In this document: positions 1 to 64,000 of the stretch, one piece after another
Position numbering within the stretch: the first letter of the stretch is position 1
How the letters are laid out: each line of letters opens with the position of its first letter
NCBI GenBank assembly: GCA_977017575.1
Contig: CDRNVI010000156.1
Span: forward strand, 124,001-188,000
Source of the DNA: Paramoeba atlantica
Taxonomy: Eukaryota > Protista > Discosea
Direction of reading: 5' to 3'
Length of the DNA stretch: 64,000 nucleotides
Notes under the pieces: model-generated
The model's database searches: none
What the model saw: the letters and a program-made list of their open reading frames with translations, nothing else
Told to the model about the DNA's origin: nothing
Made by a program: the position numbers and the translations under genes

Positions 1-1492
1 AGATTCACTTGGGCCAAATCTTTCTCATCTTTTGGTTTTGATTTTCTTTTTATTTTAGTCACTCTTCTCCTTTCTCTTTTTCCTGATTCTTTTGTTTTCT
101 TTTTAGGTGTGGAAAGACATGAATTTGACAATATGTGGCAGTGCTTCTCTTGTTTCCCATGTAATGACTTATTTTATGTTTCGAACATTCCAAAATGTCC
201 GACCATCTGAATTCCTCGAGGGTGCTTGGGAGGTTTTATCTTCTTTCTCTTTCCTTTCTCTTTCCTTTTTTGTTTTTCTTCCTGTCTTCTTTTTTTTGTT
301 GTTGTTGTTTTTCGATTCATTGTACTTTTTTTAGAAAGAAGACAAATACGTTCGAGCCCCAAATTTAATGGAAATGGTTGATATGTTCAATCGGCTTTCG
401 TCAATGGTTGTTGAGTCGATCCTTTTTTGTGATGAGAGTTCACGTCGCCACATTTTGGCTTATATGATTAAATTAGCAAAGAAGTTTTTGAAGGTTTTTT
501 TTTTGTTTTCTTGTTTTCTTTGTACTTTGTTCTTATTCACTTTCTTCTTTCTTTTATTAAAACTTACTTGACCAGATAAATAATTTTGAAGGAGTTGCCG
601 CAGTAATGAGTGGGCTCAATCGATCTTCTATTCGTCGTTTGAAACCGTTGTGGGGGGATCTGAGCCAAAAGGTTTGTTTTTGAGATTTGATTGTGATTGT
701 GAGTCCAATCTGTCTTTGTTTTTGTTTGTTGATTGTGGTTTTTGTTCTGTTGATTGGATCTTTGTTTATTTTGTTCGTTGTTTGTGTGTTTTTTGCTGTT
801 TATCTTGTTCTATTCTCGCGAATGTTGGAGTTTGTGTTAATTTTTTGGACAGTTCAAACGAATATTTGAAGTTTTAGATGAGATGCTGGTCCCAGAGTTG
901 AACTTTAAAGGTTATCGAACTTCGCTGCAAGCTGTTGAGTTCGGCCCAGTTGTCCCTTGGTTGGGTCCAAAGGTAACCTTTTTTCATTTTTTTTTTTCTA
1001 ATACCATCTCTCTCTCTTTTTTTTTCTGAATTGTTTCCTTGTAGTTGAGGGAACTCCGATTTTTATATGAAGTTCCCATCACATCTGAAGATGGTTCTGT
1101 CAACTTCTCGCATATGATGGTTCAAATTTTTATTTTAGTTTTAGTAATTGGGTTATTATTGTCAAAAGCCCTAACAAAAATTATATGTCTGATCTTTGTG
1201 TGTACAGAAAATTGGAGCTTCCATCCGATGTCTTTTAGAGTACCAGAAGGCTGATTATGACGCCCCATTTTGTGATAAAACGTTACTTCTTCAATACTTA
1301 CGTTATCGTTCGATTCCAGAGGTGAATATTTTTTTATCATTATGTTTTTGTTTGTGTGGTGAGAGTTTTTGTGATGAGTTTTGGGTGTTGCGAAGTTGTT
1401 CAAGAGAAGGGTTTTTGAATTTATTGGTCTTTTTTAGGAAGTTTGTTATCAACGTTCTCTCGAGCTCCACCCAATACCAAAAAAGAAGATGA
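1..1492 (+). CDS. RasGEF (CDC25-type catalytic domain), 3' part of a multi-exon gene
   Basis: Spliced exons read VRAPNLMEMVDMFNRLSSMVVESIL...INNFEGVAAVMSGLNRSSIRRL...PVVPWLG...GSVNFSHM...YQRSLELHP, matching RasGEF motifs (NNF/GL/RL, P.VP..G, G.VNF.K, SLELEP). Stop TGA at 1490-1492; 5' end lies outside the window. Confidence 0.9.
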
Positions 1493-1773
1493 ATCAAGAA
1501 TAGTCATCTTTCTGCTGATTAATTATTTTAACAACCTTTTTATTTTATTTATCTGAGATAATAGCACCAAACACAAATGAATTGTTGAATAAGATACTTT
1601 TTTGGTTTTTTTTGGGTGTAAAACAGAGCATTTTGGGAGTTTCTTGAACCATTTTTTTCGGACTGTTTTCTCCAGGAGATCTCTAAGAAAGACTTCGTCT
1701 GTCTTCCCTCGAACCCAAATTGCCTTTTGGTCGATATTGTCAGAAGTGAGGTGGTCAATCTTTATCCTCGAAA

Positions 1774-2673
1774 TCAGTCCCGTTTTGCATGTTTTACATT
1801 CAGACCTTGGCGGATTGGGTTTGACTCCTATTGCAACTTAGTTAGTCAGACAAAACAAGAGAGGAAAAGTAAAGGTGAAGAGAGGAACCTTGATTTCAAC
1901 GATTTCAAGAACAGTATTCTTATACCCACAAACTCCGACTTTAAATCCTGATGGGGCAAAATCCTCTGTGGTTCGAAGAAGATCAAGAAAAAGGCTCTGA
2001 TATTGCCAATAAGAAACTAAACCTTCATAAGAAATCGATCCAATCTGACTTTCATTGACAACAAATTCAAGAAACCTAAAAAGAAAGAATTTTTGAACAT
2101 CTATTTGTTTTTGGAGACAACGGAAAAATTGGGACCTTTCTTTAGGATCAACAAGAACGGTGATTTCTGTAATTTCCGGGCGGGAAGTCGGAGCTTCGTA
2201 GACAAGAATATCGTCTCTTGCTCGATTGAGCCGTGAACACTTCATGGCAACTTTCGATTTTTTGAAGAGAAAAGATCTTCTTGAAGATAATTCTTCGACT
2301 GGAACAGCTCCTGAAAAGAAACCATCGAAAGAAGAGAAGAATAAAAATTTTGAAAGGAGAAAAAAAAAACGTTTTGAATTCAAAAAAACCAACAACAATG
2401 CGTTGGTTGTTTTTGATTTTGAAAGAAAAGATTTGGTTGTCGAAACTCTGAAAAGAAATTTAATCGAGAGGGGGGAGGAGTTTTTGTGTTCCTTCAGAAA
2501 AATACAAACAAAACCTCATTCGAAAAGAGAGGAGAGAAATACAGAGCTGCAGGACCGCATGGGAAGGTGACTGTGAGATTTCCCTTTTTATCAAAGCGAA
2601 TATCTTTGATAGATTGAGAACTATTTTTCAAATCGAAGACTCTTTCCTTTTCTGAACTCAAACGAGCACCCAT
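1774..2673 (-). CDS. Small SPRY/B30.2-like beta-sandwich protein, copy A, predicted N-myristoylated (~190 aa, multi-exon)
   Basis: Starts MGARLSS (MGxxxS). Spliced product contains FSFKIKNNQRIVVGAVP...ITVLVDPKERFLEFVVNESQIG...FKVGVCG, resembling the SPRY 'IGVLLD...TLSF..NG..G' pattern. Ends ...HAKRD*. Confidence 0.6.
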
Positions 2674-2999
2674 CTGGGATGAGAATGAGAGACTTCTGAA
2701 ACCCAAGACACAAAAAGAGAAATAATTGGTTGTGGTTGTGGTGTCCTCAGAGAGAAAGGGGGACATTTTATCATTTCGTTTTTCTCCCCAATCACCCATT
2801 CCAAATTTCCTTTCAGAGAGGTGTTGTGAGCTGATTGTGTTTCGAAAGTTTCTTGAAACCATTTTTTGCGAAAAAAATGGTTCAACTGTTTTTCTCCAGG
2901 AAATCTCTTCCTTGAAGAAAGACTTCGTCTGTCTTCCCTCGAACCCAAATTACCTTTTGGTTGACATTGTCAGAAGTGAGGTGGTCAATCTTCTTGGAA

Positions 3000-3870
3000 T
3001 CAGTCCCGTTTTGCACGTTTCACATTCAAACCCCCAGGGTTTGGGTTTGATTCCTATTGAAACTTTGTTAACGGACAAAACAAGAGAGGAAAAACAAAGA
3101 GAGGAACAACAATCTCAAGAACAGTATTGCTGTGTCCACAAATTCCAACTTTAAATCCTGATGGGGCAAAATCCTCTGTGGTTTGATGAAGATCAGAAAA
3201 AAGGCTCTGATATTGTCAATTCGAAACCAAACCTTCATAAGAAGTCGATCCAATCTGACTTCCATTGACAACAAATTCAAGAAACCTAAAAAGAAAGAAT
3301 TTTTGAACATCTATTTGTTTTTGAAAGAGAACAGAAAATGGGACCTTTGTTGGGGATCAACAAAAACAGTGATTTCTGCGATTTGGGGGTCGGAGAACGG
3401 AAGTTTGTAGACGGGAATATCGTTTCTTGCTCCACCGATCTGCGAACTCTTCATGGCAACTTTCGTATTTTTGAATAAAGAATATTTTGAAGATAATTCT
3501 TCCACTGGAACAGCTCCTGAAAACAAACCATCGAAAGAAGTTAAAAAAAAAAAATTTTGGAAGGAGAAAAAAACTGTTCAAAAAAACCGACAACAATACA
3601 CTGGTTGTTAGTGATTTTGAAAGAAAAGGATTGGCTGTTGAAACTCTGAAAAACTTCAATTGAGAGGGAGGAGGAGTTTTTGTTCCTTTAGAAAAAGACA
3701 AACAAAACCTCATTCGAGAAGAGAGGAGAGAAATACAGATTTACAGGACCACTTGGGAAACTGACTTTGAGATTTCCCTTTTTATCAGCTCGAATATCTT
3801 TGATAGATTGAGAACTATTTTTCAAATCGAAGACTCTTTCCTTTTCTTCTGAACTCAAACGAGCACCCAT
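3000..3870 (-). CDS. Small SPRY-like protein, copy B, predicted N-myristoylated
   Basis: Close paralogue of copy A with the same MGARLSS start and the same intron positions. Ends ESNPNPGGLNVKRAKRD*. Confidence 0.6.
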
Positions 3871-4207
3871 CTGGGATGAGAATGAGAGACTTCTGAAACC
3901 CAAAACACAAAAACACAAAAATTGGTTGTGGTTGTGGTTGTGGTGTCCCCAGAGAGAAAGGGGGACATTTTATCATTTTTGTTTTCGCCCAATCACACAC
4001 CCATTCCAAATTTCCTTTCAGAGAGGTGTTGTGATTGTGTTTAAGAACAAGTCCCCATCAAAAAGAAAAGCTCTTTACATCTCTTCTATTGGAAAAGCCT
4101 TCACTTTGATGATCTCTTCTTTTTCCCCCTTTTTTAAGAAGATAGATTCAGCAGGACATTGATGTTATTCCAACCAAGAAGCAAACAATTTCACACAAGT
4201 TTTTTCT

Positions 4208-5103
4208 TCAATCACGTTTTGCAGGTTTCACACCAAGACCTTCAAGATTTGACTCCTATTCCATTTTGTTTACCAAAAGTCTTAGATTAAAAATTCAAGG
4301 AGAGAAATTACTATTTCAAGAATAGTGCCAGCGTGACCACAAATTCCGACTTTGAAATCTGCTGTTTTCTCAAATATTCCTGATGAAAATTAAAAAGATT
4401 AGACTTCTTTTTTTTTTTGAAACTTTCTAATTGGAAATTTTGGGATGAACCTTGATAGGAACTCGATCCAATAACCGTTCCATTGACAATGAACTCAAGG
4501 GTTCTACCACAAAAAAAAATCAAAAGAGAATCTTCTTCACCCTTTTTTTCCTTTTCCTTTTCCTTTTCCTTTTTTCCTTTTTGTTTCAATGAAAATGGTA
4601 AAAAAAAAACTGTTGGAGGGTGTCAACAAAAATGGTGATTTCGTTGCACCCATCTCGTCCTGACCGATAGACGAGAATATCATCTCTTGCTCCAGAGATC
4701 TCTGAACTCTTCATGGCAACTCTTGATTCTTTAAACAGGTAATTCTTTGAAGCCAAATGTTCCACTGGGACTGCTCCTGATCAAAAGATAAGACTTGTTG
4801 GTTGACGAAGAATTTTTCTTAAAAAGGAATAACCTACAACGATACAATTGTTTGCACTGATTTTGAAAGTAAACGACTCTTTTTGACAGCACTCAGGACT
4901 CTTCATGATTGAAATTTGGTGAACAAACAAAATTTGAAAACAAAAATTCCAATTAAAAAAACAACCTGAGTAAAGAGAGGAGAGAAATAAAGGTTCACAG
5001 GGCCACAAGGAAAAGTAACTTTGAGATTCCCACTCTCTTCCTGAAAATTTACAATTTCTCTGCTACTTTCTTTCAAATCGAAGATTTCATTTTTGAAGTT
5101 CAT
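4208..5103 (-). CDS. Small SPRY-like protein, copy C (divergent, no myristoylation motif)
   Basis: Starts MNFKNEIFDLK. Contains ITIFVDTLQQTLEFIVNGTVIG and FKVGICG, has the same exon layout as A and B, and ends GLGVKPAKRD*. Confidence 0.55.
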
Positions 5104-5224
5104 GAACTCTCTTTTTACGACTGCGGCGAACCAAGAAACCAACCAACAAAAAAAAACGAAACGGAAGAGCGAGCCAGAAAGAAACCACTTTGGCTCAAAA
5201 GAGAAAAAGCAAAAGAATCAAAAG

Positions 5225-5381
5225 TTAGGACTCATTTTGTTGACGTCATCTGACCCCTTTTTCTGAAAGACTCATTTTGATTTCGAAAGCCACCCGCTTT
5301 CGGGTGGAGAAGAGCACGAATCAAAACTTAGGACTCATTTTATTGACGTCATCTGACCCCCTTTTCTGAAAGACTCATTTT
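5225..5381. promoter_or_regulatory. Putative bidirectional promoter: ~55-bp direct repeat pair, each with TGACGTCA (CRE), flanking a 7-bp stem hairpin
   Basis: ttaggactcatttt(g/a)ttgacgtcatctgacccc...ctgaaagactcattttg occurs at 5225-5279 and 5328-5381, with CREs at 5241 and 5344. Hairpin ccacccg-cttt-cgggtgg at 5290-5307. Lies between divergent starts at 5103(-) and 5416(+). Confidence 0.55.
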
Positions 5382-5415
5382 GCCACTTGCGTTCTGCTGG
5401 TGGAGATTATTACGA

Positions 5416-8400
5416 ATGTCCTCTGATGACCCAGCGGACCAATTGTTTGAAGCTGTTGAATCTGGAGCCTGTGAGAAAGTGGAACGAGTTCTTTTGAATT
5501 TTTCAAGAGACCCAAAAGAACTCGTTAGTCGAGCTCCTCGATGTCAGGTGAGCCGTCTTTTTGTTTTCGGAAAGGGAGAATGAATCATATCTTTTTGAGT
5601 TTTGAACAAGAAAATAGGGAGGAGTTACTCCTCTGATTCGGGCTTGCCAAAAAGAAGATTTGAAAATGGTTTCTTTCTTGTTGAAACAAGGTGCTTCTCT
5701 GAAGAGTGTTACTGTGGTTTTGCTTAGTTCTTTTCTTGACTTTCTTCACCAGAGGACCTTTTTAATTTCCCCCCCCTCTTCCCCTAACAGGATGGAACAA
5801 CACCACTGATTGCGGCCTGTGAACTTGGGAATCTTGAACTCGCCCAAATTTTATTAGAAAATGGATCTCCCTTTCATCCAAGGCAGGTAAAAAAAACTGC
5901 CCTGTATGTAGCTTGCGATAAAGATAATTTCAAATTAGCAGCCTTTCTGATTGAAAGAGGGGCAAAGATCGACCAGTCAATCTCCGTATCTTCTTTATTT
6001 TATTTCAAAAATTGCTCTAAATTAATAATAGTTTTCTTCAACAGGGAGGATGGAACCCATTGTCTTTGGCGGTTCGAGAGAATGACCACAAAATGCTCAA
6101 TTTTCTTTTAGAAAAGGGGGCGAATTTTCTTTACCCTACAAAGGTTTTGTTTTTGGATTCATTTGACTGGAATTTTTTATTTATTTTTTCTTCTTATCAT
6201 TGATTAGGATAGAATGACTTGTCTTCATGTCGCATGCAAAGAAGGGAATTTAGAGATGGCCAAAATCTTTGTCAATCGAGGGGGTTTTGATATTGATGTC
6301 AAAGATAGCAGAGTTTTCCTCTTCCTTTCCAAACTTTTTGATAATTTTTGACTCGAAAAATTGACAAATCTTTCAAGGGAAATTCAAGTTTGTATATTGC
6401 CTGCCAAGAAGGACACCTGGATATTGCTGCCATGTTATTGGACCATGGGGCCTCAATTAACCTCCCTAACAAAGTTGGCTCTCTCTTTTTTTTTTGATAT
6501 TTTTTTTTGATATTGAGGTCTGGGAACAAAGGAAGGTATCACGCCATTGATCAGAGCGTGTCAAATTGGTAATTTGAAAACTGTAACCTTCTTACTGGAG
6601 AATAATGGTTCTCTGGCGATGATATCAGCGGTTTTTTTTATTTTTTATTTATAATCTGATATTATTCATTTATGATGTTATTTCATTCTATTTTTAAATG
6701 GAGTCTGGGTCTTCTAAAAGGTTGCTAAAAAGGATGGGACGAGCCCACTTATCGCTGCTTGTGAGATTGAGAACCTAGAACTCGCTCACCTTTTATTGGA
6801 GAGAGGATCTCCTCTTCATCCCATTTCAGTTTAATTCGACTCAATTTAAACTGAGTTTTTATTCTCCCAACTAAATTCTATGTTTTTTTCGGAAGGAGGA
6901 AAACCAGACTCGCAAAACTGCTCTCTATTCAGCTTGCAAAAATGGAGATTTTGAGATGGTCAAATTTTTGATCCAAAAAGGGGCGAAAGTTAATCAATCA
7001 ACCTCAGTTAATTTTCTCTTTCTTAAAAAAATCATTTGTATCAAGAGTTAATGTTATATTGTAAATAGTATGGTGGTTGGAATCCGTTGTGCATTGTATG
7101 CCACAATAATGAACCAACAATTCTCTCTTTTCTCATTAAAAATGGTGTAAATGTCAGATTTTTGACGGTTGGCGCTCTCTCCCTCAATTTATCATTTTAT
7201 TGATTTGTTGAATTTTTGAAATTTCCAGTAAAAATATGGTAAACAGGGCAGAGGAGATTCACCATTGTATCTTGCTACGATGAAAGGGAATACCGAATGT
7301 GTAAAAATTCTTCTTGACAAAGGGGGTTTCAACATTGACCACCAAGAGCCGAAGGTTTTTCCACTTTTATCTCCCCTTTTTTCTTTTTTCACCTTCTCAA
7401 CCCCAATTTTTAGATGAAGAAATCAAGTTTATTGGTTGCTTGTGAAAAAGGATTTCTGCAAATTGCAAAATTGCTTGTGGAGAAAGGAGCTTCAGTTAAT
7501 CTTGCAAACGAAGTTCTCTCTTTTTTTTTATGTTCTTTCCTTTTTTGAGAACAACATGGTGTTCATATTTTAGAGGTCAGTTCGGAATGTCTCCCTTTTT
7601 GATTTCTTGTTCGAGTGGAAATATTCAACTTGTTGCTTTGCTCGCAAAAAAAGAAGCTCAACTCCAATTAAAAGGTCCTTATTCTGTGACTCTTGATGGA
7701 GTTCACTTGGCATGGCAGAAGGGGCACCTTGATGTCGTTATTTTTCTGATGGAGAATATGAAAGAGGTTTATCATTCATGCTGGGATTTTTTTCGTTTTC
7801 TTAAAATATTTTTCCAATTGAGATCAAAAATGAGAATAATTCACAGTCAATAAGTGTTGCGACTCTTTGTTGTGCTGTCAATTCTGGCAAATTTGATTTT
7901 GTCAAATTGTGGGTGTCAAAGAAATGTCCAATTAATAAGATTGATTCTGTTTCTGTTCGGTTCTCTTTCTTTTAATCCTCAAAGTCTCCTTATTGAATCA
8001 GAATCTCTCTTCTTAGGCGCATTCACCTCTCTCTATGGCCTGTGTTAATGGGAGAACAGAGATAGTTGAGTTTCTTTTGCAAAATGGGGCTCAAAATACA
8101 GTTGAGGTTGGAAAAAACTTGGGAAGTTTTTCTTTTTTCTTTCATTTTAACCTTCATTTTTGCGTAGAATGTGAGTGCTTTCCATGAACTCTGCCGATCA
8201 TCTCAAGTTCTCCAAATTGCTCATCTTCTTTTGGACTCTGGGGCTGATGTCAATGAAATATGTCAGGTATGGTGGTCTTTACAAAAAGCCCCAGTTAAAA
8301 AAAAAACTCACCCTCCTTTTCAAGGATCTAACCTCTTTGATGATAATCTGCAAGTGCACCTTCAGATACGAAGTTTTTGATCTTGTCTCTCTCTTGCTGG

Positions 8401-8979
8401 AAAGGGGCGTTCGGATAAATCAAAAGAATCAGGTATTTATCTTTTGAGGTTTTGTGTGCTGAGTGGACTCCCAAAATCTATTTTATTTTAGAAAGGGAAA
8501 ACAGCTCTTCATTTTGCTGTTCGTTCTAACAATTTCAAACTTGTGAAGCTTCTCTGCGAACATGATGCTGACACTGAAGCAACAACAAAAGACGTTTGAT
8601 TTTTTTAGAAAAAGATCAGGGATTTTGGCAGAATCTAAAATTCTAAAAAAAATACAATCTAGGGGGAGACACCAATGGATATGGTTTGGTTTGGCGATCT
8701 GGATATGAGAAAGTTGTTGAGTGTAATCGATTTCTTTTTTTTGTTACTTTTTTACCAACCTTTCTCACTTTGACCAATCAAAAGGAATTCAGTCAAAATC
8801 GCATTGATGGGTCAATAAAACCTGCAAAACGAGAAGAGAAAGACAAGTTGGGTGGAGAAGAAGAAAAAGAAGATGTTGAGGAATGCGGAAACAAAAAAAG
8901 AAAAATACGAGATGAACCTTTTGTGGAAGGTGATATTGAGTACAAAAAACCGAGACAGGTAGTGGACACTAAAAAATAG
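5416..8979 (+). CDS. Ankyrin-repeat protein (~19 repeats, many introns) with a charged, NLS-like C-terminal tail
   Basis: Successive exons encode ankyrin repeats (GVTPLIRACQKEDL, GTTPLIAACELGNL, KTALYVAC, GWNPLSLAV, GKTALHFAV...LLCEHDAD). Tail contains NKKRKIR and YKKPR; stop at 8977-8979. Confidence 0.9.
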
Positions 8980-9252
8980 TTCTTCTTTTTGTTTTTCATT
9001 TCCTTTTTGTTCATAAAATTATTTGAAGAAAGAAATCTTTTCGAATGATCCAAAATTTGTTGTTCGAAAAATTATTCGAGCTGCTTTTCACGCTTCTTTC
9101 AAGTCTGGACTTTATCGCAGAAAAAGCCGATGGGAGTATGAACATTTTTTCAGATGCAAAAAAAGACACAGATTTCATTTTCAGACTATCGATAATCGGT
9201 TGGCAGCGTCTTTCGGTTTTCTTTCTCGCGGTTTCCAACAAGAAGAAAGGAG

Positions 9253-12200
9253 ATGAAAGAGCAAAGAGGATTGTTAATCCTTCCCCTCTTCGTTCTTTTG
9301 ATCTTACATCAGTGTTTTGGAGATCAAAGGAGTTCGTCCGATCCAGAATTTGCTAAATCTTGGAACCTCAAGCCAACCTCGGCGATACAGAGAGGCCACA
9401 TCAATGTTCAACCAGCCTGGGATTTTGGTTTTACAGGAGCAGGTCGATTCTCTCTTTTTCTCTTTCTTTCATTCTTCTTCTTTCTTTTTCTGATCGCTTC
9501 ATTCTAAAGGGGTGACTGTTGGGCTTGGTAACCATGCCCCAAATAACTATCATTTAGAATTGAAAGGAAAATTAAGTTCTCACGTTTGTTTTTCTTCTGA
9601 TCTCTCTCTTTTTTTTTCACTTTGGGTTTTCGAAAAAGAAGGTTGGGGTTCTGACCACTCTTTTTCTTTCTTCTCTTCTTAGTCTCTTGAGATTTATGAA
9701 CGGTATCAAAAAAATATGACAACATCAGTTGTGGCAGTGGCACTAGGGAAAACAATGAATGGTGTTTGTAGCCGCGGTGTTGCTCATGGTGCTTCTTATT
9801 CAATGGTTGCCTTTGGGAGCCAGGTAACCAAGATATTCCTTTCTTCTCCTTTGATTGTTTTCTCATCTCTCAAAACAATTTTCAGGGATGGAAACATCTC
9901 GATTTTCTGGCAAGCCCTGTCCCTGTTGATATTTATATCAGAGATTTCGTTGGGAATGATAATCCCAAATCTAATAGCCAATGTACTTTTTTATGACTTT
10001 TTAAAAAACTTATTCACCAAAAAAAAAGAGAAAATTTTGAAGAAGGTCCTTATTTTTGGAGAAATAGGTACTAAGTGCTGGGACAATGTAAAGGCTGCGA
10101 TTGAACGAGAGAAAATCATCATTGGATATTCTGGTTTGAAGTTTTCGTCTTTCCCTCAAGGAAAAAGTTTCCTATTTCTTTTTCCTCCCCCTGATCTTTT
10201 TTATTCTTTTTCATCAGGAAATGGTGGTGAAGATGACAACTGCAATTATGATATGTACGCGAATGCACCATTTGTGATCAATGTTGGAGCTCATACAGCT
10301 GACGCTCAGCCTGCTCCCTATTCTGAGCACTGTTCTAGTATTGTTCGTTTTTGTTTCATCTTGATACATTGGTAGAATATATTTTTTGATGAACTGTTGT
10401 TGTTTTTTAGCTTGTTTCTGCTCCTGGTGGAGATAAAACACATGGAATCCCAACAGCCTCTGCTCGAGGTTCAGATTGTACCCACACAACATATGGTGGG
10501 GAACTTGCAGCAGCAAATACAGGTTTTACACATGACACATTTAAGAAAACGAAATTTATTTTTTTTTTGTTCTTTTTATTTATTTATTTTTTAATAAGCT
10601 GGAGTTGTTGCTCTCATGCTCGAAGCCAAAATGCATCACATTTCAGCTCGTGATGTTGCCCATATTCTTGTAGACAGTGCGAAATTCCCCCCAAAAGGAG
10701 TTTCGAGTAGTCAGAATGGGGCTGGAAGGGCCTACAATGACTACATTGGGTTTGGAACGATTGATGCTGGGGAGGCTCTTCGAAATACAATTCTCTTTAC
10801 TGGACTTCATTACCCAAGAGTTTGACCTTCTTTTACTTCTTTCCTTTTTTCTTTGTGGATTTTTTTTTAAAAATGAATTTCGTCCCAAAAGTCTCTAGTT
10901 CAACAAATGGCGTCTCACTCCATCCCTGATGGAGGAAGAGTGTCTCTCGAAGTTCCTTTTGAGTCAAATTACAATGTTGATTGGGTTTGAAAATCTTTTT
11001 CTCACTCTGTTGAAAACTTGGTTCATTGATTCATATAATAATGAATTATTTTTGTAGGTGACTGTGGAAGCAGACATTATCCACACTGCACCAGGAGATT
11101 TAGAAATTTCTTTGGTGTCTCCTTCTGGGACCACCGCTCGCTTGACCAAAGCGAGACATGCCTCAAAACGGCGTGTTAAATTCTCTTTTTATATATTTTT
11201 TCCCCCTTCTTCTCCTACACAATCACTCACTTCCTTTTGAAAATACAACAGTTACTCGCCGTTGTTTCTGCATCTAGAAAGACTTTTGCTTTTCATGTTG
11301 AACCAATTAATTCTGGTATAAATTTTCTCCCTTTGAGTTCATTTCAAGAGTCTCTGTCTCTTGAATAAATTAATAAAAAAAATTCATTCTCCAAAAAAAG
11401 GATCACGTACTTGGAAAGGAAGGGATCATGTTACCTTCTACACAACAACAGAAGATGGAGGTTGCTGTTCTCTCGGACGCAGCTGTTCTTTTACCCTGAC
11501 TCAGTTCCTTTTTTTTTTGAATTTTTTTTTTCCTGAGATTTCTTTCTATTATTCTCATTTTTTCTAATCTCTGATCGTTCGGTTTTCCTCTTTTAGACCT
11601 AAAGTTCCTGAAATCACTTACATTCTTGCTCTCAAAGATCATGGTCTCTGTCCTCCAGAAACCGAGTTGAGAAATGCTTTTAATCGCAACAACCCATACC
11701 AGCCTGATGTTGTGTTGCTTGGTATCTCATTTTTGAAATTTATTTTCATTCTCCTTTCTCCTTTTTTGTTTGAAGGTGACAAAAATTGTAGGAGGATCAA
11801 GGGCAAGATGGACACAAGTCTCACAGGGGAGAGGTGGCATCATTTTTGGTGTTTCAGATTCAGAATTCAGGTTTTTGTCGCTTTTTGGGTTGGGACTTTT
11901 TCAAAGCTCAATATTCTTATTAATTTTTGTGCCCACAACAGAGAGATTGATACACGAGTGGAGGATGCCAAATTATCAATTAGCAGCAAATATGATAAAA
12001 TTCCGGAACTCTCTTTGGAAGACTGGAAATTTTCAGCGACAAAATTCTGGGGTGAAAACCCAACAGGTTTTATTTTTCCTCAGTTTTTTTTTTGGCATGT
12101 AAATATTCATTAATTTAATTTTTTTTTTTCCAGGAAATTGGTTGTTTATGATTAAGGACACTGCCAAGCTTGACGAGGGAAGAGTCCAAAACTTTCAAAT

Positions 12201-12975
12201 GACTGTTTACTTATACAGCGACACGTTGCCAACCCCAACCCCAACCCCAAGTCCAACACCGACTCCAACACCAACTCCAACACCAACTCCTGCAATGAAT
12301 ATGAAATATTGCTGTGTTTATACCCATACCTCGAATTCTGGGTTGCATCAATGTAATCCAACGAATTCTGAAATCTGCCAGGAGTTCAGGGGGTGGGCTC
12401 TTACTTCTCAAACTCTCGTTCCAGAGGCTGAATGTGTAGAGATTTGCTCGAACGCTCCTACACCACCCCCTGCTGCTTTCAAACCTTGTTGTGTTTATTC
12501 TCACCAGTCGTATGACTTGCAACAATGTCTTCCTCTTGCTGAATGTTCACCATTTGGTGGTTGGACTCTTGTTTCGAGTTCGAGCATGTCTGAATCGGAT
12601 TGTGTGGCAAGTTGCGCTCCTTCGAATCCAACACCACCACCCGCTGCGTACAAAAAATGTTGCATTTATTCCCATGATTTCTATGATTTGAAGCAGTGCC
12701 TCCCTCTCACTGAATGTCAAGCGTTTCAAGGTTACGTTCTTCAATCCGATAATAGGATGTCTGAGACCGATTGTGTGAATGCTTGTGTCCCCAATAACCC
12801 AACACCCCCACCCTCCATCCCCAAAAATTGTTGTGTTTATTCTCACCAGTCGTATGATTTGAAACAGTGTCTTCCTGTGAAGACTTCTGTTTGTGAAGAT
12901 TTTCAGGGGTGGGCTCTTGATTATAATCAAATGATGGCAGAATCAGAATGTATGGATATTTGTGAAACAGTATAA
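9253..12975 (+). CDS. Kexin/furin-like S8B pseudoprotease K1: signal peptide, S8 domain, P-domain with PA-like insert, PT linker, 4 CCVY modules
   Basis: DPEFAKSWNL...INVQPAWDFGFTGAGVTVG...NGVCSRGVA...[14 protein letters not shown]...YSEHCS...[10 protein letters not shown]...GFGTIDAG; P-domain [12 protein letters not shown] and DWKFSATKFWGENPTG. Triad-equivalent residues D>N, H>M, S>E. Confidence 0.88.
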
Positions 12976-13194
12976 ATCTTTTTTTAAAATATGACCTCTC
13001 TTCACCTTTGTTTGTTGCCTTTTTCTCTCAAAAGAGACACCAAAATTTAAGCATTTTTTTAGAAACCTTTTTCTATTTTTGTTGTTTTTTTGCGCTTTTT
13101 TTTTGCGTGTGAGCCGTCGTTGTCGTTCGTGGCGTTTGTTTTCCTCCTCCTCTCTCTCCTTTCTCTTTCTCTTTCTTGCAAAAAAAAAAGAAAG

Positions 13195-16100
13195 ATGAAA
13201 GTTCTTCTTCTTGTCTTTTTTTTGGTCTTGTTTAATGGGTGTCTTTGCTCTGAAGAAAGAAAGAATGGGAATGATCCCGAGTATTTTAGTGCTTGGAATC
13301 TCGCCGCCAAAGCAGGAGTTTCGACTGGTCTTCATCTTCTTCTTTTCACTTTTTTTCTTTCTCTGATTGGATCTTTCTTTAAAATAAAGGAAACATCAAT
13401 GTGGAAGAAGCATGGGATCTTGGTTATACAGGAGCAGGTTTGTCTTTAACTTTTTGACAAGTTGATAAAAAACAAAGAACCAACAAGAATCTTCTTTGAA
13501 GTTAAACTTTTCCTCTTTTCTTTTTCAAAAAGGAGTGACGATTGGGTTTGGTTTGAATGCTCCAAACCCAAATCACGTAGAACTTCAGGGAAAATTAAGC
13601 TCTCAGGTTTTTTTTCTTTTAATTAAAAATGCTCTCTCCCCCTCTCCTTTACCCTTTTTCTTCTTTCTCCTTTGCCTTACCATCGCTTTTCTCTTTAGTC
13701 TCTCTCTATATCTTCCCGTGATCAAACGAGCGAAGCAACATCAGTAGTTGGTGTGGCTGTTGCAACAGCTTTTAATCATATTTGTAGTCGTGGTGTTGCC
13801 TATGGAGCTCTTTTTTCCATGGTCGGCCTACAGAGACAGGTTTTTTCTCTCTCTCTCTCTCTCTTTTTGCTTATTGAGAGGTGTTTGGTAAATCACAATG
13901 ACAAAACAGAAGTTGAAAGGGCTTTCTTTTTTGGGAAGTGACATTCCAGCAGATGTTTATGTCAGAGATTTTGTTGGGAGTGATCATTTCTCAGCAAATT
14001 CTCATTGTATATTTTTTTTTGTCCTTTTTCTTTTTTGGGTGGGTTGAAACTGATGGGCTCCTTCTATTTGTGTGGTGCAGGTTCAAGATGTTGGGACGAT
14101 GTATTGGATGCTGTTGGACGCAAGAAAGTTGTTGTTGGATATAATGGTTGAGAAAAGATTTTTTTCACTCTTTCCCTTTTCGTGGTCTTTTGGCTCACAT
14201 GTTTTTTATTTCTTCGCACAGGGAATGGTGGGAAGAATGATAATTGTAATTATGATATGCATGCTAATGCTCCATTTGTGATTAATGTTGGATCTCACAC
14301 TGCTGACGGAATTCCTGTTGATTATTCTGAACCATGTTCCGCTCTTGTATGTTTTTTTTCTTTCCTCAAATCTATATTTTATTTCCTTTAATCAAATATT
14401 TTAGCTTGTTTCTGCTCCTGGAGGAGATGATAAACATAGAGTGCCAACAGCCTCTTCAACAGACTCAAGTTGCGGACATGTTTCGGGTGGACAATATGCA
14501 GCTGCACATACAGGTCTTTCCTTTTTTTTGATCAATCATTTCTTCTGCATCTAATTCCCCTTTTCTCTTTCATAATAGCTGGGGTTGTGGCTCTCATGTT
14601 GGAAGCAACCAACCACCGTCTCTCTCCTTTTGATATCGCTCACATTCTTGTTGAGTCTGCAACTTTCCCACCTCAAGTGCGAGGAGAGCGGAATGGGGCT
14701 GGATTGTCGTATAATGATCAAATTGGATTTGGGATGATTGATGCTGGAAAAGCAGTCAAAAACGCTCTGCAATATCCAGGACATTTTTATCCATTGGTAT
14801 TGTCAATTCTTTAATTCATTCTTTTTTTCAATTCTGATTTGATTATTTGTGGAATTGTTTTATTCCCCAGCCTTTGTTTTATCGCCTTGAGGCGCCTCGA
14901 GATCTTCCAGACAAAGGGTCGGTGTCGATTGAAGCCTCTTTTCAGTCGAATTATTTCGTTGATTGGGTTTGATTTGATTCTCCAAAACAGCCAAATTTGA
15001 ACTATTATGATTTGATTTTGAGAATTGACTGTTGTTTTGGTAGGTGACTGTTGATGTAGATATTGCTCATGAGTCAGTGGGTGATTTGGAAATATCTTTG
15101 ACTTCTCCTTCTGGGACAAAAAGCGTTTTTTCAAACTACAGGCACTCAACGAATCGTGGGGTTTGGAATTTTCTTTTTTTTCTTTTTAACAAGACTTTTT
15201 TCTCTCCTCTCAATATCCGAAATAGTTCCAAGCTCTTGTTAAGAGTGCAGAAGGATCATTCTATTTTTTTACTGAACCAATTAATGACGGTTTTGCGCTT
15301 TTCTTTTTTTTTAGTTTGTTTTTTCTCTCTCAAAACTAAACATTTTTCTTTCTTCTTCAGGGGCCCGGTCTTGGAGCGGAGCCAATAATGTTATCCTCTT
15401 TTCGCCAATTACTGATGGAGCTTGTTGTCAATCAAGTAGTTGTGTTTATACTTACCCTGGGTTCCTCTTTGATTTTTGAATGAATTTTCAAAAGGACCCT
15501 TTTGTTCTCTAATTCTATTTTTTTCACAGAGTGGAGAAGGACCCTGACACGGTTTATATTATTGTTTTGAAAGCTCATGGAATGTGTACCCCAACAAGAG
15601 AATTGCTCATAACCCAGAATCGGCGGAGAATCACCCCAGATATTGTCTTTGTCGGTTTGTCTTCTTTTCTTGATCTTTTTCATTTGAGACAATTTTTTTT
15701 TTAATCATACAAATTTGAAGAGGGAGATAGGACAAGTTTTACAGAACTAATCGATCAGAAACATATGCTGGTCTTTGGTGTTTATTCAGAGCAGTTCAGG
15801 TTGTGCTTATTTTCCTGTGGTTTCTGTTTTTTCAAAAAATATTAAAATTTCCAATTTTTTCAGTCGAATCCAGCTTCCTGAAGGAAACGGGAAAATCACC
15901 ATCTCCCAAAAATATAAAAAAATATCTGGTCTCTCTTTTGAAGACTGGAAATTTTCATCCACTAAATTTTGGAATGAAAGTCCTACAGGTAAAATTTTTG
16001 GATTCTCATTTTTTTGAAGAATTTTTTTTTCTTTTTTTGAAGCAAACATTCAAAACAGGATCTTGGCGGTTTAAAATCCATGATAATGCCCAATTTGACC

Positions 16101-16912
16101 AAGGAATACTCCAAAACTTGACTCTCACTCTTTACATTTACGGAATCAATCCTTCATCTCCCATACCCACTCCAACACAAATTCCTTCCCCGACCCCAAC
16201 ACCAACACCAACACCAACCCCAACCTTCTCTCCAACTCCAACCCCAAGCCCAACTCCCACCCCAACTTCAACACCAACACCAACTCCAACCCCAACTCCA
16301 ACACCAACACCAACTCCAATTGCTTCCTTGGATCATCGAACTTGTTGTGTTTACTCCAGAATGGGAACTCCTCAAGTGAAACTTTGCAGCCCAACAGCCT
16401 CTGATGAATGTAAAATTTATAATGGATGGGACTTTAATTACCAGACCCTCGCCACTGAAGTTGAATGTGTGGACATTTGTAATGCAGAAACTCCTACCCC
16501 ACCTCCTGTATCTGCTCTGAAAAAGTGCTGTACTTACGTTCACGATTTGTCCAATACAAAGCTCTGTCTTTCGGTAAACAGTTGTCAAGATTTTCCAGGT
16601 TATTATCTTGAGTCTGAGACACCGATGGATGAATCTGACTGCGTTACGAGTTGCGATTCTCATCCAGTTGGTCTGGCCACTCCAACCCCACTTCCAATTC
16701 CATCACCAACCCCAACACCAACACCAACCCCAACTCCAACCCCAACTCCACCACCAAAAACGTGCTGTGTTTATTTCAATGAACAATATCAGTTAAGTCA
16801 GTGTGTTCCTCAGGATGAAGAGGATTGTGATCAGTATACGGGGTGGGTGATAGATGCCAACCTTTTCCTTCCAGAAAGTGAATGTGTCAGCATTTGTGAA
16901 GCTTTAACATAA
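13195..16912 (+). CDS. Kexin/furin-like pseudoprotease K2 (3 CCVY modules)
   Basis: MKVLLLVFF signal; DPEYFSAWNL; GVTIGFGLNAPN (D>L); EATSVVGVAVATAFNHIC (H>E); [16 protein letters not shown] (S>Q); GNGG and DNCNYDM retained. Confidence 0.88.
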
Positions 16913-17099
16913 AAAAACGATTTTTTACATTTTCTTTGATTTCATTTTTAAAAAACCTGGGAAAGAAAGAGAGAGGGAACGACACCAGAATTGACCATTT
17001 GAGGAAAATTTTCGTTTTTTCGTTTTTTTTTTCCACCTTTCCCCTTCGGTTTTCTTCTTTTTTTCCTTTCCGTTTTTTCTCTCTTTCTGATTTGAAGAG

Positions 17100-20000
17100 A
17101 TGAAAATCTTTGCTCTTGTCATATTCTTTATTTTATTTTTTGGAGGTTTTTGTCAAGATCCTGATTTTTCAAAAGCTTGGAACCTTATTCCCACAAGAAA
17201 AGTGCCAGTTGGTCTGTTTTCTCTTTTTTTTTTACCTCTCCCTCTTTTCGTTTCTGATCTGATCGGTTGAATTCTTTTTTCTCTTTCTTCTTTCTTGAAA
17301 AGGAAATCTCAATGTTGAAGAAGTGTGGAGTCGTGGTTATACAGGAGAAGGTTGTCTATTTCTTTTGGGAACCTCGAAGAAAGAGAAGAAAGAGAAGAAA
17401 AGAAAAAAGAAAAGATTCAGATTTGTGGAAGAGGATTATTTTTTTTTGACTGAGGAAAATCTTTTTCATTTTTCAAGGAGTTACGCTTGGCTTTGGTTTC
17501 AACGCTCCAAATCCAGATCATGAAGAACTTCAGGGAAAATTAAGCTCTCAAGTTTTTCTATTTCTTCGATTCATTGTTATCCAAACTTCCTTGTTCTTAT
17601 GCAAGTGTCCTTCTCTCTCTCTCTCTTTCCTCTTTTAGTCTCTAGAGATCAATTCACATGACCAAAGTGACGCAACATCAGTTGTGGCGATGGCTGTGGC
17701 AAATGCAAACAATGGTTTTTGTAGTCGTGGAGTGGCGTATGGGGCGCTATATTCGATGGTCGACATGAAAGAACTGGTTTTTTCCCCTTCTTTTTCTTTC
17801 TTTTGAGCAAAATTATTTTGTTTGATTTTTGAGAATGATCTCTCAATTTTGTCAGAAATGAGAAAAGAGAAAGAAAAAGAGAATCAGCCAATTTTGCCAA
17901 TTGGATAATAAAAGACAAGCAGGGGTCGGAAGGATATTCTTTTTTGAGGGGGAATATTTCAGCTGATATTTATGTGAGAGATTTTGTTGGAAGTGATGAT
18001 CCTATGTATAATGCTCCATGTATTTTTATTTTTCTTGTGATTTTATTTTTCTTTTTAAATTTTAAAATGGCTGTTTCAATGTTGGATTCCTTTCTTCTTC
18101 TTTTGTTAATTCCTTTGATTTTTCTTTTCCAGGTTTAGAGTGTTGGGAAACTTCAATGGAAGCACTTAAACTTAACAAAATTATTGTTGGATTTAATGGT
18201 TCATTTCCCCCCCTTTATTTCTCAATGTTTTGTTTTTAGAAGATTCTCTTCACAGGAAATGGTGGTCCAAGTGATAATTGTAATTATGATATGTTCGCAA
18301 ACACCCCTTTTGTGATAAATGTAGGATCTCACACTGCTGATGGAATTCCTGTTGATTACTCTGAACCATGTGCCACAATTGTAAGTTTTTTTATTCTTCT
18401 CTTGAAAGCAACAAACAATGCATTAAAAATGGTTGTAGCTGGTTTCTGCTCCTGGTGGAGATCAGAAACATCGGATGCCAACAGCAGCCTCAAATTCAAG
18501 GGAAAGTTGTACACAGGAATCAGGAGGACAATATGCAGCAGCACAGGCAGGTTTTTATTTTTATTAGAAAATAAAATCGAGAATTAGGATAGATGTCTCT
18601 GATACATTCATCTTTTTTTTCAATTAGCTGGAGTCGTGGCTCTCATTATTGAAGCAACACAGCACACTCTTTCTGCTGCCGATATTGCTCAAATTCTTGT
18701 TGAGTCTGCGAATTTTCCATCTCATGTTTCAAAAGAGCGAAACGGGGCTGGGTTGTGGTATAATGATCAAATTGGATTTGGGATGATTGATGCAGGAAAA
18801 GCAATCAGGGTAGCTCTTCAGTATCCGAAACATTATTATCCTCAGGTCGATTCATATTTTTTCAAGTTTTGATTTCGTTTCTGCTCTTTTTGATCCATGT
18901 TTTTGCGCAGCCTCTGAGTTTTCGATCGGAAGAAGTTCATCATCTTCCAGACGGAGGGGTGATGACACTCTCACCCACTTTTCAGACGAATTCATATACT
19001 TTCATTGATTGGGTTTGATCTATTACTGTTCCAAAATTTTTAATTTTCGCTAACCAAGAAATCGAATTTGGTAGGTGACTGTGGAAGTAGATATCGATCA
19101 TGATTCAGCAAGTGATTTGGAAATATCTTTGATTTCTCCTTCTGGTACAACAAGTGTTTTTACCAGAGCGAGGCATGAGATCGTTCATCGGGTATTTTGG
19201 TCTCTCTTTTTTGAAAATTCATGTGATTTCTAATTTGAGTACAACTGATTCAGTTACGAGTTACTCCCCATGGTGCACGGACATTTGATTTTCGTGTTGA
19301 ACCAATCAATGAAGGTTTGATTGATTTCCTTTGTGTTTCAACTGAAAATCAAATTGATGTCCCCTTTTAGCTGCCCAAACATGGAAAGGGGCCAATGATG
19401 CTGTCTTTATTACCATCACTGGTTCTTGTTGTCGCTCCACTGACTGCTCGATTGGGTTTTTTATTTTATTATTTTCATTCCATGTGTTCAATTTTTATCG
19501 TCTTGTCGCTTTTTCTTTTTTCTGAGCGATCTGATAGAACGAAGATATCTGGGACGACTTCCATTCTTTTGCTCGAACAACAGAAAATTTGTACTCCCTC
19601 GAAGCAAATTCTTGTGATAACAAGCCAGCATCCCGTCCCAGATGTTATATTTGTTGGTTCGTAGCTGCTTGCTTCTTTTTCTTCCCTTTTCTTTCATAAC
19701 CTTTTTCATTTCCGATCTTAGAGGGAGAGAGGAGCGATTGGTCAAAGATAACACAACGAAGACATGGTGTGACCATCTTTGGTGTTCTTCCAAGTGATTT
19801 TGCGTTCTCTTTTTGCATTTGTTTTTTCCAATCTTTGAGTTTGAGTTTAATTTTTGAATTTTTTAGGGATATCAACCCAACTCAGCTGCGCTTTGGCATA
19901 GAGAAAATCTCTGACTTTTCATATGAAGACTGGAAATTTTCATCAACAAAATATTGGAATGAACATCCCTCTGGTGATCTTTTTTCTTTTTTCTTTTGGC

Positions 20001-20458
20001 TTTCCTCTCATTTTTCCAAATGACTTATTTTTGAAAAAGGAACTTGGCAATTTACAATTCATGATAAAATCCCTCTTCACCAAGGAATCCTTCGAAATTT
20101 TTCACTCACTCTCTACTTGAACACTCTCATTCAGCCTTCTCCAACTCCAACACCAACCCCACTCCCAATTCCAACTCCAACTCCAACTCCAATTCCAACT
20201 CCATCACCAACTCCGACACCAATCCCAAGCCCAACTCCAACTCCAACACCAACACCAACACCAACTCCACCTCCAACACCAACACCAACCCCAGTGCCAA
20301 ACAAAATTTGTTGTGTTTATTATCATGAAAGCTTTAATTTGAATCAGTGTGTTCCACAGGATTCAGATGTTTGTGAAGAGAAAAAACCTCCAGGTTGGAT
20401 CGTGAACGCAAAGCTCAGTCTCCCAGAGTCTGCCTGTTTGGGGATTTGTCTCACATAA
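17100..20458 (+). CDS. Kexin/furin-like pseudoprotease K3 (1 CCVY module)
   Basis: [10 protein letters not shown] signal; [10 protein letters not shown]; [12 protein letters not shown] (D>F); [18 protein letters not shown] (H>D); [11 protein letters not shown] (S>Q). P-domain, insert and tail exons splice in frame. Confidence 0.87.
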
Positions 20459-20515
20459 ATACTAATTTTTTAAAAGAGAAATTGGTTTCAGTTTTTGATT
20501 CCGAAAGAGAACCAT

Positions 20516-22356
20516 TCAGCGTGATAAGACCGCTGAGGCAACTGTTGGTGTTCGTTCAATCTCTTGTTGACTTCGGATCAGGTGGTGGTAGAAGATCAAC
20601 TCCTTCCACCAGATGAGGACAAAGGAATTTGTAAAGTAGAAAACCACACTCATCATCAAAGGAAAGAAATAGAACAAAAACAGATTAAATGCAACAAGAG
20701 CCCCACCAGAAGTGCTCCGTGTGCAAGGAGGTGGATCTTCCCTTGGAGATGAACCAACACACTCAACATAATCTGCAACGTTTGTGCTGTTAATTTTATA
20801 AGAAACGTGAAACCAGGTCCCGATATAAACGACAAGGTACATTTGAGAGAAAAGGCCCCTCCATTGATGAGAGAAAATTCTCCAATTCATTTTGAGGATG
20901 AATCCGGTCGAGAGAAGGATGGTCAAGAGCATGATACTTAACAAAACAGAAAGAGTCCCACGAACAACGTCAAGGAAGATGTTCTGTGGGTAACTGACAA
21001 AGATAAAGACGAGAGGAAGAACAACGATTTCGTCAGAAGGAGAATCATGGGTGAAGAAGTAAATCAGAAAGAAGATGAAAAAAGGGAGAGAGAGGAGAAT
21101 GCAGGCTGTCAGAAACCCAAACACGATTCTTTCGTGAACTGGTGGCTCAACAAATTGGTTGAAAAATGGGTAATGCTTTCTTTTATCTTTTAGTTAGAAG
21201 CCAAATTAATAAGAAATAGAGAGCAAAATAAAAAACAAAACCGAGTAATGCAACACAAGGTGGTAAAACTCATTACAATCCAAAGAAAACTGATCAAAAT
21301 AAACAAGGTGGAGGTGAAACTAAATTGAATTCCTGCGACTGTTGATTTGGCAAAACTTTCCAGGGCTATGTAATAATCCTCTTCATTTCCACAGACATAT
21401 TTTTCTGGTCCTCCTATTTGAAGATTGGATATTGAGTTTGAGCTTTTTGAGAAAGAGAAGGAGAAGAGAAAGAGAGGAGATGAGAAATGAGAGCCGCAGG
21501 GGAAAAAAGAGAAAAGACAGGGGAACCTGCGAAATCTGCGAAAGAAGCAAGGATGTTTGCGAGAGATATGAGAGAAATGAGTAGGGGTAGCAGAAAATTT
21601 GGGTACCTTTCAAAAAAAAAGAGAAAAATTTCAATTCTTCTTTTTCATCCTTCTTTTCTTTGGAGTTTTGGAATAATTAAATACAAACCGAAAATTGAAG
21701 GACATCTTCACAAAAGGAAATATTCCAAGAAAGAAAACAAGAATTCCAACCCAAATGAACACAAAACAGGCGATTCGAACTGATCTTTCAAATTGTTCCC
21801 CAAATTCATATTGTAAACATTCTATCACACACTCTCCTTCTGAATCAAAAACAAAAGGATTTGGACAACATTCAATGGTTTGTCTCTCTTCTCCCAAACA
21901 TGTTTCAACTTCAATTGGATTTTCTGTCATCTCTTCAATTTCCTCTAATATTCTTTGAGAACAAGGACTTTCTTTCTCATAAGGAGAGAAGGGACAACCA
22001 AGAGAAAGATTGTAATCTTCACATCTTTCACTAACTTGAATACAACCTTCAACCTGACGACAAAAAATCTCTTCTTCCGTCTCAGGAGGACAAGAAAGAA
22101 AAACTGACCCACAAAGATACCACAACAAAGGTCTCCGACAAGAAGAAGGAATCATTCGAATGTCAGATACATCCAAATCGATTGCCTCAAAAAGAATCTC
22201 TTGTATTGTTCTGTTCTCTCTCACATCTGATAAAAGAGAAGAACATTCATTTTGAAGTTCGTATTCGAAACAAGGAACAGAGGGGGCAGAAAATAGTTGG
22301 TTTGAGACAACGTTAAACTTCAAACTCAGCAGAAAGAGAAAAAACAATAAAACCAT
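20516..22356 (-). CDS. Frizzled/Smoothened-like (class F) GPCR: signal peptide, cysteine-rich domain, 7TM
   Basis: CRD-type C...LLWYLCGSVFLSC...C...C pattern; linker CCPNPF...ECVIEC..YEF; multiple hydrophobic helices; ECL3 Cys pair (YVECV...PPC); post-TM7 FVLIWWKE, similar to the Smo/Fz K-T-x-x-x-W position. Confidence 0.8.
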
Positions 22357-22489
22357 AACCCGCGGAGAAAACGGAAAATAAAACGGACCAAAGTTTTGGA
22401 AAACAATTTTTTTCCAAAAATGTTCCGATTTGGTGTTGTTTCCTGTTGCTTTCTTCTCCATTCAGTTATTTATTTTAGGGAATTTTTAT

Positions 22490-25400
22490 TTATTGGCACC
22501 CTCTCGTGCAACCTTGAACATCTGTTTGAAAGGAGAAAACAAGAGTGTGGTCTTTCAGATCTTCGCAATATCTTGCTGGGAGGCATGTTCGCTCTTGTGT
22601 TTTGGGTTGAACATACACACAACAGAGCAATACAAAAGGAGTTGGGGTTGGAATTGGGGGTGTTGGGGTTGGAGTTGGAGTTGGTGTTGGAGTTGGAGTT
22701 GGTGTTGGAGTTGGAGTTGGAGTTGGGATTGGTGATGGAATTGGGGTTGGAGTTGGAGTTGGAGTTGGAGCTGGTGTTGGAATTAGGATCGGGGTTGGAG
22801 TTGGGGTTGGGGTTGGTGTTGGAGTTGGTGTTGGAGTTGGGGTTGGAGTTGGAGTTGGGATTGGGGTTGGAGAAGGCGTCGGAGTTGGAGATGGGGTTGG
22901 GGGTAAACAAAAAGAATAGCACATTGGTTCATTGACCCAGGAAGAAGAGAGAAAATCCCAGCCCTCTCCTTCACGATGGATGTCACAAGAAGAACTATCT
23001 GTGGGCACACAATCTAAAATTGAAGGTCGAGAGATCCATGAATAAAGACAACAATTTCGAATTGGGAAGGGGGTTGGTGTTGGGGGTGGGGTGGGGGTTG
23101 GAGTTGGGGTTGGAGTTGGGGTTGGGATTGGGATTGGGGTTGGGGTTGGTGGTGGAGTTGGGTTTAGAACTGGAGTTGGGTTTGGTGTTGGAGTTGGAGT
23201 TGGAGTTGGGTTTGGTGTGGGAGTTGGAGTTGGAATTGGAACTGAGGTTGGAACTGGTACTGGAGTGGGAGGAGCACAAAATAAGTCGCATTCATCCTCA
23301 TCATGGTTCATGATCTCTTCAATGAGCTCCCACTTTGGTAGATCTGGGCAATTCTTCTCGAGAGTCAAACATTGCTTCACAGAGGGCGCACTTTTAAAAT
23401 AATAAACACAGCAATTTGGTGTGGAAGTTGGTGGTGAAGGTGTTGGAGTTGGTGTGGGAGATACAGGATTAAGCAATGAATAGGTATTGAGAATCAATTC
23501 AGATGAATGAAGCGTGCCAGAATCACCAGCAGTTAAATCACTGATTTCGATTGTCCATATTCCTATTACAATTAACAACACTCAATATTACAAGTTGAAC
23601 AACAAAGAAAAAGAGGAGAGGAGATGGACCTGAGACAGGTTCTCGCCAATGTTTCGTTGAGGAGAATTTCCAATTCTCAAATGAGAGAGGCATTTTATTG
23701 GCTTCTTGGTTCGGTTCTACCCTCAAGGTGTGTCCTATTCCGGACCGTCCCAACCGGAAGTCACGAGCACTGATAGAAAAAGCAGGGATTCCTCTCAGAT
23801 GTGGTTCGTAGATGTCGTGTTCCTCTAAAATCAAGAGTGGTTATTGGACATTGCAAAAAGTGAGATTTTGAAAGAGAACTTCCAACCAATAAAAATTGCA
23901 TCAGGAAGAAAATGGCCGCTCCTCGGGTTGAATATTTCAACAATCTCTTCGTGTTGAGTGCACATTTGATGTTTCCCAAGCAACAATAACGCAGTCACTC
24001 CAGGAGTTTTTCTAATTTTGGAAAAAGATTAATTCAACGAATGTGTTTTGGAACAAGTGAAAGAAAAAACTCTGGGAGAGTAAAGGAGCAGGAACTTCTC
24101 TCGCAACAATTTCCCAATTCTGTGGTTGAATACAAAACCACTTCATCTCCTTCCCATGTATCTCCAGCTGGCCAAGATTTAGAGATCAAAATTTTGAATT
24201 AATTTGAATCCATCAGCTTAAAATTGAACCTTGAGTTAGAGACACAACCGGAATAGAAAGCGTTCGATTTGGCAAATGAAACAACAGAGAAAACTTTTGA
24301 ATATCAATTAAAATCATTTTCCAAACAGATTTGAAAGGAAAGTGAAGAAAAACCTCTTCAGATTTTTGGCTTCTAGGAGAAACCAACTCACTCCGTGTAC
24401 CAGAAGGTGAAATCAGTGAAATCTCCAAATCACTTGGTTGTTCATGAAGAATATTGACTTGCAATGTGACCTATCAAAATAAAAATCATTTCAAAATGAA
24501 ATCATGAGAATTGAAATATCATATCTCTTTTCAAACCCAATCAACAAAGCGATTTGTTGTTCTCTTGATATTGAGAGGAATGCTAATTGTACCAGGATCA
24601 GGAATAGATTTCGTGACCGCGAGGTCTACAACAATATCCTAAGAATAATGTGTCAAAAAAAAGAGAACATCAATTTTTTGTGGAGAGAAAAAAAGAACGA
24701 ACATCTTCTGGGATGAGAGTATAAGGGAGACTATCCTCTGCTGCCATTCTGACAGCTTTTGTTGCATCAATTGGACCAAATCCAAGCTGAGAAAAAAAAT
24801 AGTGAATAAGGAAGGAACACAAATATTGTCCACCTAATTATGATCTTCTTCTTCAAAGAAATAAATAAGTATTTACTTGACTCTCAAAATAAAGACCAGC
24901 TCCATTTTTCTGAAGATTGGGATAATCTTCTGGAAAAGAAGAAGTTGCAACAAGAATATGAGCAATTTCTCGAGGAGTCAATGGCTTTGAACTCGCTTGT
25001 ATCATCAATGAGACCACTCCAGCTACAAATCACTTTAATTTTTGATGAAAAGAGGAGAGAAGGTGTTAAAGAGAAGCAAACCAACAATTGCAGCAGAATA
25101 TTGACCACCTGTTCGTTCAGAACACGATTCTCCATCACCATAAGGAGTTGGTATCCCTTGGAGTGAGGATCCTCCAGGAGCAGAGACCAACTAAAAACAA
25201 GAATTACAAAAAATAACATGGTTAAAAAAGTGATTTGAAAAGATCTTAAAAAAAACCGCATTTGCACAAGGTTCTCCAAAATCACTTGGATGACCACCTA
25301 ACATATGAGGTCCCACAGAGATTGAAAATGGGTGATTGGAGTACATATCATAATTACAATTATCTCGCCTTCCTCCATTCCCTAAAAAAAAATCACATAA

Positions 25401-26355
25401 TTAATCATTTTTCTCTTTTGATTTGGTCATTTCTCTGTAAGAAAGTCATCTTGAGGAACCTGTAAAAGAAATGACAACGACCCCACGATCAACAGCATTT
25501 CGCACAGATTTCCAACACTCATCACAAGGAACATTCCCAAATCCCCCATCTGCGGCAGTGAAAGTTTGAAGAAAGATGTCAGGAGAATCCAAATACAAAA
25601 ATTTCAAATCAAGAGCATTCGCAGATCCAAGACCAACAATCGAATAAGATGCTCCATGAGCCACTCCTCTTGTACAAGCACCATTAAAGGCGGTTCCAAC
25701 AGCAGTCCCAATGACAGATGTTGCTACTTGGGAAGGATTCTGGACAGAAACCTGGGAAAGATATTTTGGTTTTTCTTCCTCCATTGGAAAGAAGGAAAAG
25801 ATGAGACTAACCTCTGGATTCAGGTGACCAATAAGATCTTGATGATCAGGATTTGGACCAACGAAACTGATTCCGATTCGAGTTCCTATGATTATGTTTG
25901 TGAATCTTTTGCCAAAGTTTTGAGATTCAGTTCTATAGCAAGCAATTTTTCTTTTGACAAAATTAAGATTTGAAAAGGGAAACCTTCTCCAGTAAATCCC
26001 ATCTCCCAGACCCGTTCCACATTGATATGTCCTTGTTCCCGAAAGTTCAGAAAGAAACGAAAAAATCAAGAAAAAGGGAATCAAGAAACAAGAAAAAGAA
26101 AAACTGACCATCAAGTTTGGCATATGGGTCAGTCGACTCCTCATAAGCAATGGAATGGAGATGCCAAGAAGAAGGAAAGAGGGGATCAAGATCATCAAAC
26201 TTTGGGTGCTCCTCTTCCCATTCGGGTTCATCTCCCCACGAAATCCCTCGAGTAGGATGAACAGGAGAGTCTTGCCAAGAAAACTCAACAAAACTTGCTG
26301 AAGGGATAAGGAGGGTAACCACCAAAGAAACCCAAAGAGAGAATGAGAGTTTCAT
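22490..26355 (-). CDS. Kexin/furin-like pseudoprotease K4 (3 CCVY modules)
   Basis: MKLSFSLW...VEFSW leader; [10 protein letters not shown]; [12 protein letters not shown] (D>F); [18 protein letters not shown] (H>V); [16 protein letters not shown] (S>Q). Insert contains [11 protein letters not shown]. Confidence 0.87.
22640..23270 (-). repeat. Coding (ccaac[a/t/c])n microsatellite-like tracts encoding Pro-Thr linkers (longest example; similar tracts in all ten K genes)
   Basis: Hexamer runs such as ccaactccaacaccaacc here and at 12230-12290, 16160-16320, 20140-20290, 33170-33250, 33630-33790, 42640-42830, 48760-48900 and 49070-49510. Confidence 0.9.
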
Positions 26356-26637
26356 TGGTGAGAAAGAAGGAGGAAAGGAGTCGAAAAGCGACCCAAACGC
26401 ACCAACAAGAAACGAAGTGAAAAAAAAGAGCGAGAAAAAAGGATTTTCTTTACAAAATCGTTGAAATAAGAATGCACGGAAATCCTTAAGTGAAAAAAAA
26501 TATTCAAAACACTGAAAATGAAAGCAAGTTTGATTGGCCAAATGATGAGGTTTTCTCTTTTTTTTTGATTCTCTTTGGGGCCCAATCATTTCTTCAAATT
26601 TTATTCTTGACATCCACTCATACAATACTTTTAATTC

Positions 26638-29600
26638 TTATTTTATTCCTTCACAAAATCTACAATCACTATTGAATTCTACAGATATGAGCCTCCATTC
26701 ACTCAAATCAAGACAATCTGCGTGAGAGAGAAGACATTGAATGGAAGAGTCACGGAAAGAAGAATAGACACAACAGTTTGTTGGCGCAGGAGTTGGGGTA
26801 GCAGGTGGGGCACATATTGATTTACATTCAGGTTCGATTACTTCTGTATGAGATATGAGTCTCCATTTTGGGAGGTTGGGGCAATCAGAAGTTTCAAGAA
26901 CCACACATTGATTGACAGATGGGTCATTGGGAAAAGAATAAACACAACAATTGATTTTTTGTTCCACTGGTGCTGGGACTGGAGTTGGTGTTGGGGTTGG
27001 TGTGGGGGTCGGTGTTGGAGTTGGAGTTGGAGATGGAGAAAAAAATGGTGTTGGAGTTGGTGTGGGGGTCGGTGTTGGAGTGGGAGAGGGAGGGCTCATA
27101 CGAAATAAATAAATTGTGAATACCAAATCTCGTACTCTTCCCATGTCTTGAGCAACCTGATCTTCAATTCGAAATTCCCAAGTTCCTTAGAATTTAAAAA
27201 TAATAATTTTAATTCAAAAGTTCAAATGTATTTTTGATTGAAATGAAGGGGAGAAACATGAAAACCTGTTGGATTTTCATTCCAATATTTTGTTGACGAA
27301 AATCTCCAATCTTCCAATGAAAGATTATCAATTTTTTCAACACCAGGAAGAATTTTGATGGTAGAATTTTCCACAGAAGAGTCAATTTCTCTAAATTGGA
27401 TTTCAAAAAATAAATCAAAAGGAATTTGGAAAAAAGACCAAAAGAAGGGAATTCCACTAAACTGAAAATCATTTGCAGGAACACCAAAAATAGCTCCACC
27501 ATCTCGCTCTGAGATTCCATTCCAAATGCTCTTCGATCCCTCTAAAAATATTTGTTGATCAGCAAAAAATACTAAGTGAACACGCGTAAACTGCGGGGGG
27601 TGTGAAAAGAGAAAATGAGGACCAACAAACACAACAGTTGGCAGAAAAATACGAGGATGATCATAAATATTCTCTAATTCTGTCTCAGCCGAACATTTCT
27701 CATGCATTTTTAAGAGGAGAATGTGTGTCGTTCCAGAAATTGCTTTTCTGTTTGTTTTAGTTAGTCCAAGCAGTAAGCACACGCCATGAAAAAAAGAAAA
27801 GAACCCAGAATCAGTTATGAAGGAACATTTCTGTGGATTGCAACAAATACCAAGTTTCTTGGGTCTTAGAAAAACTACCTCTTCACCTCCTTTCCATAAC
27901 TTGGCCTCTATTGATTTGAAAAATTTGAGATTGAAAAATTAATGAAGAAAAATGATAAATATATCAAAACTGGCATTAATTGGTTCAACTGGGAAGGAGA
28001 ATAATGTTTTAGATCTGTTAATCACATTCCCGACTAACTGTGAATTTTCAAGGTATAAGAAGAAGAGAAAAGGAGACACAAAGAAGAGAGACAAAAAACA
28101 TCGTTTGTCAGTGTTTGTCTCATTTTTGTGAAGACACTTCTCGTCCCAGCCGGAGAAACCAAAGATATTTCTAAATCAGCCGGTGATGAATGCACAATAT
28201 CAGCATGTACAGTTACCTAAAACTATTCTGTGAATCTGATTTCCTCTTAATTTTCCAACGGGTACACACAGAAAATGAAATGTGAATGCAAACCCAATCA
28301 ATCGAATACGGTGAAGTAAACGAAGTTTTAATCGCCAATGTTCCTTTATCAGGAATTAAAGGGCCAGTCCGGATTCGATTCACTAATGGCTAAAAGGGAT
28401 TCTTTAATTTTACAAACAAACAATGAATGATTAATAAAAACTTTTGACCGTCATTTTTGTGATGCCAGGAAAGGTGGATGCCCTTCGAACAGCCTTCCCA
28501 GCATCAATATAACCAAACCCAATTTGATCATGATACATCAATCCAGCCCCATTCTGTTCTCCGATAATTTGTGATGAAGGAAAAGTTGAAGTTTCCACAA
28601 GAATATGGGAGATATCTTGAGAAGAGAGATGACGGGGACGACTAGCTTCGAGCATTAGAGCAACAACTCCAGCTTGAAAAAGGGAGGAAATTTTAAGATA
28701 GAAAAGAGAAAACTGAACAAAAGGGAGGATAAAAAAAACCTGTAGTTGCTGCAGCCACTGAACCACTAATTTGATTTGAACAAATTGAATTGTGAAAATA
28801 AGCAACAGGTATTCCAAGAAACTTATCTCCCCCAGGCGCAGACACAAGCTAACAGAAAATAGAAATTAATTTTGAACTCATACGACAAAAAACATGAAAT
28901 ATCTCTTACGATGCTTGAACATGGTTCAGAGTAAGAAGAAGGGTGATAATGAGCAGTATGAGACCCGACATTGACCACAAAAGGTGGATTTGCGGACATA
29001 TCATAATTGCAATTGTCACTCTCACCACCATTTCCTGGCAAAAGAAATGAGTAAAAACAGAAAAAGTAAAAGAAAAAAGAGGAAAATAACCATTATAGCC
29101 AATGATAATTTTCCCTTCATCGACAGCATCTAAGACATTATCCCAACATTTCTCACCTATCCCAAAACAAGTTTTTAGAGCTTTCTAAATTCCAGCAAAC
29201 CGAAGAAAAAGAACTTACATAGAAATTGGGTTGATGAATTATCACTTCCTATGAAATCTCGAACGTAGAGATCAACTGGAATATTACTCTCTAGAAAAGA
29301 AAGATCCTTTATTCCCTATTCTCATTGTTCAATACTCTTCACTTTCCTTTGGAGGAGGAAAAAAGAAAAAAAATTACTTACCTCTTCGGAGCTGACCATG
29401 GAATAAAGGGCATCATAGGCCGTACCTCGAGTGCAAACATCATTGAAAGCAGCCCCAACAGCTAAAGCAACAATCGATGTTTTCATTGGATCAGAATCTC
29501 GTCGTGAGATTGGTAGGGACTATTCACATTCGTTTTCAATTTTTAAGCATCTCAAAATCATTTTCAAAATTTTTGCTTTTGAAAATGATTGTTCAACAAT

Positions 29601-30035
29601 GTTGGTGAGTTGAGAAAAAAGAGAGAAACCTGAGAGTTGAGTTTTCCTTTCAAGTCTGCGTGAGCGTAAGGAGGTGCGCCCGTAAACCCCACTGTCATTC
29701 CTTTGAAAAGGGCAGGAATCAGAAAGAAGAAAGAAGAAAGAGAAAGAGAAAGAAGAAAGAGAAAGAAGAAAAAGAAAGAGAAAGAAGAAGGAGAAACAAA
29801 AGAAAACCTTTTCCGGTGTATCCAAGATTCCATGCTTCCTCAATATTGATGTGGCCTTTCGAGAGGGGAGTGAGAAAAGAAATTATTTGAATCAGAAAAA
29901 AAAAGAACTGAAGAAACCTTCTTGGATTTCCGTGGTTGGTCTGAGATTCCAAGATTGGGGGTAATCTGGGTCGCTCTTCTCAGAGAAACAACACCCAAAA
30001 AGAGAAAGAAAAACGAAAAGGGTAACGACTCTCAT
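26638..30035 (-). CDS. Kexin/furin-like pseudoprotease K5 (2 CCVY modules; Ser at the nucleophile position but no Asp or His)
   Basis: MRVVTLFVF signal; [10 protein letters not shown]; [11 protein letters not shown] (no D); [18 protein letters not shown] (H>M); [16 protein letters not shown]. Confidence 0.85.
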
Positions 30036-30329
30036 TCAAACATCAGAGAGAGAAAAAGAAAAAAGAAAAAAAGAGACAAAAAAAGTTGCTGGAAAAAGAA
30101 GTAAAAAAAGACGCCACGCGGAGAAAAAGAGATCACTTACAAAAATCCTAAAAGAAGCTGATCAGATATTGGTAATTACTGATTCTTTCGCTGAAAAAAC
30201 CCTTTCGCGTCTTTTTTGTGTGGTCGGGCGTTTTTTGCGTTTCTCTCTCACACAACTCTCAATCTCGCAAAACTATCCCTCTGTCCTCCATTTCTTTTTT
30301 CTTTTTTTCTTTTGAATGGTAGAAAGAGA

Positions 30330-33300
30330 ATGAGACTTTCCTTTTTTTTCTTCTTTTTTTGGTTGTGCCAAAGATGCTCGCTTGAAGGTCCCGATCCAGA
30401 TTATTCTCGATCGTGGAATCTCCACCCAACACCAGAGGTTCAAAAAGGTATTCTTCCTCTCTTTCTCCTTCCCTTTTCGCAAGGAAAACAGTCTGACATT
30501 GTTTTGAAAGGTCATCTTAATGTGCAAGAAGCATGGAATCACAGTTACACAGGAAAAGGTTTCTCTTTCTTTCTCCCCATCCCTCTTTTTGTTCTTTTTT
30601 TTTATTGTTTGTTCCCTCTTCGAAGGAGTAACGATTGGGTTTATTGGAGAGGGCCCTTTTCCAACCCACTTAGATCTTGAAGGAAAATTGAGTCCTGAGG
30701 TTCATTTATTTGTTTTTAAGAGGAAGAAACAATCCTTAAATAATCTGTGTCCCTTCACAGTCTTTGCGGATCTTGTCACAAGATCAGAGTTCACGCAAAA
30801 CATCCGTTGTTTCTGTGGCTGTGGGAAAAGCATTTAATAACGTTTGTAGTCGAGGTGTCGCTTATGATGCTCTTTACTCTCTCGTTTCGAAACAAAAGGT
30901 AAAACGGATCTCTCAAATTGTGAACGAATTCACGAAAATAAGGCTGATCTGAAAAACAGGAAGTAGATGAGTACTCTTTTCTGGAAAGTGCAGTCCCTGT
31001 TGATATATATGTTCGAGATTTTGTTGGAACTGATAATCCAAAAAAGCAAATCTCATGTAATTTATTTTTAAATTTCTCAAATTTTGAATTTTTGAGAATA
31101 ATATTTTCTTTCTTTTTGATTAGGTACGGAGTGTTGGGAGAATGTGCTGAATGCAGTTGGCGAAAACAAAATTATTATTGGATTTAGTGGTTTGTTATGT
31201 TTGGGAACTTTCTTTCTTTTCAACTCTCCTTCTCACTTGAAATTTATTCACAGGAAATGGAGGAAAGGATGATAATTGTAATTACGATATGTACTCCAAT
31301 CCTCCCTTTTTGATCAATGTAGGTTCTCACACTGCTGGCTATGTTCCATCTTCCTTTTCTGAAACCTGTTCGAGTCTGGTATGCAAAATTTCTTTGGGTG
31401 ATTTTTTTTTTGTTCTTATTTCTCCGAATTAGCTTGTGTCTGCCCCAGGAGGAGATGAAGAACTCGGAATACCTGTCTCTTATTTTAAAGATTCAATCTG
31501 TACCAATCAATTTGGTGGCGCAACAGCTGCGGCACATACAGGTCAGTGTTGTAAAGTTGTTTTTTTTTCAGAGTTTTTTTTCATCTAATTGAATTTCTGA
31601 ATAGCTGGAGTTGTTGCCTTAATGTTAGAAGCGAGTCATGGGAGTCTTACTCACCGTGATGTGGCTCATCTTCTTGTGGAGACTGCCAATTTTCCTTCTG
31701 GGTTCGAAGGTCAACGCAATGGAGGCGGATTGACTTATCATGATCGGCTTGGATTTGGGTATATCGATGCTGGAGCCGCTGCAAAGAAGGCTGCTTCGTT
31801 TCCTCCATACTTGTATTACCCGGTCAGAATTTGCTTGTCCCACCAAATTTGTCTGCAATATTTGCACCTTTTTTGACTTGAATTTCTTCCTTTTAGCCCC
31901 TCTTTAAGCATATTAGGTATGGAGGTCCGATTACTGAAGATGATATTCTGACAATGGAAATCGACTTTGAATCTGACTATTTAGTTGACTGGGTATGAAT
32001 TAAAAATGATCTTGCCTTTTTAAGAGCTGCTTAATTTTAGTTTTGACTCATGATGATTTTTAGGTGACTGTGGAAACCGATATCACCCACAGATCACCAG
32101 GAGATTTAGAAATCTCTTTGATTTCTCCTTCTGGAACTCGAAGTGTCTTCGCAAATATGAGACAAAGAATCACAGATAATGTTGAATCAATTTTCTTTCT
32201 CCTTGATCATTGAATAATTATCTAATATTTTTGCAGTTTGAAGCCAAAATTAGTGCGGGTTTTCAAAACACATACTCCACGGGAGTCTTTCCCTTGAGTC
32301 CAGGTTTTTACTCTTTGGGGATGGGAGGGGGATCTTAGGTCTTTCAAATTTATTTAATTTTCATTTTGAATAGAGGCTGAATTATGGGAAGGAGGAAAGG
32401 GTGTTGTGTTCCTGCTCCCCAAAAAAGAAGGAGCATGTTGTAGCGTTGCAAGATGTAAATTTCGAACAGAATCAGGGTTTTCTTTTTGTTTTTTACTTAG
32501 TAATTTTCAAATTGTGTATTAATTTTTCATCGACTCCAAAAGAGAGGTGATTCAAGGGACAACGTATATTTTGTTACTTGCAGCTCAAGAGATTTGTTCA
32601 CCTGAGATTGAAATTTCAGTTATTTTTGATCATACTCGTGTCTTTTTCCCAGATGTTGTGTTTGTTGGTTCTCAATTTTTCTCTCTCTTTTCTCCCTTTT
32701 TTTTGTTTGCTGACCTTCGGGGGAAAGAGGGGGATAAGGGCGTTTGGTCAAAGATTCCTGAAAGGAGTGATGTTCTAATATATGGAGTTTTTGCGAGCGA
32801 TTTTCGGTTTTTCTTTCTTTCTTTGGTGTGAGATGAGACGAAAAAAAAAGTTCTAATTCTTTTGATTGAAGGAAAATTGACGCAAGCCAGGAAAATGCTG
32901 ATATTAAAGTTCAGACACTCATTGAGAAAGTTCCTGATCTTTCATTTGAAGACTGGAGATTTTCATCAACACAATTTTGGAATGAAAATCCAACAGGTTT
33001 TCATTTTTCTTTCTTTTTTTCTTTCTTTAATTGAGAACCCAAAAAAATCTCAAGTCGCCATTTTTATCAACATAGGAACTTGGGTATTGAGAATTGAAGA
33101 TCAAGTCAAAGGAGATGATGGAAGACTTAGGGACTTGAAAATGACTATTAATCTTTTTGGGACCACCCCACCAACTCCATCACCATCACCATCTCCTCTT
33201 CCCACACCAACCCCAACCCCAACTCCAACACCAACGCCAACACCAACACCGACCCGAAGCAGGTCAATTTGTTGTGTCTATGCTTTTCCCCAGGAAGTTA

Positions 33301-34121
33301 GCATCAAACAGTGTTTGACACTGGAAACAACAACTTGCCCTAATTTGCCAAAATGGAGACTTTATTCTCAAACAATGGAGTATGATAATGAATGTGAAGT
33401 ATATTGTGCTCCCCCTCCTCCTGCACCAACACCTACCCCAACGAGAGCTCCAACACCAGCACCAACCCCAACACCAACTCCTGCACCGATAAATTGTTGT
33501 GTATATTCTGCTATCCATGATTCTTCCCGCATTCAGTGTTTAGAAATTCAAGGAAGTTGTCATAATTTAGTGAATTGGAGATTGATATCTGTCGAATTTT
33601 ACAGCGATTGCCAATTTTGTTATGCTCCTTCCCCATCCCCAACTCCAACACCTCTCCCAATCCCAACCCCAACCCCAACACCCACTCCACTTCCAGTTCC
33701 AACACCAACATCAGTTCCCACCCCAACTCCAACAGTTCTAACCCCAACTCCAGCACCATCACCAACACCAACACCAAACGTTCCAACACCTGTCTCTTTG
33801 AAAAATTGTTGTGTTTATTCCAATCGAATGAACCCAGAACTGAGCCAATGTCGTGCAACAATGTTTGATGAGTGCCAAGAGTACAATGGTTGGAATCTAG
33901 ACCATAAAACGCTCAGACCTGCGTCTGAATGTGTGGAACTCTGCACCACTCTCACTCCAATCAAGATCCAAAACTGTTGTGTTTATTCGAATCAAGTCGT
34001 CCCAAGTTTGAAATTATGCCTTCCGACTGATTCAGATCAATGTGGATTTGTGCCGAATTGGGTTATTGATTATAATACTTATCTTTCAGAAGGGTCATGT
34101 ATGGAATTATGTGAATCATGA
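30330..34121 (+). CDS. Kexin/furin-like pseudoprotease K6 (4 CCVY modules)
   Basis: MRLSFFFFFF signal; DPDYSRSWNL; GVTIGFIGEGP (D>G); RKTSVVSVAVGKAFNNVC (H>R); CTNQFGGATAAAHTAG (S>A). Confidence 0.87.
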
Positions 34122-34360
34122 GGTCTCTTTCACAATTTTGATTGAGAACAAAAAAAAAACATGAAGGAGGGGAAAATAAAAGAAAAAAAAAACGAAATAA
34201 CACACCAAAAAAAATTAAGTCGAAGAAGTTGGATGGGAAACCAACAATTTTCGTTAAGTGTTCATGACGCACATAAATCCCACAATTTCTCTTTTTTTTT
34301 TTGTTTTTGTTTGGGCAACTGCGTTGTGCGTCTTTTTCTCAGCCTCCCCTTCCCCACGCC

Positions 34361-37300
34361 ATGAAACTCTTCTTCATCTGGGGTTTGGTTGCTCTCTTTT
34401 TGCCATCAGCAATTTTTGTTGAGTTTTCTTGGCACGATTCTGGTGAGTTGGGGAGAGAAAAACGTGGAAAGACCGAAGATGATCCTCTTTATTCTTCTTC
34501 TTGGCATTTACATTCTGTCGCTGATATCGCCACGGATCCATTTGCAAAAATTGATGGTCTTTTTGTTTTCCAAGAAATTCATTGAAAAGTTTTCTCACTT
34601 TTTTGAAATAGCTCATGCGAATGTGGAAGGAGCTTGGGGGCTGGGATTTTATGGACAAGGTTTAAAAAAAAAAGATACCTTGTCTTTTTTGGCTTCCCTG
34701 TTTCAAAATCTAACAAAAACAATTAGGAACCCGAATTGGGACAGGATTTCTTGCTCCAAACCCAGACCACGAGGATCTCAAAGGTCACTTCACCCCACAG
34801 GTCTTTTTCTTTTTTTTTTTTTGAAATTGAGGAATAAATAATTAATTTTTTTCCAACAATTTTTTCCTCTTCTAGATACCCCTCGAAGGGACCTCTGATA
34901 TCGCCACTGCGGCTCTTGGAACCATTGTAGCAACAGCTAACAATAATGTCTGTACAAGAGGAGTGGCTTACAAAGCGACTTATTCAGTTGTTGGTCTTGG
35001 ATATGATTTCGCTGTCGATTTGAGATTTTTAGGTCTGGATACTCCAGATGTTTTTCTCCAGCCTTTCACTGCCAAAGACGAGGTTCACACTCCTTGTGCA
35101 AGATGTTGGGATTCTGTCAAAAATGCGACTGATCATGGAGTTGTAGTCGTTTCATATTCAGGTTTGTGTCTGATAAATTTTGAGATGATGTCAAAAAATG
35201 GTACAATATTTAATGAAATGAATGAAAGGGAATGGGGGAAGCCGCGATAATTGTAATTATGATATGTACTCCAATCATCCATTTTCAATTTCTGTTGGGT
35301 CACACATGTTAGGCGGGTTTCCAAGTGACAGTGGAGAATTTTGTGCAAATGCGGTTTTATTTTTCAAAACTTAATTTTTCACTCAAAAACAAAAACATAT
35401 TTATTATTTGGACAGTTGGTTTCTGCTGCTGGAGGATCTGAATTAGTTGGTATTCCTGTTCCAAATGGGAAAGGTCCAACTTGTGCTGTACGAAGTGGCG
35501 GGCAATATGCTGCGGCCATTGTTGGTTTGTTTGCTTCTGCAACGAGTCGTTTTTTTTTTTTACTAACTCTTTGCATCTATGATCTCTTATTAGCTGGTGT
35601 TGTTGCATTAATGAAACAAGCAAGCCCAAGAAAAATGACTCCTCGTGAAATTGCTCACATTCTCGTGGCAACTTCAAAATTTTCAGAGGAGTATGCTGGT
35701 GTGGGTCTCCTTCAGCGAAATGGAGCAGGCCTTCTTTTCGACAAGCAAGTTTTTTATTTCAACATCCCAGAAACTTTTCAACAATTCCATTTTTTGTTCA
35801 TTTTATTTTTTAGCTCGGATTTGGAATGGTTGATGCGACTGCAGCTGTTCAAATGACTGCTTCAGACAGCCTTTCTTATCATTTGCTCCCAAACGAGGTA
35901 TTTTTGATTTTTAACATTTCATTTTGAAAGTGTGGATTGATTTGACAAATTTATTTTAACAAATGGATCAGGTCAAATCTGTTCGTACCTCCATCTCAGA
36001 AGTTATTCCAGATCCTGGAGAACTGACTGTCCCTCTTGTTGTTGAAATTGAAGATTCGGGGACTCACAAGGTCTTGGTGGATTGGGTATGAATTTAAATT
36101 TTGTTCACGTATTAAAAAATGGAAATATTTACTTTTTGGATTAGGTTACATTGGATGTTGATATTGCTCATGACCGAGTAAGTGACTTAGAAATTTCGTT
36201 AATCTCCCCTTCTGGAACACGAAGCCAACTTGCTGCTGTTCGAAGTCAACATGGAGACTCATTTAATCTTGTTTTCAAATTGAGCACCGGAGGGAAACCA
36301 ATGTTTCAAATCGTCCCTCTCACCCAAGGTTTGAATTTGAAAAAAAGAGACTCAATTTTTTTTTTTGTTTTGAAATTAAAATTTGAATTAGCTGGAGATG
36401 AATGGAAAGGGGGGAAAGTGAGATTATTCGCAACATCTCGAACAGGAATATGCTGCCAAGATATCTGTTCTTTTACTCTGGACGAGTATCTACTTTCTTT
36501 TCTTTTGATTTTGGAGAAATGTCTAAATCTTTATTTTCACAAAATTTTTTAAGAAAAACACCTGGAGTGACTGCGGTTTTGTTGTTGGAAAAACAGGGGT
36601 CGTGTACTCAAAAAGAGGAAATTTTTGAAATCCTAAATTCCAAGGGTCAACATATTGTTCCTGATGCTGTCATCTTTGGTCAGAAATCTCTCTTTTCAAA
36701 AACAAACTGGTTTCATTTTTTTAACTTGCAAATTTAGAGGACCACAATGTTTATGAACCATATATGAGAGGAATCCCGACTTTTTCTGTTAGTTCCAGGG
36801 ATTTTCAGTATCTTTGGGGATTACAAGGGACAGTTGAAAATACAGAAGTGGTGAAAGGTGTGTCGAAAATTCCAGATTTATCATTCGAGAATTGGAAATT
36901 TTCAACAACAAATCATTGGAGGGAGCGGGCTAAAGGTTTTTTGTCTCTTTCTCTCAAACATTCTTTGACAATTTCTTTTAAAGGTTGGTTTTATCAATAA
37001 TAGGAACATGGATGTTAGAAATTGACGATTTGGTTCCTGGTGATTCTGGTTCTCTTCGTTCAGCAAAATTGAATCTTCATACTTATTTGGAAGATTCTCC
37101 TCCATCCCCTTCCCCTTCTCCTTTTCCAAGCCCAACTCCAACTCCAACTCCAATTCGAAGTTACTTTCATTGTTGTATGTATTCCTTTGTCGAAGACGCA
37201 TCAATTCAACAATGTATACCACTGAATCAAATCGGTTGCCCTACTCTACCATATTGGGAACTTGGTAGTGAATCTGAGCAATTTGAAGAAGACTGTGAAG

Positions 37301-37935
37301 CGTTATGTGCCCCTCCTTCTCCATCCCCCTCACCAACCCCATCTCCTTCGCCAGTTGCCCTGAAAAATTGTTGTGTTTATGCCCACGTGAGCGCAAGTTC
37401 TTTGAAACAATGTCGACCAAGCAGCTTCGACACTTGTCAAGAATTTACGAGTTGGGTCCTTGATTACAAGACTCTCATTCCTGAAACAACTTGTTTGGAA
37501 ATATGCACTGCAACACCAACTCCTCCTCCAACTCCAACACCAACACCCGTTTCCCCTACACCTGTGAAAAATTGTTGTGTGTATTCTTACGAGAAAAACT
37601 CCGAAGTGAAGCAATGCAGGCCAAAGAGCTATGGTGATTGTCCACCATCGAAAGGTTGGAATTTTGAATTTAATTCATATGTAACAGAACAAGATTGTGT
37701 GGGACTTTGTGAAGCCACGCTAGCAACACCAACTCCTCCCCCCACACCAACACCCACACCTACTCCACTTGCAGCTGAACCACCCAAAAATTGTTGTGTT
37801 TATTTCTATGAGTCCAATTCTGCTGTGAACCAATGCCGACCAACAAATTCGGTTGTTTGTCAAGATTTTGGTGGATGGGTTCTTGATTATAAGACATCTA
37901 TTCCAGAATCAGAGTGTTTGGGTCTCTGTTTTTGA
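34361..37935 (+). CDS. Kexin/furin-like pseudoprotease K7 (4 CCVY modules)
   Basis: MKLFFIWG...VEFSW...REKR..DDPLYSSSWHL; GTRIGTGFLAPN (D>F); IATAALGTIVATANNNVC (H>I); GGQYAAAIVAG (S>Q). Confidence 0.87.
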
Positions 37936-38115
37936 TTGAAAATGAAAGGTGCTCCCTTCTTTTGTGGTTTTGTGTTCGCTTTATTTCTCCTTCAAACCAA
38001 TAAAAATTCAGAATAAAAATTTCTTGAATAAGAGATTGAATCGATTTAAGAATAATGAACTATTACAAGAGTAAGGCGTCAACAAAAATTCATTGAGTTT
38101 CAATTAAATTGAGAC

Positions 38116-38520
38116 TTAGACAAAGTTAGATCCTCCTTGCCCGTTGGGGTGATGACCAGGGCCATGATGAGGACCAGCGTTGTCAGGCCACTCGACATCA
38201 ACGCACAACTCGCCAAGAGCGGTCTCCTTTTGACAAGTTTTGAAATTGGTTCGGCAAGTCTCATCACAGGCATGGAAACATTCCCGAGATTGCACTTCGC
38301 AACCACAGCAGGTCAAAAGAGTATCATGGCAAACATCATGAGCATCTTTGCAAGCTTGTTGCTCCTCAGTGAGGTCATCAGGGCGTTCGTGCTCAGGGCG
38401 TTCGTGTTCAGGGCGTTCTCCATGCTGTTGGTGTTCAGGGCGTTCACCATCAGCGGTGGGAGCCTGGGCTTGAGCAGCCACAAACAAGAGTGCAAAAACA
38501 AACAAAATCAAACGCATCAT
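38116..38520 (-). CDS. Small intronless secreted Cys-rich protein with (H)ERPEH repeats (134 aa), unknown function
   Basis: Signal MMRLILFVFALLFVAAQA; ERPEH-type repeats; Cys-rich core CKDAHDVC...CCGC...C..AC..TC...TC...C; His/Gly/Pro-rich tail; GC-richer third codon positions than its neighbours. Confidence 0.8.
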   Translation of the reverse strand: MMRLILFVFALLFVAAQAQAPTADGERPEHQQHGERPEHERPEHERPDDLTEEQQACKDAHDVCHDTLLTCCGCEVQSRECFHACDETCRTNFKTCQKETALGELCVDVEWPDNAGPHHGPGHHPNGQGGSNFV

Positions 38521-38553
38521 TCTTGAAAGCAACCAAAGGAAATTTGTTTTGTC

Positions 38554-39100
38554 TCATTTTTTGTGCCCCAGAGGTTTTTGAAATAGTCCCAAACATTTAA
38601 AATAGTCATGATATCGACAAAAAAGACCTCTTTTTTTCGGAAGCAGGTTTTGATGCGGAGAAAAGGGTTTAAATTCGATTGTTTCTTTTTTGGCGTCGTT
38701 CAAAAGGTCTTGAAAATCTCTCAACCTTTTCGTGATGAGGAAGACGAAGAATGAAGGGAGACGAAGAATGAGATTGTTGCGGTTTTTGAATTTTCCAAAG
38801 GTCGTTTCTGGGGTTGTTTTTCGAAGAAAAATTGGATAAAAGTTCCCTCTTTTTCTTTCAAAAAGTCCTTCCATTGTTGATCGAAGGAGTGGGTCGTGCG
38901 TGTGATGATCCCAGAACCCCTTTTCACTGTTGCTGACCATGGAAACACTAACAACTCCTTCCAATTTGGGTCTTTTCGACAACTCAGTCTGAGAAAACTT
39001 GAAAACCAGCTTTCTTTTGCAGCCACCACTCTTTTGTTTCCATGCTCAGGCCCACTTCTTCCTGCTCTACCTTCTTCTCCCCTTTCTTCCACCTCTCCAT
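38554..39100 (-). other. Possible short gene of unknown product; frame and splicing unresolved
   Basis: Less T-run-rich than the surrounding introns, with overlapping open frames (MERWKKGEKKVEQEE...; ...WDHHTHDPLLRSTMEGLF...). I could not build a consistent spliced model. Confidence 0.25.
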
Positions 39101-39338
39101 CTCTTTGAGGAGTCTTCTCTTGTCTTCTTTCTTCTCTTTCCTTCGGAACAGCGAGCAGAAAAGCAAGAAAAAAAGGGAAAAATAAAAATTCCCCTAATTT
39201 AGACAAGATCCCGAGATTTTCCTAATTTAGGTATTTTAGGTTTTCTTTCTTTTTCGTTGTGGCCCAAAGTCAAGGCGTTTGAGGCGTTTTGTCCTCCTTT
39301 TCCTCTCTTTCGTTCTTCTCTTGAGACCTTCTTTCACC

Positions 39339-42300
39339 ATGAAACTCTTCTTTGTTTACTTTCTTTTTGTGACCACTTTTCTTTTCTCTTCTGCGAGTTT
39401 CGTTGAGTTTTCTTGGGGTCTTGATCACCACCAGGTCCGAGGTCTTTCTTGGGGAGAACACAGTTGGGATGATGATGATGAAGTCCCAAAGTATGATGAT
39501 CTTGATCCTTTCTATCCAGCATCTTGGCACTTACATTCAATGGCCACACTTGATTCAAGTCCTTATGCTCAAGTTGATGGTATATAATTTTGTTTTTTCG
39601 CTTCACATTTTCTTTTTTGGTGAGGGCTGAACCATTGCTCGACAGTTCATGTGAATGTGGAGGGAGTCTGGAAGATGGGATTTCAAGGACATGGTCTTTA
39701 TTTCTCTCTTTAATAATAACATTTGAATGTGGAAAAGACTCAAGAAGTTTGAACAGGAATTAGGATTGCCACAAGTTTCATTGCCCCAAATCCAAATCAT
39801 CGTGATCTTGTTGGTCACCTTGAACCAGTGGTAAACTTTTCTTTTTTTTTGTGATTTTCTTTGTCTTCTTGAAACTCTCTTTAACAATTTTTAGGTGACC
39901 ATAAGTAAGCCATCTGAAGTGGCAACCTCCATTATTGGGACTGTTGTAGGAACTGCATTTAACGATGCTTGTACAAGAGGAGTAGCTTATGAAGCTTCTT
40001 ATTCTGTTGTTAGTGTTGGAATTGAGGATGCTATGGATTTAAAGTTTTTGACCATGGATTCGCCTGATATTTTTCTTCAAACTTTTAATGCTGAAAGTGG
40101 CCAAACTCCGTGTGAGTATTGTTGGGAGAATGTGAAGGGTGTCTATGACCGAGGGCTCGTTGTGGTCGCTTTTACAGGTTTTTTCCCGATCTTTCTCCTT
40201 ACATTGGAGTGGTTCAATGCATATTCACATAAGTTTATTTTTTGTGAAAAGGAAATGGAGGAAGACAAGATAATTGTAATTATGATATGTATTCCAATCA
40301 CCCATTTTCGATCTCTGTTGGCTCTCATATGTTTGGGGGTTTTCCAAGCGATTTTGGAGAACCTTGTGCCAATGCGGTTCAATTTTATTTTGATAGAAAA
40401 AAACAAAATTCGAAAACTCTTCTAATCCATCTTTTAGTTGATCTCTGCGCCTGGAGGATCATCTCTGAAAGGAATTCCTGCGCCTTACAAATCTGACAAA
40501 TCTTGTTCCGAAAGAATTGGGGGACAATACTCTGCTGCTATTGTTGGTTTGTTTTTCTTTATCAATTTACTTTTCAAGAGACTGAATATAACTTTGTGTT
40601 TCTGTTAGCTGGTGTTGTTGCATTAATGTTAGAAGCGAGTGCCCGAAGACCAGGTCCTCGAGAAATTGCTCATATCCTTGTAGAAACTTCAAAATTTCCT
40701 GATCAATTCCCTGGTCTTCAAACAAATGGAGCAGGGCTCCTCTTTGATACTCAAGTTCGTTTTTCATCATCCGAAAATCACTGATAAAATCGGTAATTAT
40801 TTTTCTTAGCTTGGATTTGGGATGATTGATGCAGAAGCTGCTGTTAGAATGGCCACACAGAACTCTCTCCCATATTATATTCGCCCAGAAGAGGTACGTT
40901 CTCTTAGAAAAGAAATTTTGTTTTGTTTTCAAATCTTTCGCCATTTATTTCTTCGAAAAGAAAACAACTTCGTTTTATCTGAATATTTTTTCTTTAAAAG
41001 GATATTGTTGTTGAACTCACAACCCGAAAATATATTCCCAATCCAGGAGAACTACGTTTTTCGATTGAGGTCGAAATTCCGGGTCCTTACAAAGACTTTT
41101 TGGTTGATTGGGTTTGACTCAAAAATTTGGTTCCATGTTTTGACCTGATTCATTCTCATTTTTTTGGGGTTAGGTTACATTGGAATTGAATATTGAACAT
41201 GACCAAGCAAGTGATTTAGATATTTCACTGCTTTCTCCTTCTGGAACAAAAAGTGAATTGGCATTTTCACGAAATCAAAAGCCTGATCAGGTTTTTTTCC
41301 TTTGAAAGTTGGAAATCTCTCAATTCATTGAAATTTCATTTGAACCAAAGCTGGATCTTGTACTCTCTTTCCCAACTGGATTTGAACGCCCTATTGCAGT
41401 GAAATCACTCAGTGCAGGTTGGTTTTTTTTTTCAGAAACCTTGTGATTTATTGGAGCTAAAATTTGAGTTTCCAAGCTGGAGATGCTTGGCAAGGAGGCC
41501 AAGTAATTTTATTTGCACCTCGACAATCAGGAGCTTGCTGCAAAATGGAAACGTGTCTCTTCTCTCTTCAAAGGTTGTTGCTTCTTCTTTGTCCCATTGT
41601 TTGGTTGGATGTTCATTCTCCAAATTCTAAAAAAAAAATTCTTTTCATTAGAAAAAGGCCTGGAGTGACTGGAATTTTATTATTGGATTCAAATAAGAAG
41701 TGCACTCAGCACGAAGAGCTTATGGGAGTCCTGAACACAGAAGCTCAGCACCTTGTTGATGGAGTCATTTTTGGTTCACAATTTCGAATTTGACCTTCTT
41801 TTCCATTCTAGATTTTGACCAGCTCTTGCAGAAAATTATGAGGAATTTGAACCAGATTTAAGAAATATTCCTGTTTATTCAACGAATCCAAGTGACTTTC
41901 GATTATATCTCTTTGAAAACCAGCAACAAGTGATGCCTGCAGAGGTGCAGCAAAAAGGAGCGAAAGTTCCAGATCTCTCTTTTGCGCCTTGGAAATTTTC
42001 AACAACCAAACATTGGCGAGAGAAAGCAGAAGGTCAAAATCAATTGATTTTATGAACAAATTAGAAAGGGAATAATCCGTTATTGATTTTGAAATTGAAA
42101 TAGGAACTTGGGTCGTACAAATTAATGACCGAAAGAACGGGGATTCCGGGCTTCTTCGAAGAGCAACATTGAGGCTACATACTTATTCAACACGACCTCC
42201 TCCATCTCCCTCACCAACTCCAATCCCGACTCCAACACCAGTCCCAACACCAACACCAACACCTTATTCTCGAAGAGTAGCCCCTTGTTGTGTCTATTCT

Positions 42301-43215
42301 TTTTTTGGTGATGCAGCAATCAAGCAATGTTTGACACTTGAAACAGATTGCCCAGATATCTCGAATTGGGCGCTCACTGCCCAGTCAATAGAATATGAGG
42401 AGGATTGTGCTGCTCATTGTGTTGCTCCCACTCCCACTCCTACCCCAACCCCACTCCCAACTCCATCCCCAAGTCCATTCCCAAGTCCATCTCCTGCTAC
42501 AAGCAACTGTTGTGTCTATTCTTTCATTCATGATTACAACATCCTGCAATGTCTTGAGATGACAGTTCCTGAATGTGCCCAGTTGTTCAACTGGAAGCTC
42601 CTCTCTGTTGAATATAATAGTGACTGCCATTTTTGTGACCCCCCTTCTCCCACTCCTTCTCCATCACCAACTCCCACACCAACACCAACCCCAACACCAT
42701 CTCCTAGCCCAAGTCCAACTCCAACACCAACCCCAACCCCAACCCCAACACCAACCCCAAGTCCAGCTCCAACTCCAACTCCAACACCCACTCCAACTCC
42801 AACCCCTACTCCAACCCCAACACCCCAATTTATGTCAAACTGTTGTGTCTACAGTCTCGTTTCTGATCCGTCAATCAAAGAATGCATGACCCACACTTCA
42901 AATTGTCCCAGATTACCAAACTGGATTCTGAGTTATGCATCAATAGATGTTGTTGATGACTGTTTCAAATTGTGCACGAATTCATCTTCTCCCTCTCCCC
43001 CAGCCCCTTCTCCCTCTCCCACACCTTTACCACCAACTCCATTATCACCAACTCCAGCACCAGTTTCTTACAAATATCGATGTTGCCTTTATGAGTCATT
43101 TTTTGATGACACAAGATGTTTTACCTATCCAAATGAACAGTGTCATGAATTACAAGGATTAAGATTCTATGATTCATATCCAATTCATGTTCCAGATCAT
43201 TGTGTGTGTCATTAA
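39339..43215 (+). CDS. Kexin/furin-like pseudoprotease K8 (4 CCVY modules)
   Basis: MKLFFVYF...VEFSW leader; [10 protein letters not shown]; [12 protein letters not shown] (D>F); [18 protein letters not shown] (H>V); [16 protein letters not shown] (S>Q). Confidence 0.87.
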
Positions 43216-43395
43216 AATAAAACAAATCAAGATTGTTTTTATTGTTGTCATATGAGGAAAAGCTCTTCTTGTTCTCATCCAATTCAGAAAGCCTCTCATT
43301 TTTATTTTTGAAAAATCTTGTGAATATTGGAGTTGAAATGGTTTTCACCGAAAACTTCAAAAAGGAGTTCGGAACTGAAAAAAATGAAAGAAATT

Positions 43396-46300
43396 CTAGT
43401 CGCAGAAGGAGGAGCAATCATTCTCCTGCTGAGGAATAAACTCAGTGAAGAGAGTGAAGCCAGATAACAAAGGACATTCGATTGTTAAGGTAAGGCATTT
43501 CTTTGCAAGTGTTTCGTCTTCTCTAATGTACCAACAACATCGATCTGGGTTTGGAGTTGGAGTTGGAGAAGGTGTTGTACATCCTGGACCATAAACCAGG
43601 TCTGGATCTATTCCTTGAAATGGACCAACTGTGGAAGAATACCACGTCCGTGCTCTTTTCATTTGGTTAACATCAGGTCCTGTAATCGAAACAGAGACGA
43701 CTGAATCTATGATTCCTTCCCACCGAATGGCATAAAAGGTTTCTTGGGAAGAGGAATATTGCTCCAAGAAACCGTTATTTGATATCGATATTTTATACTA
43801 AATGACAAAATGAAAAAAGGAAAAGTTAAATAGGGGAGCGAGAAGAGAGAATAATTGAGAATTCGAACTCAAACCTCTTGGATTGCAAGATGATTGCAAA
43901 AGGCCAGATCAACATAAAACCGTTCTTCTGTTGATTGAGGATTGGAAAAACTTCCAGAGGTTATGTTATAAGACCAAGTTATTCGAGAAAGGGTTTCATC
44001 ATTCTTCAACCCAACAAATTTTAACTGCAAGGGAGAAGGAAATAATGGAGTTGGAACTGGGGATGGTGTTGGTGTTGGGCTTGGTTCATTGTGATTGCAG
44101 AGATCATAGCATTCTTCGTCTGTGATAAAAAGAGAGGGGAAAAGAAGCCGATATCCAAGCAAATCATGGCACCCTTCATTGATGGGAAAGCAGATATCTT
44201 TCTTTGATTCTCCAAGCTCAGCTGTGTAATAACAGCATTGATTTAGGGCTGAGTTCTCTGAAAACGGGGTTGGTGTTGGAGTTGGGGTTGGAGTTGGGAG
44301 AAGAATTTGCGAAGAGGACATTGAAAATGTATGGAGAGTAAGAGTGGGTGATCGGAGAAGACCAGAGGCAGTTTCGAAATCATCGGCAATCACCAAAGAC
44401 CAGGTTCCTTGAATAAAATAATATGAGGATCATCCTTCTTTTTTCTTCATGTGATGATATGAAGGAGGGAACAAACCTGCGGCACGTTCAAGCCAATGTT
44501 TTGTTGTTGAAAACCCCCAATTCTCGAAAGTTAAGTCCTAAGAAGGGAGGATGAATTTTTATTCAAACAAAGAAGGAAAAAACTTTTCTAAAAACATACC
44601 ACAGATTCTGGCAGTTCTCGAGATTTTGCAAGCTCACTTTTTGTACCGCTTGGGGATATTAAAGTGATACTCAAATGAGCTGGTTGGGGGTGTTGAATAT
44701 CAGCAAAGACTGTAACCTATTGAAAAGTCTTAATTATTTTTTTTCGTGGAAAAATTGTACGCATTTTCTCCAAACATAATCAACAAGAATCGTGTCTTCA
44801 GCTGATATTTCATATAAAACCGTCAGTTTCCCCTTCTCTGGGATCAGTTTCTCCCTGAAAATTGAAGAACGAGGAGACTGAAAAATATTGTCAATGAAGA
44901 AGTGGAGGTCGAAAAAAATATTAAAATGAACCTGCTCAGGGTTGATCAAATAAGGGCGGTTGATCTTCCCTGCTGCCATTTGAACGGCTTTGTACGCATT
45001 AAGATTTCCAAAGCCAATCTATTCAGCAACATAAATTGATTGATCAAGAAGAAAAAACAAATTTTAGATTCAAAACCTTTTCGTTATATTTTAGACCGGC
45101 TCCATTAATTTTATACTCAACACCAATTGGGAATGATGATGTCAAAACAAGAATGTGCGAAATATCTCTTGGTGTTAACGTCGGATTTGCTTGCTTCATT
45201 AGAGCAACAACACCAGCTTTTACAAAATAATGAATAAAGCTTGAAACAAAAAAAAAACATTCAAGGGACCTGTCATTGAAGCTGCATACTGTCCCCCCAC
45301 TCTTTCAGAGCATTCTATTCCATCAGAAAATGACACAGGAATTCCCTTTGAGGTGTCTCCGCCGGGAGCTGAAACAATCTATCCAAATACATGCAATACA
45401 TAGGATTATTAAAATGTGGCTTCATAAAAATTGATGGTTTTCTAAAAAAGCAAAATTCCAAACCACATTAGCGCATGGTTCACTGTACTCACTTGGGATA
45501 CCTTCTGATGTATGAAAACCAACACAAATAGAGAATGGATGATTCGAATACATATCATAATTACAATTATCACCATCCCTCCCATTCCCTAAAATGGTAC
45601 AATTGAGCAAGCAAAGTTGAAAAGAGATTGGATTTTAATTTGAAAGAGAAACCTGCGTAACTCACAACAGGGATCCCACGAGAAACAGCACTCTCGACAT
45701 TTTCCCAACACTTTTTACCTAAAAAAAAGGAAAATCTGATTAAAATGATGAAATGAAAGAAAAAAGAAAAGAAAATCAAACAAAATCGATGGATTTTTCC
45801 TCCTTCAGCAGCAGTAAATGTCAGAAGGAAAATATCTGGCGCATCATCGTCATTCAAGAGAAATTTCAAATCAATCGCAGCCTAACTCAATTCCGAAATC
45901 AATTCATTCCAAATAATCATAGAGAAAGAGAGAAGAGAGAACCTGGCTTCCAGGTTGAATGGTTGAAAAGGAGGCACCATAAGCGACTCCCCGAGTACAA
46001 ACATCATTAAAACCGTTTCCCACTGCTGTTGCCAAAATTGCAGTTGCGATTTCTTGGGGAAAATTGGTTTTTACCTTTTCATTTGAAATGAATGATCGAT
46101 TTTTTTTGAAGGAAAAAGAAAAGAGAAGAGATACTTCTGGGTTTTGGCGGCCGACTAAGTCTTGGTGAGTGTTAAAAGGAGATTGAAAACCATGGCCAAT
46201 CCGAACTCCGGATCCATTGAAACCAAGCTTCTCCCAAACAGGTTGAACATTAATATGACCTTGAAAGAACCAAGCTTACAAATTACCCAGTGGTCATTTC

Positions 46301-46530
46301 AAAAAGAGAAGAAAAAAAAAACCAGTTTGGATCTCTGAAGTGGAGTGGAGGTGCCATGACTCGGCATAAAGAGGGTCGCTTTGTCCTTGTTCTCTCTTCT
46401 CGCTCCTGGACAGATCTCCTCCGGTTACTAAATTCTGTCTCACACTTCCACAATCTTTCCAAACAAAATCATAAGCTTGAAGGGGAGAAAGAATTGTGAA
46501 GAAAACCAGAACAAAACAGATCAAACTCAT
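43396..46530 (-). CDS. Kexin/furin-like pseudoprotease K9 (uninterrupted P-domain; 2 CCxY modules flanking an extra ~120-aa domain)
   Basis: MSLICFVLV signal; DPLYAESWHL; GVRIGHGFQSP (D>F); [18 protein letters not shown] (H>I); GGQYAASMTAG (S>Q). P-domain reads [34 protein letters not shown] with no insert. Confidence 0.85.
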
Positions 46531-46670
46531 CTCATCCCCAAACGAACAACAACAAAACACGCGAAAAAAAAAGAAAAAAGTTTTTCGGTCTGTTTTAAAC
46601 GAAATTTAAATGAAATTTCCTTGTAGATTTACTTTTTCATTGTTGATTTGTCGAATTTTGGTTTTTCTTA

Positions 46671-48494
46671 ATGGTGAAAATTTTCTTTTTTTCTTTTTTT
46701 TTAACTTTTGTTGGACCATTTTTTGTTGCGCAAGTTTTGGTCTTTTGTCTGCTCTCAGTTTTTGTTTCCTCTTCTTTTTTTCTTGTTTTTGGTTCACTCT
46801 CTTAGAGTGTCTATTTCTTCCTGGACCCCTCAATGTTCCGTTTGAGGGCTCTCCGTTTGAGCGACTACTCCAAAATCCCTCTTTTGTACAATGGAATGAA
46901 AAAAGAAATTCAAGCTGGGTATGTGGCGCCTTATCCTCCTGGAATCCTGGGAGCTTTGTGCAGTTCAATGACTGGTTCAAGTACAATTCTTGAAGATCTC
47001 AAAACGGGTTTGTTGAAAAACAGAAAAGAAAATCGAAAAAAGGATTGAAATTGAAGAATCAGGAGAGATTCTTGGATGGTATTTTTCATGCCGAAGTTCA
47101 GTGAGAGAAAAGACTCTCTTTGGATCACAAATCTATTTTCTTCCCAAAGCAAGAGGTTTATTTTTTCAAAAATCTTCCAAAGTTTCAAAAACAAAAACTA
47201 TTCTATGTTTTTTTTCCTTCATTGATTTCCTTGATGGATTTATCCATGATGGAAAACCCTTGAATAAAAAACATCTAAACTGAGTTTGACGATCGAAGGG
47301 AATAGACTCCGGTCTGCTTTGGAATGTGAAGCGCTCCTGCGACAGAAAGATGTTCTTTACTACGAAATGCTCATTGCACCAGACAATCGCTCCTCAATGG
47401 AAAGTCTCACACAAACAGTATCTTTTTTCTCCTCTCTTTTCTTCTCCTTTCTTTTCTTCTCTTCACTTTATTTATTTAGTGTCTCCAACAATTTTTAGAT
47501 GTTCAAACCCTTTGGGGGGACGGTGAAATATCATAAAAAGAGTCCAAATTTTGTTTTATTTCGATGGGGCCCAATCGACCGAACAAAGCTTCAAGACCAT
47601 TTAAATGAAAGGAATGATTTGAGAATTGAAACTGAAGAAATTCAAGAAATTGGACAAACTCAGTTGTTGTTTGACTCGAAAGATCGAACTTCAGAACTCC
47701 CTTGTTCTCCTCCTAAATATCGCCTGAGAGCTCTTCGTTGCAGCGATATCAAAAAAATCGGTCCATTGTACAATGGGTTACAAGATGATGCAATTCAAGA
47801 TGGTTTTGATGCTCCTTATCCTCCAGGAATTTTGGGTTTTTTGGCAACCTCAATGAATCATTCGAGTACAGTCGTGGAGGATCTCATGACAGGTTTTTTT
47901 TTGAAAGGAAAATGTGAGATAAAAAATTTCAAGATTTGAAAACCTGAGAGAAAATAGGAGAGATTGTTGGATGGTATTTTTCGATTCGGAGTTCAAGTCG
48001 AGAAAAAACTCTCTTTGGGGCACAAGTCTGCCTGTTTCCTCAAATACAGGGTTTCTTCCTTCAAATTCAAATGACGAAAAGTAATTGAGCTGAGGGTTTT
48101 TAATTTCTGTGAAAAAGGAAAAGGAATTTTCGATGCTCTAATCTGTGATGCCATCCTCCGACAAAAAGATGTGCTTTATTATGAAGGAATTATTTCCTCC
48201 CAAAGAGGACACTCGATCCTTCAAAATCAATTCCAAACGGTAAAGAAAATGCAATCCTTTTCCTCTTTCTTCAATCCCTGAAGAGTATTAATTTTCCTTC
48301 ATTAGTTATTTAAGTTTGGAGGTGATGTGAAATTACATGAGACTTCAGATTTTACTTTTTTTCGGTGGGGTCCAATCGATAGACAAAAATTGAGAAAGTA
48401 TTTGAATGAAAGAAAAGACCTGAGTTTTGAAACAGAAGAATTTGAAGAAGAGTTTCTGGAATGGGGTTACCCTTTTGATCCTTCCAAACTCTGA
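46671..48494 (+). CDS. Protein of two tandem homologous ~170-aa domains, GNAT-acetyltransferase-like (tentative)
   Basis: Domain 1: FRLRALRLSDYSKIPLLYNGM...APYPPGILG...WMVFF...LRQKDVLYYE...FGG..K....F..FRWGPIDR. Domain 2 repeats each of these motifs. The R.LR.SD...I..LY start resembles GNAT beta1-alpha1. The start codon is uncertain. Confidence 0.55.
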
Positions 48495-48589
48495 AAACCA
48501 ACAAGATTTAAAAACAACAAAAAAAAAGCAAAAAAACTTAATCATCCGAAAAGGGCCTCTTTATTGGCAAATTGTGATTTTAATTTTCC

Positions 48590-51500
48590 TCAATGATGAT
48601 GATTTCCTTTGCAATATGCATAACAATCCGATGTTGAAGAGAGGAAGGATTGATCTAAGACAGAATTTTGGATTGGAGGACACTCTGACAACGTGAGAGG
48701 GATACACCTAAAGTCAGCTGTGTTGAGAGCTAAATAGATACAACACAGGTATTCAGTGTACGGTGTTGGGGTTGGAGTTGGGGTTGGAGCTGGTGGGATG
48801 GTTGGAGTTGGAGTTGGTGTAGGGGTAGGACTTGGGGTTGGCGTGGGAGTTGGGACAGGTGTTGGTGGGGGAGTTGGAGTAGGGGTGGGTGTGGGAGGAG
48901 GAAAACAAATTCCCAAGCATTCAGTTTCTGTGATATATGATTGGGTATTAAAGTTCCATCCGTTCATTGGCAGGCAGTATGTCTCATCCGAAGAGGAACA
49001 TTGTTGAATGGAAGGAACCAATTCGTGGTTATAAACACAACAAGTTCTCAGCAGGACTGGGGTTGGAGTTGGTGTTGGGGTTGGGGTTGGTGTGGGTGTG
49101 GGTGTGGGAGTTGGGGAGGGAGAAGGTGTTGGTGTTGGTGTTGGTGTTGGCGTTGGTGTTGGTGTTGGTGTTGGTGAAGGTGTGGGAGGGAAACAGATCT
49201 CTCGGCACTCTTCCTCATAACGAAGAGACTCAAAAAGTAATTCCCAGTTTGGGAGAGAAGGACAAGGGTCATGAAAGGACAAACATTGCTTGACGGTAAA
49301 ATCGGGTGTTGCGAAAACACAACAGTTTGAGAGCAACCTGGTAGGAGTTGGTGTTGGTGTTGGTGATGGAGTTGGGGTAGGTGTTGGAGTTGGGACAATA
49401 ACTGGGGTTGGGGTAGGTGTGGGGGTTGGAAGAGGGGTTGGGGTTGGAGTTGGGATAGGGGTTGGGGTTGGTGACGGAGAAGGAGATGGGGACATTGTTG
49501 GAGTTGGAGTGGGTGGGATTGCCTTCTTAAACGTGTGGAGAGTGAGGGTGGAGGAACGGAGAGTACCGACATCATCTTCAAATTCATCAAAAATATCCAA
49601 AGACCATGTTCCTTTTGATGAAAAAGTTTTAAGAATTTTTTGAAAGAAAAGAAAAAGCTAAAAAGTATAAAACCTGCGGCAGGTTCAAGCCAATGCTTTG
49701 TGGTTGTAAATCCCCATTTATCAAAGGCGAGGCCTTCAACTTTATCAACTGGGGCGCGAAATCGAACATTGGACTTTTGATTTAATATGGATCTTAATTG
49801 ACGATATTCCTTGGGCCAAAATGTGAATGATGGGATAGATTCAATAACAGATGAAGATGCTCCATTCCATTCTTTTTTCAAAAAAAAAAGGAAATTATCA
49901 ATAAATTAGTTTTATGGCAAAATAAAAAGAAAAGAAAATCGAAAAATATGAACCAAAAAAAATTGCATCAGGGAGAACATGACCAGGGCGAGGGGTCAGA
50001 ATCTCGGCAACTTCGACATCACGAGAACAATATGATTGCCGAGGCAACATCAAAATTGTGAGCGTATCTGACGTCGCGCCTTGGAGAGGAGTAAAAGTGC
50101 ATGTATGGCGTTGGCAACAACCCCCAAAATCGGTTGTTGTGTACAAATAGGCCTCACCATCTCTTCCCCACGAATCCCCAGCTACATGGACAAGCAAATG
50201 AGTGTTAAAAGAAAACCCAGGTGTTTTCTCGAGTCATAACAAAATTACCTGGTGAAATTGATTCAAGGGGAAGAGTGAAAAGAAGGGTTGAGCCAGAAAA
50301 AAAAGAAATATTTTTTCCTTCAGAATGAAGAGTGTGCCGAGGAAATGCAAGGTAACTTTCTGTCCCACTGGGCGATTTTAATCTAATTCTCAAATCTCCA
50401 GCATTTGGGTGTTGAATATCAGCATTCACGGTCACCTATCCAAAGATAAATTGAGAAATTGTCTCTTTTCGAAAAAAATTAGATTCTAGTTGAAGTAACA
50501 AACCCAATCCACCAACACGTCTTCCTCAGCTGAGACACCATACGACACAGCCAATTTACCCGAATCAGGAATAGCCAATGCATTCGATTTTTTAATCCTC
50601 AGGGACTATCAAAACACAGAAAAATCAATTGGAGTGATATTTTTTCTGTAAAATGAATTGAAAAAAACCTCGAGAGGGGCAATGAGGTATGGTCGAGGGA
50701 GACGTTGTGATGCCATTCGAACAGCTCCTTTTGCATGAATATTTCCAAATCCAAGCTAAATCTTCTGGGTCAGAAAAAAGATGAAAGAGAAAAATGACGT
50801 AACAACTTTCAAACAACCTTTTCATTATATTGGAGCCCAGCCCCATTTGTTTGGGTGGGAACACCAGGTAAGGTGGCTGTTGAAACAAGAATGTGTGCAA
50901 TGTCTCTGGGTGTTAACGATGGATTTGATTGCTTTATTAGAGCAATAACACCAGCTTGTCAAAAAATGAGGAGATGAGACTGATTGCAACAAATCAAAGA
51001 AGAAAAAAGAAAAAAGGTCCTGACCAGTGATTGAAGCAGCGTATTGGCCTCCTGATCTCTCAGAACAATCTGACCCATCTGAAAAAGAAACAGGAAGACC
51101 GAAACTTTCTGATCCTCCAGGAGCGGAGACAAGCTACAACACAATTCCAAATTGATTCAGAATCAAAGAAAAAGAAAAAAGACGGAAATTTAAAAAAACT
51201 TGCAAACCACACTCGTACATGGTTCACTAAAATCACTTGGATAACCTCCCACTAGATGAGAACCAACCGTAATTGAGAGTGGGTGATTGGCGTACATATC
51301 ATAATTACAATTATCACGTTCATACCCATTCCCTAAAAGAATCTTTCTTTCAGATGAAAAATCTCAAAATTTACCAAAATATTTCAAATTAATTTTCTTT
51401 TTTTTTACCTGCATAGCCTACAACAGTAACTCCACGAGAGACAGCACCCTGCACATTTTTCCAACACTTCTCACCTTTTGAGATTAGGTATTTAATGAAA

Positions 51501-52306
51501 TTCTCTTTTGAAAAAAAAAAGAGGGGGTAGAAATCAAACAGAATTGATGTTTTTCTCCTCCCTCCGCAGAGACAAATGTCAAAAGAAAGATATCAGGAGA
51601 ATCAGAGTTCAGAAAAGCTAAGTCTACCGCCGCCTTCGGTTTGGAAGCAATTTCAGTTCATCAATAAAATGTAAAGAACAATGAGAGAAAGATCAAAGAG
51701 ATGAGAACCTGGTTTCCAGGCCGAATGGTTGAAAATGATGCACCATAAGCGACTCCCCGAGTACAAACATCATTAAACCCATTTCCAACTGCCGTTGCCA
51801 AAATTGCTGTTGCTGTTGCTTCTGGAGAGGCGGCATTGACCTTTTATTTTTGAATTTTATTTCTTGAAGAGTCTGAGTTTAGAATTGATGAAAGAAAGAG
51901 GAAAATACCTCTGGGTTTTGGCGCCCAACCAAGTCTTTGTGAGTATTAAAGGGAGCTTGGAAGCTGTGCCCAATTCGAATGCCGGAGCCATTCAAGTGAA
52001 AAGCTTGCCAAACTTGCTCCACATTGATATGACCTTGAAAAACAGAAATGTTGGATCTCCATCCTCTCAAAAAAATAGAAGAAAATAAAAACCAAGCCGG
52101 CTATCAGGGGTGGAGTGAAGATGCCATGAATCTGCATAAAGAGGATCGCTCTGCGCTCTTGCTTGACTTCTTCGAAATTCTCCAAAATCACTTGAACTCT
52201 CTTGAGTTCCACTTTGGATATCCTCCCAAACGAACTCAACAGAGGAGGGCGAAGAAAGAGAAGGAGTGAGAAGAAGAACAAAAAGAAAACAAAAGAATGT
52301 GTCCAT
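48590..52306 (-). CDS. Kexin/furin-like pseudoprotease K10 (3 CCVY modules)
   Basis: MDTFFCFLF...VEFVW leader; [10 protein letters not shown]; [11 protein letters not shown] (D>F); [18 protein letters not shown] (H>T); [11 protein letters not shown] (S>Q). PA-like insert present. Confidence 0.87.
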
Positions 52307-52499
52307 GATTCTTCTTCACCAAATTTTGCACCTCCCCGTCTCACGCGCCAAAAAGAAAAGGAAAAAAGACTTTCGATCGAACTAGCGTTTTTATATTAAT
52401 TTTATTATTTATTTTAAATTGAATAAAATATCAAAAAATCCACTACTACTCCACAGCTGTTTTTTTTTTTCTTGTCTGTTTTTTTTCGATCGATTTGGG

Positions 52500-53512
52500 A
52501 TGGGCGTTTTGCACTCTTTTGAACACATTGTTCAGGCTGCATCAACGTTCCCCTTCTTTGTCTGTCTCTCCTTATTTACCCTCTATTTTATCTATTTCTA
52601 TTTTCTCCCTTTTTTGGTTTCTTTCTGGAAAGATTCACCAGAGGAGGAGAAGAATTTCAAATTAGAAGGTGGGTTTCATGCTGTAATCCATCTCGTCCCT
52701 TTCTCTTGGCGAAAAAGAATCCTCAGATTCATTGCTCCACCCACTCTTCTCTTTACTCGATTTTTATATCACATTGGTCTTTATAATGTTGATGGGTGGT
52801 GGACTTTGGTTTGTTTTTTTCCCTTTATTTTTTCATTATTGTTGTTTTCATGTTTCTAAAGATTTTTCTTTTTTTTTTTTCAAAGATTGAACCAAATCTC
52901 TTTCTGGGTTCTATCCCTCTCCCTTCTGATATCAAAAAATTAAAAGAAGATAGGATTATTGCAATTGTGAATCTTTGCGAAGAAATGTTAGGTTCCATTT
53001 TGATTCTTAACTCTCCCATCCACACCTCCCTGCTTTTAACAACAACTTTTAAATAGGACCAACCAATCTTTATGACGAGAACAAAATCGCTTACTTGCAC
53101 CTTCCAACCCTTGATGTGAGTCCCCCAACTCTCCCCCATATTTTAAAGGTTTCTTGGGATTGGGAAAACAAAGAGTTTTCAGAATTTTTACTGAATTATT
53201 TATTTTAGGGGATAGCTTTTATTGACCAACATATCAAAGATGGCGGGGTTTTGATTCATTGTCGAGCAGGAAAAGGTAGCTTTTTTGATGATGAAGTTTC
53301 CATTTGGTCAAATGTTTAACAACAAAATATTCTCAGGGAGGAGCACAACCTTGCTTCTTTGTTATCTCCTTTCACAAGACGAATCTCTCTCAAGAGCAAA
53401 GGCGCAAAAGCTTATTGAGGAGAAAAGACGTTGTGTGAGCAAAAATGTTTGGGATCGACCCATTGTCAAATTATATGAACAGCGCCAAAGATTGAGAGGA
53501 CTTGATGATTAA
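52500..53512 (+). CDS. PTPMT1-like dual-specificity / phosphatidylglycerophosphate phosphatase
   Basis: WWTL|IEPNLFLGSIP...IIAIVNLCEE...YLHLPTLD...VLIHCRAGKGRSTT contains the CX5R motif, close to PTPMT1 HCKAGRSRS; preceded by an ...FIAPPTLLF... segment. Confidence 0.75.
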
Positions 53513-53545
53513 TAAGCCCTTTTTATTATTTGATTCTCTTTTGGA

Positions 53546-56500
53546 TTATGAATCCGCAGAAGGTGCAGACGTGAGTGTGGTCATTATGTCATCCAATGCC
53601 ACACCAATTGATTCAGCCAGTTCCGGTGCATCCCCCCTTGTAAAAAGAGAGATTGTGGATTGAATATTTTTCTGCCAAAAAGAAAAGGAAAAAAAACTCA
53701 ATGAAGAGAGAAATAAAACACAAACCTGTAAGTAGAAACATTAAATCCCATTTGTTGGTCCCTCACTCCATAGCCAATTCCATATCCGTCAGGAACAACA
53801 GGACCAAATCCTCCTCCTTCAATTGCTGCGCTTGCCAATGTAGAAGTTGACAGGATTACGTGATTAATTTTTTGCCAAGCTGCATCTTGAAAGATAGAAG
53901 GGAGAGAAGAGGGATCAACTCCTTGTGGCAGATGATCTCCTCCCCCAAGTTTCATCGCTTCTTCCAACTCATCACCAGAGAGTCCTTTCTCTTGAAGGGT
54001 CGAACGAAGACTGAGGTTTTTCGAGATGTTAGCGAGAGCAAAAAGATGACGATCAACCCCTTTCCCAGTTTTAGCTTCAGTACTGATTTGATTATGAATT
54101 GTTGCTGCCTCCCTAAAACAAGAGAAGGAGTGTGTCAAAAAAAGTAAAAAATCAAGAATCTTTTTATCGAAAGAGTTCAACCTCAGGAGATCAGCTCGTT
54201 GAGAAGCATCAACTGAAGGATCGCACATTGACTCAACAAATTTTGTTGCTTCAGTTGTTGCTGATCGAATTGTCTCTGTCCTTCCCCCCTATGTGATTTG
54301 TTTTTTTAAAATTTGAATTTTCAATTTAGCAATTCTTTCCCCACCCCCAAAAAAAATAGTCTTTCCAACAAACCTTGAATCCTGCAGTACTCGCTGATTC
54401 GTATGTTGCAACAATTTTATTATGTAAACGATAATGCCCAAGCTGAACATTGTTGTGGTGAGGATAAAAAGAATTGATAAAATTGAAGAAGAATAAACTT
54501 GAATAGCGAGTTGTGCGATCGCATCAGGGCTAATTCGGAATTTTTTGAGTTGATTCTTTCCATATTTTTCATACACAATTGTCTTGAATTGGAATTGAGA
54601 AAAAAATTATCAGAAAACTTCCAAGAAAACTTTGGAGAAAAATGATGAAAAAAACCTTCAATTGGAGAGAATCGGCAACTTTCCGAAATGTATCTTCACT
54701 CTTCTGTAATGATTGAGAAATTTTGTCATCTAAATCCCATTCAAGCTTCACAGGCGAGTCAATTGAACCACCACTTCTTGCTGAAGGAACATTTTTTTGA
54801 TCTGCAAAGATTTCTTCCGCATACCGAACAACACAAACACCATCACCCCAAGAATGTTCAAAATGAACAGCAACATCTCCTCCTTTCGCGCCAAGAAGTG
54901 AAAATGATTTGTCAAACCAACGATTTCTGCCATGGTTATGAAGGAATTGATGCCCTCTCTCTTCATGGGTTTGTGGTTCTTGATTATCCAACGAAACCGC
55001 AAATAAGGCTGAGTCAATCGCATCTGTTGGATAATTTTAGAAAGAGTTTCCCGAAGGATCGAGCAAAGAAGGATTCTTATGAAGTCTACCAAGATTTTCG
55101 CGGTTCTTTGGATTTGATTCCAAATAAGCTCGAATGTCGGCCCAATGGTTTCTCTCTTCTGAAGTAAAAATTCCAATTGGAACTCCAGTCCCACATTCTA
55201 AAGGGTAAATATTCATTTTTTTCCAATTTTTCTCTTTTTGTGTATTGAAAAGAAGAACAAACTATCGTTTGAAATCGTGTCCAAAGCTTCTCTAATTGCT
55301 TCTGGTGTTGCAATTGTCCCATCTTGATTGAGTACATTAACCAAGTAAACATTGTCGTTATGCATCACCACGATATGTCTGACATTTTTTTTTTACTCGA
55401 AAAATCAGTCGAAAACATCAAAAGTCAAAAAATATTCTTAAAAAAATGAACCTTGAATGTTTGTTTTGTCTGTATTCATCACGATATTTATGTGGGATCC
55501 GAGCTCCCCCAAACATTCTCTAAAAATTGTCTTTGATTTAATAAAAAGAGTTGAGATTTTGAATCAAAAGAAATGAACTTGATGTTGGCTCATATCGAGT
55601 GGATAACCATTGAAGAGATAAGGGAGTGCATAAGCAAAAGATCGAGGAGCAAATGAAGCGAGCATTTTAAACCAACTCTTGTCTGCAAAAAACAGCAGGG
55701 ATGAAAAAAATCCAAGAAAAAATCGAAATTGACAAAAGGGAAAACTCAACCAGTCACAGTCCCCAAATGAAAGACATCAGGTTCAAGAGATTGATTATTC
55801 AGAGCTTCACGATACTTCAACAATTTTAATATCAATCATGTAAAGAGAAAAAAAAGAGAAAAAGGGGGGGGGAAAGAAAGAACCCTCAAGGAGGACCAGA
55901 TCAATGTGGAAAGTCGAGCGTTGATGTCTAAAATTAATCAAAATTCAATAAGGAGGAGTTTTTCTCATTCTCAAAAAAAAATTCAATGAAACCTTTTTCT
56001 TCTGTAGATGTGAGTTGGATAAAAGGGTTGACATTCAAGGGAAGGGGAGCGCGAAGACAAAAGTACATTGTGTCCCAAAATTCATTAATAAACGAAGTGT
56101 GTTTATTTGCCTACCATTTTTTCATTGTTTTTGGTTTTAGTGATTATCCAAAAAAAAAAGAAGACCAAAAAAAAAGAACCTGGTCATGTTCTAACAAAAG
56201 ATCTTGTAGCTTAGGGCCGTCATGCTTTTGGAAGTCCCCAACACACTCGACCGTTTGTCTGTTTGTCGAAGATCAGGTTTTTATCAGACCTTATTTAAAA
56301 ACTCTCTTCTTTCTTCATTTGTTTTCTTTTTTACCGGTACTCATCATCAGTAAGAATTGGACGAACAATATCTAAATATCGAACACAACTTTCTTCTAAT
56401 TTTGGGATTGGGAGTCGGGGAAGTGACTTTTGATACACGTAAGTTGAACCTGTTGGAATGATAATGAAACACACGGGGATGAATGAAGAAGAGAGATACG

Positions 56501-56632
56501 AGAAAAACCTTTTCGAACTGTCTTAATTCCTCTTTTTTGACAGGGAGATGCCAAAATTGGATTAAAAGAGGAGGAGGAGAGAGCGGCTCGAGAAAAGAGA
56601 AGAGAGGAGGGAACGGAGAAGCGGCCCAACAT
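53546..56632 (-). CDS. CPT2: Carnitine O-palmitoyltransferase 2-like (choline/carnitine acyltransferase), mitochondrial
   Basis: Arg/Ser-rich presequence MLGRFSVPSSLLFSRAAL; HNHGRNRWFDKSF; catalytic FEHSWGDGV; LSTSTL...GGGFGPVVPDGYGIGY. Confidence 0.88.
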
Positions 56633-56747
56633 CCTGACTTGAAGAAAGAAACGAAAACAATGGCAAAACTGAGGGTCAAAATTAGGTTTCTAAAAAATAC
56701 AGATAACCTGTTTTAAAAATTAAAAAAATTCTTAATTTTCACGAAAT

Positions 56748-56831
56748 GGGGCCTTGGCGCAATTGGTAGCGCGTCGGATTCCAGATAATGGAACTTCCCG
56801 AAGGTTAGGCGTTCAAGTCGCCTAGGTCCCA
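56748..56831 (+). tRNA. tRNA-Trp(CCA) with 11-nt intron, copy 1
   Basis: Cloverleaf GGGGCCT/AGGTCCC acceptor, GCGC D-stem, TTCCAG anticodon loop, intron ataatggaact, AGGCG-TTCAAGT-CGCCT T-arm; downstream poly-T. Confidence 0.92.
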
Positions 56832-57021
56832 ATTACTTTTTTTTTTTTTTGAATTTTTTGTTTTCCGTTTTGCCAAAGCTCTGTTGTCCACCCATGGTTT
56901 TTCTTCTGATTCCTTTTTTTTGTCCAATTTTTCAACAATTTTGGTTTCCTCTCATCAATTTGGTCTTCTTTTTCCTCCTTCGCAAGTGAGGTTCCAAAAT
57001 ATTCGTTTGTTTTTTAACAAT

Positions 57022-57105
57022 GGGGCCTTGGCGCAATTGGTAGCGCGTCGGATTCCAGATAACGGAACTTCCCGAAGGTTAGGCGTTCAAGTCGCCTAGG
57101 TCCCA
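57022..57105 (+). tRNA. tRNA-Trp(CCA) with intron, copy 2
   Basis: Exons identical to copy 1; intron ataacggaact. Confidence 0.92.
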
Positions 57106-57473
57106 GTTACTTTTTCTTTTTTTTTTTATTTTTGTTTTGGAGAACTTTCTCTTTCAAATCTCTCAGCCTGCCTGGATTAATTTTCCTTAATTTTTTGGAA
57201 AAACTACTTTTGATCCTTCAACCGGACAAATACTCAATTTTAAGGAAACACAAAGAGAGAACTCTTTGAAAATTGAGATTTTCTTGTGAGATTCATCTCT
57301 TCAAGGGGGAAAATGAGGATTGAAGGTTTATTAATGATAATATTTTTTGTTGGTGAGTGGTTGATTTCAACTGATGTTCAACAAAAATAGTTGTTGAACA
57401 TTTTTTTCGATTCGAAAATGCAAAATGTCAACATGTTTTAAAAAAATAAAAAAATTCTTAGTTTTCACGAAAT

Positions 57474-57557
57474 GGGGCCTTGGCGCAATTGGTAGCGCGT
57501 CGGATTCCAGATAACGGAACTTCCCGAAGGTTAGGCGTTCAAGTCGCCTAGGTCCCA
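57474..57557 (+). tRNA. tRNA-Trp(CCA) with intron, copy 3
   Basis: Exons identical; intron ataacggaact. Confidence 0.92.
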
Positions 57558-57694
57558 ATTAATTTTTCTTTTTTTTTTTTTTTTGAATTTTTTGTTTTCC
57601 GTTTTGCCAAAAGTCTGTTGTCCACCCATGGTTTTTCTTCTGATTCCTTTTTTTTGTCCAATTTTTCAACAATTTTGGTTTCCTCTCACCAATT

Positions 57695-57811
57695 GAGGCT
57701 CAAAAGTTCAAAAACAGGTCAGTTACATTAAAAACACTGATCCATACACCATTTTTTTTCGGTAAAGGGTGTTTTTATTTTGTCCTCCCTGTTTTTGAAC
57801 TTTTGCCCCTC
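57695..57811. mobile_element. 117-bp MITE with 24-bp TIRs (GAG...CTC) and a 4-bp AATT target-site duplication
   Basis: Left TIR gaggctcaaaagttcaaaaacagg versus reverse complement of right TIR gaggggcaaaagttcaaaaacagg (22/24). AATT at 57691-57694 and 57812-57815. The homologous spacers at ~56950 and ~58090 show the empty site (ctcaccaatttggtc). Confidence 0.85.
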
Positions 57812-57881
57812 AATTTGGTCTTCTTTTTCCTTTTCCTCCTTCGCAAGTGAGGATCCAAAATATTCACTTGTTTTTAACTAA

Positions 57882-57965
57882 GGGGCCTTGGCGCAATTGG
57901 TAGCGCGTCGGATTCCAGATAATGGAACATCCCGAAGGTTAGGCGTTCAAGTCGCCTAGGTCCCA
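57882..57965 (+). tRNA. tRNA-Trp(CCA) with intron, copy 4
   Basis: Exons identical; intron ataatggaaca. Confidence 0.92.
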
Positions 57966-58184
57966 ATCACTTTTCTTTTTTTTTTTTGAATTTTTTGTTT
58001 TCCGTTTTGCCAAAAGTCTGTTGGCCACCCATGGTTTTTCTTCTGATTCCTTTTTTTTGTCCAATTTTTCAACAATTTTGGTTTCCTCTCACCAATTTGG
58101 TCTTCTTTTTTCCATTTCCATTTTTCCTGCTGTTTTTTTACCTTCGCAAGTGAGGATCCAAAATATTCACTTGTTTTTAACAAT

Positions 58185-58268
58185 GGGGCCTTGGCGCAAT
58201 TGGTAGCGCGTCGGATTCCAGATAATGGAACATCCCGAAGGTTAGGCGTTCAAGTCGCCTAGGTCCCA
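58185..58268 (+). tRNA. tRNA-Trp(CCA) with intron, copy 5
   Basis: Exons identical; intron ataatggaaca. Confidence 0.92.
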
Positions 58269-58457
58269 ATCATTTTTTCCCCAATTATTTTTTCTTTTTT
58301 TTGTTTTTCGTTTTCACAAAAGCCTTTTTGGATTTCTTTTTTTTTTGTTCAATTTTTGTGCAACAATTTCAATCACCCATCCAATTCATTTTAATTTTAG
58401 CTGCTATTCCATGATCTTCGCAGGTGAGGATTCAATGATCATCATGTTTTTAAAAAA

Positions 58458-58532
58458 GGGACCTTGGCGCAATTGGAAGCGCGTCGGATGTGGAGCATCC
58501 GAAGGTTAGGCGTTCAAGTCGCCTAGGTCCCA
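58458..58532 (+). pseudogene. tRNA-Trp pseudogene (anticodon deleted)
   Basis: gggaccttggcgcaattggaagcgcgtcggatgtggagcatcccgaagg...: a 9-nt net deletion removes the CCA anticodon and 5' intron; T-arm and acceptor are intact. Confidence 0.85.
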
Positions 58533-58616
58533 ACAATTATTTTTCTTTTTTTTTTGTTACAAAAAGATCTTTCCTTCACAATCGTTTTTTAAAAAGGAAC
58601 TTTTATGGGAGAATTT

Positions 58617-60704
58617 TTAAAAAGTTGCTGCCCAAGCTTCAAGATCATAGGGAATCTTCACGACCTCCCCAGTCGGAGTGTGTTCAGGAATAAAGGGAGA
58701 ACCAAGAACTCCAATATAAATTGACCCAGTTTGTGGTTCGCGTGTGAAAAAAGTGACTTCGTGAATGGGGCTTTCTGACGATTTATCAGAATAATCATAG
58801 GAGTCGAGAGTGGGGTATTCAGAGTGGCTGATGAAGAGCCAAATATATCTGAGAGAGAAAAAAAAAAATATTAAAAAAAAAAACAAAAGAAATGAAAAGA
58901 AAAAGTGTGAAAAGAATGCTTTTTTTCAACAAACCCTGTTGTATTGAGTTCTTTCAAAGTCACTGAAAAAGCACTCGAACCCTCTGCGTTAATATAATAA
59001 TATTTCCATTCCTCTTTAGTAACTGATTCGTTTCGAACCGGAACACCAGACATAATCTCATTGACTGGTTCAGAACAATCATCTCCAACCCATCTAAAAT
59101 TACAAACACAAATTGTTGAGTTTGTTTCACAATAACCATGGCCGTCTGGATTAGGGGCACATCCACAAGTGGTCGTCTCTTGAATCTGGACAGAATTTTT
59201 TTTTGATTCAATCATCAGCAAAAAACAAATCAGAGAAATAGGGAGAATCAAAAAGAATAAAACAAACTCTCATATCATAAGTACAGGGAGCTTTTCCATA
59301 AATTCCAATATACCAAGTTTCTCCAATCGGGTTAGGAATAACAACCTGGGCAGGATTGCGAGGACTGCTCGTCGACAAATAATTAAATTCTCTCAAAGTA
59401 GGTTTACTCCCACCATTCACATAAAGGTCACATTCTCCTCGTGAAGAAGTCAAATTCAGGTCCACGACATAGCTTGTTCTTGTGTTTCCCTCAATGTGGT
59501 AGTAATTCCATGCATTGTCTCCAACATAACCTACAAAAGAGAGAGAAGAAAATGGGATGATGAAAAGATAGAAAACAAAAATTTAAAAAAATAAAAAATA
59601 ATAATAGTTTTAGTCAAACCAGTGTAAGTTACACCCAACTCAGCGTCCAAGTCATACTCTTCACACTCAACTCCGGAATAACCCGCAAGACAAATACAAC
59701 CATTTCCTAAACAAGATGAATGATGAAGACTACAGGCATTGGGACAACTTAATGGAGTTGTTACTTCAAGTCGAAGAGTGAAGTCGCAATATCCATCCAA
59801 ACATTTTTTCCCACCCAACGCACCAAAATAATATGTTTTTCCTTTTTGTGCGTTGGTTTGGTTGATGAAAGCTTTATGTGAGAAACCCCACCACTCAATT
59901 ATATAATCATTGTTCCAAAATGTAGGTGTTTCATCCTCTCGAAAAGCCAAAGTCATTGCCTTATGGTATTGACTTTCAACAATCCAGTCAACCTCTGAAT
60001 AGTCTTGGTCACTTTCGAAATAGAAGTAAGTCCATTCCCCGGCCATTGCTGATGTCTCGTAGATATTTCCATGAGCTTCTACTTTGGTCATATTATTTAG
60101 ACACTCCTTCCCCCCATATCCCTGATCACAGAGACATTGACCGTCAAAACATGACCCATGTTCCCCACAAGGGCCACAATTAGAAGCTCGAATTCTAAAA
60201 GAACATTGAGAGAAACCATAGACCCCACCATAATAAACTCCGAATGGTTGATCTTTTAGCGATAGTGTGAGTTCAGGGAGGGTTGATTGATTCCGAAAAA
60301 GATATTCGTATCTGGAAGGGTAACTATTGAAGTTGATGTAGAGATCACAATCTCCGTCGTTGTCGATTGTCAAAACCCAACTTTGATCTGATCCATAACT
60401 GTCAAGGGTAAAATATTCCCACTCAGATTGAGCAACATCTCCAGAAACAGGCACGAGTGGCGTCAATGGATAGGTATAAAGTGAACAATCATCCCCTATT
60501 TTGTGAATTTTTGTTTGTGTTGAGAAAGAAGAAACGAACACAAAAAAAAATACCTCCGTAATAGAGATCACAAAAACACTTTGTATCTCCCTCCGAATCA
60601 GTTGAACACTCGCCATGATCACTGCAACCCAAGGGGCATTCAGCCCCAACTTGGCACAATAGAGCAGCAACAAACAGAAGAACCAGAGAAACGCCCGTCT
60701 TCAT
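58617..60704 (-). CDS. Secreted protein of four (EGF-like + ~100-aa PPC-like beta-sandwich) units
   Basis: Signal MKTGVSLVLLFVAALLCQVGA; tenascin-type EGFs (CPLGCSDHGEC...CFCDLYYGGDDCS; CPNACS...CICLAGYSGVEC) alternate with W.YF/Y...GDCDLY....P...Y...G.YG...C.F domains; no TM helix; ends WAATF*. Confidence 0.8.
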
Positions 60705-60751
60705 GATGCCAAAACCACGAAAAAGAAGAAACGAAAAAGAAAAATAATTGC

Positions 60752-60759
60752 TGACGTCA
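60752..60759. promoter_or_regulatory. CRE palindrome TGACGTCA in a 137-bp divergent intergenic region
   Basis: Lies between ATG 60704(-) and ATG 60842(+). Confidence 0.45.
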
Positions 60760-60841
60760 CTACAACAATTTATCCCTTTTTTTAGAATTTATTGGTTTTT
60801 TTCCCAATTTTTTTTTTTTTTGTGTTTCACAAAAAAAAACG

Positions 60842-62140
60842 ATGGAAGAAGAAACACCACAACAAAATCAACGAGAAGAGAAGGGAGACTCATCAGAAGT
60901 CCTCCTCCACACTTTAACAGTGATGAATGTTTCCGATCATCACACAAGAGTTCGAATCTCTTCACAGAAAGAGAACGGAGTTCGTGTGATCGGCGGTTTG
61001 ATTGGGAAACAAAAAGGAAGAGAGATCGAGATTCACAGTTCTTACGAGCTTGTTTACTCAGAGGTGGATGGGCAGTTGATTGTTGATACTTCCTACCTTC
61101 TTGAGAAGTCGAATCAATGTTCATTTTTTTTTTGCTTTTCACCTAAAACTGAAAAGGTTTTTTTTTTCTGATATCAATTATTTAGTGGCAGAGGTCTTCC
61201 CATCTTTCGACCTCTTTGTTGGGTGGTACACAACCGGTCCTGGAATTCGATCCTCTGATGTTCTTATTCATCGCCAGGTTTCAATTTTTTTTTAGTTTTT
61301 CAAAAATACACACTTAAGACACCAAAGAAGGATTTTAATTAATATTGACAATAACACAGTTTTTAGAAGTAAACGAAAATCCGATTGTTATGGTTCTGGA
61401 TCCTGACCCTCAAACTGCCGTAAAAAATCAATCACTTCCTGTATATTTTTATGAGTCAGAAACACGTCTTGTTGATGGGATCCCAACAATGAAAATGACC
61501 CCCCTCTCTTATAAAATTGTGACCGAAGAAAGCGAGAGAGTCGCTGTCGATCATGTCTGCCATTCCACATTGAATCCAGCCACAGCTCAATCTTCTTGTT
61601 TGCTATTTTTTTTTCTCTCCTTTTTAAATCTCTTTTTCTTTTACTCTTCTTCCTGGGTTAATCGTTCGAGTTTTTAGTATATCTTCATTTAAGTCCAGTT
61701 GGAAAAGCTGTTCAAATGTTAGACCAGAGACTGATGGTCATTCAAGCATATTTGCTCGCTGTAAAATCAGGTTTTTGAAAAACAATCACTTCATCAAATC
61801 CGCTTCCTCACATAATCATTTTTCTATGTAGGTGATCTCCCAAAAAATAGAGAAATTCTTCGCCAAATCTCCTGTCTCTGTGGGACTCTCCCAATCACAA
61901 ATTCTCCGGATTTCAATCACCAGTTCCAAACGGTTTTCACACCCCCCTTTTTTTCAAGAAATTTCTGTTCACTTTTTTCGCTTACAAAAAATTACTGATT
62001 TTCAGGAATTCAATGACACTCTGTTAGTCGCTTATTTAGCCGCTCTGACAAAAGGAGCAGCTTATGTTGATGACCTTGCTTCGAAGTTTAACAAAGCAAA
62101 TGAGTCAAAAAGAAAGAGACCTCGAGGGATGTTTGTCTGA
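60842..62140 (+). CDS. CSN6: COP9 signalosome subunit 6 (MPN- domain)
   Basis: VLLHTLTVMNVSDHHTRVR...RVIGGLIGKQKGREIEIHSSYEL...VGWYTTG...IHRQ...NENP...LPVYFYES...TEESERVAVDHV...EFNDTLLVAYLAALTKG. Confidence 0.93.
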
Positions 62141-62263
62141 ATGAAAACAATAAATTATTTCAAATTCGAAAATAATGCATTTGGAGGTGGATTACATAAA
62201 ATTGAGATATTTCAAATCCCTCAAAAGTTGAAGTTGTTTTTTTTTTGAAACTGACCATTTTTC

Positions 62264-63913
62264 TCACAAACACACAGTCTTGAGTCCATCTCGGACTGTG
62301 TGTCCCAGACTGCCAATTCTATTTTTTCACATAATTTTCTTCTGGTGATTTACATTTCTTCATAAGAAATATCAAGGTCTGAGTCGTCCAGAGAGATAGA
62401 ACTACCACAATCCTCTGCCATTCGATCAAAAGCTGTGTCTCGATAATGTGTCAGAATCATCCTTGATCGAGATTTTTTGGGCAGTCTAAATTTGATTAAA
62501 TATGAGGAAACTTGTTCGTTTTGATTCAAAAATCACAACAAACCTCCATTGAAAGAAAACCATGAGACCAATCGGTAACATTTCGCAGAAGGTATAAAAA
62601 ATTACATAGTAATGCCACCTCACGTAATCAACAAAAGTCGAAGTCGCAGTCAACCCACTCTCGCCACGACCAAAGTCAATCTTCAAAAAAAAAAATAAGT
62701 AAAAAATCTTCAAAGATATTATTTTTTGAAGTCACAAACTTGAATTAAGAGAAGGATCGCTCTTGCCAACATCATAAACGTTACAATTGTTGCCATCAAA
62801 CTTAACTAATGAAAAATGGGTGAACAAAAATAATAATAAAATTCACAAACGAAAAATCAGACTTTCTTTGATTTTTCATGAAGAGGTTTGTCGAGAACTA
62901 ACAGAATTGGACTTTGGGTATCTGCCGAAGGGATTGATCTTGTCATCTTGTGGAGAAAGAAACCAACCAAAAAAAATGCAATCCCCTCGAAGACCTGGAG
63001 AAAAGGGAAAATGAATTTTCCTTTAAATTGATTTTTGAAAAAAAAAAAAACCAACCATTATCAATCCTAAGATGAGGAAGAAAGAGGAGTGATATTGAGG
63101 GTACTGAAATCAAAAAATCATCAGACAAAAGAGAAGGGGATGTGAAGACAGAGAATGAATCTTACGCTTGAAGTTTGATAGATAAAGAAGGCGCATAAAA
63201 ACAAATTGAGGTTAATTAAGACTAATGACCCAATCTGCAAAAAGGTGAGAAAAAACGAGTCGACTCGAAAAAAAAATGATTACAAAGAGACAACAATCTT
63301 CAAGATAAAAAGTCACTTCAGAAGCAAATTTAGAATTATCATTTCCGGTCTTCATGTGACTAGAAGAAAAAGTGAGTTGGGAGGCCTCTGTTGAGAGGGG
63401 AGAAGAGAACAGAAAACAAAACTAGTAAAAGGAAGCCCAGAAAACAAGAATAATTCCATATACTTGTGCAAACAAAATTGAACAAGTTTGTGAGATTGCT
63501 TGATTTGCATATCGAACGACTGACAAGGTAATCAGGTGTCACAATTTGAACTGAAAAAAAAAAATTCAGAAATGAAGAGGAGAACCTCGAGTGACATTAT
63601 CTGTATCCCAAAAGACGATGTAGAGCGTGACTTGAAGTAAACGAAGAAGACAGATAATCAAGGCAAACTACCGAAAAAGTAAGTGAGCCTCTCACTTTAC
63701 TTTGACTCAAAAAAAAAGGAAGAAAATCCAACAAACCAGAAAAAAAGATCTTTGGTAAGTGTTCTTTTTTCTTCTTGTCATGGCTTCATAAAATTGATAA
63801 GAGCACACAATCGAAAGAAAAAAATACATAACATCGATATAAATGAAGGAGTATGTCCAAGCAGGACCCCAGTAACAACAAGAGGGATCCCCTTTTGACT
63901 CGGGGTCCGTCAT
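62264..63913 (-). CDS. Multi-pass (7TM) membrane protein, TOM1/THH1/GPR137-like
   Basis: Several hydrophobic helices (YIDVMYFFLSIVCSYQFY; WNYSCFLGFLLLVLF; YYVIFYTFCEMLPIGLMVFF), the last resembling the Y...E..P..L..F helix of this family. Confidence 0.55.
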
Positions 63914-64000
63914 TGTACTTTGCCTTCTTCTTTTTTGCCGAAAGCCTTCTTCTCACTTTGCCAAACCGCAGAAACAAAAAAACAAAAAAAAATTGTCGAT

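Follow-up and report, generated by a model that had tools for sequence, protein, structure and literature searches.

An array of ten kexin/furin-like genes without an intact catalytic triad in Paramoeba atlantica

Convertases of the kexin/furin type have been studied almost wholly as enzymes, and the S8B convertases need a catalytic triad and a prodomain and usually carry a transmembrane anchor. What, then, is the standing of ten neighboring kexin/furin-like genes of Paramoeba atlantica (A-J), none of which encodes an intact triad? They could be binding or scaffold proteins that act without cutting, proteases that use other residues, or the decaying remains of an active family. The genes lie within a 64,000-nucleotide stretch of DNA, the whole of which is referred to here as the window.

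The motif GN-G..DNCNYDM occurs in ten copies, on the forward strand at 10235, 14239, 18273, 31271, 35246 and 40269 and on the reverse strand at 25364, 29017, 45571 and 51315, and the cluster is bounded by the start codons of gene A (at 9253) and gene J (at 52306) (Table 1). Spliced models for all ten genes were built with an exon-chaining predictor trained on 19 transcript-verified introns; support for exons from paralogues was counted at aligned, non-gap positions only (read-through of an in-frame intron gives false support), and exon sizes were compared with those of the paralogues by hand. Every splice site in these models is GT-AG and no internal stop is present; each gene has 13-16 introns of 46-146 nt and encodes a product of 693-978 amino acids. 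Because the exons are short, a Pfam search of the raw open reading frames returned no domains, and domains were seen only with spliced or transcript-derived proteins. Contamination, that is, an origin from a Perkinsela-like endosymbiont, was considered and rejected, the genes being intron-rich and matching peptides derived from transcripts of the host amoeba.

Table 1. Coordinates of the ten genes and of the PA-like domain region of gene G. Triad, residues in the Asp/His/Ser columns of the MAFFT alignment.
Feature	Coordinates	Strand	Exons	Length (aa)	Sub-family	Triad	Remarks
Gene A	9253..12975	+	16	857	1	N/M/E	four C-terminal 6-Cys modules
Gene B	13195..16912	+	17	855	1	L/E/Q	
Gene C	17100..20458	+	17	693	1	F/(gap or D)/Q	one C-terminal 6-Cys module
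Gene D	22490..26355	-	15	965	2	F/V/Q	
Gene E	26638..30035	-	17	751	1	G/M/S	
Gene F	30330..34121	+	17	916	1	G/R/A	
Gene G	34361..37935	+	14	907	2	F/I/Q	
Gene H	39339..43215	+	15	978	2	F/V/Q	
Gene I	43396..46530	-	14	768	2	F/I/Q	
Gene J	48590..52306	-	14	937	2	F/T/Q	
PA-like domain region, gene G	36329..36935	+		~146			P0001 residues 433-578; bounds approximate

The products of these genes are homologous to kexin and furin, with an S8B-type domain followed by a P domain. The gene G product matched furin with a phmmer E value of 9e-24 and Kex2 with one of 1e-20, and Pfam detected the subtilisin-like catalytic-domain fold (PF00082, S8; E 1.6e-9 to 6.6e-11). After the catalytic domain, PF01483 (P_proprotein) matched with an E value of 5e-19 in two stretches, because an insert lies within the P domain. 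In addition, the AF2 model of gene G (pLDDT 80.5) was matched by Foldseek to furin with a TM score of 0.82 and an E value of 1e-29.

The triad (Asp153, His194 and Ser368 in furin numbering) was located by aligning the ten products (MAFFT) with PCSK6, PC7, a bacterial relative and two kexins of protists. Asp and His are absent from all ten genes and Ser from nine, gene E alone retaining it; in the His column gene C has a gap in the MAFFT alignment, or D by ungapped counting. A HMMER alignment of the gene G product with furin (1p8j) places F at D153, I at H194 and Q at S368. A preliminary description of this DNA had assigned the genes to a kexin/furin-like family and had listed residues showing that no member has an intact triad; the Pfam and phmmer matches, the furin/Kex2 alignment and the predicted fold of G bear out the assignment, and the residues listed agree with the alignment columns at all three positions.

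Few relatives of these proteins were found in the collections searched. A 96-aa exon compared with 1.8 billion representatives gave only 8 matches, word-index searches with P0001 (the transcript-derived peptide of gene G) and with a family profile returned no further family members and only active convertases at 31% identity or less, and the AlphaFold DB clusters and the ESM Atlas held only ordinary S8 or P-domain families. Three relatives from other samples (P0004, P0005 and P0007), found on transcript-like intronless contigs, are 32-34% identical and likewise lack the triad. In a phylogenetic tree, 14 of 14 triad-less sequences form one clade (support 100/100) on a branch of length 1.63, which suggests that catalysis was lost once and long ago.

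What precedes and follows the furin-like head also departs from a standard convertase. The N-termini resemble signal peptides by eye, with a basic residue in nine of the ten followed by 10-15 hydrophobic residues, and the proteins would accordingly be exported from the cell as secreted products. The sub-family 1 proteins continue with DPEF..W.L straight after the signal peptide, and those of sub-family 2 have a 'VEFSW' leader of about 40-60 aa, which in the AF2 model of gene G has a pLDDT below 50. The distance from signal peptide to the start of the head (DPxY..W.L) is thus about 0-10 aa in sub-family 1 and about 40-60 aa in sub-family 2, so short that a prodomain could not be accommodated in any of the ten, and no match to PF16470, the prodomain that active convertases remove by autocleavage, was obtained. 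Neither a transmembrane nor a GPI anchor was found in the ten models, whose C-termini are Cys modules without a hydrophobic tail. The tail consists of one to about five 6-Cys modules, for which Pfam and the Atlas gave no family match, on Pro/Thr-rich linkers; the proteins are probably O-glycosylated. Gene I has an extra beta-rich C-terminal region.

Gene I is also the only copy in which the P domain is uninterrupted; in the other nine genes it is split by a PA-like domain. In gene G the coding part of this domain starts slightly upstream of the region given in Table 1, within exon 10 (36145-36328), and positions 36329-36391 are an intron. Pfam PA (PF02225) was not detected in the insert by sequence. 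Its AF2 model (pLDDT 78) was compared with the PDB, and the top 50 matches were all PA domains (among them those of ZNRF3, VSR1, PaAP and ScpA), with TM scores of only 0.45-0.57 and E values of 5e-4 to 1e-2. The PA domains of VSR1 and ZNRF3 are peptide- or ligand-binding modules. A PA-like domain nested within a P domain, as predicted here from structural models, is an architecture that we did not find described in the literature searched. The parts would thus be ordered as signal peptide, furin-like head without a preceding prodomain, P domain (split by the PA-like domain in nine of ten) and 6-Cys modules.

The former substrate cleft is retained in part. All ten genes keep the Ca-site residues Asp301 and Glu331, the Cys303-Cys333 pair and Asp306 of the S1 pocket, and nine keep Asp/Glu258. 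The acidic residues of S2 and S4 (D154, D191 and D264) are lost and the substrate-pairing SWGP strand is replaced, so that peptide binding of the furin type is not to be assumed. We propose that the A-J proteins do not cleave and serve instead as binders or scaffolds, in the cell coat or in the extracellular space, and that their binding surfaces may be the former cleft, with its retained S1 and Ca-site residues, and the PA-like domain. The retained residues and the predicted insert would fit a non-catalytic binder or scaffold with a role in the coat, in adhesion or as a decoy.

The last of these roles can be stated as an alternative to a structural coat, namely that A-J work as decoys for, or regulators of, genuine proteases or protease inhibitors, either soaking up inhibitors of prey or host or binding kexin substrates. 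Such a function would suit a large and diversifying family that has retained its fold and some of its cleft, and the di- or tetrabasic sites right before the mature-like N-terminus of genes G, I and J (REKR, SEKR and FRR, with R-E-K-R in gene G) suggest contact with an active kexin. A decoy or regulator is nevertheless indistinguishable here from a general binder or coat protein, and the Cys modules with their long Pro/Thr stalks are more suggestive of surface or matrix proteins; we consider it rather unlikely. A more specific form of the binder reading is that the dead kexin head, by joint use of its S1 pocket and the nested PA domain, reads basic (Arg/Lys) peptide motifs, with the diverged paralogues making up a varied set of secreted or surface-borne recognition proteins directed at prey, symbionts or the amoeba's own coat proteins. 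We offer this as a distinctly speculative and improbable extension; if true, a protease fold would have been recruited wholesale as a family of recognition receptors.

The reading of A-J as proteins that act without cutting would fail if they were still proteases with a non-canonical catalytic set, built, for example, on the Ser of gene E or on an invariant His, Ser or Glu elsewhere. The oxyanion-hole Asn295 is indeed present in all ten window genes, and four residues (H227, S246, E238 and H301) are invariant in the family. Three of the four, however, were inherited as structural or Ca-site positions and occur in active kexins too (S246, in VSAP; E238, which is Ca-site E331; and H301), leaving H227 as the family-specific one, and the relatives from other samples have lost even the oxyanion Asn. 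Moreover, the canonical positions vary among the paralogues (N/L/F/G, M/E/V/R/I/T and E/Q/S/A for Asp, His and Ser) and among the relatives (P/F/G, S/K/Y and H/Y/K), indicating that none of the three is constrained. Residual proteolysis of this kind is therefore very improbable.

Transcript-derived peptides bear directly on whether the genes are functional. Peptide P0001 of MMETSP0151 matches gene G at 682 of 682 residues over 14 exons, and P0002 matches gene H at 333 of 333 residues over 7 exons. Residues 213-770 of P0003 are 97-100% identical to gene I and its residues 1-152 match gene J exactly, and P0006 (62 aa) agrees with part of gene D at 97% identity. Genes G and H are thus expressed and spliced, as are I and J in part; for sub-family 1 (A, B, C, E and F) expression is supported only by a presumed-RNA run in which 0.37 of the words sampled from 9253-15200 occurred. 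Between the closest pairs of paralogues pS is 0.44-0.62 and pN 0.24-0.28, and dN/dS values of 0.27-0.5 at a dS of at least 0.67 argue for maintained proteins rather than decaying copies. The preliminary description had regarded signal peptides, splice sites and reading frames as intact and the genes as maintained and not decaying; the first point agrees with the uninterrupted GT-AG models and, as judged by eye, with the N-termini, and the second is upheld by frames open at this divergence, by the dN/dS values and by the peptides (exact for G and H, near-exact for I and J). That A-J are decaying pseudogenes left from the expansion of an active kexin is hardly credible, for although decay would also be expected to remove catalytic residues, the frames of all ten genes stay open over about 700-980 codons and 13-16 correct introns each at a dS of at least 0.67, dN/dS is well under 1, spliced transcripts are present, the models need no frame repair and the same triad-less family is present in other samples.

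To judge from their sequences, A-J fit the pattern of pseudoproteases, in which a homologous fold lacks its catalytic residues and the protein is maintained and expressed (expression being seen for G and H and partly for I and J). Very probably, then, the ten genes in the window are nuclear paralogues of Paramoeba atlantica, arranged in tandem, that represent an old, lineage-restricted branch of S8B in which catalysis has been lost and which is under purifying selection. A whole branch of the kexin/furin type would have given up catalysis and its folding prodomain and yet been kept, diversified and multiplied. Such a branch offers a natural experiment on the folding of a kexin head that lacks its intramolecular chaperone, shows to what uses a convertase cleft may be put for binding only, and supplies candidates for coat, adhesion or recognition proteins of Paramoeba, the genus to which the cause of amoebic gill disease in farmed salmon belongs.

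S8 pseudoproteases are already known; in the literature searched we found no kexin-type pseudoprotease family or clade of this sort and no paper on these Paramoeba genes. Furin, Kex2 and the other convertases of MEROPS S8B resemble the amoeba proteins in that a P (Homo B) domain comes after the subtilisin-like head, whereas the amoeba proteins have no triad, prodomain or transmembrane anchor, carry a PA-like domain within the P domain, have replaced both the SWGP strand and the acidic residues of S2/S4 and end in Pro/Thr linkers with 6-Cys modules. PCSK9, a relative of the convertases, acts physiologically by binding and not by cleaving a target; it retains the triad and prodomain, undergoes a single self-cleavage and belongs to S8A, resembling proteinase K and not kexin. 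In Clostridioides difficile, CspA and CspC are S8 pseudoproteases that act as ligand sensors or regulators and not as enzymes (PMC7200643, PMC6636752, PMC12880746). Unlike the amoeba proteins, they are intracellular spore proteins of a bacterium, belong to S8A, have no P domain and are encoded by single genes beside an active paralogue, CspB. Among protists, the subtilisin-like PIMMS2 of Plasmodium has degenerate HGT and GTS motifs, is considered a pseudoenzyme and has a role in invasion (PMC5520436). It differs in being of the SUB1 and not the kexin type, in having no P domain, in its membrane anchor and in being a single gene. The expanded kexins of Pneumocystis carinii retain their catalytic residues. 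There the kexin-type gene (PRT1/KEX) has expanded to 13 copies of predicted cell-surface location and unknown function, which are reported to be GPI-anchored, subtelomeric and under positive selection (PMC7940399). The amoeba family is likewise an expansion of kexin-type genes, whereas its members are without triad and anchor, form an internal tandem array and are overall under purifying selection.

A six-frame motif search of the AT-rich window (G+C 35-43%) showed that G-N-G-x(3)-DNCNYDM occurs exactly ten times (plus strand, six; minus strand, four), in each case followed downstream by GG(Q/A/S/E)xAA and then by a P-domain-like G-D-L-x-I-x-L-x-SP-x-GT. The coding sequence of the corresponding paralogues (genes A to J) is split among many short exons, and no Pfam match was found among the long ORFs of the window. 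When the 96-aa exon of the seventh copy was compared with 1.8 billion representative proteins, only eight matches were recovered, the top one being P0001 from the Paramoeba atlantica transcriptome MMETSP0151. P0001 threads onto the window at 682 of 682 residues over 14 exons with no mismatches, and a second protein, P0002, threads onto the eighth copy at 333 of 333 residues over seven exons. This exact threading indicates that the window comes from the nuclear genome of the host, P. atlantica; the intron-rich genes A to J are those of the host rather than of a Perkinsela-like endosymbiont, and G and H are transcribed and spliced as in our models.

A simple exon-chaining program was trained on the 19 transcript-verified introns of genes G and H (34557-40608); chains were supported by similarity to paralogues and transcript proteins, and doubtful junctions were settled using the exon sizes and peptides of paralogues. 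In the final models, all introns are GT-AG and 46-146 nt long, all ten frames are open, and the products can be aligned with one another from the signal peptide through the end of the P domain. The verified introns occupy a narrow length range of 55-75 nt and their donors lack a GTRAGT consensus, the +3 base after the donor GT being T in 11, A in four and C in four; such a predominance of pyrimidines at +3 is unusual among eukaryotes. Splicing of gene I and expression of both I and J are supported by P0003, a database protein of 770 aa derived from a JGI contig of 2477 nt, which aligns to 52306-51724 and 45589-43399: residues 1-152 are exactly gene J, and residues 213-770 match gene I at 97-100%. 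Either two paralogous transcripts were fused during assembly to give P0003, or it represents a recombinant copy located elsewhere in the genome. For A, B, C, E and F, the direct support comes from a run guessed to be RNA, which contains 0.37 of the words sampled from 9253-15200 and weakly suggests expression. An unrelated gene, for which no Pfam match was found and whose product is Cys-rich in its N-terminal part and has several hydrophobic segments, lies between C and D, and a choline/carnitine O-acyltransferase exon (E 2e-29) and an EGF-repeat protein represent flanking host genes.

Features of the window, with the residues of genes A to J at the furin catalytic positions
Feature	Position	Strand	Exons	Product (aa)	Asp	His	Ser	Oxyanion Asn
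Gene A	9253-12975	+	16	857	N	M	E	N
Gene B	13195-16912	+	17	855	L	E	Q	N
Gene C	17100-20458	+	17	693	F	gap (D ungapped)	Q	N
Unrelated gene	20516-22461	-						
Gene D	26355-22490	-	15	965	F	V	Q	N
Gene E	30035-26638	-	17	751	G	M	S	N
Gene F	30330-34121	+	17	916	G	R	A	N
Gene G	34361-37935	+	14	907	F	I	Q	N
Gene H	39339-43215	+	15	978	F	V	Q	N
Gene I	46530-43396	-	14	768	F	I	Q	N
Gene J	52306-48590	-	14	937	F	T	Q	N
Acyltransferase exon	53698-54225	-						
EGF-repeat protein	59531-60670	-						

The triad columns were read from an alignment of the ten models with PCSK6, PC7, two protist kexins and one bacterial relative, and the Asp, His and Ser lists of the preliminary description, which had reported no intact triad in any paralogue, were reproduced residue by residue. 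In the alignment with furin, P0001 (E 9e-24 to furin, 1e-20 to Kex2) places F, I and Q opposite D153, H194 and S368 while retaining SGN295GG. An alternative catalytic set appears unlikely from the sequences because the canonical positions vary freely among paralogues and because, of the four family-invariant polar residues checked, S246, E238 and H301 belong to structural or Ca-site positions that the family inherited; H227 is family-specific.

Pfam matched Peptidase_S8 and, in two parts, P_proprotein on P0001, and its AlphaFold2 model (mean pLDDT 80.5, with the subtilisin-like head mostly >90) matched furin structures with an E value of 1e-29 and a TM score of 0.82, and Kex2 with a TM score of 0.81. 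Furin D306 (S1), D301, E331 and the C303-C333 pair are retained in all ten genes and D/E258 in nine; D154, D191, D264 and the SWGP strand are not, and relative to these cleft and calcium-site residues a C-x-x-C-W motif is new. At the N terminus of all ten products lies a hydrophobic stretch of 10-15 residues, with a basic residue ahead of it in nine. The mature convertase head, whose conserved start is DPxY..W.L, comes within about 10 residues of this stretch in A, B, C, E and F, and in D, G, H, I and J the head is preceded by a 40-60-residue 'VEFSW...' leader that is modelled as disordered. Neither a PF16470 prodomain nor space for one was found in genes A to J. A few residues upstream of the head, G, I and J carry REKR, SEKR and FRR, respectively, at which a genuine kexin may still act or may once have acted.

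The P domain is interrupted by about 146 residues in every gene except I. Modelled alone (pLDDT 78), this insert matched a PA domain in every one of its fifty best PDB hits (e.g., ZNRF3, VSR1, PaAP and C5a peptidase), at TM scores of only 0.45-0.57, so the PA-like assignment is a fold-level lead and not proof. Downstream of the P domain, Pro/Thr linkers carry one to about five 6-Cys modules of about 45 aa (CCVY...QC...C...GW...C...C), encoded in each gene by the final exons (12290-12975 in gene A), with no Pfam match and no recognisable Atlas family. The proteins terminate in these modules, and no hydrophobic C-terminal tail was found. Gene I has an extra, apparently beta-rich stretch of about 130 aa (LQLKFVGLKNDETLSRITWSYNITSG...; 43875-44407, minus strand) between two Cys modules that is absent from the other nine.

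Nei-Gojobori dN/dS over the head plus P domain of the closest paralogue pairs was 0.27 for I-J (62% aa identity, dS 1.07), 0.31 for D-G (58%, dS 1.08), 0.27 for E-F (57%, dS 1.30) and 0.50 for B-C (56%, dS 0.67); synonymous sites are near saturation, and any bias would therefore make these ratios overestimates. These values of 0.27-0.50, together with the open frames, bear out the earlier proposal that the genes are maintained as proteins. Neutral decay is ruled out, since at the observed divergence all ten frames are open and every gene has 13-16 correct introns.

A maximum-likelihood tree was built from genes A to J, the P. atlantica paralogue P0008, P0004 and P0005 (intronless contigs of JGI sample 3300012469), P0007 (Logan SRR6179834) and active convertases. 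All the triad-less proteins formed one group (support 100/100), separated from every active convertase by a branch of 1.63 substitutions per site, with two distinct sub-families, A/B/C/E/F (99/99) and D/G/H/I/J (100/99). P0004, P0005 and P0007, which share 32-34% identity with the product of G, lack both the triad (P/S/H, F/K/Y and G/Y/K) and the oxyanion Asn. No further members were recovered when 5.8 billion proteins were searched by profile and by word, the next best match being an active kexin with a prodomain (30% identity). Most simply, catalysis would have been lost once, long ago, and the family then maintained over a long period and expanded.

Genes A to J constitute a kexin/furin-derived family that lacks the triad and prodomain, is at least partly expressed and is under purifying selection. 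Their products would be modular proteins, secreted and probably O-glycosylated, that act by binding instead of cleavage, likely through the cleft remnant and the PA-like domain and likely in the cell coat or medium. As far as sequence can suggest, the products may serve as structural components of the coat, as adhesins or recognition proteins, or as decoys or regulators of protease systems. Among known relatives, PCSK9 acts through binding. CspA and CspC of C. difficile (PMC7200643, PMC6636752, PMC12880746) and PIMMS2 of Plasmodium (PMC5520436) are S8 pseudoproteases, and 13 surface kexins to which no function has been assigned are known from P. carinii (PMC7940399). The literature searched contained no description of a kexin-type dead tandem clade of this kind or of these Paramoeba genes. 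None of CspA/CspC, PIMMS2, PCSK9 and the P. carinii kexins is a wholly dead kexin-type (S8B plus P domain) clade that combines prodomain loss with a PA-like domain nested in the P domain and with tandem expansion.

Follow-up and report, generated by a model that had tools for sequence, protein, structure and literature searches.

Orphan cysteine-rich modules carried on low-complexity stalks are frequent in protists. Among amoebae, the six-Cys domain of Entamoeba Jacob and the eight-Cys domain of Acanthamoeba Leo belong to cyst-wall lectins that bind chitin or cellulose. The fungal cellulose-binding module CBM1 has about 36 residues, four Cys, and a three-stranded sheet without helix. In animals, the C-terminal Cys-rich domain of the convertases PCSK6 (PACE4) and PC5A tethers the secreted enzyme to cell-surface heparan sulfate proteoglycans (PMC9656567). 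Here we describe a six-Cys module, named CCVY after its first residues, that is repeated at the C-terminal ends of kexin-like proteins of Paramoeba. The window, i.e. the whole stretch analysed, has 64 kb and corresponds to C156:124001-188000 of a 45.7-Mb assembly. Searches of the literature on Paramoeba kexin, on microscales and glycocalyx, and on cysteine-rich or lectin proteins of Neoparamoeba turned up no account of the domain or the gene family, and we found no molecular description of the surface coat of this amoeba.

The module array

The window contains ten kexin-like genes (K1–K10) on both strands between ca. 9.3 and 52.3 kb, located exon by exon by tblastn with the protein P0003, and the 3′ end of each gene is a group of modules (Table 1). 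A regular expression applied to the six-frame translation of the window recovered 28 modules, and an HMM built from these 28 added two divergent modules, both in K9 (44237-44097 and 43539-43402, minus strand). The former score E-values of 4e-7 to 2e-18 and the latter ca. 1e-5, and the rest of the six-frame translation stays at background (E > 0.4). The resulting total of 30, with 4, 3, 1, 3, 2, 4, 4, 4, 2, and 3 modules in K1 to K10, is exactly the count given by an earlier sequence-only reading of this DNA. That reading also had every K gene ending in modules, and all ten do, with the stop codon 1–6 residues beyond the last Cys. This leaves no space for a membrane span or a GPI signal. The layout can be followed in K1, where positions 12290-12975 lie within a single open frame (12142-12975, plus strand). 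Translated from its 5′ side, this frame gives the final P-domain strand, then a (PT)n linker, then four modules. The K1 stop codon occupies 12973-12975, three residues past the last Cys. The end of the P-domain, the PT linker, and the modules have their exon and reading frame in common.

The pattern measured over the 30 modules is CC-x(10-13)-C-x(5-7)-C-x(16-21)-C-x(1-3)-C, with a length of 41–49 aa. The six Cys are invariant in 57/57 modules (the 30 in the window and others). Being invariant and even in number, they fit closed intramolecular disulfides, and we infer three disulfides per module. Tyr4 is near-invariant (29/30), Gln precedes Cys3 in 20/30 modules, Trp follows Cys4 in 21/30 and is replaced in the other nine, and 26/30 end in C-x3-C. 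The consensus proposed earlier missed a short subtype ending in C-x2-C. Each module has 3–8 aromatic residues (Trp/Tyr/Phe). The modules are acidic, with a mean net charge of −3.6 (range −9 to +1), and only two N-glycosylation sequons occur across the 57 modules. A Lys or Arg is found 2–3 residues upstream of the CC pair in about half of the modules, and no dibasic processing sites were seen flanking them. The linkers have 10–94 aa, of which Pro, Thr, and Ser make up 40–91%, and are probably O-glycosylated, stiff stalks. Separation of modules by (PT)n linkers, as read previously, holds with the exception of K9, whose two modules are parted by an extra domain of ca. 128 aa and an intron.

Table 1. 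Kexin-like genes and their modules in the window (window coordinates; modules are numbered from the N-terminal side)
Feature	Positions	Strand	Basis
K1 kexin-like gene, 4 modules, 5′ limit approximate	9328..12975	+	P0003 tblastn exon matches; tail ORF
K1 module 1, subtype B	12310..12447	+	HMM, tree
K1 module 2, subtype B	12487..12615	+	HMM, tree
K1 module 3, subtype B, Tyr replaces Trp	12658..12786	+	HMM, tree
K1 module 4, subtype B; heads alignment of model 1	12829..12963	+	
K2 kexin-like gene, 3 modules	13735..16912	+	P0003 tblastn; tail ORF
K2 module 1, subtype B	16343..16480	+	tree
K2 module 2, subtype B, CCTY	16526..16654	+	tree
K2 module 3, subtype B, sister to K3 module	16763..16897	+	tree
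K3 kexin-like gene, 1 module	17645..20452	+	P0003 tblastn; tail ORF
K3 module 1, subtype B	20309..20449	+	tree
K4 kexin-like gene, signal peptide, 3 modules	22490..26325	-	P0003 tblastn
K4 module 1, subtype A	23276..23413	-	tree
K4 module 2, subtype B, long branch	22907..23053	-	tree
K4 module 3, subtype T (terminal type)	22496..22624	-	tree
K5 kexin-like gene, 2 modules	26638..29480	-	P0003 tblastn; tail ORF
K5 module 1, subtype A	26812..26949	-	tree
K5 module 2, short subtype S, ends C-x2-C	26653..26775	-	tree
K6 kexin-like gene, 4 modules	30716..34121	+	P0003 tblastn; tail ORF
K6 module 1, subtype A; heads alignment of model 2	33270..33407	+	
K6 module 2, subtype S	33495..33620	+	tree
K6 module 3, subtype B	33807..33944	+	tree
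K6 module 4, subtype B	33975..34112	+	tree
K7 kexin-like gene, signal peptide, 4 modules	34361..37935	+	P0003 tblastn
K7 module 1, subtype A	37171..37308	+	tree
K7 module 2, subtype B	37369..37506	+	tree
K7 module 3, subtype B	37573..37710	+	tree
K7 module 4, subtype B	37792..37929	+	tree
K8 kexin-like gene, signal peptide, 4 modules	39339..43215	+	P0003 tblastn
K8 module 1, subtype A	42286..42420	+	tree
K8 module 2, subtype S	42508..42636	+	tree
K8 module 3, subtype A-related	42841..42975	+	tree
K8 module 4, very divergent, ends C-x-C, unplaced	43081..43209	+	HMM, tree
K9 kexin-like gene, 2 modules	43399..46515	-	transcript L034
K9 module 1, CCYY, unplaced in tree	44097..44237	-	HMM
K9 extra middle domain, ~128 aa, split by intron 43800-43874	43573..44033	-	
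K9 module 2, CCWY type	43402..43539	-	HMM
K10 kexin-like gene, signal peptide, 3 modules	48590..52306	-	P0003 tblastn
K10 module 1, CCVF, A-like, unresolved	49193..49324	-	tree
K10 module 2, subtype B	48905..49042	-	tree
K10 module 3, T-related	48611..48745	-	tree

The carrier proteins

For the heads of K1–K10 we relied on exon-wise tblastn and on a database transcript rather than on spliced gene models. Pfam assigns to P0003 a Peptidase_S8 domain (PF00082, 6.6e-11) followed by a P-domain (P_proprotein, PF01483, 5.7e-17), and its best relatives in the PDB are Kex2 and furin (E 7e-30). K9/P0003 is the one K head whose catalytic triad was aligned to a structure. At the positions of Kex2 Asp175, His213, and Ser385 it has other residues, and only the oxyanion Asn is retained; this head is catalytically dead. 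A clear signal peptide is present at the N-terminus of K4, K7, K8, K9, and K10, and the mature S8 domain begins only 20–50 residues past it, which indicates that these five proteins have no prodomain. K6 probably has a signal peptide without prodomain too.

P0003 is encoded by the transcript contig L034 (2477 nt), which matches the spliced exons of K9 (46055-43272) with 93–100% identity, and with 99–100% over most exons. The initial 374 nt of L034 correspond to K10 at its 5′ end, and the contig was thus probably joined from two paralogues during assembly. A second protein, P0008 (transcript L035), has the same layout as P0003 with three modules and comes from the same transcriptome sample. Both transcripts are spliced and carry head and tail on one mRNA, hence the genes are expressed. 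The extra middle domain of K9 is also present in a relative, P0002. In features it weakly resembles the algal DUF3707 pherophorin matrix proteins (0.89), a lead only; sequence searching gave no support for kinship with pherophorins.

Relation to described families and distribution

The 30 modules were scanned singly at E ≤ 10 against Pfam, whose library includes CBM_1, CBM_14, Chitin_bind_1, ShK, EGF, Furin-like, and chemokine models, and no consistent match to any model was obtained. Specifically, CBM1 (PF00734) was not matched by any of these modules, with their six invariant Cys and 41–49 aa, and neither was CBM14/peritrophin-A (PF01607), whose six-Cys pattern lacks an adjacent CC pair at its start. 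The same threshold returned no CBM18/hevein (PF00187), which has eight Cys versus six in the modules. ShKT (PF01549) and EGF (PF00008) were absent as well; the ShK fold is all-helical and the EGF fold two-hairpin, and the fold predicted here comprises three strands and a helix. The mismatch with these five families had been noted from the spacing of the cysteines and is borne out by the profiles. Furin-like Cys-rich repeats (PF00757/PF14843) matched neither single modules nor whole tails. When whole tails and full-length P0003 and P0008 were submitted, Pfam displayed Peptidase_S8 and P_proprotein only. Sequence profile searches of the PDB with the module profile were blank, and a feature search of the ESM atlas with one module stayed at noise level (best score 0.75). 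A word-indexed protein search with the P0008 tail had the query alone among the matches listed, its 8000 candidates being swamped by Pro-Thr words.

A profile search of 1.84 billion representative proteins (E ≤ 0.001) gave 12 matches. The twelfth is a low-complexity false positive. The 11 real ones are alike in architecture. They carry CCVY or CCWY modules, mostly on Pro-Thr or Pro-Ser linkers, and their visible upstream parts or neighbour genes encode S8 or P-domains. P0003 is K9 itself and P0008 is from the same transcriptome sample, and the others are singletons from metagenome or run assemblies. Compared with this genome, two of the match contigs contain common repeat families at 70–89% identity, and a third has almost no DNA in common with it. 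Hence the domain is present in at least two or three additional organisms related to this one. By these searches, the domain is restricted to the Paramoeba lineage. With Pfam and PDB profiles blank, structure matches at noise level, and 11 relatives among 1.84 billion proteins, the earlier proposal of a new family is upheld, and a new, lineage-restricted family of extracellular domains is well supported.

Within the genome, a scan of C156:94001-288000 located 50 modules, namely the 30 in the window, three at 212 kb, and 17 at 251.8-276.3 kb. With few exceptions, they lie downstream of kexin-like exons. One or two more modules lie on C169, and intron-split modules of the CCWY type on C158 and C139, and probably on C175. 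The gene of P0008/L035 was not found in the 45.7-Mb assembly, in which only its linker gave matches (73–82% identity), so this census is a lower bound.

Predicted fold

Two AlphaFold2 models were obtained from alignments headed by modules of different subtypes. Model 1, from the 30-module alignment with K1 module 4 first, has a pLDDT of 88.9 and consists of strands 2–6, 12–15, and 28–33 and helix 38–44. Model 2, from 57 modules with K6 module 1 first, has a pLDDT of 83.8 and the same layout. The predicted fold is therefore strand-strand-strand-helix in both the subtype-B-headed and the subtype-A-headed model. Foldseek against the PDB yielded nothing meaningful for either (best E 2 and 8), and exhaustive structural alignment by VIA to 48,161 chains revealed no neighbour above noise (best Z 3.5 and 3.3). 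The best shape matches in the ESM atlas are GIY-YIG (TM 0.65) and MbtH (TM 0.53). The best structural matches common to both models are MbtH-like proteins, aRF1, and MCM, which are cytosolic and cysteine-free (Z ≤ 3.5). Recurrence of such unrelated proteins with both models reflects a common simple topology, not kinship. As structure searches are low-powered at 45 residues, the absence of a known fold is provisional. Three other candidates were discarded. Three-finger toxins and Magnaporthe MAX effectors (Z 2.0–2.7 together) are within noise. The modules recall CC chemokines in that a CC pair stands at the N-terminus and three strands are combined with a helix at the C-terminus, but they gave no match to the IL8-family Pfam model, and no chemokine was among the structural matches listed.

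Module subtypes and evolution of the tails

A tree of 57 modules resolved four subtypes. Subtype A (signature CP-LP-W, support 94/80) is nearly always the first after the P-domain. Subtype S (98/93), which is short and ends in C-x2-C, is always the second and is nested in A. Subtype B (97/87), with the signature GW-LDY...E-EC, occupies middle and last places, and subtype T (96/82) is mostly last. Labelled as first, middle, or last, the modules require 17 changes on the tree compared with 25.4 ± 2.1 after shuffling; none of 1000 shuffles reaches 17, and only one of 1000 does when labels are shuffled within genes. The gene of origin barely clusters (40 changes versus 43.1 shuffled). As the modules cluster by tail position and not by gene, most tails are ordered arrays of differing subtypes. 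Because positions are inherited by paralogues, this clustering records history: the ordered multi-module tail is older than most of the gene duplications. The position-specific subtypes, including the A-then-S order, are also present in a related species (L031), which again argues that the layout is old.

Copy number has changed too. Modules 2–4 of K1 and module 2 of K2 form one starred clade, pointing to internal duplication, and K1–K3 have 4, 3, and 1 copies, all of subtype B. K4 has a paralogue ca. 105 kb downstream (90.6% DNA identity) that retains an S module lost from K4. Valency tuned by copy number, as proposed by the sequence-only reading, is thus only partly borne out: copies do change, as in the K1 duplication and the K4 loss, but the clustering by tail position describes ordered arrays rather than simple multiples. 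The modules are under purifying selection. Over the three modules that K4 and its paralogue have in common, dN/dS is 0.29 (0.10–0.36) at a dS of 0.30, a figure based on one paralogue pair and 138 codons of the last exon only. The reading frame of the paralogue breaks in its S8 exons.

Proposed role and alternatives

The reading that we favour, with a probability of about 0.55 for the whole, is that the modules tether their proteins in the surface coat. The CCVY module is an independently folding extracellular domain of 41–49 residues, predicted to be built of three strands and a C-terminal helix and to be held by three disulfides. Hung from Pro-Thr stalks, the modules form the extreme C-terminal tail of secreted kexin/furin-like proteins, and would bind these proteins, by non-covalent contacts, to a constituent of the amoeba's own coat that may be a glycan or a protein. 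The dead-protease head would then be displayed outward as a binding surface. Since the proteins have neither membrane span nor GPI signal, the modules are most likely the attaching part. The anchoring role and the ligand are inferred, the parallel being PACE4/PC5A, which are held at animal cell surfaces via the C-terminal Cys-rich domain (PMC9656567).

The main competitor is that the modules are strictly carbohydrate-binding or lectin modules, which would use Tyr and Trp to bind a polysaccharide (chitin, cellulose, or a glycan of the coat or of prey) and gain avidity by copy number. Small modules rich in disulfides and aromatics on PT linkers do recall the fungal CBM1 architecture, Tyr4 is near-invariant and Trp frequent, and the 4, 3, and 1 copies of one subtype in K1–K3, with their internal duplications, suit such a role. 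However, Pfam and structure searches linked the modules to no CBM or lectin family, either in sequence or in fold, and the partner is a dead protease (as aligned for K9) instead of a glycanase. The acidity of the modules (mean −3.6), the replacement of Trp in 9/30, and the prevalence of ordered arrays of different subtypes over multiples of one also speak against it. Moreover, an exon-by-exon search of the genome gave no match to chitin synthase (PF03142) or cellulose synthase (PF03552), and on this blank self-made chitin or cellulose was rejected as the ligand; the negative is weak because the genes are intron-split. By analogy to CBM1 a purely glycan-binding role may be envisaged, and we regard it as unlikely. 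Somewhat less probable still are assembly or cross-linking units without external ligand, i.e. protease-resistant knots that would pair with each other or with coat proteins into a mucin-like matrix, possibly with intermolecular disulfide exchange. The position-specific subtypes, which suggest a separate partner per position, the PT stalks of up to 94 aa, and the weakly pherophorin-like features of the K9/P0002 middle domain (0.89, a lead) are compatible with a matrix, but six invariant Cys, an even number, fit closed intramolecular disulfides, and the pherophorin link found no backing in sequence searching.

Two further explanations seem to us very improbable. If the tails were polyproteins, cleavage in the linkers would free disulfide-rich peptides of 45 residues, with prey or competitors as the targets of their toxic or antimicrobial action. 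Secreted peptide toxins typically have such a size and cysteine content, about half of the modules have the Lys/Arg 2–3 residues before CC, and a weak structural similarity to three-finger toxins exists at noise level (Z 2.1–2.7); yet dibasic sites flanking the modules are missing, the linkers are Pro-Thr-rich and probably glycosylated, the strong acidity is unlike that of most membrane-active peptides, and the attached protease head is dead in K9, where it was aligned. The other holds that the searches overlooked membership of a described family, be it the furin-type Cys-rich repeat, CBM14, or an amoebal cyst-wall lectin, within which the module has diverged very far. The module follows the P-domain just as the Cys-rich repeats do in furin, PC5, and PACE4, rapid divergence is usual for short cysteine-rich domains, and at 45 residues structure searches have little power. 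Against this stand the blank Pfam scans of 30 single modules and of whole tails, the blank PDB profile search, and the unrelated, cytosolic, cysteine-free best matches of both models (MbtH-like, aRF1, and MCM; Z ≤ 3.5).

Tethering in the surface coat, the preferred reading, can be extended. We consider it possible, at well below even odds, that CCVY is an unseen fold-level family of surface-anchoring and perhaps glycan-binding modules, with the four subtypes each docking to a different coat component and so positioning an expanded family of dead furin-like proteins as peptide-recognising receptors at the surface. If true, this would be a protease-derived system for recognition of prey, symbionts, or self. 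Should the modules anchor, they would offer a handle for isolating or labelling the coat of Paramoeba and its fish-pathogenic relatives, and a case of a protease scaffold turned surface receptor. A large expansion of kexin-like genes goes with the domain, and of these K9, at least, is catalytically dead.

Comparison with known systems

The MbtH-like family (PF03621) resembles the modules in having three strands followed by a helix (TM 0.53–0.58 over ca. 43 residues, both models), but its members are bacterial proteins of the cytosol that partner non-ribosomal peptide synthetases and have no cysteines, and the similarity is noise (Foldseek E 2–8, Z 2.4–2.6). Jacob and Leo, compared by description only, are alike in being secreted proteins with lineage-specific Cys-rich amoebal repeats on low-complexity Ser/Thr/Pro spacers. 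Their ligands are chitin or cellulose in a cyst wall, in contrast to Paramoeba, whose genome gives no synthase signal for either (a weak negative). CBM1 has in common with the modules a small disulfide-stabilised body of three strands, conserved aromatics, and a Pro-Thr-rich linker to a larger domain, often with a C-terminal location; it differs in that neither Pfam nor structural matches connect the two, and in that the partner domain in Paramoeba is not a glycoside hydrolase.

A further close system is that of PC5/PACE4. The cysteine pattern, the predicted C-terminal helix, and the long PT stalks between modules set the Paramoeba tails apart, as do the absence of the triad from the K9 head (the sole head aligned) and the absence of a prodomain from the readable 5′ ends. 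The heparin site of PACE4 is basic (PMC9656567), whereas the Paramoeba modules are acidic. The overall organisation is nevertheless alike, with a signal peptide, a subtilisin-like domain, a P-domain, and then tandem Cys-rich repeats at the C-terminus, and with no membrane span in either. Nothing here amounts to a novel type of biological system; the gain is one further entry, well-defined, foldable, and lineage-restricted, among the few known extracellular modules that are small and rich in disulfides.

Module boundaries and sequence context

About half of the six-cysteine modules carry Lys or Arg at position -2 or -3 before the CC pair, often with Asn at -1 (e.g., at 12820-12828 of the window). 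These residues occur mostly in subtype B, in the form K-N-CC. Hence, judged from the residue pattern, the module domain may start a few residues upstream of the first cysteine. The window has local GC peaks of 0.43 (22001-24000) and 0.42 (48001-50000), with local GC-skew peaks of +0.30 and +0.36 at the same respective places. As these peaks overlap the long minus-strand Pro-Thr linker coding of the kexin-like genes K4 and K10, they stem from the coding repeats and do not form a landmark of their own.

Outside the window, the terminal modules of CCWY type are interrupted by an intron directly upstream of their final C-x3-C. In L051 and L055, the part after the intron can be seen (e.g., ...DCESFC and ...DCFSFC). 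Exon-wise searches undercount such modules.

Coordinates of the K4 and K9 features and of intron-split modules elsewhere in the genome
Feature	Location	Strand	Remark
K4	window 22490-26325	-	paralogue at C156:251750-256100 (-), ~105 kb downstream
K9 extra domain, ~128 aa	window 43573-44033	-	split by intron 43800-43874
CCWY-type terminal module	L051 = C158:178001-184468		intron-split
CCWY-type terminal module	L055 = C139:221001-231000		intron-split
CCWY-type terminal module	L054 = C175:22001-32000		probably intron-split

Gene copies and transcripts

K4 and its paralogue are 90.6% identical with introns counted in. Where K4 has linker only, a short module of S type is retained in the paralogue. 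In its large S8 exon, the matching open frame is gone (179 aa versus 301 aa), and the paralogue may therefore be broken.

The transcript contig L034, which encodes the K9 database protein P0003, has the first 374 nt of K10 joined to the body of K9 (window 52336-51907 and 46055-43272). Its nucleotides 799-1230 are matched by neither gene at 90% identity or higher. L034 probably arose by chimeric assembly of paralogues; hence, database gene models of the K-gene family call for caution. From the same sample, L035 is a full-length transcript encoding P0008, with S8, a split P-domain, and three modules. The 45.7-Mb assembly holds no L035 locus, giving only Pro-Thr linker matches of 73-82% identity. 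Either part of the family is missing from the assembly, or the sample contained a second strain. Around residues 300-490 of P0008, Pfam matches the P-domain in two separate stretches, which fits a large insert within this domain. There was no PA-domain match at E <= 0.1.

The middle domain of K9

The extra domain of K9 lies between its two modules and has the motifs FVG...TWSY-ITSGS...FYV-LA-C. A Pfam search with it was blank. K9 is the sole match in its own genome, and the protein P0002 of a related organism holds a related copy. As a weak lead, an ESM-atlas feature search linked the domain to a green-algal cluster at a score of 0.89; DUF3707 (pherophorin) is present in 27% of this cluster's members.
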